Notes under the pieces: generated by a model
What the model saw: only the letters and a program-made list of their open reading frames with translations
Told to the model about the DNA's origin: nothing
Databases searched by the model: none
Translations under genes and position numbers: made by a program
Shown: positions 1 through 53,248 of the stretch, one piece after another
Position numbering within the stretch: position 1 is the stretch's first letter
How the letters are laid out: each line of letters starts with the position of its first letter
Source: Aplysia californica
Taxonomy: Eukaryota
Assembly (NCBI RefSeq): GCF_000002075.1
Contig: NW_004797369.1
Coordinates: forward strand, 929,623-982,870
Direction of reading: 5' to 3'
Length of the DNA stretch: 53,248 nt

Positions 1-12601: not shown

Positions 12602-14407
12602 TTATTTCGTCTTTCTGTGGACAAGAAATTGCCATATCCTATAGAAATCATCAAAAACTAGAATCCCAAACACTGGCAAAAACGTGCAGGCAAACACGAC
12701 AAAACCAACTGAAGTGCAGGACGGTCTGGGGTCTATAGCGGATGTTTTACTCCTAAGTTTTCTGGAGAGGTTCGCTTTAGGTACGTGGAGAGACCTCTGG
12801 ATGATGGCAATCTTCGAGGACAAGACTGTTTCATTTAGTAAGTCCTGAAAATTCTTAGAGTCAAGGAGACATGTGCACGGGCACAAATTCCCTGGACGTT
12901 TTGAAACTGGGACTTGAGACGTTTCCTCTAAAGTCTGTGTATGATTGTCGCGAGACGTCGTCACCTCTGTACTCGTCAAATGACGCTCACACGACTCAGT
13001 GTTAGCGTCAGAAGATTTGTAAGTTGGAAGTGAAACAGCCCAGCCGAGGACAGCGTTATCAGCACTAAACATGGAACCACTGAAAGAACAACGCTCACCA
13101 TTCACTTTGATTTTATTCCCAGTTGTAATTGTAGTGATGAAAAATTCTCTAGAGCAATAGCGATGAGTCTCTAGCACTTCAAGCGGTTCAGATGATGTGT
13201 ACACTTTTCCAATAGGCACACTTACATTAATTTCTATTATACATTCGCATAGCGCTGTAATCAAAATGTGGACATTTGTGTCATCAAACATAGCAATCTC
13301 TGAATGAGTGCTCCACTCAGGTATAGGATATAGCACTGCACAGGACGAATCAAAATGGCTTTTACCTGTTCCATTTAAGAGTGGCATAAAATACTGTAGA
13401 ACTAAGATAGGACCAGTGGCGTGCAGGTACGTAACTGTGTCTCCTAACTGAAATGAGAAAAATGTAGAAGTATTTTTAGAAGTGTTTTCTTTCATCTCGA
13501 TATGCTCCAGACCGGAAAGAGTTGTAGACGGAGAGACGTACGCAATTTTGATGAGAGAATCTTTATCGTCATTACGAAAAGGTGCTAAAACATAGTCTTG
13601 CCCTAAAGCAGACACAGGAGGCAATTGCTCTATCATCATATCTTTATAATTGCACGGGACAGTCCTTATAAAAACACAGTCAAAATTCGCTCCAGCGATG
13701 ACAGCTACAGGGCTCTCTGCCCTGACCCAAGTACCTGTTAGGTCAGCTCCTTCACCCAAGATTTGCAGAACATCTAAAGGCTCCAGAGACTCTCGTAAAT
13801 ACTGCCCAGAATAGAAAATTGTTGTCTTTTTGTAAGTGATAGTACTCTCAGCGGGTTCGAAGGCAAACTCGATAGTGACATCATTGAATCCTTCTGAGTT
13901 CACGACGAGAAGGAAAGAAGACAAATGTACACTTTCGGTGACCACTAAATATTCACAGGATAGCAAACTGACGGGCATGACATTGAACGCTCCAGCACTT
14001 TTGCTGGTAGATTCATGTATTTCAAGTTTCAAACTTCTTGCCTGGACGACAACCTGAGAGGTGGAGTTCACTATGATTCCCTGTTTTTTCCCTATGCCAG
14101 TTTTCTTGAAATGAACCAAATGCTCCAGATTAAGCAGCCATTGCTCGTTTGAGACGGACGTAAAGTTGTGTGAATATTTCTGAGTCTGTATTTCACCTGA
14201 TGAAGTCTTACGTGCGGGTGCTGTTACAGTGACCTCGACGTTCTGAACAAAGTCCTGTGAGAGAGGCGAGATGGCCAATGAAGCAACGGCGTGTTTGACA
14301 TGTTTTGGGAACGCTAGAACGTACTGGATTTGCGTCTCACCAAAGATGCCTGAAATAATCGCTGCAAAGCACAAACACCAATGTAATCCTCCAGATGTAG
14401 AGCCCAT
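12602..14407 (-). CDS. IgGFc-binding (FCGBP N-terminal-like) domain type I membrane protein, paralog 1 (601 aa)
   Basis: Uninterrupted ORF. The ATG at 14407 is aligned with the paralog starts (an in-frame upstream ATG at 14449 is also possible). Signal peptide MGSTSGGLHWCLCFAAIISGIFG. FCGBP-N-like motifs DLTGTWVRAESPVAVIAG and C...MIEQLPPVSALGQDY. TM VGFVVFACTFLPVFGILVF. Confidence 0.9.
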   Translation of the reverse strand: MGSTSGGLHWCLCFAAIISGIFGETQIQYVLAFPKHVKHAVASLAISPLSQDFVQNVEVTVTAPARKTSSGEIQTQKYSHNFTSVSNEQWLLNLEHLVHFKKTGIGKKQGIIVNSTSQVVVQARSLKLEIHESTSKSAGAFNVMPVSLLSCEYLVVTESVHLSSFLLVVNSEGFNDVTIEFAFEPAESTITYKKTTIFYSGQYLRESLEPLDVLQILGEGADLTGTWVRAESPVAVIAGANFDCVFIRTVPCNYKDMMIEQLPPVSALGQDYVLAPFRNDDKDSLIKIAYVSPSTTLSGLEHIEMKENTSKNTSTFFSFQLGDTVTYLHATGPILVLQYFMPLLNGTGKSHFDSSCAVLYPIPEWSTHSEIAMFDDTNVHILITALCECIIEINVSVPIGKVYTSSEPLEVLETHRYCSREFFITTITTGNKIKVNGERCSFSGSMFSADNAVLGWAVSLPTYKSSDANTESCERHLTSTEVTTSRDNHTQTLEETSQVPVSKRPGNLCPCTCLLDSKNFQDLLNETVLSSKIAIIQRSLHVPKANLSRKLRSKTSAIDPRPSCTSVGFVVFACTFLPVFGILVFDDFYRIWQFLVHRKTK

Positions 14408-17400
14408 TATAATAAAAGGATTGTGAAAAGAACTTCTTTCAAGATCCATGCTACGTCTGGTGTGGATGACGCATCCAATGTTGCAATAGACTCTGGATCT
14501 ATAACATTATTATTCTTAGCTACGGTGAGCGTACTGCCGCATACTATATGGTTCTTGTCTAGTTATTCGTAACCAAACCAAGCATTAGCGTCTGCATAAC
14601 AGGTGTCTTTTGACTTCCGACAGTTAAGTAACACAAGCGTAGGCGTAGGTCGTTGGTGGGCAATGTGGTGCGATTTTCTCCTTCTTTCATATCAAGCATC
14701 TGTCTCCATTATCTCTACAACTGCTTTTCTTTGTAAGTTACTCTCTCTAGCAACACAGTTAATTGTTTGGCTCTTATATGACCTAATTGTTGTGCAAGTG
14801 CCATTAAGCACTTACCAAAACTAAACTAAAAATAAAGAATCCCCAATTTAAGTCTTATGCCCAGGTTCCAGGCAGGAGAATGATTTGGCTCACAGTTCCT
14901 ACCGTATACATGCACAATTCTGAATGGCTATGAGCTTCTAATAGTAGACAACGGGGATCAGGTGTATCTATTTGTTATCTCATCAAGTATTGGTGAGGCT
15001 ACGAGCATACCTCAAGTCTTTTTTCAATTTTAACCACCTAGTTACAGAAGCGCGAGTCACTAAATCACAATGAGCCTTTTGACGCGGAAAACGATGATCA
15101 GCACGAGAGTTTGTTCGTTATCACACCAACTGTTAGTTTGTCTTTATAACTGGTTCCTTATTACTTCGAACTCCACAGTGCGAAAGCATTTGTCAGGTCA
15201 CGAGTTCCAGTGTAATAATAAAACACACACAATCCTAAATCACTACGAACCCATTGTCGTAGACAGTACAGATGTAGTCTATGTGTTTGTCATCATCATG
15301 TATCTTTGTGATTTCATAACTGATGAACATTTACGACGAAATCCTAGATACACAGATATTAGTCAAAAGCTCAGGCACCAGGCGGGGTTGCCGGCAGGTG
15401 GCTGATTTGTTGGTGTTTTCTACACATCGATCTGGCCCGCCTCCTCTCCACTTACGCGCACACTGCAGATGTGATTCCTTTTCAATTTAGTGCAGTGGTT
15501 TATCGCAAACCGCCAAGCAGAAACGTTTTTTTTTATTTGGGGGGGGGGGGGGGGGGGGGAGGGACTCACAGAAGAAGTGACAACGGCACAGATGAGATCT
15601 TTTTCCTGACCTATTTGACCTATTATGCTCGCCTGGTGTTTCCACTATCAGTGCAACCAATATTGGGGCAGCTATGACGTCATGCACGAAAGACGATTTT
15701 TGTTTATTAAGAAGGAAGACCCCATCTAGACCTTTACCGAAAAAGAAATAACACCGCCTGCATGCAGATGTGTTTGATATTCTGTGTAAATTTAAACCTG
15801 TTATATACATGCATATAATTCTGGTGGAGTCGACATTAGCGAAACTTTTCGTAAGAAACCACTGACTCTATAGGACTCAAAATTTAAAATGAAGGCAGCA
15901 TTCAGTACCCCTAAGAGCACAAGTTTGCCATATTTTCACAATTTAGAACTTAAGAATTTACAAAAATGTAGGTTTCGATAGTTAACATTGTTATAAAACA
16001 CTCTAGAATGAAATCAGTCCTCTATTATCCCACTGTTTAAGATATTATGAGCGTCCGGCGCTCAGTATAAGTTCAAAACTGCGTTGGTAAAAGTTTCCGG
16101 GAATCCCTAAAGCAGTTATGAGAAAAAGGAGGAGGGGATTGGGGAAGGGGGGGGGGGTCCTCCAGTGGCAGATTTGTCAGTTAGCTCAGGCTCATAGTTT
16201 CGTCAAACATGTGTTGATGAAATTGCATTTAGGTGGACAGTTACTGGGAAGAGTCCTTTTGCAAGACACGGTGACCATCGCTTTAAAACAGGGTGCTGCA
16301 CAGCGGCGACCAGCAACGGTAATTATGTGTGAATTGTCTCTTTGTAATGTTGCGTGTTATTCATGCTTATATGTATTTGTGTATTTATGTACCTAATTAT
16401 ATAACAAATTTCCCGAAATGATCAATAAAGATGAATTTATCATTTTTATCCTTTATTTTCTTATTCAGTAGATATAGTATTCCAAGGATAATAGTGACAA
16501 GGAGACTATCGTCAATTGATTAGTTGTGCCTGAAGTGGAGTTCGAAGGCAATGCATGATCGTCTAAGCTCTAGCTCTGGCTCCACGTTATCGTGCTTAAT
16601 GCACGCAGGCAGCTTGTTTCCTTTTCTGATATATTAAAATTACGAACCACGTACCTCATTTTTTTTAAAGCGGCTCTTGGGGTGCCAATGAAATGCTATA
16701 TTTTTCTATATTGTCTAGGGAAGATGGTTATACAATAACCACTGCTGTATTTACTATTGAGCTTACATTATTATGCACTACATATTATGTATATATGAGT
16801 AGATAGCTNNNNNNNNNNNNNNNNNNNNNNNNNNNNNNNNNNNNNNNNNNNNNNNNNNNNNNNNNNNNNNNNNNNNNNNNNNNNNNNNNNNNNNNNNNNN
16901 NNNNNNNNNNNNNNNNNNNNNNNNNNNNNNNNNNNNNNNNNNNNNNNNNNNNNNNNNNNNNNNNNNNNNNNNNGCAATCACCTTTTCAAACAACCACTCT
17001 CCTCCAATGCGAATATAATANNNNNNNNNNNNNNNNNNNNNNNNNNNNNNNNNNNNNNNNNNNNNNNNNNNNNNNNNNNNNNNNNNNNNNNNNNNNNNNN
17101 NNNNNNNNNNNNNNNNNNNNNNNNNNNNNNNNNNNNNNNNNNNNNNNNNNNNNNNNNNNNNNNNNNNNNNNNNNNNNTATGATTAAGANNNNNNNNNNNN
17201 NNNNNNNNNNNNNNNNNNNNNNNNNNNNNNNNNNNNNNNNNNNNNNNNNNNNNNNNNNNNNNNNNNNNNNNNNNNNNNNNNNNNNNNNNNNNNNNNNNNN
17301 NNNNNNNNNNNNNNNNNNNNNNNNNNNNNNNNNNNNNNNNNNNNNNNNNNNNNNNNNNNNNNNNNNNNNNNNNNNNNNNNNNNNNNNNNNNNNNNNNNNN

Positions 17401-20149
17401 NNNNNNNNNNNNNNNNNTATGTGGAATGTGTGACGCGTGATCAGACTTCAGTGTGGAACTGAGGAACCCGCCGCGGTAACGGGGTCAGTCAGAAAGAGAG
17501 CGGACGGTTCAGCAGGAGACAGAGGACACGACGAAGAGAAAACGAGATAAACGGAGGAAAGGAAAAAGCAACCAGTGACAAATTCTTGGGCTAAATATTT
17601 ATCGAACGTTAACGGTCACCTTTCCAAGACAATCACCTGTACAAACGACCACTTTATTAACTCGCCCCCCCCCCTCCCCCCACATTTTTTTCTAGTGACA
17701 TTGACCAAGACTTTTCTTTTCCACAATGGGTGGCCACCTTTGACAATTTAGACTGCAGGGACCAAATCTACGAATTCTCTGATTTGCGAATCCGAACATT
17801 TCGAATCACAGAATAGATCAATCTGAACTGCGAATTCAAATTGTGGATATCTAAGCTCCTGAACTGCACCATGGTTTACTCAGGTATAAAAGCGTCAAAT
17901 CCGCGAAGTTTTTCAGTTGGCGCTACTGTCGCTGTTATGGCGCTCTCTTTCGTTTTTCAAGACAAAAAGTAGCTGATCTTTAGTTTGAAAAACAATTTTT
18001 ATCGTTGTAGTAATTCCGTACTGTGATCAGCCTTCCGTTAAAATGAGTTCTTTTCAACTACTGCACTATGGCCTCTCATGCCCAGTTGAAATTAAATAAA
18101 ACAATCGTCCACCCCTCCCCCTTTCTGCTGAAGACAAAACGCGACAAAAGTCAGCAATTTGCAATTGTTGGTCGTCAGTTCCCATGTCTTAATACTATAT
18201 AAGTCTTAGTAACTTTTTGCGTACTGCAGGACTGCAAAATCGCATTGTAACTGGTCTCCATAAACTCAAAAAACTTTTATAGACTAGATCTATGTTTCTG
18301 ACTAGTTCAAAGTCTGGAAACTTTCTGACCATCTACCCTTGGACAATGTATTGGGATTAACACGATGAAGTCTTCCGTCCCACTGTTCACTCAAACGTCC
18401 GAATATAAAAGAGAAGTGGGCAGTGGCGTCAATAAATTGAGATCTTACCATGTTATTGATATAATAATAATTTACATTAGGCTGTTTCACATGCTGCTAC
18501 ATTCATCCTAATTGCATAATAACATTCGACCTTAAAATTTGTGTTGCACGAAACAGCGAGAAGAGCGTGGTAACAAAGCTTCCCTGATATATAATTTCCT
18601 TTAATTTTTCCTATAGTAAGCTGTTCACAAATTCCCTGGAGGTGCCTTCGGCAATTTTGAGGATTTTTATAAAGTTTCCCAAGGAGAGAAGTGAATTATC
18701 TTGCGGTGTAAAATATTTGTGGGGTAATAGTAAAGACAGTATTCCTCGACGAAAGCTCGTCACCTGCGCATATAGACCTAGCTTAGTCCCGCTGTTCCTT
18801 TGCCGCTCCTCGGTACATTTGACTAGGGACAAGGGCAACTGGCATGCTTTTGGGGGTCAAACTGCTTTACTTTTTGCAGCAGATCACACAAATTATGGCT
18901 ACTAAAACTGTTACAAATAAATTGTTTTCAAGAAAACTTGAAACATAACTGCAAAATATCAAACTATGGGGGGTAACAGGGAGAGGGGGTGGAGGGTGCC
19001 CCACTCCCCCGAAACCCCCAAGATTATTTTTACCAAGGGGGGGGGGTACCCAATACCTCTCTTTTAAATTCTCTGGACTGGCCAAAAGCTCGGAAAAAAA
19101 CTACGCAATGAAATGAAGCATAGCGTAGTTCGACAACATCGTGAGGCAGCGTGGAGAAATCAGGCTGTCGTCAAAATAATGAAAGCGAAGAAACTGGCAT
19201 TTTGCCACAGGTTTGGGAAGTTTTATCGAATTTTTGCTATTTGGCTCAACATCTTTCATGCCCATTAAAGAACACATTTCTGTGTTGATTTTCCTGAGAA
19301 AAAAAAGTTGAATAAAGGCATAATAGATGTACATTTTCAGTTTCCACGGACTCTAAAGCTGGGGAAATAATGAAACTTGCGGGGATTTTCTCACTAATTT
19401 TACCTCTGAAACCAGGCGACCCCCACCTCCTCCAAACGCCAATATCTTGACTTCTATTCAAGATAAATGGATGTTTCATCCATCAAACGCAAGGCAAATG
19501 GACAGGTTTTAAGATGATACCGATAACTCCATATGCCCCCCTAACTGACGAGCGCCTGATTCCGCCGTGTCGTCTACCGTTTTGCCCAGTTTCTCTATAA
19601 AGTTACTTTGTAACTATCAAAGGAGGGATTTATTACAGCGTACACATAATGGTAGCCCTTGATACGGTAGTGGGAGAAGTGGGTGACGTTAAATTCACTA
19701 CTTCCATTTGTGGATATCAAACAAAACAACCAATCGCACTGAAGGAAATAGTACGCAACTTCCGGTATAGCGGAAGTTCACAGTCCGGTTAAATGGTGTT
19801 AATTCGTTCCCCCGCCATCGATTTGAATCAGTTGTCAAAACACGTTCCACTGGCAAACATAGACTTAGTTCTTGTTATGTGTTTTGTTTAACCTCCAAAC
19901 ATAATTGGGTAAAAATAAACTTTAACCTTCGATTCAGAATTTACTGCAACAACTGTGCTCATCCAGGATATCCACTTTTCTTATTGCCACAATTTGGTTG
20001 CCAAGACCAATAAATCGCTCTTGGGGATAACCCAAGCGATGACGACACTCGTAGGGAGTTTGGCGGTACATTAATATTAATAAGACGGCACATCTCAAAT
20101 GTGCTCCTGCCGAACAGTTCCGAAAAATAGCCCGCAGTAGGCAGTCTAA

Positions 20150-20492
20150 AAATAGATAGCATTTGTAGAGCGCAAATCTCCGCTCAACAGCAAGCTCTAT
20201 GCGCTTCACAATCTATACTATTACCCCAGCAGACCTGAGTGCATTCTGAAACGAACTCAACTTCCTGGGAAGCATACAGTGCAAGCAGCCATTTCTAGGC
20301 GCTAAAACACTAACATACTGACAAGATCTTTCGCTGTCTATGGCCGGGTACTCATTTCCACCAGGGTGAAGTGAGGAAAATTCGTGTAAAGTGCCTTTCC
20401 CAAGGACACAACGTCTGGCCCATGGCTCGAACCCCCGACCCCGCAACCTCACGATTACGAGTCCGGTAGCCTAACCCCTAGGACACCGACGC
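20150..20492 (-). mobile_element. tRNA-derived CORE-like SINE with L2-like 3' tail
   Basis: Minus strand: A-box-like GGTGTCCTAGGGGTTAG, B box GGTTCGAGCC, CORE-like TTGTGTCCTTGGGAAAGGCACTTTAC...CCTCACTTCACCC...AAATGAGTACCCGG, and tail TGTGAAGCGC...GCGCTCTACAAATG. Confidence 0.75.
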
Positions 20493-21429
20493 AATAGACC
20501 GTACGTTCTTCTTTGCCGATATTATGTGAGCCCTGGAGCAATCCAGCGGAGTGCTCAAGTGAATTGAGATTGGTTCATTGTCTGTCTTGCCACTAGCCTA
20601 TTTTAAGTGACTCTGTGACCGTGAACCTGAGGGAGGTGAACGTCCTATGCGTTGTACCTTTGAATCGTTTTGTAGTGGAGTGGTGAAAGTTATTACTTGA
20701 GAGTTCAGTTCCAATACAGGATGAACGAAATTGATGTTTAGCTACAAACAAATTTATTACTTGAAATCAAAGCGACAAGTAAAAATAATGAACATAAAAG
20801 CACGAGGTCCTCACTCACCAACCCAAAGACCCTAAAATTATACACCGTCTCATTTACTATGCCCTTGACTAGCTTCATCATGTGATAGATTAATTGTGCC
20901 CGTCCACTTTTTACCCCCACGAGCCGCCTCTGAATTTTGTTTGCTATTTATACTATATTGAAAACACATGAAACTCTTGTGCCTGCACACTCATGATTAC
21001 TCCCTGAGGCCCCCAACTCTTGAACACTGAAGCAATTCCTCTCAAATGTGCAAAATACTCATTTTGAGTCATGACGACCATTTCTATATGATTGTCTTTC
21101 CCGGGATTATTTATTGGTTTTCTTTTGTGCAGATTGCGGTCTACAGCCAGGAATATAACTCTTTTCCTGAAAGTCTGAAAGGGTCTGGGAGAACAAAATA
21201 TATCACCCCCCCCCCCTCCGATTTCATAGCGAAATACTCACCTAAAATTCCACTTTAAAGGTTTAAAAAAGAAGCACAATAAACCTATATTATGAAGATA
21301 TGATAAGATAAGATAAGATACGATAAGATACGATAAGATAACATACGATTTTAGTATGTCCACAAAGAGGACTCTGCAATCACATGGTAAATGAATACTT
21401 GCACACGCCAACTCAAACACAATCATAAA

Positions 21430-21445
21430 CATACACAAACACACA

Positions 21446-21519
<74 letters not shown>

Positions 21520-21523
21520 ACAC
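21430..21523. repeat. (CA)n microsatellite
   Basis: Directly visible. Confidence 0.95.
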
Positions 21524-22757
21524 CCATACTTATANNNNNNNNNNNNNNNNNNNNNNNNNNNNNNNNNNNNNNNNNNNNNNNNNNNNNNNNNNNNNNNNNN
21601 NNNNNNNNNNNNNNNNNNNNNNNNNNNNNNNNNNNNNNNNNNNNNNNNNNNNNNNNNNNNNNNNNNNNNNNNNNNNNNNNNNNNNNNNNNNNNNNNNNNN
21701 NNNNNNGGACGTGCACAATTATTTTTTTGTTGTTATCTCACAAATTACAAAGAAAGACGGAAAAGCTCACAATGATGATGATACGAAAGAATTTTTATTC
21801 ATGTTGATATTCACTTGAGAAAATGACTAACCATCAATGTCTATTAGATGTGAGGTATTCTGAATTTAATTGCAAGGATCTTCTTTGCTGCTTCCAGAAA
21901 ATTAATATTGTGGAACTCATAATATCATTACTTTAAAATTACAAAGTTCTATCTGACATTTTTGACCGTTTTGTATTACTAAGACCACGAGGTTGGAAAC
22001 CAAAGTACTATCTGCTCTAAAAGAATCGTAAGATTATTCGGAGTTGTTAATCAAGATATCCAGAGAATTGCTTTCGAAAAAGTTTGATACGTCGTGAAAC
22101 TAAATAATTTTAACTTGCAAATTTATACCATCGTCCACTTAGAGCCTGGGTTGGCCCTGACAGGCAGAATTGATTAGGTAAATAAGGTCGATTAGGGTTT
22201 GCAATATACCATTATTATAACCCTGGAAACGAACTCATTCATGATCTATCACGCATTACTATGATGTAGCTTGAGTTAAAAGTTGTGTTTTTTCTTTTTT
22301 GGGTGGGGGGGGGGGCTGTGTTTTCTGTTGTTCTTTTTGTTTTTCTCAATAGAACCACCTGTCACACTTTCCACGTCTGTGGTCGATGGAGGGGGTTAAA
22401 TTATGTCTACAAACCTACATCTAGGCAACACCTTAAAACTACGCCACTCAAAGCTTTTGAGGAGGAAAGATAAAAAGAGAAATACAAAAACGATTTTTTG
22501 AGCGAAATGTTAATTTTAAACGCAAACAACACATCTTTTTCATACTTATTTCTTTGACCCTAGCAGATCCGAATACTCACATAGANNNNNNNNNNNNNNN
22601 NNNNNNNNNNNNNNNNNNNNNNNNNNNNNNNNNNNNNNNNNNNNNNNNNNNNNNNNNNNNNNNNNNNNNNNNNNNNNNNNNNNNNNNNNNNNNNNNNNNN
22701 NNNNNNNNNNNNNNNNTTTTGTTCTTCTTTATTTGGGGGGAAGGGGTGGTCTTTGAG

Positions 22758-24953
22758 CTATCTACGGAGAAGCCAACGTAAAGCCTTGTAACAATCATTT
22801 AGTATTAGAATTCCAAATATTGGTAAAATCGTGCAGCCAAACACGACAAAACCAATTGAAGTACTGGATGGCCTGTGGTCTATGGCGCACATTTTACTCC
22901 TCACTCTTCTTGAGAGGTTCGCCCTAGGAACGTGGAGAAAGCTCTGGATGGCTGCCCTCTTTGAGGACAAGAATGGCATTGTCTCATTTAGCAGATCTCG
23001 ATAATTCTGAGATCCAGAAAGACATGAACATGGGCACAAGATGAATCTGATCTTTGAAATCGGGCTCTGAGATATTTCCTCGACAGTATTTTTGTTATCA
23101 TCTTTGGCTACTGTCAATATTCTACTCCAAAACTTTATGTTATCGCGAGTAGACTCTGGTGTCACCGGAGATGTTTGCTCAACAGTTTGTCTGTTATTAT
23201 CGTGGGATGCTTCCGGTATTCTACTCAAAACCGTAATGTCTTTTTCAGTAGCCTCGGGTGTCCCCTGTGTTGTTTCCCAAATAGTTAGATCGTTATTATC
23301 GTTAGATGATTCCCCAACAGTTAGACCGCCATTATCGTTAGATGTTTCCTCAACAGTTAGACTGTTATTATCGTTAGACGTTTCCTCAAAAGCTGGACCG
23401 TTGTTATCGTTAGATGTTTCCGATATTCTACTCGAAACCGTGACGTCTTCTTCAGTAGACTTGAGTGTCGCCTGTGTTGTTCCCGCAGCTGTTGTGAGGC
23501 TCTTCATGTTGGATTTCTGTACCTCTGTACTCGTCAACTGAAGCTCACAAGATGTTGTGTTGTCATCAATGGGTTGAAAGGTTACCAATGGAACGGCCCA
23601 ACCCGTTTTGTCTCGGTGAGTAGCCACAACGACACCACTGAACAAACATTCGTCACTGTTTACAAAAATTTTATTTAATTTTGTGCTCGAGGTAATGATC
23701 ATTTGTCTTGAACAATAACGATGTTCACGTTTTGCTCTTGTCTTGAACTCTTCAACAGATACTCCAATCTTAATTTCTTTTATGCACTTGCACAAAGCAA
23801 CGATTAACGTTATTAGATTCATGTCATCAAAAGGTAATATTTCAGCATGAGTTCTCCATTTGGAGAGAGGATATATAACTGTCACTGATGAGTCAAAGAA
23901 AGTGGTGTGCTTCAAGGCCACAACATACTGTAGAACTAACACAGGTGCAGAAGCGTAGAGATAAACTATCGAGTCTCCGTTTAGTTGAAAAGTGAAAAAT
24001 GTGGGAAAATCTTGAGACGTGTTCACATTTATCAGAACATTGTCCAGACCAAAAACAGTCGTCGATGGACTGGTGTATCCGATTTTAACAAACGATTTAA
24101 TACTGGAGTTGACAAAAGGTGCAAAAACGTAGCTTTGCCCTAAAGAACACACAGGGGGCAATTGCTCGACTGCCATGTCGAGTGTACTACACAAATCCCG
24201 CTGTATCCACACGCAGCTGAAATCTGTTCCTGTGATGACAGCTACTTTTCTCTCTGCCCTGACCCATGTACCTGTAAGGTCAGTCTGTTTTCCCAAAATT
24301 TGCAAAACATCTAATGGACCTAAAGATTCAGGCAAAACCTGACCGGAATGCAAAATAATATCAGTGCTTCCGTTATTGTAAATGATTTCTCTTTGTGCTG
24401 GTTGAAGGCTCAATTCAATTATGACGTCATTGGATCCATCGGGGTTAACGACAAGTAGAAAACAAAACGAAGACGAACATTCTGTGACCACTACGTATTC
24501 ATGAGATAATAGAGTAGTGGGCATTACATTAAAGGCCCCAGCACTTTTTTTAAAGTCCTCAGCCATTCTGACTTTCAAACTTTTAGCCCGAACGACCAGC
24601 TGAGATGTCGAAGTAACCATGATACCTTGACTCTTCCCTATGCCTGACATTTCAAAATGAACCAAATACTCCAGGTTCAGAAGCCATTGCTCGTTTGAGG
24701 AGGACGAAAAGTTGTGTGAATATTCCTGAGTCCGTATTTCACCTGATGCCGTCTTACGTGCGGGTGCTGTTACAGTGACCTCGATGTTCTGAACAAAGTC
24801 CTGTGAGAGGGGTGAGATGGCCAATGAAGGAATGGCGTGTTTGACATGTTTTGGAAAGGCTAAAACGTACTGAAATTGCTGGTCCGCAAAGATGCCGGTA
24901 ATAATCATAGCAAGGCACAAACACAGAAGTAATTCTTGAAATGTTGAAGCCAT
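22758..24953 (-). CDS. IgGFc-binding domain type I membrane protein, paralog 2 (731 aa, long repetitive stalk)
   Basis: Uninterrupted ORF. The first ATG is at 24953 (the ORF-track start is a GTG). Signal peptide MASTFQELLLCLCLAMIITGIFA, motifs DLTGTWVRAERKVAVITG and VEQLPPV, mucin-like repeat stalk, TM IGFVVFGCTILPIFGILIL. Confidence 0.9.
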   Translation of the reverse strand: MASTFQELLLCLCLAMIITGIFADQQFQYVLAFPKHVKHAIPSLAISPLSQDFVQNIEVTVTAPARKTASGEIRTQEYSHNFSSSSNEQWLLNLEYLVHFEMSGIGKSQGIMVTSTSQLVVRAKSLKVRMAEDFKKSAGAFNVMPTTLLSHEYVVVTECSSSFCFLLVVNPDGSNDVIIELSLQPAQREIIYNNGSTDIILHSGQVLPESLGPLDVLQILGKQTDLTGTWVRAERKVAVITGTDFSCVWIQRDLCSTLDMAVEQLPPVCSLGQSYVFAPFVNSSIKSFVKIGYTSPSTTVFGLDNVLINVNTSQDFPTFFTFQLNGDSIVYLYASAPVLVLQYVVALKHTTFFDSSVTVIYPLSKWRTHAEILPFDDMNLITLIVALCKCIKEIKIGVSVEEFKTRAKREHRYCSRQMIITSSTKLNKIFVNSDECLFSGVVVATHRDKTGWAVPLVTFQPIDDNTTSCELQLTSTEVQKSNMKSLTTAAGTTQATLKSTEEDVTVSSRISETSNDNNGPAFEETSNDNNSLTVEETSNDNGGLTVGESSNDNNDLTIWETTQGTPEATEKDITVLSRIPEASHDNNRQTVEQTSPVTPESTRDNIKFWSRILTVAKDDNKNTVEEISQSPISKIRFILCPCSCLSGSQNYRDLLNETMPFLSSKRAAIQSFLHVPRANLSRRVRSKMCAIDHRPSSTSIGFVVFGCTILPIFGILILNDCYKALRWLLRR
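23281..23423 (-). repeat. Coding 36-bp (12-aa) tandem repeat x4 in the stalk of paralog 2
   Basis: SETSNDNNGPAF / EETSNDNNSLTV / EETSNDNGGLTV / GESSNDNNDLTI. Confidence 0.9.
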
Positions 24954-26834
24954 GATAAAACAAGAGGGACGAAGAGGCCGCCAGAGCGTCGGTGTCACTA
25001 AAACCTCGACACACTCTATCTTATATTATATTTAGGTCTCACACAATGAGCTGCCCAATGTCAGTTGGCTGAACACAGGGAAGGCACAGAATACAGCCTG
25101 TTTATATAGTCTTGCCGGAAACTTTAGTTTTGAGAACCTGTCTGCCTGTGTTAGTGCGTTGAAGAACTACGTCAATTAGCGCTCACTTTTATTTCCTGTT
25201 TGCGAATATCTTCATCTGCTCAATATCTGTCTTTTGATATTAGAGATTCCTGCTTTTCGATTGTTCGGTTTGTCTATTTGTAGGACCAAAGTTCTACTTG
25301 ATGCATAAAAGCTCTTTGGCTTGAAAAGAAACTCTTGACCAACCGAAAGTGTAAGTTTTCGAAGCTGAAACAATCAAAAACTGTATAGGAAGACAAAAGA
25401 GAAATAACCAAACTGGGGTCTGGAATTTCAGCGTATTGGTCAAGTTCGTAGAAATATATCACATCAGTAATTGTAAACACCAGGTTTAGCCTTCGACTAT
25501 TGTGCAAATTAGATAGCCAAAAGAGTTGTAACCAGAAGCCCCTTAGCCAAGATAAGTACAGCACTACGACAAAATTATTGGCAAATGGTTTTGTCTGTGA
25601 GTTGTGGAAAAGGAAAATAAAAGAAGCCTACGCCATCAACACAATTAAACATCTGTCATCCGAACTACACATTGTGAACTTCACTGACTCACTGTCAGTC
25701 TTGTATGAGAAAGAAAATGACCATAATCTAAACCATGATTTGACACATACTGTTTGAATCCCACCACTTGGTAACATTCTGTGGTGTCAACCTGGTTATG
25801 TAGTGGATTCCCGAACACTGAAACACGTCTGGAAATGACAGAGCAGACACACTTGCCAAAAGGACATCTAGACAAGAACATCCCAACATTCCAACTTCAC
25901 ACAACACTGCAAAACAAATAATTAAAAGCAACAACAAACAATATTAGATGAGCAGATGTGCCTTGAGAAAGACAGGCAGAGTACAAACATGGGACTACAA
26001 TAAAAGGAAATGACACTACCAACCACCTACAGAGCAAGAAATAGGCCATTATCTTCCGACTACGAACCGAGCATTTCAACTTCCACTTGAACATTATTAA
26101 ACCAGCGCCCCCCCCTCCACACACACATGTTTGACCATGGATATGATACAGAGAATCCTCACCTGTTCCACTACACATCTTTAAATTATGACATCAACTT
26201 CACTTCTCCCTCCGAGATCGAACATTGAAAACCAAGGATATTACATTTCTGTAACCTCCTGTTGACAACACAGTCTAGTAAATCTGCACGTGTCACTACA
26301 TGGCATTTGACAGACTGACAAAAGCCCAGCTGTTGTAGGATTCGTAACAACAACAACAACAAAAACAACAAAAACAACAAAAAACAACAAAAAACAACAA
26401 AAACAACAACAAAACAATAACAGTTTAATCGGGTTTCTCTTATTTCCTTTGTCTACAAACCTTTGATAAAACCGCTGGCTATACTGCTTTCTTTATCTAC
26501 ATTACAACACTGATTTGCAAACTCTATCTTTCATTCTTACAGAGCCTAGTCGAAAAAAAGGATTCATCTAGTCTAAGTTGGACCCCTGCTGCCAAAAAGA
26601 CCAAGCCAAGACCTTTGAGCATAACAGCAATAATANNNNNNNNNNNNNNNNNNNNNNNNNNNNNNNNNNNNNNNNNNNNNNNNNNNNNNNNNNNNNNNNN
26701 NNNNNNNNNNNNNNNNNNNNNNNNNNNNNNNNNNNNNNNNNNNNNNNNNNNNNNNNNNNNNNNNNNNNNNNNNNNNNNNNNNNNNNNNNNNNNNNNNNNN
26801 NNNNNNNNNNNNNNNNNNNNNNNNNNNNNNNNNN

Positions 26835-26950
26835 AAGAAGAAGAAGAAGAAGAAGAAGAAGAAGAAGAAGAAGAAGAAGAAGAAGAAAAAGAATAAGAAC
26901 AATAATAATGATTTCAATCATAATAATAACAATAATAACAGTAATAATCA
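26835..26950. repeat. (GAA)n then (AAT)n microsatellites
   Basis: Directly visible beside a gap. Confidence 0.9.
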
Positions 26951-28167
26951 GGGGCGAAGCGTCTATATAATCAAATAATCACTGCTTCCCTTCCTAATTT
27001 TGAAACATTGTCGCTGTCAAATTCATCCTTAAACGTAAACCTCTTAAATTAAATGTAAAAGACGTTCGTAATCAACAATGAACAGTATGCCTAACATTCA
27101 AAACGGTTTCACGGCCACGGAAATAGCCTCCTCACCCCTCTCGGGCCACTCCATAAGCAGTCGCAAGCTTTGATTAAGTAAGCTTAAAGTGAGTCTGGAA
27201 GAGTCTATCAATAGAGTTGAAGGGAACATGTACATAGCAGTCCAAGCTGTTTCATTGCCACATATACCCTGTTCACCCCTTTGGGGCCACAGTTATAATC
27301 AATCTCAAGCCCTGATTATTTATGCTAACTAACGCTGGTCGAGTCTACCTCACAAATGTGAGGGGAACTAACTCCTAATAATCTCTTGACTGCTGCGTGT
27401 GCTTGTTTTTTTTCCTCGACTTTTTAACCGTCCTATAATCAGATCGTGACCTCGATTATGGCACCAGCTCCTGGCCGCGAAAGGCTAACAAAAACAGCCA
27501 AATGTGAAATTTAAAAAATGATAATTGTCATGTTCTGCCAAAGAGTTAGACTTACTGGTAGATCTATAACATATAGATCTAGATCTAGTACTGACATCTC
27601 TGCTTCTTTGCTTTGTGTTTATGTATTCACATCTAAAGTTAAATTTAATTTTAGTTGGAACTGATATTTAATAAGATACTTTCCCGATTATTTTGGCGGT
27701 TGAACATACAATATGAATTCCGGATTTGTTTTCATTCACAACTCGAGTAAGATTCTTGTGTGATATCTACAGGCCATATCTATAAGTCCCGTTTCACTTT
27801 GATTACCCTGTCAAACAAGTCAGCCTTCGCCCTTGGTAATAATAATAATAATAATAACAATAATATAGTGAAATGATACATAAAAATGATANNNNNNNNN
27901 NNNNNNNNNNNNNNNNNNNNNNNNNNNNNNNNNNNNNNNNNNNNNNNNNNNNNNNNNNNNNNNNNNNNNNNNNNNNNNNNNNNNNNNNNNNNNNNNNNNN
28001 NNNNNNNNNNNNNNNNNNNNNNNNNNNNNNNNNNNNNNNNNNNNNNNNNNNNNNNNNNNNNNNNNNNNNNNNNNNNNNNNNNNNNNNNNNNATAGCGTCT
28101 AATCACTAGTAAGCGTTGAATCAAAGGAAATTTGTCCTACTATCCTAAATTCACAATGTATAATATG

Positions 28168-28227
28168 TTTACAAAGATGATTGATTTGATGGCATATTTA
28201 CAAAGATGATTGATTTGATGGCATATT
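28168..28227. repeat. 30-bp tandem duplication
   Basis: TTTACAAAGATGATTGATTTGATGGCATA occurs twice in tandem. Confidence 0.85.
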
Positions 28228-30438
28228 GACAATTTATGGTCAAAGTAAAGACATATTTTCTCATCAAAAGCAACAATTTCAGAAACTCTCCTGATGTTAT
28301 CAATACACTGAGTTCAAACGTCCTGCTGGTGTTTCACAACAAAAGATGAAATACATAGATCTATATGGTTTGCCATTGTATTTATATACACTTTTAGAGG
28401 ACTTCACCCGAAGTGAATATTCCTTGGTCACCAGATACATGCATACATATATTATAACATTTTAATATATATTTGCATCGCCTGCCAGCTGTTGAAAAGT
28501 CAGTAATTTTGAAAGTTTTTTTTTTTTTTTTTGTTCATTGCAATTTCATAAACTGTGATATCAGTTGTATGTGCTCGAAAAGCATTTCTTTATGTAAATC
28601 ACAAATAGAANNNNNNNNNNNNNNNNNNNNNNNNNNNNNNNNNNNNNNNNNNNNNNNNNNNNNNNNNNNNNNNNNNNNNNNNNNNNNNNNNNNNNNNNNN
28701 NNNNNNNNNNNNNNNNNNNNNNNNNNNNNNNNNNNNNNGTCATTTAAAAACTAAGTGGTGTGAATGTTTCGGCTCATACGCTTATTTTACAGCCATTGTA
28801 TCTGTTCAGCTTGTGAACCGTGTCAATCAAAATACGTTTTCCCTTTTAAATAAAGTGTTTCATAGTGTTACTAATACCACGAGGTCAGAAACCACTTAAT
28901 ATTCATTCTGCACTTGAAAAATCGCAAGATTACACGGAGTCGTTATCAAGGTATTCGAAAAAAGCTAGACATATGAAACTCCAATAAGAGAAATTCAAAT
29001 GTTTGGGCCTAGTACATTTTAACATCTTTTTCTCGTGTGCACAGACAGAAGAAATGGCACACACACGCACATACTCACACACATACACACACACGTGCAC
29101 ACAAAAACACACATTTACCTTCTCTCTCATCACACGCGCAGGCATAGCAACCATTATGACTGATAACATAGAAATACATAATGTAAAACACAATATACGC
29201 AATACGTCCCGTAGCTTAGAAAAGTACNNNNNNNNNNNNNNNNNNNNNNNNNNNNNNNNNNNNNNNNNNNNNNNNNNNNNNNNNNNNNNNNNNNNNNNNN
29301 NNNNNNNNNNNNNNNNNNNNNNNNNNNNNNNNNNNNNNNNNNNNNNNNNNNNNNNNNNNNNNNNNNNNNNNNNNNNNNNNNNNNNNNNNNNNNNNNNNNN
29401 NNNNNNNNNNNNNNNNNNNNNNNNNNNNNNNNNNNNNNNNNNNNNNNNNNNNNNNNNNNNNNNNNNNNNNNNNNNNNNNNNNNNNNNNNNNNNNNNNNNN
29501 NNNNNNNNNNNNNNNNNNNNNNNNNNNNNNNNNNNNNNNNNNNNNNNNNNNNNNNNNNNNNNNNNNNNNNNNNNNNNNNNNNNNNNNNNNNNNNNNNNNN
29601 NNNNNNNNNNNNNNNNNNNNNNNNNNNNNNNNNNNNNNNNNNNNNNNNNNNNNNNNNNNNNNNNNNNNNNNNNNNNNNNNNNNNNNNNNNNNNNNNNNNN
29701 NNNNNNNNNNNNNNNNNNNNNNNNNNNNNNNNNNNNNNNNNNNNNNNNNNNNNNNNNNNNNNNNNNNNNNNNNNNNNNNNNNNNNNNNNNNNNNNNNNNN
29801 NNNNNNNNNNNNNNNNNNNNNNNNNNNNNNNNNNNNNNNNNNNNNNNNNNNNNNNNNNNNNNNNNNNNNNNNNNNNNNNNNNNNNNNNNNNNNNNNNNNN
29901 NNNNNNNNNNNNNNNNNNNNNNNNNNNNNNNNNNNNNNNNNNNNNNNNNNNNNNNNNNNNNNNNNNNNNNNNNNNNNNNNNNNNNNNNNNNNNNNNNNNN
30001 NNNNNNNNNNNNNNNNNNNNNNNNNNNNNNNNNNNNNNNNNNNNNNNNNNNNNNNNNNNNNNNNNNNNNNNNNNNNNNNNNNNNNNNNNNNNNNNNNNNN
30101 NNNNNNNNNNNNNNNNNNNNNNNNNNNNNNNCCTCGACACAATTTAGATCATCTGGGAGGCAGGACAGTTCCGGTCCATTAGGGCGGACCTAAGCCAAAT
30201 GGAATATAGTCTAATAGTATCGAAGCAAACAGACTGAGGTATCCGAACGTCCCCACTTGGAAAACTGAATCCATGTTCTGCGGGCGAAAAGCCACAAGAT
30301 TACGCCACAGATGGCTGTACGGAGTATTGAATCATATAACATAAAGGGCCCCATACAAGTTCTTAGTTTGAAAATAAACAAGATAAATAAAATATAAAAG
30401 AAGAAACAGCAAGCCAAAATCTTATTGGTCAAAATGAG

Positions 30439-32382
30439 TTACATATCGAATATCATAGTTTTTTGTTTCTTTCGTAACCCACGGTAAAGCCAATGCAAAA
30501 CATTCCAGCAGTCACTAAATATCAGACAGCCAAATATTGGCAAAAACGTGCAGGCAAACACGAGGAAACCAACTGAAGTACTCGATGGTCTGTGGTCTAT
30601 GGCGCACATTTTGCTCCTTATTGTTCTAGAGAGGTTTGCTCTAGGAACGTATAGATAGCTGCTGATGGCTGCAATCCCTGAGGATAAGAATGTCTCATTT
30701 AGCAGGTCTCGATAGCCCTGAGGCAGAAGAACACATTTACATGGACACAAGTTAGCTCTCATTTGTGGGACTGTTCTGGTATGTATTTCTTTAGTGAAAG
30801 TCTTGGTTGTGTTGACTTTAGATGCCGTTGTCTCTGTTTCTGAAGTCAGAGTTTCCCAAAATGCTTTGGCATCAGTGAAGTTGAGAGTCGCAGGAGACGT
30901 GTCTTCCAGTTGGTGTATGTTATTAAAGACAGGCGTCACAACCTCCGTGCTTGTCATCTCAGGCTCACGCGACATCGTGTCATCATTAGCTGATTTAAAA
31001 CTAGCAAGTGGAGCTGCCCAACCACTAAATGATCTTCCAAGTGCAATGATCAAACCGCTGAATGAGCACCGGTCGCTGTTTACTTGGATAGTTTCCTCCG
31101 TTGTGTGTGAAGTAATAAACATTTCTCTCGAGCAAAACCGGCATGTAGTTCCTTCATCTACGTGTTCCGGCGGTGTGTACAGTTCTTGAAACTCAACTCC
31201 AACGTCTATTTCTGTTATGCAATAACACAACGCTGTAATTACCATTTGAAACTTGATGTCGTCAAAGGGTAATATTTCTGCACGAGTGCCCCATTTGGAA
31301 AAAGGATAAAGAACAACGGCCGACGAATCAAAAGTCAAGCCAATATCATATTCAGGTAGGACAAGGACATACTGTAGCACCAATACGGGTGCCGAAGCTC
31401 TTAGATAGACCACATTGTCCCCAGACACTTTTACAGAGAAAAATGAGGAAGTATTTTGAGACGTGTTCACATTCATATCAATATGTTCCAAACCTAAAAA
31501 AGTTGTTGAAGGAGAGGTGTATGCGATTTTGATGAAGGTATCCTTGCTACCGTAGTAAAAAGGGGCAAGAACATATTCGTGTCCTAACTCAGACACAGGC
31601 GGAAGCTGCTCGATCATCATATCTTTAGTCCTGCACGAAAGCCTCCTTAAATGTACACAGTCAAAATTGGTCCCAGCGATGACAGCTACGGGATACCATG
31701 CTGTGACCCATGTACCTGTGAGGTCAGTCCTTTCGCCCAAGATTTGCAAAACATCTAATGGCTCCAAATATTCTCGTAAAGATTGCCCAGAATAGTAAAT
31801 ATCATCTATCTCTTTGTATGCGATACTACTATTTTCTGGATGTAATTTCAAGTTAATAGTGACGAAATTATCGCTTTCTGCATTCACAACAAGAAGGATA
31901 CAGTCCGCTGTTACACATTCCGTGACCACTAAATATTCATGGGATAACAAGCTAATGGGCAAAACATTGAAACTTCCAGCGCTAGTAAAACCCGCAGTTT
32001 CCCTACTTCTAGCCTGGACAGCAAGCCGAGAAGTGGAAGATACTAAGATTGCCTGCTTCTTCCCTTTGCCAGACTCCGTGAAATGAACCAAATACTCGAG
32101 GTTAAGAAACCATTGCTCGTTTGAGTTGGACGTAAAACTGTGTGTATACTCTTGAGTCAATGTTTCACCTGATGAGGTCGTATTTACGGGTGCTTTTACA
32201 GTGACCTCGATGCTCTCCTCAACTAAGTCCTGTGAGACCACCGAGATGGCCAAAGAAGGAACAGCGTTTGTGGTGTGTTTTGGAAAAGCTAGAATATACT
32301 GGAAATGTTCTTTTGCAAAGACATCTGCTATAATCACAGCAAAGCACAAATATCGCTGTAGTCCTTGAAATGTTGAACCCAT
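30439..32382 (-). CDS. IgGFc-binding domain type I membrane protein, paralog 3 (647 aa)
   Basis: Uninterrupted ORF from ATG. Signal peptide MGSTFQGLQRYLCFAVIIADVFA, motifs DLTGTWVTAWYPVAVIAG and MIEQLPPVSELGHEY, Thr-rich stalk, TM VGFLVFACTFLPIFGCLIF. Confidence 0.92.
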   Translation of the reverse strand: MGSTFQGLQRYLCFAVIIADVFAKEHFQYILAFPKHTTNAVPSLAISVVSQDLVEESIEVTVKAPVNTTSSGETLTQEYTHSFTSNSNEQWFLNLEYLVHFTESGKGKKQAILVSSTSRLAVQARSRETAGFTSAGSFNVLPISLLSHEYLVVTECVTADCILLVVNAESDNFVTINLKLHPENSSIAYKEIDDIYYSGQSLREYLEPLDVLQILGERTDLTGTWVTAWYPVAVIAGTNFDCVHLRRLSCRTKDMMIEQLPPVSELGHEYVLAPFYYGSKDTFIKIAYTSPSTTFLGLEHIDMNVNTSQNTSSFFSVKVSGDNVVYLRASAPVLVLQYVLVLPEYDIGLTFDSSAVVLYPFSKWGTRAEILPFDDIKFQMVITALCYCITEIDVGVEFQELYTPPEHVDEGTTCRFCSREMFITSHTTEETIQVNSDRCSFSGLIIALGRSFSGWAAPLASFKSANDDTMSREPEMTSTEVVTPVFNNIHQLEDTSPATLNFTDAKAFWETLTSETETTASKVNTTKTFTKEIHTRTVPQMRANLCPCKCVLLPQGYRDLLNETFLSSGIAAISSYLYVPRANLSRTIRSKMCAIDHRPSSTSVGFLVFACTFLPIFGCLIFSDCWNVLHWLYRGLRKKQKTMIFDM

Positions 32383-34599
32383 TGTGAGTCAAGACTGGTA
32401 AGGAGAATGTAAAGTGGCGCTTTGAATGATAACTCAGGTCTATGTTCTAATTATTCAAAAGACGTCACATAAATCAGTTGGTTTAAAAAAAAATTTTAAC
32501 GGAAGCAATACAATTTCTTGAAAGTATGAACGAGAAGACAGGACTTGTCCGCTCAACTTTAAAGAGCTTGAGTTGTTTCAGTATTTCTGTTTCAGCTTTC
32601 AGAAAGCGGCAGTCTATAACTGAATCCGCTTTTCATCTATGGAAATATGGAAAATTAAAACGTATGTTTTCAAAACAACGATTGAGAAGGATATGACTAA
32701 AGCAGGATATGGCTTCAAGCTTACGTTTAAAAAGTCTCTGGTGATATGATAGGAATACCTTCGTGTAGTGATGTAGCCAAGCAGATAGATGCCCCGATGT
32801 ATCATGATATGCATAAAAATTCAAATGTTCAAGCTTAACAACTCAAACTATGGTCCAAGAACTTAATGATTTGATTCAACATCACTGGCAATCCGTATCA
32901 GGAGACGTTAGTGTTGGACACTCTTGGACCTGTTGTCTTTGGAGCTATTATACGCAGTGCGAGGGAATACTTTGTCCATGATACTTTGAGTTCTAAAACA
33001 TTTTGCAGCACAATGTTCCACAGACTGAAATGTAAGACTAAGAACAAGGAATGCAGAACTTTATATTATAGTCTTAAAGAAACCGTAACTTAGAGAGCCT
33101 CCTTGCTGTCTGAGACGTGTTCCTTAGTTTCCTTGGTGAACACCATTTGTGTTACCTCTCGCTGACAGACTGTAACAGCATGTCTTTTGTTTTCCGTAAC
33201 AATAGTATGCATTCGATATGTCAATAAAACGCCATTATCATAACTTGGTGGCATGCTTTTCTTTCGTGTTTTTCCTTTGTTAGCATAATGTGATTTGAAG
33301 TCCCGTTGAACATGTGATGGCTCATCAAGGAAAGTGGAGCATTTGGTTCACCGACACAATGGGTGGTAGAGGCAAAACGTGGGTGCTCCTAATGTTGAAT
33401 CCCTGGTGCTTCCAAGAGTTTGGTTGTTTGAACAGTGAGAAGCACATCGACACAATAACAGTCATTAAGTGCACGGAAGGAGTAAGACAAACGGAAACAA
33501 GGAAGGGTGAAAAAAACTATCTGGGAAAGAATGACGACAAAGACAATACCATCAAAGACAAAAGATATCCCAATACTGCTATGTTTTTGTTTCATATGTA
33601 ATGATTCTTAACATATTTACAGAAGCATTTAAAGCAATTAGATTTTGAGAGGAAACCTTTGCTGAGTATAAAACTATCAAATACGAACAAAAGTTGGGTA
33701 ACAAAAGAAACTAAAATGCCTCGTTTAAGTAAATCTAAAAGTTTCAAAGAACAACAATGGAAATAAAGCTGAACAGTTAAGAAAATCACGAAAAAGATTG
33801 TTGAATGTTTCAAGATTATACCACAAAAGTAGTGAAAGATATCCGATCAAAGCTTATGAAAAATATGTATTCCTGTTTTAAAAAATGTTTGCCTCTATGT
33901 TTTGCTAAGAATATTGGTGTATTCTTTTTTCAAGTTGAAAATGAACGAGTGTGCGAATGAAGTACACACAATCTGATGCCGGAATAAATCGTTTTTGCGT
34001 TGGGTTTTTTCTGTAAACGGAGGGAAAAGCTGACAGGCGAGCCTGATGGAGAAGAAGAATATGTTGAAATCAGTGATAGTAAAAGTAAAGTTTATCCCCT
34101 GTATGCACAACGCCCAGGGCCATGAAAGGGATGGGTGCGGAGGGGGGGGGGGGAAGAAGAGGGCTACAGTGGGCTTGTAGCTACGTCTCTGGGGAACAGC
34201 GAAACAGAGTGCTATCATCGTCTTGAAGCGCGACGACATTAGTTGGAGATGGAAGGAGCGAGGGTAGGGAAGGGGGGGGGGGGCGCTACCTTTTACTTTT
34301 AAATTTGCTGTTTCAAACATGTTCATAATGTGAACACGAAAAAGCTAGAAGCAGTCTGTACGGGGTGATTGTAAGCACTTCAAAAACGTAATGAGGGTAA
34401 CTGACCCCAACCTTTATGTTTGTCTTAAAATATTTTGTTATGAGACATGGTTTTTATCAATTTCTGGAAAACAGCCGATCGAAACAATCCTCATTCAAAA
34501 ACGTACGGCGTTCAATTAGACTTGGCTTCTCAAGTACTTTTAGACATTGTCAAGCTATTCTCTATCAGTTTCAAAGAAGGAAAAAAACCCGTCATGCTT

Positions 34600-34617
34600 G
34601 CACACATACGCGCGCCC

Positions 34618-34648
<31 letters not shown>

Positions 34649-34793
34649 AACACATACACACATACACACCCGCAAACACACACGTGCAAACACTCACAAA
34701 CACCTACACACTACATACTACACAAACACATACACATATACATACATACATACATACATACATACATACATACATACATACATACATACATAC
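34600..34793. repeat. (CACG)n/(CA)n/(TACA)n compound microsatellite
   Basis: Directly visible. Confidence 0.9.
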
Positions 34794-35291
34794 GGGGGCT
34801 CTCGTGGCCTAGAGGTTAAGGTGTTGGCCTCTTATTCAAAGGTCCCGGGTTCGATTCCGGGTAGCGACCAAAAAATGTTCTTCTCTAAAAGTGTCTCCTT
34901 TCACATCCTTTCCTGATCTCTAACAATGTTCTGTTGTCTGCTTTCATTTCCACTTTCTGCCCCACCCCCTCACCTCCTTTGCCCCCTCCTCTGGGCTCCT
35001 GACTCATTCTGCAGCCTTTCTACTGCTACTCCTTGGCTCCTCCTTACTGTTGTCTATCTGCCACACCTAGCCTTCTCGGACAAGGGCGAAAAATCTCGGA
35101 GGGCCCGTGTGCAAGTTGCGCACGTTAAAGATCCCTTGGTGGTCTAAAATCGATAAGAGTAGGCTTCGGCCATCACCCGGGCAAAATTCAAAATTTCCTA
35201 CCAACTGAAAATATTAGGATTGTCCCGCGCGCTCATATGACCTATGCAGTTGCGAGCGCCGTAAAACACTTTACAAAAACAAAAACAAAAA
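34794..35291 (+). mobile_element. tRNA-derived SINE, family A, copy 2
   Basis: A box TGGCCTAGAGG, B box GGTTCGATTCC, body colinear with 7627-8140, (CAAAAA)n tail. Confidence 0.88.
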
Positions 35292-35397
35292 ATACATACG
35301 TACATACGTACATACGTACATACGTACATACGTACATAACGTACATACGTACATACGTACATACGTACATACGTACATACGTACATACGTACATACA
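35292..35397. repeat. (TACATACG)n microsatellite
   Basis: Directly visible. Confidence 0.95.
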
Positions 35398-35608
35398 CGT
35401 GCATGTATCGATGTAGGCCTATTGATGCGAAGTACTTCGACCCTGACTATCAGGGCCAGTCCAGGCTTAGCGGTATACAAAGTCCATAGGCAGACAAGCG
35501 TAAGAACTCAATCAAGATTCTCCCCACGCGGGATCCTATGCCTTCTGCTTTGGAAGGCAAATCGTTTAATCGCTGCACTTGAGACGGCGATACGATGATG
35601 TATTCTTA

Positions 35609-35728
35609 TACGGGGTGCCCACTACGGCTGGATCGGGCCGATCGCCCGACTAGATCGCCTGAAACTGAAAACAAACACGTTTGTTTTTGAGGCGATCGAA
35701 TCGGGCCCATCCGTAGTGGGCACGCGTA
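35609..35728. mobile_element. 120-bp hairpin MITE with TTA target-site duplication (PIF/Harbinger-Tourist-like)
   Basis: TIRs TACGGGGTGCCCACTACGG and CCGTAGTGGGCACGCGTA, with TTA at 35606-35608 and 35729-35731. The interior is also self-complementary. Confidence 0.75.
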
Positions 35729-35963
35729 TTATATACACTTAACAAACGAGAAAAACAATCTCTGTTCACTTCAGAGTCGTCTACCAAATGAAATAACTTT
35801 CTCTAATAATCTTTTTTTAGTTTTGTTTTGTTTAGTTTTTGGATGCTTTTTTTTCTAAGCCGGTGCAAGGGAGGAGAGGGGTAGCGGTTGGGTAGATAAT
35901 GAAGAATGGCGTGTATGCCTTGTGTTTGGTATGGTTGTTTACTTTAAGAACACATTGCTCACT

Positions 35964-36150
35964 GGTGTCTTTAATGTAGCGATTAGGCACTTCGCTATCC
36001 CCCGCTGGAAACTCTAGTTCGATTCCTGAGTGGTGAGACCTTTAGTTATGTATCTCAGTCTTTCCTGTGGGATGTTGTGTCCCTCTCAGCCTGGTTTAGC
36101 GTGACAGACAGGCCCAAGCCCACCTCCAAAAAGTTCTAAATTGTGTTGGT
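35964..36150 (+). mobile_element. tRNA-derived SINE family B, interrupted near its 3' end
   Basis: GTAGCGATTAGG and TAGTTCGATTCC box-like motifs. Body similar to 40884-41113 (CCCTCTCA..., CTAAATTGTGTT). Confidence 0.55.
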
Positions 36151-36222
36151 AAGATAAGAGGTAAGATAAGATACATCTTTATTGTCCAGATCCTGGCACA
36201 TTGGTTTCTTGTTTCACCACGT

Positions 36223-36299
<77 letters not shown>

Positions 36300-37232
36300 T
36301 GCACACACACACGTAGGCTTACAATCACAAGCATAATATGACTGAGCAGCAATATAAACAATAATACTCTTAAGCTAGATACACACTCAATATTATTCGG
36401 ATGCATGCTCTAAGGTCGTGAGTATACTTATACAAGATGGTTAAGATGGAAGCATTTTGATAGATGATGGTAAAAATGACCTTCTATATCTTTCTTTGTT
36501 ACAGATCAGAAGCCTAGGTCTTTTATTTCCTACTGATGTTTTTATTTGAGGGAACAAGGGATCTTTATTGTGTAAAAAGATGGAATTAAATTTTTTTGTG
36601 CAAGCTGTTATGTACAATTCATCCAAGTAGGGGAGTGTAGATGTTGAAATTTTACATGCTTTCCATATTAGTCGATTTAATTTCTCTTTATTTTGTTGTC
36701 TTGTGCTCCCAGCCCATGCTGTTATACAAAAATTGATCATACTTTCGATGGTTGCATGGCAGAATATGGACATCAATGTTTTCTCAACTTTAAAATACTT
36801 TAGCTTCCTTAGAAAAAATAGTCTTTTTTTCACTTTATTTATGCAGGAGAGAGGTGTGGACACGCCAGTTGAGTTTGTTGTCTATTGTAACTCCCACATA
36901 CTTATAGTCTGACACTTACTCGACGTTTTCACATTTAATTTCGAGTGGCTGCAGGGGCAGTTTCTTTATTTTAAAATCAAAAACAAGTTCTTTTGGTTTT
37001 TTTCACATTTAAAAGCAGCTTACGATTTTCACACCATTCAGCAAAGTTAAGTACAAAATTCCGGTTCTGGTAAACGGTTTTTGTTATGGTCAGTCTGAAT
37101 TAGCCCAATTATGGTTGAATCATCTGCAAATTTTATCAACTTAACGTTACTGTTGTTTATTTGACAATCGTTCGTGTAAAGTGTGAATAAAACTGGTGAC
37201 AAAACACATCCTTGAGGGGCGCCTGTATTTGT
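36151..37232 (-). mobile_element. 5'-truncated LINE, Rex/Babar (CR1-L2 group)-like RT and C-terminal region
   Basis: TGAPQGCVLSPVLFTLYTNDC, KFADD, and KKRLFFLRKLK...IESMINFCITAWAG (DUF1891-like). The 3' end has AATAAA and (TATCT)n-like repeats. Frameshifted, with an embedded (CA)n at 36225-36310. Confidence 0.85.
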
Positions 37233-37527
37233 ATGTTGATGAAGAATGATGGGGGTGTAAGAACACCTAGGTTGAAAAATAATAATAACATTGCCCTTTA
37301 TGAGTATGCGTCCAGATACATGGATACTTGCATTAGGCAAAAACAGCGTTAAATCGTAAAGACTGCACATTAATTTACAGTGTGGCTGAGATCACCGTAT
37401 CGTCGTGTGAAAAGATAAGTCTTAGAGAAACTTTGAGAAGCAAAAAAGAAACACTCATGTAAAAATCAGCAAGTTGTTAATCGACCGTGCCACGCCTTTT
37501 CTTGATGGACCTTGAATGGGATAATCC

Positions 37528-37842
37528 AGTCACTTCTTGTTTAGACAACCCGGAACTGGATAGTCGAGTCGAATCACATCCTGTTTAGACAGGTCATGAA
37601 CTGATTAGTCGAGTCAAGTCACATTGTACAGGTGAAAACCGTTCGTTTCTTGACAAAATGGGCCTGGAACTGGTTAGTCGAGTCTATACACTTTTTGCTT
37701 AGACGGACCCTGAACTGGTTAGTCGAGTCGAGTCACTTCCTATTTAAACAGGTCCTGAACTGGTTAGTTTCTAGACTAACTGTGATCCCAACTGGTTAGT
37801 CGAGTCGAGTCACTTCATGTCCAGATGAACCCTGAACTGATG
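37528..37842. repeat. ~45-bp minisatellite (about 6 degenerate units) immediately 3' of paralog 4
   Basis: Consensus GAACTGGTTAGTCGAGTCGAGTCACTTCCTGTTTAGACAGGTCCT. Confidence 0.85.
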
Positions 37843-37880
37843 CCTCGTCACTGTTTGTCGACTTTTGTTCTCTTAAGTAA

Positions 37881-39593
37881 CTAATGGTAAAGCCAGCATA
37901 AAGCTTTGTACAAATCGCATAGCACCAGGCTCCCAAATATCGGGAAAAAAGTACAAACAAACACGAGGAAACCAACTGCAGTACTTGACGGCCTGTCATC
38001 CGTGGCGGACGTTTTGCTCCTTACTGTTTTGGAGAGGTCCTCTTTTAGAACATAGAGATAACTCTGGATGGCTGCTATCTCTGAGGACAAGGCTGTCCTA
38101 TTGAGCATGTCTCGATGAGTATAAAAAGCTCGTGGACATGAACAGGGGCACAAGTTAACTCTGACTAGTGGGGTTGGGCTCGGGCTTACTTCATCAACTC
38201 TGTAGTGGAAATTCACAAGTGGCACGGCCCAACCAGAAACTGATCTTTTGACATTAATGATAGAACCAGTAAACGGACAACTTTCACCGTTTACTTCGAT
38301 TTTATTCTCTAAATCGTTTGAAGAAATGAGTATTTCTTTAGAGCAATAACGAGAGGTTCCCCCCTCATCTTCGGGTTCCGAAAGTGTGTTCAGTTCTGTA
38401 ATATCTACTCCAATTTGTATTTCATGTATACAGAGGCAGGATGCAATGATTATCATTTCATAATTGTTGTCGTCAAAAGTTAAAATTTCTGCACGATTGA
38501 CCCATTTGGATATAGGGTATAGAACAGTAGCTGACAAATCAAAAAGAATTGTTTCGTTGAACGGTGGCAAAACAAACTGTACAATCAACACAGGGTCAGA
38601 GGCATGAAGATGAGTAATAGTGTGGGCTTCTACTTGAAAATAGAGAAAAGTGGATGTATTTCGAGATGTGCTTTCTTTCATCTGAATATGTTCCAGGCCA
38701 GAAAAAGTTGTGGAGGGAGTTACGTAAACAATTTTGACGAAAGAAACCTTATTTTCGTTAGAAAAAGGCGTTAGAACATAATCTTGTCCCAAATCAGAAA
38801 CAGGGGGTAACTGCTCAATAAGCATATCTCTAAATTTGCACTTCTCATTCCCCATAAACACACAGTCAAAACTGGCCCCAGCAATGACAGCTACAGGTCT
38901 TTGTGCCCTGACCCAAGTACCTGTGAGGTCAGCTCCTTCACCCAAGATTTGCAGAACATCTAATGACTCCAAAGATTCTCGTAAAGATTGCCCCGAATAG
39001 AAAGTAATTGTATTTTTGTAATTGATACTACTGTCTGCGGGTTCGAAGGCAAACTCGATAGTGACATCATTGAATCCTTCTGAGTTCACGACGAGAAGGA
39101 AAGAAGACAAATGTACACTTTCGGTGACCACTAAATATTCACAGGATAGCAAACTGACGGGCATGACATTGAACGCTCCTGCAGATTTACCAGAACTTTC
39201 AGTTATCAGTATTTTAAAAGTTTTTGCATGAACCACAAGACCAGATGTGGACGTTATTAGAATTCCCTGGTTCTTCCCGATACCAGGCTTCTGGAAATGA
39301 ACCAAGTACTCCAGATTGAGCAGCCATTGTTCGTTTGAGGCGGATGTAAAGTTGTGTGAATATTCCTGAGTCTTTATTTCACCAGATAAAGACGTACGTG
39401 CGGGTGCTGTTACAGTGACCTCGACGTTCTGAACAATATCCTGTGAGAGAGGTGAAATGGCCAATGAAGGAACGGCGTAGTTGAGATGTTTTGGAAACGC
39501 TAACACGTACTTGACCAGCTCTTCAGCAAATATATCTGTAATGATCACAGAAAGGCACAAACACCGATGCCACTCTTGAATTTTTATGTTCAT
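37881..39593 (-). CDS. IgGFc-binding domain type I membrane protein, paralog 4 (570 aa, minimal stalk)
   Basis: Uninterrupted ORF. The first ATG is at 39593 (the ORF-track start is a GTG). Signal peptide MNIKIQEWHRCLCLSVIITDIFA, motifs DLTGTWVRAQRPVAVIAG and LIEQLPPV, TM VGFLVFVCTFFPIFGSLVL. Confidence 0.9.
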   Translation of the reverse strand: MNIKIQEWHRCLCLSVIITDIFAEELVKYVLAFPKHLNYAVPSLAISPLSQDIVQNVEVTVTAPARTSLSGEIKTQEYSHNFTSASNEQWLLNLEYLVHFQKPGIGKNQGILITSTSGLVVHAKTFKILITESSGKSAGAFNVMPVSLLSCEYLVVTESVHLSSFLLVVNSEGFNDVTIEFAFEPADSSINYKNTITFYSGQSLRESLESLDVLQILGEGADLTGTWVRAQRPVAVIAGASFDCVFMGNEKCKFRDMLIEQLPPVSDLGQDYVLTPFSNENKVSFVKIVYVTPSTTFSGLEHIQMKESTSRNTSTFLYFQVEAHTITHLHASDPVLIVQFVLPPFNETILFDLSATVLYPISKWVNRAEILTFDDNNYEMIIIASCLCIHEIQIGVDITELNTLSEPEDEGGTSRYCSKEILISSNDLENKIEVNGESCPFTGSIINVKRSVSGWAVPLVNFHYRVDEVSPSPTPLVRVNLCPCSCPRAFYTHRDMLNRTALSSEIAAIQSYLYVLKEDLSKTVRSKTSATDDRPSSTAVGFLVFVCTFFPIFGSLVLCDLYKALCWLYH

Positions 39594-40883
39594 GGTAAGG
39601 CAGTGACGGTGAGGAAACCTTGAAAGCAGCCTCCTCCTAATGGTCCTTCGTATAAACACCTAAAGAATTCAAAACCAATAGTTCGTATTATGATCTTTTT
39701 CGTTTGTCATAGTTACAATTTTGTTACTTTGGTTGGCAGGTCTCCCGTATTATCCTTGTACTGTGAAATTATTGCCCACAAGACCGTCTAGGTTACATAA
39801 AATTAAAGTATGTACATATCTTTTGTGTTTTTGTTGTGTATATATGAATAGTTCTCACAATGAAAATAATCTTCCCTGAAAGTGTAAAGAGAATCCGTTT
39901 CAAATTCCCATATCATAAGTTATATGGTACTGCTTTGTCTCTAGACGAAAAGAACACAGTAAGAAAAATATGACTGTGTACTGAACGCCCACAACATGTC
40001 CGATGCTACGATAAGACATCTTGAATAATAGTATAATAGTCGTCTCCTGATATCACACGAATCATCAAGAAAGAAACAGTCCATTATATATTGTGGACTA
40101 TACCACATTCGCTGATGTACAGGACCTTGGTGTAGTGCCAATTACAACTTTACTGGCAATCTATATTGAAAGTGTTTTGTGTTGATCGCTCTCCGACTGT
40201 GTTATCAAACATAGTTTTGAGCTTGAAACCATAGCATAAGCCGACTCTTTAATGTGTTGTCGTTTTGAACAAAACAAATCATAATTAATGAAAGGGAATG
40301 CAAGTCAAAGATGCACTGAGTTGTATCTAAAACCACCAGAAACCACAAGAAAAGCATAATACAATCCAGGGAAACTGGAAATTATTACCCGTAAGGAATG
40401 CCTCCGCTGTATATATATAGTTCTTACCTGAAACGTACCTTTTAGAATGTGTTCTTGTCAGCGGAAGTTTGATCACTCAACTCGTTTCCTCCGGTAGAAT
40501 GGCGTCAACCGTAGTTTGTCAAGAGCTCTGTGTTCTTTGTCGTGAGACCTCTGAGGAGAGGGGAAGGAAGGGGGTCTTTGTATTTGGGTCCCACTGAACA
40601 CATAAGACTTAGAGGTCTTCCGGGAAGTAGAGAGGTCGGTTTGTCGGCAATATGCGCTGGTACCACGAAAACTGAGGTTGGACGGAGGAAAAAGTAACGA
40701 TTTGATTAGCCATTGCCGGAAGGTTTGCCATTTACGTAAGCAGTAGCTGAAATAGGCCTATATTATGTTGGTTACATTAGCAGCAGCACAAAAAACGCAT
40801 TAATACGCTAGGGGACCGATTGAGTTCTTCAAGTTAGGCGACTCTTGATGGGAAACGACAATAGAATCAACATATTTCACCAG

Positions 40884-41113
40884 AGTCGATGGTGTAGCGG
40901 TTAGACGTTTCATCTGCGCACATAGAAGTAGACCCGAGTTCGATTCTCGTGTGAAGTCAATTACATATTACCGAATGTCTACCTCTAGAACTTTCTCCTA
41001 GGGTGTTTTAATCCCTCTCAACCCAGGTTGCCCTGCCAGGCAGTGTCAAAACCGGCCTTCCTCCTAATTGACCTAAATTGTGTTAAAGGGGGCGTAAAAC
41101 GTCTACATTAAAA
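40884..41113 (+). mobile_element. tRNA-derived SINE family B, near complete
   Basis: A box TGGTGTAGCGG, B box GAGTTCGATTC, 3' end GACCTAAATTGTGTTAAAGGGGGCGTAAAAC and a short A tail. Confidence 0.7.
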
Positions 41114-41322
41114 AAGCCTCACCCTTGTGCGTGAAGTAGGATTGTATCGAAAGTAGCTGAGGGACTTAATTATCGAAAAGTAGTAAGCACATATTATAGC
41201 TCTTCCAACCTGATCGACTGACCTGGTGACGCGACAACCGTTACCTGCAACATAACCAGGAGCATGCCAATAAGTAAACACAAGAATACAGAGCCAACGA
41301 GGGGGGAAGGGGGGGGGGGTGG

Positions 41323-41360
<38 letters not shown>

Positions 41361-43649
41361 AGAAAGAGACAGAGAGTAGAGTGGAAGGAGGGGGGGATGG
41401 AAGTTGAACAGAAAGAGAAGTGTAACTGTGGAGTGATTGAAGGATGGCATTGTAGACTCTTTGGGCTGTGATTATTTTGTAGAGTGTACATTTGCAGAAT
41501 AATTGTTTCTTGTAAGAAAGGATGCTAATAAACTAATAGAAATGAATACAGTAATACTCCCGGTCCTCACATCAATGTATGAAACTTTCTACAAACCGAT
41601 AGCTAGAACGTATGTTTCTATCCTTCTCCCCACCTCTAAAAAAAAGCGCACAAAAAACCAAAAAAACCAGCACTTTAAAAAAAAAAATCAGAATGGATAT
41701 AATATACTATCAAATATCTGAAATTGAAATTAAAAGTTACTCAACGGATATAATTTTAATTCATTTTAGCTTAACATTTTGAAACCTTTAATTTTTATTC
41801 ACCTATCAAATGAGACAAATACTCCTAGTGCACAATGATAGCACGATTAGTTTTTTCTTAGAATCTCGGATCTCTCGAAACTGTTTAGTGAAGATCGATG
41901 AATAATAGTGGATTGAAAACACTTCGAACATGATCAGTGAGGAAATAAGTCCACCCTTATGAGCGTAGAGCTGTTTGGGTTTTTAAAAAATATTTTCAAA
42001 ACTTATTTTTATGTTCGTGTTTTTATGCCCCGATCAACAAATTTTAGATAACTTAGAAAGCTGGCTACGACCCTCCCTGCCAGGGCCTACCAAAGCTGAT
42101 AGGGTCCAACGGCCAAGCAGAAAGATGGCCATCATAGTCATCATCAATATGCCAGAACGGAAGCAAACATTAGCGATCATGGTTCCCTTTTCATTTCTCG
42201 GCTCCGAAAAATACTATACTGTCCGAGAAAAACCTGTACTGTCCTGGTGATTCCCTGTCACCGATCTGTTCAGATTTTCAAAATCAGTTTCTCTAGGTCT
42301 AATCCCGCCTCGTTTGCCTTCTACTTTGCCAGTGAAAGCAAGATGTTCAAAGCTCTTATCGATTCAAGTGTCCCAGAAACTGCATTTGTCGCTTCTTTGT
42401 TCTTATTAATAAGCGGTTTTTGTTTCTAAGCCTGTCTGACCTTTTCCGACTTTTCCTCATCCCGGAACGTTTCTTTCTGCAGCCTCTTCTCCTTCCCCTT
42501 TTCCTTGGTACCTTTTTTGGCGATAATGCCGGGAGCGTCGTCAAGGGAGCACGATCTCCGTAGCTCCCGCGCCGTTTCCCTTTTAAAGAAATATAATTTA
42601 AACTCATGATGCGTTTTTATAACTTGGGAATTTATACTGTAACCCTGGCAGAGCCCCATACCAGGGAAGGGGACACATTCATGCCTGGCTCCGCCCCCGA
42701 GGTCGCCAAATACCCACATAAGCGACTGACTAACCCGCAGCCATACATCCCGTGGGCACGTTGGTACATCTTGGTCTTAGGGATTTTTTGTCGAGGTTGT
42801 CTCCTCTAGATCCGTTGTGTTCCGTTCCTGAACCGCAAGGTTTAGGATAACAGTGTCACCTCTGGAAGGATGTGGCTCTTCGCTCACGCACAACGGTCTT
42901 GAGATAATGAGAGGTTGGCTGGGTACATGGACTGGCAGCTCGAGATGCATGCCACTTTCACTGAAAAAAAAATCCAGCTATACCCAGAGGTGCCTAAGGG
43001 GGAGAGCTCGGTGTCTCCACAGTGTTTCCGCTTCCCAAGAACCTTAACATCATTACCCCCTGGGCTCCCGCCGTGGTTGATCGTGAGGTGAAATTTGACA
43101 AAGAAGTGTTGAAAACCCTGGAGAAAAAGTTGCAGGATGAAGAAGACAAGGAGACAGCAGAACACCACGCAATCATTAGGATGCGGGAAAGGCGGATAGA
43201 GAGGGGAGAAGGAAAAAATGAACGATTATCTGGAAAGGAAAGACGTCGCCATAATCCGACAGCCACCGGAACATTCAGTATGGATACCTTGCGGGCTTTG
43301 GTGTTGGGGGGAACTGAGCACTTATGGACCTGTCCGGTGTGCAATGACGTTGTTGCCCAGGACAGGTAATACAGGTAATAATAATAAGCGGACCTCGTGA
43401 GCTGTTTCCAGGGCTCACTCTTTTGATTTCTATTCGTTTCATAAAATTCGCCAAAGGCTAAAACGATTATTTCTGTTCCTTCTATTTTATTTCAACTTCA
43501 CCTGGTAATTGTCCAGCATTTATAGCTGTACAAACAGCTTGACTACACACAGCCTTTTAGAAACCTTATTATAGTTGTCATTGAAATATTTCTATTTTTA
43601 GACTAACCTCTACACAAAACAGTACAGGCTGTGAAAATAAAATAAGAGT

Positions 43650-44560
43650 AATTTTATTATGTCACCACACCTCTTTAGCATGTACACTGAAACAATCCTT
43701 AGAAACATAGAAGAATGTCCAGGTTTTAAAGTGAATGGCGAAAATATTAATAACATCAGATATGCCGATGACACTGTTTTAATAGCAGACTCAGAAAAGG
43801 ACATTCAATCGCTTCTAGATACTGTTGTAACAGAACATGAATGTAAAGGATTATTATTAAATGTAAAGGATACAGAATGCATGGTAATATCCAATAAAGC
43901 AGCGAATTCTATTTGTAATCTCATTAGCAAAGGCGAAAATATCAAACAAGTCCAACAGTTTAAATATCTAGGATACATAATAACATCTGAGGCAAAAGTT
44001 CCACAGAAATAAAATGGACAATTTTAATGGTTAAGGCTAGTTTTCATAAAATGAGCCCAATCCTGAGAAATAGAAACATCTCAATGACTACCAAAATGAA
44101 AGTTCTGAAGTGCTATGTATGATCAACCCTTCTATATGGCTGTGAATGCTGGACAATCTTTAAATACAGGGAAAATAGAATAGAAGCAACAGAAATCTGG
44201 TTTCTTGGGAGACTGCTGAGAATATAATGTGAGGAGAAGAAATCAAATGAGATAGTGCTTGATGAAGCCCTATTGGGACGCTCACTGTTCATATATAACA
44301 ATCAGGAAACGACTAAATGCAGTTTTCGGGACACCTGAATAGACATAAAGGTCTTGAACATCTAGTTTTCACTGGCAAAATTGAAGGCCAACGAGGCAGG
44401 GGTAGCCCCAGATCAACCTACCTAGGGGATCTAAACAAATGAGTAACGGGAAAGATAAGGGAAAGATAATTTTTTAAAGAGCTTCCGCGCAAAGGAATGA
44501 ATGGAGAACAATGATCGCCGATGTCTGTCGCAGATCTGGCACTGAATGATGATGATGATG
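43650..44560 (+). mobile_element. 5'-truncated RTE-clade (BovB-like) LINE
   Basis: SPHLFSMY...INNIRYADDTVLIAD...FKYLG, downstream LLYGCECWT, (TGA)n tail at about 44545-44560. Contains stops and frameshifts. Confidence 0.9.
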
Positions 44561-44989
44561 AATAGTTTTCACAACTTGTTTTGAGAACAGTTGACACTTT
44601 CTGAATACTGACAACGGTTTAGTCAGTCCTTTTCCTGGTACATGTACCATTTTTCGACTCGGCTTGCTTCCTCTAATTATGACACAGCATTCTTGGAGAA
44701 ATATCACTTATAAGGCAGACTGCAGTACTGTTGATCCTCAAAAGAGATGAAATAATACAGCATAATATCTATGTAGAAGCAAAACTATCTTATCTCTTTT
44801 GGCCCTTTTTACTCTTGCAATTCGTTTACTTGCCCTTTTCAAGTTGCATGTACTGTTTTAACAAATCCATCTAATTGATTTTTGCCTTTTTACTTTATGA
44901 ACCAAGGTTTTATAACATGTAACTTGCGAAAAAGATTATTGTAAATACAGTAAGAAAATGTGGTATTTAAGGAGAATACTTAAAATGTC

Positions 44990-45454
44990 CAAAAAGCCCC
45001 CCAAAGCCCAACCCCAGGTCTACGCCCCGGGAGGTGGAAACTGGACAAAGTAGGGGATTGCTGGGTTCAACGAAGTACGGTGTGGCTTTACGCCACTGAG
45101 GCGTCACGCTAGCTGTGAAGGAGAACCGGGTCACCCCGAAAAGTTGCAGGCTAACGGGGCTCTGGTGAAACTGTGACAGGCCTAGCAAGTCGGCAGCGGA
45201 TTATCTATTGTTTAAAAACACAAATAGAAGAAAGAAACGGACTGACATAGACGGAAAACGACCGGGAAACGTTAAAGAATTACGAGAAAGAATTTGTACT
45301 CTTAACATATGTGGCCTCAAAGACAAGGAACCGGAACTCATTACTTTCATGAAAAGGTGGAGAATACCAATACTTGAACTGTCGGATTGCCGTTTCAAAG
45401 GAATTGGGACTAAGAAAATACATGAAAATTACATACTAATATGGAGTGGAGTAG

Positions 45455-45518
<64 letters not shown>

Positions 45519-48148
45519 AAGAGAGAGAGAGAGCTATTCATGGGGTGAGATTAATAATACAACCTGACATGGCAGAAAGAGTTATAGAGAAAGAATTAAT
45601 ATCAGAAAGGATCTTGAAAATCAGAGTACAGAAAGCGCAAAAAGGGAACCTATCGCCCAAGTTTACGCCCCTTGTAACGACACAAACTCAAGAGAAGATA
45701 AAGAAGAATGTTTTCAGAAGTTGGCGGACACCACAGACAGAGTACCTGATGATGAGGAACTACTTATAAAGGGAGACTTCAATGGACACGTAGGCCCAAG
45801 AAGAACACCATGAGAAAACTACCTTGGACCACACGGTGACACCAGTTCAGATTGTAACTATAATGGGGAACAAATATTGGCTCTCTGTGCAGAATATGAA
45901 CTATACATCACAAATACTTTTCACCAGCACAGGCCAAGACAAACTAGAAATTTCCTCACAGATCGACTTCATATTGAGATGAATCGTCCATAGAGCAAAA
46001 AAACTGATGCAAGATCAATCCCAAATATCAACTTTGATACAGATCACCGGCCCATGCGAAAACAGAAGAAGAAACATTCAGAGAAAATTAATTTACGAAA
46101 ACTCAAAGAAGAGGGCAATGTGCAGAAAGTTGAGGACGAGATCACAAAGAGACTGGAAAACCAAGACACCAGTTCGATGAACGTTGAAGAAACATGGACT
46201 CTCTTTAAAAACTTACTAACAGAAACATTGATAAACGTATGTGGAAAGAAGAGAATAGAATTGGGAGAGGATACGTTAAAGGAACACCATGGTGTGATGG
46301 CAACGTTAAAGAGGCCATCAAAGAAAAGAAGAAGCATTTTCTGAAATTGATAAAATCCAAGGAGGAAAACGACTACAAGCAATACAGACTAGCAAGAAGG
46401 AACTGCAAAAGAGTTGTTAGAGCATCAAAAAAATGAATCTTGGACAAAATATGGAGAACACCTAGGCGAACTGTGCCATAAATCACCACGTGACTTCTAC
46501 AGAAGTGTAAAATCAATGAGACTCAGAGAAGAACCGTACGACCCAACAGCTGTAATTAATGACAAAACAGGAAATCCCACTATCGACAGCTCCAAAATTA
46601 AACCTTGATGGAGGGAATATTTCTCAGAATTCTTGAACACCACCCAAAAGCAAACAAACAAAGAATTCCAACCAAGTCATCCAGAGGAAAAAGACCCACC
46701 AAAATACCAGCCCAATAAACAGAAGCGCAGGAATAGATAGGCTCACCACGGAGACCATCCTAGCATGTGGGGAAACTGGAATAACTTGGCTCACAAAAAT
46801 CTTCCAGAAAGCATGGACAGAAAGAAAAGTTCCCGGCGACTGTCAAAAAGCGGTCATAGTACCAATCTGGATAAAGAAAGGCAGTAAGAGAGACTGTGGA
46901 ATGTATAGAGGCATTTCACTGCTAAGCTATGTGGGCAAGATGTTCACCAAGATATTGGAATGGCGAACAAGACACGAATTTGAATCATTTCTGAGAGAGG
47001 TCCAAATGGGATTTAGAAAGGGAAGAGGATGCACCGACGCAATATTTACCCTACGACAAATGTGCGAAAGGGTAATAGAACACAACAGGGAACTAGATAT
47101 AGTATTTATCGACCAGGAGAAAGCGTTAGACAGAGTGAACTAAAACAAGCTGTGGAAAGAACTCGAAAACTACACTGTAAGGGGCAAACTTCTAGATAAC
47201 ATCCGCGACATTTACGACAACAGCATAAGTACAGTAAGAACACCAGAGGGACTCATAGAATGGTTCGAGATAACATACAGAGTAAGACAAGGTTGTGTTC
47301 TATATCCACTACTATTTAACATATATATGGATATAATTACAAAAGAGGGAAACACAGAATCAGACGCCCTAAATGAATTACTCTTCGTTGATGACCAAAG
47401 CCTGGCACACAAAGATGAACGAAGTCTCCAACACCACACCACCAGATTAAACGAAGAATGTAACAACTAGGACATGAAGATCAACATCAACAAAACAGAG
47501 ACAATGAAAGTAAGCAGAAAGCCAGAACCACTCAGGATACACACCAACAACAACAGTCTCAGACAGGTCCAAGAATTTAAGTACTTCGGAAGTATATTCA
47601 CAGGTGATGGGCGACTGAACAGAGAAATTAAAACACGAGTACAAAAGGCCAATAATGTTAGTTACCAGCTAACATCCCCATGACAACAAAACTCAAAATG
47701 ATCAACACCATATTATTCATCCAAACACTTACCTATCAATGCCAAACATGGACTACGAACAAGACATTAGAGCAAAGAATTACAACATGTGAAATGCGAT
47801 GCCTTAGAAAAGCAGTAAATAAGACCAGGCGAGATAAAATTAGAAACTCTGTAATACGAGAAATGGTGAGCACAAAAGATGTCATGCATCACATCCAACA
47901 CCAAAGAATCAAATGGTTCGGACATCTCCGACGATTACCAACACACCATCCAGCACAACGTGCCTACATAAAAAAAAGGCAACAAGGCTAGAGGGCGACC
48001 GAGAAAGACCTGGCTAGATGGAGTCAGGGAAACATTAACCACCTACGTCATCCCCTCGACCCAAGCTCTCATCCTGGCGACAGAGAAACGTCTCTTTCTT
48101 CCCGCGACACCCAAAAGGGTATAAGCGGCGGATAAAAGTAAAATTAAG
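44990..48148 (+). mobile_element. Near full-length decayed RTE/RTE-X-like LINE with 12-bp TSD
   Basis: Endonuclease motifs ICTLN, QVYAP, GDFNGHVG and TDHRP. RT motifs YRGISLLS, QMGFRKGRGCTDAIF, VRQGCVL.PLLFNIYMD, LFVDD, FKYFGS and KWFGHL. TSD ACTTAAAATGTC at 44978-44989 and 48149-48160. Many stops, plus a (GA)n expansion at about 45459-45532. Confidence 0.92.
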
Positions 48149-48460
48149 ACTTAAAATGTCATGGGCATAGAAGAGAAACAAATAGAGAATTGCTCCAAGC
48201 GGCAGGTTGCGAAAGATCTATAATCAGAACCACCAGAAAAAGGCAATTGAGATTCTCAGGCCACATAAATAGATCAGATGGACCAGACAAACTGCTGTGT
48301 GGAAAGATAAAGGGAAGAAAAGCAGAGGCAGACAAAGACCGCCATACACTTTGCAACGAATAATACAAAGAGAAAAACCGAGCTGATCAAGAGGACAGAC
48401 AACAGGAAGAAATGGGGTGCCGTAATCGTCAATATTGACTCGTTTTCCGGTACTGCTCAG
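48149..48460 (+). mobile_element. 3' fragment of an older RTE LINE (continues from 44958-44989)
   Basis: Joining across the TSD restores MWYLRRILKMSWA. Downstream RKRQLRFSGHINR matches RTE C-terminal motifs. Confidence 0.75.
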
Positions 48461-49136
48461 TGGCGAAGAGGCTCTTTCTAAGAACAAAGACAGAAAGATA
48501 TAAAAGGTTTATTTTATATTTTCTAGTATAAAATAACTGTCGGAATAAACATCAATGTATATTGCTATTTCGAATATATATTCATGAATCTATTTAACTT
48601 TAAAGGACAGTGATAAATCCCTGCATTTGTAAGATGCATCTTAAGTGATATTATGTGCCTTATTGTCAGCTTTGCTTTTCTTTTCATATCGAATTTTAAT
48701 GTAGAGTAATATATAACTTTTTTTCTATGTATACCTGCATGTCTTTCACGGCTCCTGCGCAGCCAGGAAAAATGCCCTCTTGGGACTGTAACATATTATC
48801 GTATCTGATCTTATCTCATATCTGCTTCAGACCTGACACCTCAAGAAGAAAAAGTATGAACACCCCTATTTCAACTTAAAACAAGCTGGTCCCTAAGCGG
48901 GTTACAAATTCCGTTCTAGTTTCAAGCTAAGTTAGGATATATATAACGTTCATATAGATAAACCTTTCGTCAATTCAGTTATCAAAAAAGCACATTACTT
49001 AACCGATATATTTGTCTCCTACTTTGCGAAGAAATACTCTCTTCTTGTGTTTATGTCCTTTTTTTCTTTAAAAAAAGACATTCCTATTCGTTACTACCGA
49101 CAGTTGCTACTACTACTTCGTTTTGATTTTCTGGGG

Positions 49137-49139
<3 letters not shown>

Positions 49140-49223
<84 letters not shown>

Positions 49224-49275
49224 GGAGTGGGGCTGGCGTTTTCTAATAATTGTACTGTTGTTCTTTGTCCAGTTG

Positions 49276-49351
<76 letters not shown>
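49140..49351. repeat. (TG)n and (GA)n microsatellites
   Basis: Directly visible at 49140-49220 and 49276-49351. Confidence 0.95.
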
Positions 49352-49354
<3 letters not shown>

Positions 49355-49950
49355 AATATAATTTACGATCGTACATCAGTATCGAAGAATACTTTCATTC
49401 ATTACAGAAAAATAGACACAATGAATAGATACATTCTATATGTTATTGAATCTGTAGGGAAATTTGTTTTACATAGGCGTACACAAATACATAAGAACTT
49501 GAATTCGTACATTAAATCAATAAATACAAGAGCATTACTCAAATCAAAAACATAGTGGATTCACAAACCAATGCTGGTTGCCGTTGTTTATCGTCCTGGT
49601 TATTTTTCTTTTTTCTTTAGCCATATTTATTATGTTGTACTCAAGGACACACCCTATTTACCACCAACCTAAACACCGTATCCTTGGTACACACTTGATC
49701 TTATTGTGAACCCATGCTTTCTATTTAATGGGCCAGGTGAGCCCCTAATATGTGTATGGGTTTACTGCCCACCTTTAACACCATTATAATGTTTAAGGAA
49801 AAAGAAACGTGCAGAGTACAGAGTTACAGCTAGCGCTTTATTTTCACAAAAGAATGAGTGGATCACACACCTAGTGAAGCAAAATAGAAATGAATTTTAA
49901 AACAAAATTCAAAAAGTCAGGAAAACTCTGAACTGGTTAGAAAAGCTCAG

Positions 49951-51780
49951 TTAATTGCTTTCCACAGTGGTTCTCTGAAGTATCCAACGGTAAAGGAGAC
50001 GCAAAACCCTAAAACAATCGCTTAACACCAAACTCCCAAATATTGGCAAAAACATACAGCCAAACACGACAAAACCAACTGAAGTGCTGGACTGCCTGTT
50101 GTCTATGGCAGACATTTTGCTCCTCACTCTTTTAGAGAGGTTCGCTGCAGGAACGTAGAGATAACTCTGGATGGCTGCAGTCTCTGTGGACAAGACTGTC
50201 TCATTTAGCAGATCTAGAAAACTCTGAAATCCAAGAAGACATTTACATGGGCATATCTTTTTTCGAACTTTTGAGACCGAGATTTGAGAAGTTTCTTCAA
50301 AAATGTTCGTGTAGTTGACGTGAGATGTCGTCATCTCTGTAGTGGTCATCTGAGGCTCACAGAACGTAGTATTATCGTAGGCCGATCTGAAAGGAACGAG
50401 TGGGATGGCCCAGCCACTAAGTGCTTTCTGAAATGCAATGATCAAACCACTGAATATACATCCTTCACTTTTTACTTGGATGGAATTTACCTGTTTGTTT
50501 GACGTAATAAACATTTCTCGTGAGCAAAACTGGCACTCGCCCCCTGTGTCTGCAGATGTTGTAGGTGTGTTCAGTTCTTGAATGGCAACTCCGACTTTTA
50601 CTTCATGTATACACTTGCACAGTGCGGTAATTATCATTTGGAATTTTATGTCATTAAAAGTTAAAATTTCGGCATAAGTGCCCCATTTTGAGATAGGAAA
50701 TAGAACTGTTGCTGACGTATCAAACATGTGGTTTTCGTCGTGCAGAAGTGGAATAACATACTGTACAACCAATACTGGGGAAGAAGCGCGCAGATGGATG
50801 ACCGTTTCCCCGTCGATTTTCAAAGAGAAAAATGTAGACGTAGTTTGAGATGTGTTTGCGCTTATTTCTATATTTTCCAAACCAAAAAAAGTCGTTAAAG
50901 GAGTAATAAACCCAATTTTGACGAAAGAATCTTTACTACCGTTGGCAAAAGGTGCTAAAACATATTCTTGTCCTAAAACAGACACAGGGGGCAACTGCTC
51001 GACAGTCATGTCTCTGTCAACGCACAAGGGCCCTCTCAGCCATACACAATCGAAATTAGCCCCTGCAATGACCACTACGTTCCTTTGTGCCTGGATCCGT
51101 GTACCTGTGAGATCAGTTCTACTACCCAAAATTTGCAGAACATCTAATGGGCCTACAGGTTCTCGTACCATTTGTCCTGAATACAATGTATTATTTTTGT
51201 CTTTATACATAACAGTATTGTTTGCTGGGTGCAGTTTTAGTTCAATAGCGACTTCATTTTCTCCCTCAGGATTCACAACGAGAAGAAAGCAAAATGAAAC
51301 GATACATTCTGTTACCACTAAATATTCATTAGATAGCAATCGAACGGACAAGACATTAAACGCTCCAATACTTTTAATTGTAAGATTTTTCCTTCTGATT
51401 TTTGAACTTCTTGCTTGGACAACCAGCTGAGCTGTGGAATTTACGACAATTCCTTGTTTCCTCCCTACACCTGAAAGGTCGAATTGAGCCAAATTCTCCA
51501 GGTACAGCAGCCATTGGTCGTTTGAATTGGACGTAAAGTTGTGTGTATATTTCTGAGTCTGTATTTCACCTGATGAAGTCTTCCGAGCGGGTGCTGTTAC
51601 AGTGACTTCGATGTTCTGCTCAAAGTCTTGTGAGAAAGGCGAGATGGCCAATGAAGGAATGGCGGTGTGGAGATGTTTTGGAAACGCTAGAACGTACTCG
51701 AACTGTTTGTCAGCTAAGATGTCTACAATAATCACAGCAAAGCACAAACATAGAAGTAATCCTTGAAGTGTTGAAGCCAT
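49951..51780 (-). CDS. IgGFc-binding domain type I membrane protein, paralog 5 (609 aa)
   Basis: Uninterrupted ORF. The first ATG is at 51780 (the ORF-track start is a TTG). Signal peptide MASTLQGLLLCLCFAVIIVDILA, motifs DLTGTRIQAQRNVVVIAG and VEQLPPVSVLGQEY, TM VGFVVFGCMFLPIFGSLVL. Confidence 0.9.
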   Translation of the reverse strand: MASTLQGLLLCLCFAVIIVDILADKQFEYVLAFPKHLHTAIPSLAISPFSQDFEQNIEVTVTAPARKTSSGEIQTQKYTHNFTSNSNDQWLLYLENLAQFDLSGVGRKQGIVVNSTAQLVVQARSSKIRRKNLTIKSIGAFNVLSVRLLSNEYLVVTECIVSFCFLLVVNPEGENEVAIELKLHPANNTVMYKDKNNTLYSGQMVREPVGPLDVLQILGSRTDLTGTRIQAQRNVVVIAGANFDCVWLRGPLCVDRDMTVEQLPPVSVLGQEYVLAPFANGSKDSFVKIGFITPLTTFFGLENIEISANTSQTTSTFFSLKIDGETVIHLRASSPVLVVQYVIPLLHDENHMFDTSATVLFPISKWGTYAEILTFNDIKFQMIITALCKCIHEVKVGVAIQELNTPTTSADTGGECQFCSREMFITSNKQVNSIQVKSEGCIFSGLIIAFQKALSGWAIPLVPFRSAYDNTTFCEPQMTTTEMTTSHVNYTNIFEETSQISVSKVRKKICPCKCLLGFQSFLDLLNETVLSTETAAIQSYLYVPAANLSKRVRSKMSAIDNRQSSTSVGFVVFGCMFLPIFGSLVLSDCFRVLRLLYRWILQRTTVESN

Positions 51781-52691
51781 GATTAAACAAAAAGGGTGAA
51801 GAAACGTCAAAGTCTCTCCTCAGGCACTCTTTAATGGTTTGACACTCAAAGAGTTCTGGACCACTTTGAGCTACTCAGTCAACTGGATAGTATCACGATT
51901 CGTTCTTCAGGGCAACAATTTAAAATGTAGGCGTGTTGCCAAGACTCTAATTTCACATTGGCATGTTTGTTGTGGGGAAACTAGATGTATTTAGTAAAAC
52001 GATGTTAATTCCAAATTTTGTTCATTGTGTGGGATAAGCCAAAAAAACAACAACAACCAAACCAAAATATTTACAATAGCAAGGATAAGACCCCTTGAAA
52101 GTGAGAGCAGAAACGTAAACCTCCACCATAAGGAGAATAATCTGTTTTCGAGGAAAGGTTGTACAGACTTTCATTTGGAATCGGACAAGCATCCTTAGTC
52201 ATTGCGGCTCTTCGAGAAATTATTTAGTGTATATTGACTGTCCATTCACTTTATGTTGCGTTCAATTCGCGTGCACTCTTCTTTTGGATAAAATATTACA
52301 CTCACCACACACTCTTCAACTTGTTATGCTTGGTATCAATTGAATAAAATGTTAAGAGATAGAGAATGCAGTTCGGTCAAATATATAGTGGTCTGTAAAA
52401 CTCTGTACCCCATTGAGCAGAATATAGTGATACAGGAGATACAAGGATCATTGTCGCGTTATACATTTTGGCATAAATCTTTGATTAACAGCGAGTGTTC
52501 ATTAGAAGTTTTACCCATTTTGAAAAACCGCTCTGTGTCTTTTGTAAACCGATTACCTCGACGGAAGTATTCACTCGATAGCTTTTCAAGAAGTCCCTGT
52601 CCATTGATTCTAGGGGTTTATTCTCTTCCTTTGTATCTGTTTCTTTTCAGGCTTTAAAGTACATATTGGCACGTGAGATGTCTTCTTTAAT

Positions 52692-52756
52692 GCAAGCACT
52701 CTGTTCACCCTTGCGTTGCCAGGGGCAAGCACTCTGTTCACCCTTGCGTTGCCAGG
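52692..52756. repeat. 33-bp tandem duplication
   Basis: GCAAGCACTCTGTTCACCCTTGCGTTGCCAGG occurs twice in tandem. Confidence 0.9.
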
Positions 52757-53191
52757 ACAAAACATTGAAAGGACAGAAACCAGCACATTAGAGATATCTC
52801 TTTTAAACTTGCTTTCCAAATCTACCATTCTCTTTCAAGAGATACATATATGCTTGGCCATCAGAGAAAAAGAGCCTGGCGGCGAGAGAGCTTAAAAAAC
52901 TCTCCTGACCGGAGAATTGTTGAGGTACACGCTCGCATCAATTTTGTATTGGGGAAGAAAAACGGATGAAACCTGGCGATTAACAACGGGCGCGCTAGAC
53001 ACATTGATTGCGTGTGTTGGTTTCAAAGAACTGAAAATACAATGCCAAAACATTGAGCTGAAGGGTTTGCAAAGTGTTTGGTTCTTCCCACTTCAATATT
53101 CTTCACAGCAGGAAGGATATTGCACCTAGCTTGGAGACAGAAGAAATTTGATTGTGCTATTAGACAGGGCTCTGGTTTTGGTTTTGGTCTT

Positions 53192-53208
53192 TGTGTGTGT
53201 GTGTGTGT

Positions 53209-53248
<40 letters not shown>
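53192..53248. repeat. (TG)n microsatellite at the window edge
   Basis: Directly visible. Confidence 0.95.

What the first reader, a model, noticed from the sequence alone, without database searches (positions are those of the whole stretch)
13851..13993. 143-bp perfectly identical tract shared by non-adjacent paralogs 1 and 4: gene conversion footprint
Seen: 13851-13993 equals 39037-39179 base for base, including synonymous sites (GAFNVMPVSLLSCEYLVVTESVHLSSFLLVVNSEGFNDVTIEFAFEPA). Paralogs 2, 3 and 5 differ substantially here, and genes 1 and 4 are clearly diverged elsewhere. The tract starts right after variable loop 1, and elevated identity continues to just before the C-x7-C loop. Inference: recent ectopic gene conversion over 25 kb exchanging framework segments.
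Basis: partly seen in the sequence, partly recalled or inferred. Interest (0 to 1): 0.7.

Follow-up and report, generated by a model that had tools for sequence, protein, structure and literature searches.

The report
Gene-conversion patch between sea-hare paralogs
Two genes for predicted cell-surface proteins in a sea-hare gene cluster share 143 identical DNA letters but differ at about 30% of positions elsewhere, and the patch is also present in other samples of the species; ordinary gene conversion likely copied it from one gene to the other, a common kind of event.

Summary
Real and ordinary in kind. Window 13851-13993 equals 39037-39179 exactly. Both lie in single-ORF genes (g1, g4) of a tandem array of 14 IgGFc-binding-domain (PF17517) membrane-protein loci; cluster proteins are named Aplysia californica. 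g1 and g4 differ at 0 of 23 fourfold-degenerate sites in the tract, against 17 of 30 and 12 of 18 downstream. It is not an assembly collapse: three other samples of one study give a 143-bp contig at about twice flank depth, joined to g4 flanks. Best reading: interlocus gene conversion, probably repeated, since an older 87%-identical stratum adjoins it and the tract's substitutions lean to GC (post hoc). Direction is unknown. No polymorphism was seen in 6 of 6 covering samples. Extras: the tract lacks a cysteine pair kept in all 12 other paralogs; the adjacent loop carries two three-residue haplotypes; a second, polarised tract (g8 into g9, not checked in reads) lies on the loop's other side. 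Positive selection on loops was not shown. The scan's earlier notes held nothing on this cluster.

The parts
13851..13993 (-). 143-bp tract, g1 copy (aa 139-186): four predicted beta strands, the last of domain 1 and the first three of domain 2
   Evidence: strands, domain boundary inferred from aligned ranges
39037..39179 (-). 143-bp tract, g4 copy
   Evidence: g4-type flanks join the same contig node in other samples
13690..13850 (-). Older, partly eroded stratum in g1 (21 of 161 bases differ from g4; dS about 0.35); contains a 38-bp identical run at 13740-13777
38876..39036 (-). Older stratum, g4 counterpart
13997..14032 (-). Variable loop 1 of g1 (aa 126-137), upstream edge of the tract; two haplotypes differing at 14003, 14010, 14017 (S135R, S133F, H131N)
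39183..39218 (-). Variable loop 1 of g4
13916..13933 (-). Site of the C-x4-C pair of all 12 other paralogs, read S-x4-S in g1 (and in g4 at 39102-39119)
13652..13678 (-). C-x7-C variable loop of g1 (aa 244-252), where elevated g1/g4 identity ends
12602..14407 (-). g1: single ORF, 601 aa from my chosen Met (database protein 615 aa), PF17517 ectodomain, Ser/Thr stalk, one predicted membrane helix at 12653-12709
22758..24953 (-). g2: paralog, 731 aa, long Ser/Thr stalk
30439..32382 (-). g3: paralog, 647 aa
37881..39593 (-). g4: paralog, 570 aa, almost no stalk
49951..51780 (-). g5: paralog, 609 aa

Best explanation
Paralogs g1 and g4, 25 kb apart in a same-strand tandem array, share an identical 143-bp coding segment, likely because germline interlocus gene conversion (break repair off the wrong paralog) copied it from one gene to the other. 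Shown: the identity, its synonymous component, two copies in other samples, and an adjoining older 87%-identical stratum. Inferred: conversion once covered all of predicted domain 2 (about 300 bp, aa 139-243) and recurred in a shrinking window, stopping upstream at the highly divergent loop 1 where strand pairing would fail (I put repeated events at about 0.65 against a single last event). Not determined: donor and acceptor, and whether selection favoured sharing the segment.
For: Fourfold-degenerate differences g1/g4: 0 of 23 in the tract, 4 of 23 in aa 187-243, 17 of 30 in aa 253-360, 12 of 18 in aa 361-463, 11 of 23 at the C terminus; deep paralog pairs differ at 215 of 452 in the tract region. 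Permutation score 34.5 against null maximum 11.0. Tract against neighbour: 0 of 143 and 21 of 161 differences, Fisher P 9e-7. Segment trees disagree: g1+g4 group in the tract (100), the next stratum (91) and aa 240-460 (73), but fall on opposite sides of a 97%-supported split at the C terminus. Runs X7, X9, X13 each give one contig of exactly 13851-13993 at depth 98, 127 and 98 against flanks of 42-61; in X7 a second left flank carries g4's letter at 19 of 19 listed sites checked; in X9 and X13 the loose right end equals g4's flank over 30 of 30 letters. X10 and X11 bridge the tract within g1 with no listed difference inside it. Third-position changes on the tract lineage run AT to GC 9:2 and 8:0 under two majority rules, against 39:41 in g1 and g4 elsewhere (Fisher P 0.006) and 26:17 in other genes over the same columns (P 0.04); GC bias as a mark of recurrent conversion is recalled knowledge. 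A polarised second case: g9 is 93% like g10 overall but matches g8 at 229 of 231 bases over aa 28-104, with 18 of 21 informative sites siding with g8 against 40 of 254 elsewhere. The length fits published tracts: surviving tracts aggregate at 50-200 nt in Caenorhabditis (PMC3966223 section 6).
Against: No orthologs from a second species were found, so no donor state was seen; the two runs labelled as other organisms did not cover the tract. All read evidence is assembled contigs, which drop small bubbles, so single differences inside the tract could be hidden; the three double-depth samples are one study. No long read spans both loci. The GC-bias test is post hoc, rests on 8-11 sites and weakens under the first rule (9:2). 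A minimal efficient segment of about 200 bp is quoted for yeast (PMC3924818 passage), longer than the present tract, though the paper says shorter ones are not ruled out. The g8/g9 tract lies near assembly gaps and was not checked in reads. Non-reciprocal transfer is assumed, not shown.
Confidence: 0.88

Rival explanations
1. Assembly artefact: the assembler filled one locus with the other locus's sequence.
For: The scaffold has N gaps and recent duplicates further along the cluster.
Against: Independent contigs of three other samples, each with alleles that differ from the window, break at the same two ends of the tract at about twice flank depth and connect to g4 flanks. The eroded neighbouring stratum cannot come from a collapse.
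Confidence: 0.02
2. Shared ancestry plus strong purifying selection on protein or RNA: g1 and g4 are sister duplicates that kept this segment unchanged.
For: g1 and g4 are each other's closest paralog over aa 139-360; the segment is mostly predicted core strands.
Against: Synonymous sites are identical too (0 of 23) while the same columns differ at 48% among other pairs. The segment folds no better than shuffles as RNA (z 0.02). Site-aware null: longest run at most 71 in 20,000.
Confidence: 0.02
3. Another homologous-recombination route with the same footprint: double unequal crossover between misaligned arrays, or conversion templated by a cDNA copy of one gene's mRNA.
For: The cluster shows unequal crossing-over products: 0.8-2.8 kb duplicates at 92-99% and gene fragments. 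The coding regions are uninterrupted ORFs, so an RNA template would leave no intron mark.
Against: Two crossovers 143 bp apart are less likely than one conversion tract (inference); gene number and order between g1 and g4 show no matching change; nested strata are simpler under repeated conversion. Nothing points to an RNA template.
Confidence: 0.08

Closest known systems
Interlocus (ectopic) gene conversion between clustered paralogs, as reviewed for Caenorhabditis (PMC3966223) and generally (PMC3924818)
   Same: Short identical tract within diverged, same-orientation, linked paralogs; 143 bp lies in the 50-200 nt range given; long tracts may be sums of several events, as both reviews note.
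   Different: Nothing in kind. The partners are about 70% identical outside the tract and have two genes between them; direction is unresolved.
FCGBP_N / IgGFc_binding domain proteins (Pfam PF17517; PMC4948705)
   Same: All five window proteins pass the Pfam cut-off (80-101 bits against 25.6); domain at the N terminus; lineage-specific expansion, as with 26 proteins in amphioxus.
   Different: No von Willebrand D repeats (one weak VWD hit under the cut-off in g4); a mollusc-type tail of Ser/Thr stalk, CPCxC motif and one predicted membrane helix, also seen in Batillaria and Haliotis proteins. Function of the domain is stated to be unclear (PMC11796319 passage). No solved relative found by sequence or fold.
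Diversifying invertebrate gene clusters such as sea-urchin Sp185/333 (PMC5103432, listing and abstract start only)
   Same: Clustered similar genes, short tandem repeats and segmental duplications nearby, mosaic sequences.
   Different: No homology; no immune role, expression pattern or positive selection was shown for this cluster.

Membership tests
Interlocus gene conversion tract | Run of identity between paralogs longer than background allows | tested here: met
Interlocus gene conversion tract | Identity includes synonymous sites | tested here: met
   0 of 23 fourfold sites differ against 40 of 71 in aa 253-463 and the C terminus together
Interlocus gene conversion tract | Both copies exist in real DNA | tested here: met
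   double-depth 143-bp contig with g4 flanks in X7, X9, X13
Interlocus gene conversion tract | Local tree differs from the tree of the rest of the gene | tested here: met
   g1+g4 grouped in the middle, separated at 97% at the C terminus
Interlocus gene conversion tract | Non-reciprocal transfer with identifiable donor | tested here: inconclusive
   no outgroup ortholog; polarity seen only for g8 into g9
Interlocus gene conversion tract | Variants shared between loci in the population (ongoing conversion) | not testable with these tools
   only contigs were available; they drop small bubbles
IgGFc_binding (PF17517) proteins | Pfam score above the gathering cut-off | tested here: met
   5 of 5 window proteins; Atlas first hit 0.93 is a mollusc PF17517 cluster
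Vertebrate-type FCGBP | Multiple VWD-C8-TIL units after the N domain | tested here: not met
   no such units in 5 of 5 proteins
Diversified immune or recognition receptor family | Positive selection on variable loops (pN above pS) | tested here: inconclusive
   two independent young pairs pooled: loops pN 0.18, pS 0.27; rest pN 0.056, pS 0.17; loops are freer but not above neutral, few sites
Diversified immune or recognition receptor family | Expression in barrier or blood cells and ligand binding | not testable with these tools
   no tissue-labelled RNA run, no binding assay

The most novel reading that the evidence does not exclude
The array is an undescribed family of sea-hare recognition proteins that is diversified by domain-sized gene conversion around a selected loop: whole beta-sandwich domains are copied between paralogs (domain 2 between g1 and g4, domain 1 from g8 into g9), conversion stops on both sides of loop 1, loop 1 carries balanced amino-acid haplotypes, and g1/g4 form a functional subtype that has traded a conserved disulfide hairpin for an open one.
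Probability: 0.2. Interest if true: 0.6.

Novelty: new member of a known kind. Interest (0 to 1): 0.3.

Why it matters
As an event it is a textbook footprint. Its value is local: it shows that this uncharacterised 14-locus array of predicted surface proteins is a mosaic, so single gene trees, dates and short-read mapping across it mislead. If the loop between the two conversion tracts proves to be under balancing selection, the array would be a compact test case for how conversion and selection build receptor diversity in a model mollusc, and a handle on a domain whose function is unclear.

Tried and rejected
RNA structure in the tract: z 0.02, 104 of 200 shuffles fold as well. Loop-1 haplotype B as a copy from another paralog: none of the 15 other loci compared has all three letters (12, 3). 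Positive selection on loops: not significant. Clustering of the three loop changes: P 0.034 for 3 of 12 variant sites within 15 bp, post hoc, a hint only. Five shorter identical runs (45-57 bp) reached global P under 0.01, but they lie in conserved blocks and the permutation ignores rate variation, so I do not count them as tracts. Outgroup: X17 and X18 (labelled other organisms) gave only short pieces 99% like g1 or like other paralogs and did not cover the tract; the protein search found close relatives only on this scaffold. Expression: no RNA holder listed. Solved relatives: none by sequence (best E 0.68), Foldseek (TM 0.15 or less) or VIA-align (best Z 6.0, rmsd 4.2 over 106 residues); single domains were not folded separately. 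Non-coding flank alignment of g1 and g4 used gap costs too loose to mean anything; blastn listed no g1/g4 flank match of 400 bp at 85%. Literature: 8 searches listed no paper whose title or abstract start names this cluster; the Aplysia immunome paper has no occurrence of five terms tried. Supplementary figure S5 of PMC4948705, not read, may list these proteins. Earlier scan notes: none nearby; one unrelated zinc-finger cluster.

Full report
Observation. Window 13851-13993 and 39037-39179 are identical over 143 bases, cannot be extended, and are the longest exact same-strand repeat in the window. Both lie inside long minus-strand ORFs. The window holds five such ORFs, g1 to g5; 5 of 5 pass the Pfam cut-off for PF17517 IgGFc_binding. 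A DNA search of the own genome found 16 matches: 14 on this scaffold over about 140 kb and 2 on other scaffolds; the protein search added gene fragments. On the scaffold 12 loci are open frames, g9 is cut by an N gap and g11 is broken. Four cluster proteins are named Aplysia californica by their sources. Similar architectures occur in Batillaria and Haliotis.

Is it more than chance? g1 and g4 are 72.9% identical overall; the other 9 of 10 window pairs are 66.5-70.3%, with longest runs of 21-36 bp. On 13 genes (g9, g11 and the frameshifted copy on another scaffold left out) a GENECONV-like permutation gave the tract a score of 34.5 against a null maximum of 11.0 in 2,000 permutations; third positions alone also gave P 0.0005. 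A null that keeps per-column conservation gave a longest run of at most 71 in 20,000 simulations; even at 85% pair identity the 99th percentile was 86, with a maximum of 159. At fourfold-degenerate sites g1 and g4 differ at 0 of 23 in the tract, while deep paralog pairs differ at 215 of 452 over the same columns. Protein constraint cannot give that, and the RNA folds like its shuffles (z 0.02).

Is it in real DNA? I laid 8 of the 24 listed runs on g1; all are assembled contigs. Six cover the tract and none lists a difference inside it. X7, X9 and X13 (three samples, one study) each give a contig of exactly 13851-13993 at depth 98, 127 and 98, against 42-61 for flanking contigs. In X7 a second left-flank contig carries g4's letter at the listed sites (19 of 19 checked). 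In X9 and X13 the loose right end equals window 39184-39213, g4's own flank. These samples differ from the window at other g1 sites, so they are not copies of it. X10 and X11 bridge the tract inside g1; X14 covers it in two low-depth pieces. X17 and X18 do not cover it. Assembly collapse is thus excluded for practical purposes. Contigs drop small bubbles, so single hidden differences remain possible.

Layers. Fourfold differences between g1 and g4 run 4 of 27 (aa 28-84, a block that is low in all pairs), 5 of 14 (aa 85-125), 0 of 23 (tract), 4 of 23 (aa 187-243), 17 of 30, 12 of 18 and 11 of 23 further on. The tract and its 3' neighbour differ from each other (0 of 143 against 21 of 161, P 9e-7). 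Segment trees put g1 with g4 in the tract, the neighbour and aa 240-460 (support 100, 91, 73) but on opposite sides of a 97% split at the C terminus. Third-position changes on the tract lineage lean AT to GC, 9:2 and 8:0 under two rules, against 39:41 elsewhere in the two genes and 26:17 in other genes; this is post hoc and small, but fits repeated conversion (GC bias of conversion is recalled, not from a call). Zero differences bound the age at about 2% overall or 9% synonymous divergence, against pS 0.50 outside the tract.

What was copied. A confident model of the g1 ectodomain (pLDDT 91, pTM 0.93, 105 sequences) is nearly all beta strand; aligned ranges suggest four sandwich domains (inferred). 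The tract spans four strands across the domain 1/2 boundary, and tract plus older stratum equal roughly domain 2. The segment has 9 residues absent from all 12 other paralogs, among them Ser at both positions of a C-x4-C pair that 12 of 12 other paralogs keep. Five named gastropod homologs whose rows were printed keep the pair; across the wider alignment 38 of 103 covering sequences have two or more Cys there and 59 have none, so the family can do without it. A disulfide is inferred from spacing only.

The upstream edge. Loop 1 (aa 126-137) is among the most variable stretches. In g1 it has two haplotypes: three replacement changes within 15 bp (H131N, S133F, S135R) in X10, X11 and X13, and the window's form in X7, X9 and X14. 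Both carry the same tract. On the other side of this loop, g9 (93% like g10 overall) matches g8 at 229 of 231 bases over aa 28-104, with 18 of 21 informative sites siding with g8 against 40 of 254 elsewhere: a second tract, polarised g8 into g9, unchecked in reads. Against a selective reading: loops did not show pN above pS in two independent young pairs (0.18 against 0.27), and a divergent loop would stop conversion mechanically.

Mechanism and rivals. Most likely germline interlocus gene conversion, repeated in a shrinking window (0.88 for conversion; about 0.65 of that for repetition). Double crossover or an RNA-templated route 0.08; constraint 0.02; collapse 0.02. Donor unknown: no ortholog from another species was found.

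Known context. Surviving tracts aggregate at 50-200 nt in Caenorhabditis, and long ones may be sums of short events (PMC3966223: abstract and section 6 part 1 of 2 read). Most tract estimates run from 50 to several hundred bp, and overlapping events blur them (PMC3924818: passages). [quoted passage not shown] PMC9334734 was term-searched only, with no hit. Eight searches listed no paper on this cluster by title or abstract start; most subscription journals are not in the library.

Verdict. Observation confirmed, interpretation supported. A new instance of a well-known process in an uncharacterised gene array. Interest 0.3; the bolder reading (domain-sized conversion around a selected loop in a recognition family) has probability about 0.2.

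Noticed in passing
L003 and L004 (G000:C99:1015937-1016167 and 1036578-1036808): g9 matches g8 at 229 of 231 bases over most of domain 1 but is g10's sister elsewhere: a second, polarised conversion tract or an assembly chimera.
   Followed up: partly
window 14003, 14010, 14017: Three linked replacement changes in loop 1 of g1 in 3 of 6 covering samples; no other paralog compared has all three letters.
   Followed up: partly
window 13689-13739: A contig of run X11 carries g4's letter at 13739 and four unlisted differences near its end: a chimera through the shared 38-bp run or a small polymorphic conversion patch.
   Followed up: no
window 37881-39593: The database protein for g4 (P0008, 427 aa) starts at a Met inside the tract although the frame is open for 143 more codons with a normal-looking N terminus; likely a truncated gene model.
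   Followed up: no
window 14156-14320 and its homologs (aa 28-84): Fourfold divergence is low among all deep pairs (0.33 against 0.40-0.49 in other ectodomain blocks), with several 46-54 bp identical runs between distant paralogs: possible family-wide homogenisation.
   Followed up: partly
L018-L022 (G000:C99:1024000-1066000): Recent 0.8-2.8 kb segmental duplicates (91-99% identical), gene fragments and a broken paralog: active birth and death at the distal end of the array.
   Followed up: no
L010, L011, L025-L027 (G000:C323:1-3338 and C1094:128897-142698): Two near-identical (97-98%) distant paralogs; the C323 copy is whole with an 11-residue repeat stalk, the C1094 copy is frameshifted and its 3' end lies about 13 kb away on the opposite strand.
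   Followed up: no
L012:329-2128 (G000:C99:919951-921750): A single-ORF 599-aa protein that reads by eye as leucine-rich repeats, an Ig-like domain, a Thr stalk and a membrane helix, 20 kb beyond g1; not scanned against families.
   Followed up: no
window 36441-37391 and 43641-47991: Broken ORFs that read by eye like non-LTR retrotransposon reverse transcriptase pieces on either side of g4; not scanned.
   Followed up: no

What the first reader, a model, noticed from the sequence alone, without database searches (positions are those of the whole stretch)
12602..51780. Tandem array of five single-ORF, membrane-anchored IgGFc-binding-domain genes: candidate diversified receptor cluster
Seen: five co-oriented intact ORFs with identical architecture (23-aa signal peptide, FCGBP-N-like domain, S/T stalk, conserved juxtamembrane module, one TM, short tail), spaced about 5-10 kb apart amid heavily decayed TEs. 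Known: vertebrate FCGBP is a large secreted multi-exon mucus protein with vWD/TIL repeats, none of which are present here. Inference: all five ORFs remaining open while strongly diverged implies selection on a family of surface recognition molecules (immune, symbiont/food, gamete or self recognition). This is loosely analogous to the polymorphic transmembrane gene clusters of Biomphalaria snails. The function is not demonstrable from sequence, and the array may extend beyond the window.
Basis: partly seen in the sequence, partly recalled or inferred. Interest (0 to 1): 0.85.

Follow-up and report, generated by a model that had tools for sequence, protein, structure and literature searches.

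The report
Sea-hare array of membrane-anchored FCGBP_N genes
The sea hare Aplysia carries a tandem array of at least 13 intact single-exon genes for cell-surface glycoproteins that join an "IgGFc-binding" N-terminal domain to an unnamed mollusc-wide membrane anchor; the genes are real and kept by selection, but what they bind is unknown.

Summary
Five co-oriented minus-strand ORFs (570-731 codons from the conserved Met) contain no N. They are 55-61% identical, and each passes Pfam PF17517 (IgGFc_binding, also called FCGBP_N) at E 1e-22 to 1e-28.

The genome is Aplysia californica. The array starts in the window and runs about 141 kb along the scaffold:
- 12 intact copies, plus one more on another scaffold
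- two copies interrupted by assembly gaps
- three decayed fragments

RefSeq already lists paralogues as "uncharacterized protein". I found no paper on them.

Paralogue similarity stops at the CDS ends, and dN/dS is 0.30-0.44 with no window above 1. So purifying selection is shown and diversifying selection is not.

All Aplysia copies form one clade. Single, intron-containing relatives with the same architecture occur in other gastropods and in bivalves.

The C-terminal module (CxCxC, helix, basic motif, TM ending in Asp) is absent from Pfam. It is shared with Aplysia Ig-array and EGF-array genes and with oyster C-type-lectin proteins.

A confident AF2 model of the ectodomain is all-beta and has no solved relative.

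Two polyA RNA runs gave no reads at the two gene ends tested, so expression remains unproven.

Most likely these are surface binding or adhesion proteins, possibly shed. An immune-recognition role is unsupported.

The parts
12602..14407 (-). Gene 1. CDS from the conserved Met, 601 aa. The ORF continues upstream to an ATG at 14449, giving 615 aa.
   Evidence: PF17517 hit at E 6.9e-27, over about 13277-13990.
22758..24953 (-). Gene 2. 731 aa, with the longest stalk in the window (186 aa).
   Evidence: PF17517 hit at E 3.9e-24, over about 23823-24536.
23271..23421 (-). 36-nt (12-aa) tandem repeat, 4.2 copies, inside the stalk of gene 2.
   Evidence: self-hit.
30439..32382 (-). Gene 3. 647 aa.
   Evidence: PF17517 hit at E 6.6e-26, over about 31291-31971.
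37881..39593 (-). Gene 4. 570 aa from the conserved Met, with a short stalk. The ORF continues upstream to 39659.
   Evidence: PF17517 hit at E 1.1e-28, over about 38448-39176.
49951..51780 (-). Gene 5. 609 aa. Its ectodomain (residues 24-470) was modelled at pLDDT 91.
   Evidence: PF17517 hit at E 2.4e-22, over about 50641-51363.
49951..50268 (-). C-terminal anchor module of gene 5: CxCxC, NET sequon, helix, LS[RK]xxR[SRN]K basic motif, AxDxRxS, TM ending in an invariant Asp, and a short tail. The equivalent modules are at 12602-12898, 22758-23039, 30439-30750 and 37881-38159.
   Evidence: Not in Pfam. The profile finds at least 49 places in the genome.
13851..13993 (-). 143-nt tract that is exactly identical to gene 4 at 39037-39179 (CDS nt 415-557 in both). 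Read as a gene-conversion footprint.
   Evidence: Background identity between genes 1 and 4 is about 77%.
34650..37250 (.). Intergenic repeat and TE remnants. High-copy, polyA-ended repeat reads map here. The ORF at 36441-36863 has an ALKBH8_N-type match; from my own knowledge, such matches often mark decayed non-LTR retrotransposon tails.

Best explanation
The five ORFs are functional members of a tandem gene family that expanded in the Aplysia lineage. There are at least 13 intact copies, and about 141 kb of the array lies on one scaffold.

Each copy is a single coding exon encoding a type I membrane glycoprotein with these parts:
- a signal peptide
- an all-beta ectodomain of about 445 aa built around the FCGBP_N domain (PF17517)
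- an N- and O-glycosylatable stalk of very variable length
- a C-terminal anchor cassette of about 95 aa
- a tail of 8-25 aa with membrane-proximal cysteines and no recognisable signalling domain

The anchor cassette is a mollusc-wide module that is unnamed in Pfam. It also tethers Ig arrays, EGF arrays and C-type-lectin ectodomains.

Inferred mechanism: the FCGBP_N ectodomain is held off the cell surface on the stalk and binds an extracellular ligand, either a glycan or a protein, whose identity is unknown. The paralogues have diverged, under purifying selection, into distinct binding specificities. With no signalling tail, the output would come either through partners that engage the conserved juxtamembrane/TM cassette, or through release of the ectodomain by cleavage at the conserved basic motif about 14 residues outside the membrane.

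Shown: the gene family, its architecture, selection, lineage-specific expansion and module sharing. Inferred: topology details, ligand binding, shedding and partner use.
For: - ORFs and domain hits.
- Thirteen intact copies plus gap-interrupted and decayed copies.
- RefSeq models for four paralogues lie wholly inside single ORFs.
- Pairwise dN/dS is 0.30-0.44 and dS is 0.23-1.07.
- Nucleotide similarity between paralogues ends within about 30 nt of the CDS ends, and the flanks cannot be aligned.
- All Aplysia copies form one clade (99/89) against Elysia, Batillaria, Lottia and Haliotis.
- The same FCGBP_N plus module architecture occurs in Lottia, Patella, Haliotis, Batillaria, Babylonia, Elysia, Pinctada and Pecten.
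- Those relatives have 2-4 coding exons and no family neighbour within 10 kb.
- The module is shared with Aplysia 5-6-Ig and 14-EGF single-ORF genes and with an oyster C-type-lectin protein.
- The module is absent from Pfam and from PDB sequences.
- The AF2 ectodomain model has pLDDT 91.2 and pTM 0.92 and is all-beta.
- The C-terminal helix at 569-608 and the strongest hydropathy peak fall at the C-terminus in all 13 copies.
- The literature reports that FCGBP_N is typically N-terminal and extracellular and, in invertebrates, mostly occurs without VWD: PMC4948705.
Against: - No expression evidence was obtained. Two polyA RNA runs (about 1.5 Gb each) gave zero reads over the 5' end of gene 3 and over the 3' end and flank of gene 4.
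- Each RefSeq paralogue cluster has a single member seen on one contig.
- The ligand is unknown, and no solved structure resembles the ectodomain (Foldseek TM at most 0.17; VIA Z at most 6.1).
- The signal peptide and TM were not checked with dedicated predictors.
- The basic motif is a minimal RxxR or KxxR in the array, and a di- or tribasic RKK/RKR in other module bearers. Cleavage there is pure inference.
Confidence: 0.7

Rival explanations
1. Diversified recognition-receptor repertoire (immune, symbiont or food, gamete, or self recognition) evolving under diversifying selection. This would be functionally equivalent to the polymorphic TM1 clusters of Biomphalaria.
For: - It is a tandem cluster of signal peptide, binding domain, stalk, TM and tiny-tail genes, the same layout as the PTC1/GRC, PTC2 and LG5R genes (PMC7494358, PMC13712769).
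- The expansion is lineage-specific.
- The locally highest pN values fall in segments that are lower-confidence in the model, probably loops.
- There is gene conversion between non-adjacent copies.
- The module also anchors lectin and Ig ectodomains.
Against: - No 15-codon window has pN/pS above 1; the range is 0.23-0.87.
- Overall dN/dS is 0.3-0.44.
- No polymorphism or CNV data could be obtained.
- No immune-type signalling motif or Pfam domain was recognised in the tail.
- No homology to PTC genes was shown.
- The FCGBP_N ligand is unknown, and IgG binding is disputed (PMC11796319).
Confidence: 0.2
2. Membrane-tethered precursors of a secreted mucus or surface-coat component. The protein is made as a type I precursor and cleaved at the juxtamembrane basic motif. 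The FCGBP_N ectodomain with its glycosylated stalk then joins the mucus or glycocalyx, as with membrane-tethered mucins or ZP-type precursors.
For: - The basic motif R/K-x-x-R-[SRN]-K, about 14 residues before the TM, is conserved in 12 of 13 copies. L003 has S at the first basic position but keeps the invariant R. A di- or tribasic version occurs in other module bearers.
- The stalk is a variable S/T/N-rich region that is partly tandem-repeated.
- FCGBP is a mucus protein, and FCGBP_N proteins are generally secreted (PMC4948705).
- The tail is very short.
Against: - No cleavage evidence exists.
- No SEA, ZP or GDPH element is present.
- The TM and the intracellular juxtamembrane residues are themselves strongly conserved (pN/pS 0.35-0.37). 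That suggests the anchor does more than act as a disposable tether.
Confidence: 0.25
3. Non-functional copies (dead retrocopies or pseudogenes) or annotation artefacts whose frames happen to be open.
For: There are no introns in the CDS, whereas relatives have 2-4 exons. No RNA reads were found at the two gene ends tested. Decayed family fragments exist in the array.
Against: Thirteen frames of 570-850 codons remain open at dS up to about 1, and dN/dS is well below 1. The CDS is alignable while the flanks are not. True pseudogene fragments in the same array do carry stops.
Confidence: 0.03
4. Envelope-like glycoprotein genes of a transposable element or endogenous virus. The resemblance would be a type I glycoprotein with a basic cleavage motif and a C-terminal TM, sitting among TEs.
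For: The genes are single-exon type I glycoproteins with an RxxR-type motif, and they lie among repeat remnants.
Against: - No TE structure or conserved flanks surround the genes.
- The basic motif lies about 14 residues from the TM, leaving no room for a fusion peptide or heptad repeats.
- The ectodomain is a cellular FCGBP_N domain with intron-containing relatives in other molluscs.
- The anchor module is shared with cellular Ig and EGF genes.
Confidence: 0.02

Closest known systems
FCGBP_N / Pfam PF17517 domain proteins of invertebrates (Lang et al. 2016, PMC4948705)
   Same: There is a significant PF17517 match. The domain sits at the N-terminus behind a leader. No VWD-C8-TIL units are present, as in most invertebrate FCGBP_N proteins. 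The function of the domain is unknown.
   Different: Here the domain is fused to a stalk and a membrane anchor, the gene has a single coding exon, and it is amplified to at least 13 tandem copies. I found no description of this architecture or array in the searchable literature.
Vertebrate FCGBP (a mucus protein)
   Same: It shares the N-terminal domain family, and possibly an association with mucus or surface coats.
   Different: There are no VWD/C8/TIL assemblies, no GDPH autocleavage motifs, and no cysteine-knot-type multimerisation parts. These proteins are about 600 aa against 5405 aa (size from my own knowledge), and they are membrane-anchored.
Biomphalaria clusters of polymorphic single-pass transmembrane (TM1) genes: PTC1/GRC, PTC2, LG5R (PMC7494358, PMC13712769)
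   Same: They are gastropod clusters of genes with a signal peptide, an extracellular binding domain with or without a disordered stalk, one TM and a tiny cytosolic tail.
   Different: The ectodomains differ (FN3, Ig-like, Tie2-ligand-binding/EGF and fucolectin there; FCGBP_N here). No sequence homology was shown. Extreme allelic polymorphism and a resistance phenotype define those clusters, and neither is known here.
Membrane-tethered mucins and ZP-domain precursors, which are cleaved next to the membrane
   Same: There is a glycosylated stalk, a basic motif just outside the TM and a short tail, so shedding is plausible.
   Different: No SEA, NIDO/AMOP/VWD or ZP domain is present. Cleavage is untested.
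Aplysia single-ORF Ig-array and EGF-array membrane proteins. RefSeq names three module-bearing Ig-array proteins 'CEACAM5-like', 'sialoadhesin' and 'hemicentin-1'.
   Same: They share the homologous C-terminal anchor cassette (32% identity over 92 aa, E 5e-8, with the invariant C-C-C, LS, R, A-D-R-S, G and D positions). They also have a single large coding ORF.
   Different: Their ectodomains are unrelated, and they are dispersed rather than arranged in a long tandem array.

Membership tests
PF17517 IgGFc_binding (FCGBP_N) domain family | HMM match above Pfam's gathering score (25.6 bits) | tested here: met
   80-101 bits in all five window genes; 15 family loci in the genome exceed the cut-off.
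PF17517 IgGFc_binding (FCGBP_N) domain family | N-terminal position behind a secretion signal (PMC4948705) | tested here: inconclusive
   The domain starts about 120 residues after a hydrophobic leader. The leader was judged by hydropathy and by eye only; no SignalP was available.
Vertebrate-type FCGBP orthologue | Repeated VWD-C8-TIL assemblies | tested here: not met
   the only hit is a sub-threshold VWD match (17.6 against 22.9 bits) in gene 4, and there is no C8 or TIL.
Vertebrate-type FCGBP orthologue | GDPH autocatalytic cleavage motifs | tested here: not met
   no GDPH in any of the 13 copies.
Biomphalaria-type polymorphic TM1 clusters (PTC) | Physical cluster enriched in single-pass TM genes with short tails | tested here: met
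Biomphalaria-type polymorphic TM1 clusters (PTC) | Exceptionally divergent alleles, or presence/absence haplotypes | not testable with these tools
No population data were examined.
Biomphalaria-type polymorphic TM1 clusters (PTC) | Sequence homology to PTC/GRC genes | not tested
The paper reports that PTC2 genes have no known domains (PMC7494358). Two word-based searches with the module returned only oyster or Aplysia proteins.
Mollusc C-terminal anchor cassette (unnamed; defined here) | CxCxC, then a helix, then LS..R[KRS][KR].SA.D.R.S, then G, then a TM ending in Asp | tested here: met
   Searches show the invariant C, C, C, L, LS, R, A, D, R, S, G and D positions across Aplysia FCGBP_N, Ig and EGF genes. 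One search finds at least 49 genomic matches.
Membrane-tethered mucins | SEA (or NIDO-AMOP-VWD) domain and a long PTS repeat domain | tested here: not met
   One search finds no such Pfam domains. The stalks are 25-287 aa with 12-34% S+T. Only gene 2 has a short 12-aa repeat.

The most novel reading that the evidence does not exclude
The roughly 95-aa C-terminal cassette would be a mollusc-specific functional module, for signalling-partner docking or regulated shedding. It would define a large and so far unrecognised superfamily of surface receptors with interchangeable ectodomains (FCGBP_N, Ig, EGF, C-type lectin, possibly WSC/Sushi). Within that superfamily, the Aplysia FCGBP_N array would be a diversified recognition repertoire, for example for microbes, settlement cues or mates, comparable in role to the Biomphalaria TM1 resistance clusters.
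Probability: 0.15. Interest if true: 0.75.

Novelty: new variant of a known kind. Interest (0 to 1): 0.42.

Why it matters
FCGBP_N is an ancient, widespread extracellular domain of unknown function, found from ctenophores to humans and in gliding bacteria. A compact, intronless, membrane-anchored, single-domain version in many diverged copies is a convenient system for finding what the domain binds.

The anchor cassette is not in Pfam and I found no paper naming it. It links at least three or four ectodomain classes across gastropods and bivalves. It could therefore be used as a search handle to catalogue molluscan surface receptors, including candidates relevant to snail-parasite interaction.

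As it stands, the array is a typical lineage-specific expansion with no demonstrated function.

Tried and rejected
- **First AF2 run.** The full-length protein with only the 13 paralogues as alignment gave pLDDT 47.5, and its Foldseek hits were meaningless. It was replaced by the ectodomain with an 85-sequence alignment.
- **Fold searches with the good model.** Foldseek gave TM at most 0.17. VIA-align wide gave a best Z of 6.1, matching single beta-sandwich or ferredoxin-like subdomains only. No fold assignment was made.
- **PDB sequence searches.** The family profile and the module profile both found nothing.
- **Expression.**
  - The look-up of sequencing runs listed no holder on record as RNA.
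  - Two polyA raw-read runs had no reads on the two gene ends laid.
  - Two runs of unknown type (X14, X15) have contigs at depth 21-31 over 37191-37937, which is the 3' flank of gene 4 plus 57 nt of its CDS. These stop inside the CDS, and their word share can be explained by intergenic repeats, so I do not count them as expression evidence.
- **The look-up of encoding contigs.** P0010 and P0037 come from short contigs of unknown nature and show no polyA.
- **Codon-site tests.**
I therefore did no ancestral reconstruction by any other route.
  - Only pairwise and sliding-window counts are reported.
- **Word-based searches with the anchor module.** They returned only 5 and 3 proteins, which is too shallow to define its range or to link it to Biomphalaria PTC genes.
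- **Literature searches.** Searches for the LOC identifiers and for module peptide strings found nothing relevant.
- **Other checks.** Rfam found nothing in the window. The TE-envelope and dead-retrocopy readings were rejected, as set out under the rival explanations.


Full report
**1. The observation**

The window holds five long minus-strand ORFs at 12602-14449, 22758-24998, 30439-32382, 37881-39659 and 49951-51810. The window's N runs were listed, and none lies inside an ORF. The closest are 22586-22716, which is 42 nt past the stop of gene 2, and 29228-30131, about 300 nt past the stop of gene 3. The reading frames therefore do not depend on any gap, and I filled none.

All five proteins pass Pfam PF17517 (IgGFc_binding) at 80-101 bits against a 25.6-bit cut-off. 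No VWD or TIL domain passes threshold. The proteins align over their whole length at 55-61% identity. The shared plan is:
- a conserved Met followed by a hydrophobic leader
- a conserved ectodomain
- a length-variable stalk
- a strongly conserved C-terminal block holding the top hydropathy peak
- a tail of 8-25 residues

**2. Source and extent**

Database hits name the organism as Aplysia californica. Four paralogues outside the window are RefSeq 'uncharacterized protein' entries: LOC118477443, LOC118477444, LOC106011385 and LOC106011380. Each of these lies wholly within one genomic ORF, so the coding region is a single exon as annotated.

The window is G000:C99:929623-982870. A six-frame search of the genome shows that the array begins with gene 1 and continues to C99:1,083,447. 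I extracted these copies:
- 12 intact copies on C99
- one intact copy on C323, of 850 aa with a 287-aa stalk
- a near-duplicate on C1094 that is frameshifted and interrupted by a gap
- two copies running into assembly gaps (C99 at about 1,035k and 1,027k)
- three decayed fragments carrying stops (C99 at about 1,033k, 1,047k and 1,065k)

**3. Selection**

Among the 13 intact copies, the median pairwise dN is 0.31. For the 12 closest pairs dN/dS is 0.30-0.44, with dS from 0.23 to about 1.07.

A self-comparison of the window shows that paralogue similarity (68-78% nt) begins and ends within about 30 nt of the CDS, and that the flanks cannot be aligned. Thirteen open frames of 570-850 codons at this divergence, next to true pseudogene fragments that do carry stops, show that the proteins have been maintained by purifying selection.

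In 15-codon windows, pN/pS ranges from 0.23 to 0.87 and never exceeds 1. The highest pN values are at residues 121-135, 243-257 and 426-455, which mostly fall in lower-confidence segments of the model, probably surface loops. Diversifying selection is therefore not shown at this resolution.

Site-wise tests could not be run. A codon-model tree timed out.

Synonymous divergence is lower at both ends of the CDS. A 143-nt tract is exactly identical between genes 1 and 4 (CDS nt 415-557) against about 77% background identity, which indicates gene conversion.

**4. Relatives**

A full HMMER scan of 1.8 billion representative proteins with the 13-copy profile found 2312 hits at E of 0.001 or better, mostly through FCGBP_N. 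A subset matches from the domain through to the C-terminus. Look-ups place that subset in two groups:
- gastropods: Lottia, Patella, Haliotis, Gigantopelta, Batillaria, Littorina, Babylonia and Elysia
- bivalves: Pinctada and Pecten

Some of these carry one or two EGF domains between the FCGBP_N domain and the anchor. All are annotated as hypothetical or uncharacterized, or carry misnomers.

The genes in Haliotis, Elysia and Batillaria have 2, 3 and 4 coding exons, and no family neighbour lies within 10 kb.

In a protein tree, all Aplysia copies form one clade (99/89 support), together with one short contig from an ENA environmental (metagenome) assembly. The window's five genes branch deep and star-like. 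The copies at 1,006-1,081k form a younger subclade. So the array is a lineage-specific expansion of an intron-poor gene that lost its remaining coding introns.

**5. The C-terminal cassette**

The last roughly 95 residues have this order:
- CxCxC
- a conserved N-x-T sequon
- a predicted helix
- LS[RK]xxR[SRN]K
- A-x-D-x-R-x-S
- G, then a TM segment ending in an invariant Asp
- a short Cys- and basic-rich tail

This cassette has no Pfam match even at E up to 10 and no PDB sequence relative.

The same cassette closes proteins with other ectodomains:
- a C-type lectin in Saccostrea echinata
- unknown ectodomains in Saccostrea cucullata and Potamilus
- in Aplysia, single-ORF genes with 5-6 Ig domains or 14 calcium-binding EGF domains

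Three further module-bearing Ig-array proteins are named 'CEACAM5-like', 'sialoadhesin' and 'hemicentin-1' by RefSeq.

A profile of the cassette finds at least 49 places in the Aplysia genome, about 29 of them outside this family. One is a multi-exon FCGBP_N plus cassette gene on C446. The ESM Atlas points the same way, though weakly: its neighbours are mollusc-only, and they include WSC, C-lectin and Sushi clusters at TM 0.34-0.48.

In non-array bearers the basic motif reads RKK or RKR. In the array it is R/K-x-x-R-[SRN]-K.

**6. Structure**

With an 85-sequence alignment, the gene-5 ectodomain (residues 24-470) folds at pLDDT 91.2 and pTM 0.92. It forms an all-beta, multi-sandwich body with a small alpha/beta subdomain.

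Neither Foldseek (TM at most 0.17) nor an exhaustive VIA-align search finds a solved relative. The best VIA result was Z 6.1, with Ig-like adhesin or pilin domains matching 247-339 and ferredoxin-like folds matching 354-430. The FCGBP_N fold seems to have no experimental structure in the PDB copy searched.

**7. Expression**

No listed run is on record as RNA and also holds the locus.

I laid window 32050-38049, which spans the 5' end of gene 3, the intergenic region and the 3' end of gene 4. Two polyA RNA-seq runs of about 1.5 Gb each gave zero reads over both gene ends and over the 3' flank of gene 4. Reads fell only on high-copy repeat remnants between 34650 and 37250.

Two runs of unknown type hold contigs at depth 21-31 over 37191-37937. 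I regard that as inconclusive. The tissues of these runs are unknown, so this is absence of evidence only.

**8. Interpretation**

Shown:
- a real, selected, lineage-expanded family of predicted type I surface glycoproteins with an FCGBP_N ectodomain
- a shared anchor cassette that is mollusc-wide as far as sampled

Inferred:
- the ectodomain is displayed on a glycosylated stalk and binds an extracellular ligand
- the paralogues differ in specificity
- the output is either partner engagement through the conserved juxtamembrane/TM cassette or release by cleavage at the basic motif

The domain's name gives no functional guidance. IgG binding by FCGBP has been contradicted (PMC11796319). Lang et al. 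found that FCGBP_N in invertebrates occurs mostly without VWD and has unknown function (PMC4948705).

The comparison with the Biomphalaria TM1 clusters is architectural only (PMC7494358, PMC13712769).

**9. Verdict**

The genes are already annotated but uncharacterized, and I found no paper on the array or the cassette. I file it as a new variant of a known kind: an FCGBP_N protein and a lineage-specific TM1 cluster. Interest is moderate, and most of it lies in the unnamed anchor cassette and in the tractability of a compact FCGBP_N protein.

Noticed in passing
window 13851-13993 and 39037-39179: A 143-nt tract is exactly identical between the non-adjacent genes 1 and 4, against about 77% background identity. 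I read this as a gene-conversion tract. Shorter exact runs of 45-54 nt link other distant paralogues, and synonymous divergence is depressed at both ends of the CDS.
   Followed up: partly
G000:C11:845816-848032, C235:26563-28668, C394:698053-700101 and C1188:150142-152328 (loci L032, L034, L035, L033): Other Aplysia genes encode whole 5-6-Ig or 14-EGF_CA ectodomains plus the same C-terminal anchor cassette in one uninterrupted ORF of about 680-740 codons. Having Ig and EGF arrays in a single exon is unusual.
   Followed up: partly
G000:C446:328152-335080: A multi-exon Aplysia gene carries a PF17517 exon and, 6.4 kb downstream on the same strand, an anchor-cassette exon. It may be an intron-containing relative of the intronless array.
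   Followed up: no
window 34650-37250: Intergenic repeat remnants are covered at very high depth by RNA reads with polyA or polyT loose ends at 34875 and 36162 and with many fixed differences. These are SINE/LINE-like families that are transcribed elsewhere in the genome. The ORF at 36441-36863 has an ALKBH8_N-type match.
   Followed up: partly
window 23271-23421; G000:C323 copy (L013:707-3259): Stalk length varies from 25 to 287 aa between paralogues. Gene 2 has a 12-aa unit repeated 4.2 times. The C323 copy has 26 N-glycosylation sequons.
   Followed up: partly
L037 (Elysia marginata BMAT01005384.1), and P0015 (Plakobranchus): In sacoglossans, the single FCGBP_N plus cassette gene sits between OATP transporter genes. 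In Plakobranchus it is annotated as fused to one of them, which is probably a gene-model merge.
   Followed up: no
window 7627-8138 and 34794-35271: A dispersed repeat pair of about 500 nt at 80% identity. It is the only non-genic similarity found within the window.
   Followed up: no

What the first reader, a model, noticed from the sequence alone, without database searches (positions are those of the whole stretch)
13652..13678. Hypervariable C-x7-C loop, plus two other CDR-like loops, in an otherwise conserved framework
Seen: between the conserved V(A/V)VIxG and EQLPPV motifs each paralog has two invariant Cys exactly 7 residues apart with nearly unrelated content: CVFIRTVPC (13652-13678), CVWIQRDLC (24189-24215), CVHLRRLSC (31633-31659), CVFMGNEKC (38838-38864), CVWLRGPLC (51022-51048). 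Two further sharply bounded variable segments occur. Before AGAFNV: LKLEIHESTSKS / LKVRMAEDFKKS / RETAGFTS / FKILITESSGKS / SKIRRKNLTIKS. Between LQY and FDSS: FMPLLNGTGKSH / VVALKHTTF / VLVLPEYDIGLT / VLPPFNETIL / VIPLLHDENHM. Inference: a disulfide-pinned loop and neighbouring loops may form a variable ligand-binding surface.
Basis: partly seen in the sequence, partly recalled or inferred. Interest (0 to 1): 0.75.

Follow-up and report, generated by a model that had tools for sequence, protein, structure and literature searches.

The report
Variable loops in sea-hare surface proteins
Three sharply bounded variable loops in a tandem family of sea-hare membrane proteins are real, but they are the same connecting loop in three internal repeats and change at about the neutral rate, so they look like unconstrained connectors rather than proven binding loops.

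Summary
All five coordinates encode C-x7-C on the minus strand. The three segments are among the five most variable stretches of the ectodomain.

The genes are single-exon paralogs from Aplysia californica. There are 5 in the window and at least 14 full-length copies in the genome, 13 of them in a ~140-kb tandem array. Each encodes a signal peptide, a PF17517 (IgGFc_binding) ectodomain, a Ser/Thr-rich stalk, a conserved juxtamembrane module and a TM helix.

New here: the ectodomain contains three homologous beta-sandwich repeats. The three "CDR-like" loops are the same loop in each, lying after the repeat's last long strand.

Diversifying selection is not supported:
- M7/M8 and M1a/M2a are significant, but the signal disappears once the fast class gets its own synonymous rate (omega 1.24, p=0.35).
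- Loop omega is 0.98 (CI 0.68-1.34), against 0.38-0.42 elsewhere.

The disulfide is supported only indirectly: 13 of 14 copies have both Cys and one lost both.

I could not test whether the loops share one face, because no model coordinates are served. Verdict: a real, tidy pattern, most likely relaxed constraint.

The parts
12602..14449 (-). Paralog 1 CDS (615 aa), single exon: signal peptide, PF17517 ectodomain, stalk, juxtamembrane module, TM helix
   Evidence: ORF. PF17517 E=6.9e-27, 94.9 bits against a cut-off of 25.6. AF2 model mean pLDDT 82.5, pTM 0.76, helices 21-35 and 576-614.
13979..14332 (-). Repeat D1 (residues 40-157), a beta-sandwich lying outside the Pfam match
   Evidence: VIA: 1nc7_A Z 9.5, rmsd 3.6, 104 aligned, model 40..162. 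hhalign D1-D2 probability 82%, E 1.1e-5; D1-D3 68%, E 4.6e-5.
13997..14032 (-). Variable loop 1 (residues 140-151, LKLEIHESTSKS), after the last long strand of D1
   Evidence: Entropy maximum 2.66 bits. DSSP coil 142-150, pLDDT block 71. Indels of 2-4 residues. An allele in run X12 carries H145N, S147F and S149R.
13610..13978 (-). Repeat D2 (residues 158-280)
   Evidence: VIA on the domain model: 1nc7_A Z 8.2, rmsd 3.2, 100 aligned, model 30..150 = protein 160-280. hhalign D2-D3 probability 95%, E 2.3e-8.
13652..13678 (-). The finding: C-x7-C loop (residues 258-266, CVFIRTVPC), after the long strand 241-257 of D2
   Evidence: Translation. Cys pair in 13 of 14 paralogs. Entropy 2.30 at 265. Omega 1.45 over 7 codons, not different from 1.
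13316..13609 (-). Repeat D3 (residues 281-378)
   Evidence: hhalign. VIA pilin/Ig-like sandwiches, Z 4-5, model 151..248.
13355..13390 (-). Variable loop 3 (residues 354-365, FMPLLNGTGKSH), after the long strand 340-356 of D3
   Evidence: Entropy maximum 2.60. DSSP coil 357-368. Indels. Omega 1.03 over 9 codons.
13010..13315 (-). D4 (residues 379-480), a different sandwich holding two further variable segments (about 419-430 and 460-468)
   Evidence: hhalign against D1-D3 gives probability of 2% or less. Entropy. Omega 0.63 and 1.04.
12635..12889 (-). Conserved CPCxC / LNET / basic motif / TM module (residues 521-605)
   Evidence: Invariant columns. Matches by itself in other proteins (profile positions 464-598). 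TM helix 576-614.
22758..24998 (-). Paralog 2 CDS (746 aa); C-x7-C at 24189-24215
30439..32382 (-). Paralog 3 CDS (647 aa); C-x7-C at 31633-31659
37881..39659 (-). Paralog 4 CDS (592 aa); C-x7-C at 38838-38864
49951..51810 (-). Paralog 5 CDS (619 aa); C-x7-C at 51022-51048

Best explanation
The window holds 5 of at least 14 intact copies of an Aplysia californica gene family that grew by tandem duplication.

Each copy encodes a type I membrane glycoprotein. Its ectodomain is the compact PF17517 (IgGFc_binding) unit, also found in echinoderm, other mollusc and bacterial type-IX-secreted proteins.

That unit contains three homologous beta-sandwich repeats (D1, D2, D3) plus a fourth, different sandwich. 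Each repeat ends with a long strand of the form S-x-x-P-V-x-V. Then comes an exposed loop, and then a conserved connector (AFNVMPVSLLSCEY after D1, IEQLPPVSALGQDY after D2) that leads into the next repeat.

In D2 the loop is closed by a probable disulfide. This is a shortened, lineage-specific form of an older C-x9-C loop that abuts the DH..EQLPP motif.

The loops diverge by point substitutions and small indels along the gene tree at about the neutral rate, while the framework is under purifying selection. So the variability mainly reflects lack of structural or functional constraint on exposed connectors.

Shown: the anatomy, the repeat homology, the rates and the Cys co-variation. Inferred: the disulfide, solvent exposure, and that the loops carry no specific function.
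For: Family and organism.

Architecture: Pfam; AF2 pLDDT 82.5 and 90.1. The whole span 40-480 aligns at TM 0.80-0.84 to mollusc and bacterial PF17517 models.

Repeats: hhalign E 1.1e-5, 2.3e-8 and 4.6e-5, with D4 as a negative control at 2% probability or less. The same PDB chain, 1nc7, is the top hit for D1 (Z 9.5) and D2 (Z 8.2).

Rates:
- Loops omega 0.98 (CI 0.68-1.34), against 0.38 in strands and 0.42 in other non-strand residues.
- The dual-rate model gives omega 1.24 for the fast class, p=0.35.
- Five sister pairs give pN/pS 0.72 against 0.41; Fisher p=0.0012 against the framework, and not above the neutral share.
- Per-site test: beta>alpha at p<0.1 in 1 of 24 loop codons, and no site of 420 survives correction.
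- Young clade omega 1.24, CI 0.66-2.42.

Loop sequences follow the gene tree: the same loop types occur in sister paralogs.

The same half-conserved, half-variable pattern is seen in the 13 of these homologues (of 75 examined) that have the C-x9-C form, among them sea urchin and sea star proteins.
Against: - Standard site models favour a class with omega of about 1.9-2.6. The LRTs are 37.9, 65.3 and 42.5, and the high-posterior sites include all three loops.
- Loop omega is 2.3 times that of other predicted loops, so these are not just 'any loops'.
- One other individual or copy (run X12) carries three non-synonymous and no synonymous changes within 5 codons of loop 1. This patch is found in none of the 30 fetched loci.
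- A 143-nt tract identical between paralogs 1 and 4 stops 4 nt from loop 1. That would fit loops being kept distinct while the framework is homogenised.
- The upper confidence limits (1.34 and 2.42) leave room for moderate positive selection.
- My codon models used one fixed topology, fixed branch-length proportions and gap-free columns only (24 of 31 loop codons).
Confidence: 0.6

Rival explanations
1. One reading: the three loops are specificity-determining loops of a diversified recognition family, with one of them disulfide-pinned. They are driven apart by diversifying selection and together form a ligand-binding surface.
For: - M1a/M2a, M7/M8 and M8a/M8 LRTs of 37.9, 65.3 and 42.5, with posterior above 0.8 at 147-149, 263-265, 267-268 and 362-365.
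- Loop omega 2.3 times that of other non-strand residues.
- Three clustered non-synonymous allele differences in loop 1.
- The gene-conversion tract ends at loop 1.
- Tandem expansion with pseudogene fragments, which is typical of recognition families.
- Weak fold resemblance of D1/D2 to carbohydrate-binding modules, Z about 5-7.
Against: - Omega is not above 1 by any test that lets the synonymous rate vary or that counts directly.
- Two further equally variable segments lie in D4.
- The distal half of the equivalent loop is also variable across distant homologues.
- There are no expression, ligand or 3-D proximity data. One polyA RNA run gave 0 reads.
Confidence: 0.25
2. The contrast is produced largely by concerted evolution. 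Gene conversion keeps homogenising the framework between paralogs, while conversion tracts stop at the mismatched, indel-bearing loops. The loops therefore simply look older. This would give higher synonymous as well as non-synonymous divergence, without any selection on them.
For: - A 143-nt identical run between paralogs 1 and 4 at 72.8% overall identity; the maximum in 2000 permutations was 43. It abuts loop 1.
- Synonymous substitutions per codon are 0.60 in loops against 0.40-0.51 elsewhere.
- The fast class has 2.1 times the synonymous rate.
Against: - Only one tract was documented.
- In sister pairs the loop pS (0.10-0.63) tracks the framework pS (0.13-0.48) rather than being uniformly old.
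- Framework omega of 0.35-0.50 shows real purifying selection, which by itself explains most of the contrast.
Confidence: 0.1
3. Artefact or decay: the loops differ because the alignment there is not homologous, or because many copies are non-functional and drifting.
For: - Indels in loops 1 and 3.
- Site 363 saturates in the per-site fit.
- The raised synonymous rate in the fast class could be misalignment.
- No RNA evidence.
Against: - 14 intact ORFs of 570-850 aa.
- Every domain has omega of 0.35-0.50, significantly below 1 (p from 1e-12 to 1e-27).
- Loop 2 has no indels in 14 of 14 copies and is still variable.
Confidence: 0.05

Closest known systems
N-terminal (N1 / 'H') domain of human FCGBP, the type member of Pfam PF17517 IgGFc_binding
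   Same: All five window proteins match PF17517 at 80-101 bits against a cut-off of 25.6.
   Different: - There are no VWD assemblies. Only 1 of 5 has a sub-threshold VWD hit, 17.6 bits against a cut-off of 22.9.
- The Aplysia proteins are membrane-anchored through a stalk and TM helix and are single-exon.
[quoted passage not shown]
- No solved structure was found by sequence.
Mollusc and echinoderm 'IgGFc-binding protein-like' or uncharacterised proteins (Batillaria, Elysia, Lottia, Haliotis, Pecten, Nucella, Lytechinus, Strongylocentrotus, Acanthaster)
   Same: - Same ectodomain. In several molluscs the same full architecture, including the C-terminal module, is matched across profile positions 14-599.
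- Echinoderm members have a Cys-bracketed loop at the same place.
   Different: - Only 21-32% identical.
- Their loop is mostly C-x9-C directly followed by D/N-H. In Aplysia it is C-x7-C plus three residues, then D-M.
- None is characterised in the literature searched.
Bacterial type-IX-secretion cargo proteins with PF17517 plus PKD and Por_Secre_tail/CHU_C domains (Bacteroidota, Ignavibacteriota)
   Same: The predicted structure of the whole span 40-480 aligns at TM 0.80-0.83 by query.
   Different: Different domain partners and a different kingdom, and function unknown. The comparison is between predicted models only.
Thermotoga maritima TM1070 (PDB 1nc7), a small beta-sandwich
   Same: Best structural match of both D1 (Z 9.5, 104 aligned) and D2 (Z 8.2, 100 aligned).
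   Different: 12% identity, a single domain, and function unknown to me. At Z 8-9.5 this is at the edge of what the tool's own note calls a common arrangement.
Hypervariable loops of recognition receptors (Ig/TCR CDRs, lamprey VLR inserts, Biomphalaria FREPs); comparison recalled, not from a call
   Same: Discrete variable loops in a conserved beta framework, in a tandemly expanded family.
   Different: - No omega above 1.
- No evidence of somatic or combinatorial diversification.
- Loops lie in three successive repeats rather than at one end of one domain.
- Binding is not shown.

Membership tests
Pfam PF17517 IgGFc_binding domain family | Match to the family HMM above the curated gathering score | tested here: met
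   5 of 5 window proteins: 80.0-100.8 bits against a cut-off of 25.6, E 2.4e-22 to 1.1e-28.
Pfam PF17517 IgGFc_binding domain family | Conserved D-[HM]-x-x-E-Q-L-P-P core motif after the second repeat (a motif seen in the alignments here, not a curated definition) | tested here: met
   DMxxEQLPP is invariant in 13 of 13 paralogs. [DN][HM]xx[ED]x[LIVM]xP occurs in 34 of 75 distant homologues.
FCGBP-type mucus proteins | PF17517 domain followed by repeated VWD-C8-TIL assemblies | tested here: not met
   No VWD, C8 or TIL match above threshold in 5 of 5. One sub-threshold VWD hit of 17.6 bits against 22.9.
FCGBP-type mucus proteins | Binding of IgG Fc | not testable with these tools
   Molluscs have no IgG (established knowledge). 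For FCGBP itself, binding was reported as not reproducible (PMC11796319, passages).
Hypervariable (CDR-like) recognition loops under diversifying selection | Variability concentrated in a few sharply bounded loops of a conserved framework | tested here: met
   Entropy windows above 2.2 bits occur at only five places, against an ectodomain mean of 1.06. Flanks are invariant.
Hypervariable (CDR-like) recognition loops under diversifying selection | Non-synonymous rate exceeds synonymous rate in the loops | tested here: not met
   - Omega 0.98, CI 0.68-1.34.
- Dual-rate LRT p=0.35.
- pN/pS 0.72 in 5 sister pairs.
- 1 of 24 loop codons at p<0.1 in the per-site test.
- Young clade omega 1.24, CI 0.66-2.42.
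- M8 and M2a alone are significant.
Hypervariable (CDR-like) recognition loops under diversifying selection | The loops come together on one exposed face | not testable with these tools
   Structure prediction returns pLDDT and DSSP only, and no coordinates appear in /data. Only their equivalence in three repeats could be shown.
Hypervariable (CDR-like) recognition loops under diversifying selection | Loop sequence determines ligand specificity | not testable with these tools
   Needs binding assays.
Disulfide-closed loop | Both Cys are conserved and are gained or lost together | tested here: met
   13 of 14 full-length copies have both; L009 has neither, with F and Y instead. 18 of 75 distant homologues have a Cys pair bracketing the equivalent loop.
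Disulfide-closed loop | Sulfur atoms within bonding distance in a structure | not testable with these tools
   No coordinates. pLDDT of the 261-270 block is 71-75.

The most novel reading that the evidence does not exclude
The PF17517 ectodomain is a three-repeat scaffold. Its one exposed inter-repeat loop, present three times, sets binding specificity. On this reading Aplysia has expanded it into an array of at least 14 surface or shed recognition proteins. Their loops are kept distinct between paralogs, escaping gene conversion, and are polymorphic between individuals. It would be a mollusc counterpart of variable innate receptors, built on a fold whose function is unknown from bacteria to humans.
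Probability: 0.15. Interest if true: 0.7.

Novelty: new member of a known kind. Interest (0 to 1): 0.32.

Why it matters
PF17517 is a widespread domain. The profile found 2295 representatives at E of 0.001 or better, in bacteria, molluscs, echinoderms and human FCGBP. I found no solved structure by sequence and no accepted function.

Two results here are useful beyond this window:
- The unit is built from three homologous beta-sandwich repeats.
- The family's conserved DH/DM..EQLPP motif sits right after a Cys-bracketed loop that is half conserved and half free.

For the scan, the lesson is a caution. A very CDR-like picture, together with significant M8 and M2a tests, turned out to be compatible with plain neutral drift of exposed connectors once the synonymous rate was allowed to vary. 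If the minority reading were right, the family would be a new class of diversified mollusc receptors, and the three loops would be the obvious places to mutate.

Tried and rejected
- **Positive selection from site models.** M2a, M8 and M8a-vs-M8 were all significant. I rejected this as proof because a null with a fast class at omega=1 and 2.09 times the synonymous rate fits as well (lnL -11205.00 against -11204.56) and better than M2a (-11209.46).
- **Whole-model Foldseek search of PDB.** It gave only strings of Ig-like domains at TM of 0.12 or less, which is uninformative.
- **PDB by sequence.** No hit at E of 1 or better.
- **Expression.**
  - The runs that hold the gene cover coding and flanking DNA evenly and behave as DNA.
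  - The one raw polyA RNA run laid (X15) gave 0 reads. The tool says this is no test unless the organism is shown in that run, and its tissue is coded.
- **Allele patch in loop 1 (run X12).** I tested whether it was copied from another paralog. It was not found in any of the 30 fetched loci or in the window. An unassembled copy is not excluded.
- **Loop shuffling between paralogs.** Rejected by eye, because loop types follow the gene tree.
- **Beta-helix idea for PF17517 (recalled).** Rejected, because the models are successive sandwiches.
- **Literature.** There were four searches: PF17517/IgGFc_binding; IgGFc-binding protein + mollusc + hemocytes + expansion; Aplysia + IgGFc-binding; and the phrase 'IgGFc-binding protein N-terminal domain'.
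  - Judged from the listings only, none describes this family.
  - Supplements were not opened and could hold expression tables that name these LOC genes.
- **The search of earlier findings by words.** It returned nothing.
Full report
**What is there.** The window carries five long open reading frames on the minus strand, of 615, 746, 647, 592 and 619 aa. They are 55-61% identical to the first. All five match Pfam PF17517 IgGFc_binding far above threshold: 80-101 bits against a cut-off of 25.6, E 2e-22 to 1e-28.

The window is G000:C99:929623-982870 of a 927-Mb, 4332-contig assembly. Proteins on the same 1,682,345-bp contig are named Aplysia californica by NCBI.

A six-frame search of the genome gave 30 matches. 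Of these, 14 are full-length open frames: 13 in one same-strand array over about 140 kb of contig C99 and one on C323. The rest are fragments, some with stops. One full-length copy, L010, has a run of N in its C-terminal part. I left that as it is.

**Architecture.** Each protein has, in order:
- a signal helix;
- an ectodomain of about 440 aa;
- a disordered Ser/Thr/Asn-rich stalk of very different length between copies;
- a conserved CPCxC...LNET...basic motif...DxRPS module;
- a TM helix.

**Check of the observation.**
- All five coordinate ranges translate to the quoted C-x7-C peptides, and the other two segments of paralog 1 are at 13997-14032 and 13355-13390.
- Over 13 paralogs the ectodomain has a mean column entropy of 1.06 bits.
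- Windows above 2.2 bits occur only around residues 145-147, 265, 357-363, 423 and 463-465.
- The flanks are invariant.
- Both Cys are present in 13 of 14 full-length copies. L009 has lost both, with F and Y in their place.
- The first three loop positions are conservative (V, x, L/I/M). The variable part is the last four residues and the two to three after the second Cys.

**Structure.**
- An AF2 model of paralog 1 with 88 aligned sequences has mean pLDDT 82.5 and pTM 0.76. A model of residues 131-395 has pLDDT 90.1 and pTM 0.89.
- The three segments are coils that each follow a long strand: 133-141, 241-257 and 340-356. Their pLDDT is lowered, to 71, 71 and 80 per 10-residue block.
- A Foldseek search of the whole model was uninformative, with TM of 0.12 or less.
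- The exhaustive aligner put the same small sandwich, 1nc7, on top for residues 40-162 (Z 9.5, rmsd 3.6, 104 aligned) and for residues 160-280 (Z 8.2, rmsd 3.2, 100 aligned). Residues 281-378 resemble pilin or Ig-like sandwiches at Z 4-5.
- Profile-profile comparison of sub-alignments cut from the 88-sequence alignment supports homology of three repeats. D1-D2 gives probability 82%, E 1.1e-5. D2-D3 gives 95%, E 2.3e-8. D1-D3 gives 68%, E 4.6e-5. Each against D4 gives 2% or less.
- The aligned cores all end at the S-x-x-P-V-x-V strand just before the variable segment. After loops 1 and 2 come two similar connectors, AFNVMPVSLLSCEY and IEQLPPVSALGQDY.

The three 'CDR-like' loops are therefore one and the same loop in three tandem repeats. 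That explains why there are three in D1-D3 and why they are so sharply bounded. The Atlas's own model of this protein aligns over residues 40-480 at TM 0.80-0.84 with PF17517 proteins of molluscs and of Bacteroidota or Ignavibacteriota type-IX-secretion cargo. So the four subdomains form one old, compact unit.

I could not test whether the three loops meet on one face, because no coordinates are returned.

**The Cys loop is old.** A profile search found 2295 representatives at E of 0.001 or better. The full architecture recurs in Batillaria, Elysia, Lottia, Haliotis and Pecten, all uncharacterised.
- Of the 75 distant homologues I aligned (chosen as hits of 900 aa or less among the best 150), 18 have a Cys-bracketed loop directly before [DN]H..E. 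In 13 of these the loop is C-x9-C. They include sea urchin and sea star 'IgGFc-binding protein-like' proteins.
- In those 13, positions 1-4 are conserved (A, N, V, P; entropy 0-2.0 bits) and positions 5-9 are free (2.6-3.2 bits).

This is the same half-and-half pattern as in Aplysia. Freedom of the distal half of the loop is thus a property of the fold, not of this cluster.

**Selection.** I wrote a codon-model likelihood. It reproduces IQ-TREE's M0 likelihood: -11537.9627 against -11537.9625, with omega 0.44. The data were 13 paralogs and 420 gap-free codons, with fixed topology and fixed branch-length proportions.
- **Classical site models favour selection.** M1a/M2a gives 2dlnL 37.9, M7/M8 gives 65.3 and M8a/M8 gives 42.5. 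A class of 7-12% of sites has omega 1.9-2.6. Posteriors above 0.8 fall at 147-149, 263-265, 267-268 and 362-365, among others.
- **The signal does not survive controls.**
Strands have 0.38 and other non-strand residues 0.42.
  - If the fast class may have its own synonymous rate, the null (omega 1, synonymous rate x2.09, 9.6% of sites) fits as well as the alternative (omega 1.24): 2dlnL 0.89, p=0.35.
  - A per-site two-rate test finds beta>alpha at p<0.1 in 10 of 420 codons, one of them in the loops (265, p=0.029). None survives correction. Purifying selection at p<0.1 holds for 2 of 24 loop codons against 154 of 396 others.
  - Direct counts in five independent sister pairs give pN/pS 0.72 in loops and 0.41 in the framework. 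That is higher than the framework (Fisher p=0.0012) but not above the neutral share (binomial p=0.097, on the low side).
  - In the youngest clade of five copies, loop omega is 1.24 (CI 0.66-2.42) against 0.45.
  - The two extra variable segments in D4 give 0.63 and 1.04.

Moderate or episodic positive selection is not excluded.

- Loop omega is more than twice that of other loops.
- Contigs of another sample (X12) differ from the reference at 10 CDS positions, 7 non-synonymous and 3 synonymous.
  - Three of these, H145N, S147F and S149R, lie within five codons of loop 1, with no synonymous change in any loop and none in the C-x7-C.
  - By my arithmetic, 3 or more of 10 changes falling in a given 12 of 615 codons has a chance of about 8e-4. 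This is post hoc, and one mutational event could explain it.
  - The patch occurs in none of the 30 fetched loci.
- A 143-nt run identical between paralogs 1 and 4 ends four bases from loop 1. Overall identity is 72.8%, and the longest run in 2000 permutations was 43. Framework homogenisation that spares the loops could also explain the raised synonymous divergence there.

**Function.** Nothing here shows a ligand.
- Expression could not be shown.
- The human type domain has no accepted function (PMC11796319, passages read).
- Four literature searches, judged from their listings, returned no description of this mollusc family. Supplements were not opened.
- Fold resemblances of D1 and D2 to carbohydrate-binding modules are weak, at Z 5-7.

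**Verdict.** This is a real and neatly explained pattern in an uncharacterised, lineage-expanded PF17517 membrane family. The loops are the equivalent exposed connector of three internal repeats and evolve at about the neutral rate. The CDR analogy is attractive but not supported by the rate tests, and it is untested in 3-D.

Noticed in passing
window 13851-13993 (paralog 1) and the matching part of paralog 4 (37881-39659): A 143-nt tract is identical between two paralogs that are 72.8% identical overall. The longest run in 2000 permutations was 43. It is a gene-conversion footprint, and it ends 4 nt from variable loop 1.
   Followed up: yes
window 13916-13933 (residues 173-178 of paralog 1): A second Cys pair, C-x4-C in TECVxSxC, is present in 11 of 13 paralogs. 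In paralogs 1 and 4 both Cys are replaced by Ser. The site lies inside the 143-nt converted tract, so the double loss may have spread by conversion.
   Followed up: partly
L009:1492-3285 (-), G000:C99 about 1,081,663-1,083,465: This is the one intact paralog that lost both Cys of the C-x7-C loop (F...Y). It also sits on a long branch (0.63) of the gene tree.
   Followed up: partly
window 12746-12769 (residues 561-568, LSRKLRSK) and the equivalent place in all paralogs: A conserved basic [RK]-x-x-R-like motif lies about 10-15 residues before the TM helix in 13 of 13 paralogs. It looks like a furin-type shedding site, which is an inference and untested. The C-terminal module alone also matches other proteins (profile positions 464-598).
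   Followed up: partly
window 22758-24998 (paralog 2) and L013:707-3256: The stalk between ectodomain and membrane module varies from near zero to about 250 aa. It is built of Ser/Thr/Asn/Glu-rich tandem repeats: an ETSNDNN type in paralog 2 and an ESVENTSQGT type in L013.
   Followed up: no
window 13997-14017 in run X12: Three non-synonymous differences, 7 nt apart from each other, lie in loop 1 of another individual or copy (H145N, S147F, S149R). The patch is absent from all 30 fetched loci.
   Followed up: partly
G000:C99 about 1,033,000-1,034,000, 1,047,000-1,048,000 and 1,065,000-1,066,500; G000:C1094: Fragments of the family with in-frame stops lie between intact copies, suggesting birth-and-death evolution. 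The C1094 copy carries the same loop 2 as L013 on C323 and may be a haplotig.
   Followed up: no
window 13010-13315 (D4, residues 379-480): D4 holds two more variable segments (about 419-430 and 460-468) with omega 0.63 and 1.04. Paralog 4 has a sub-threshold VWD hit there (17.6 bits against a cut-off of 22.9).
   Followed up: partly
window, 13 runs of N (for example 1470-2072 and 29228-30131): These are assembly gaps or masked stretches between the genes. They were left untouched, and the low GC in the 28-30 kb bin reflects them.
   Followed up: no
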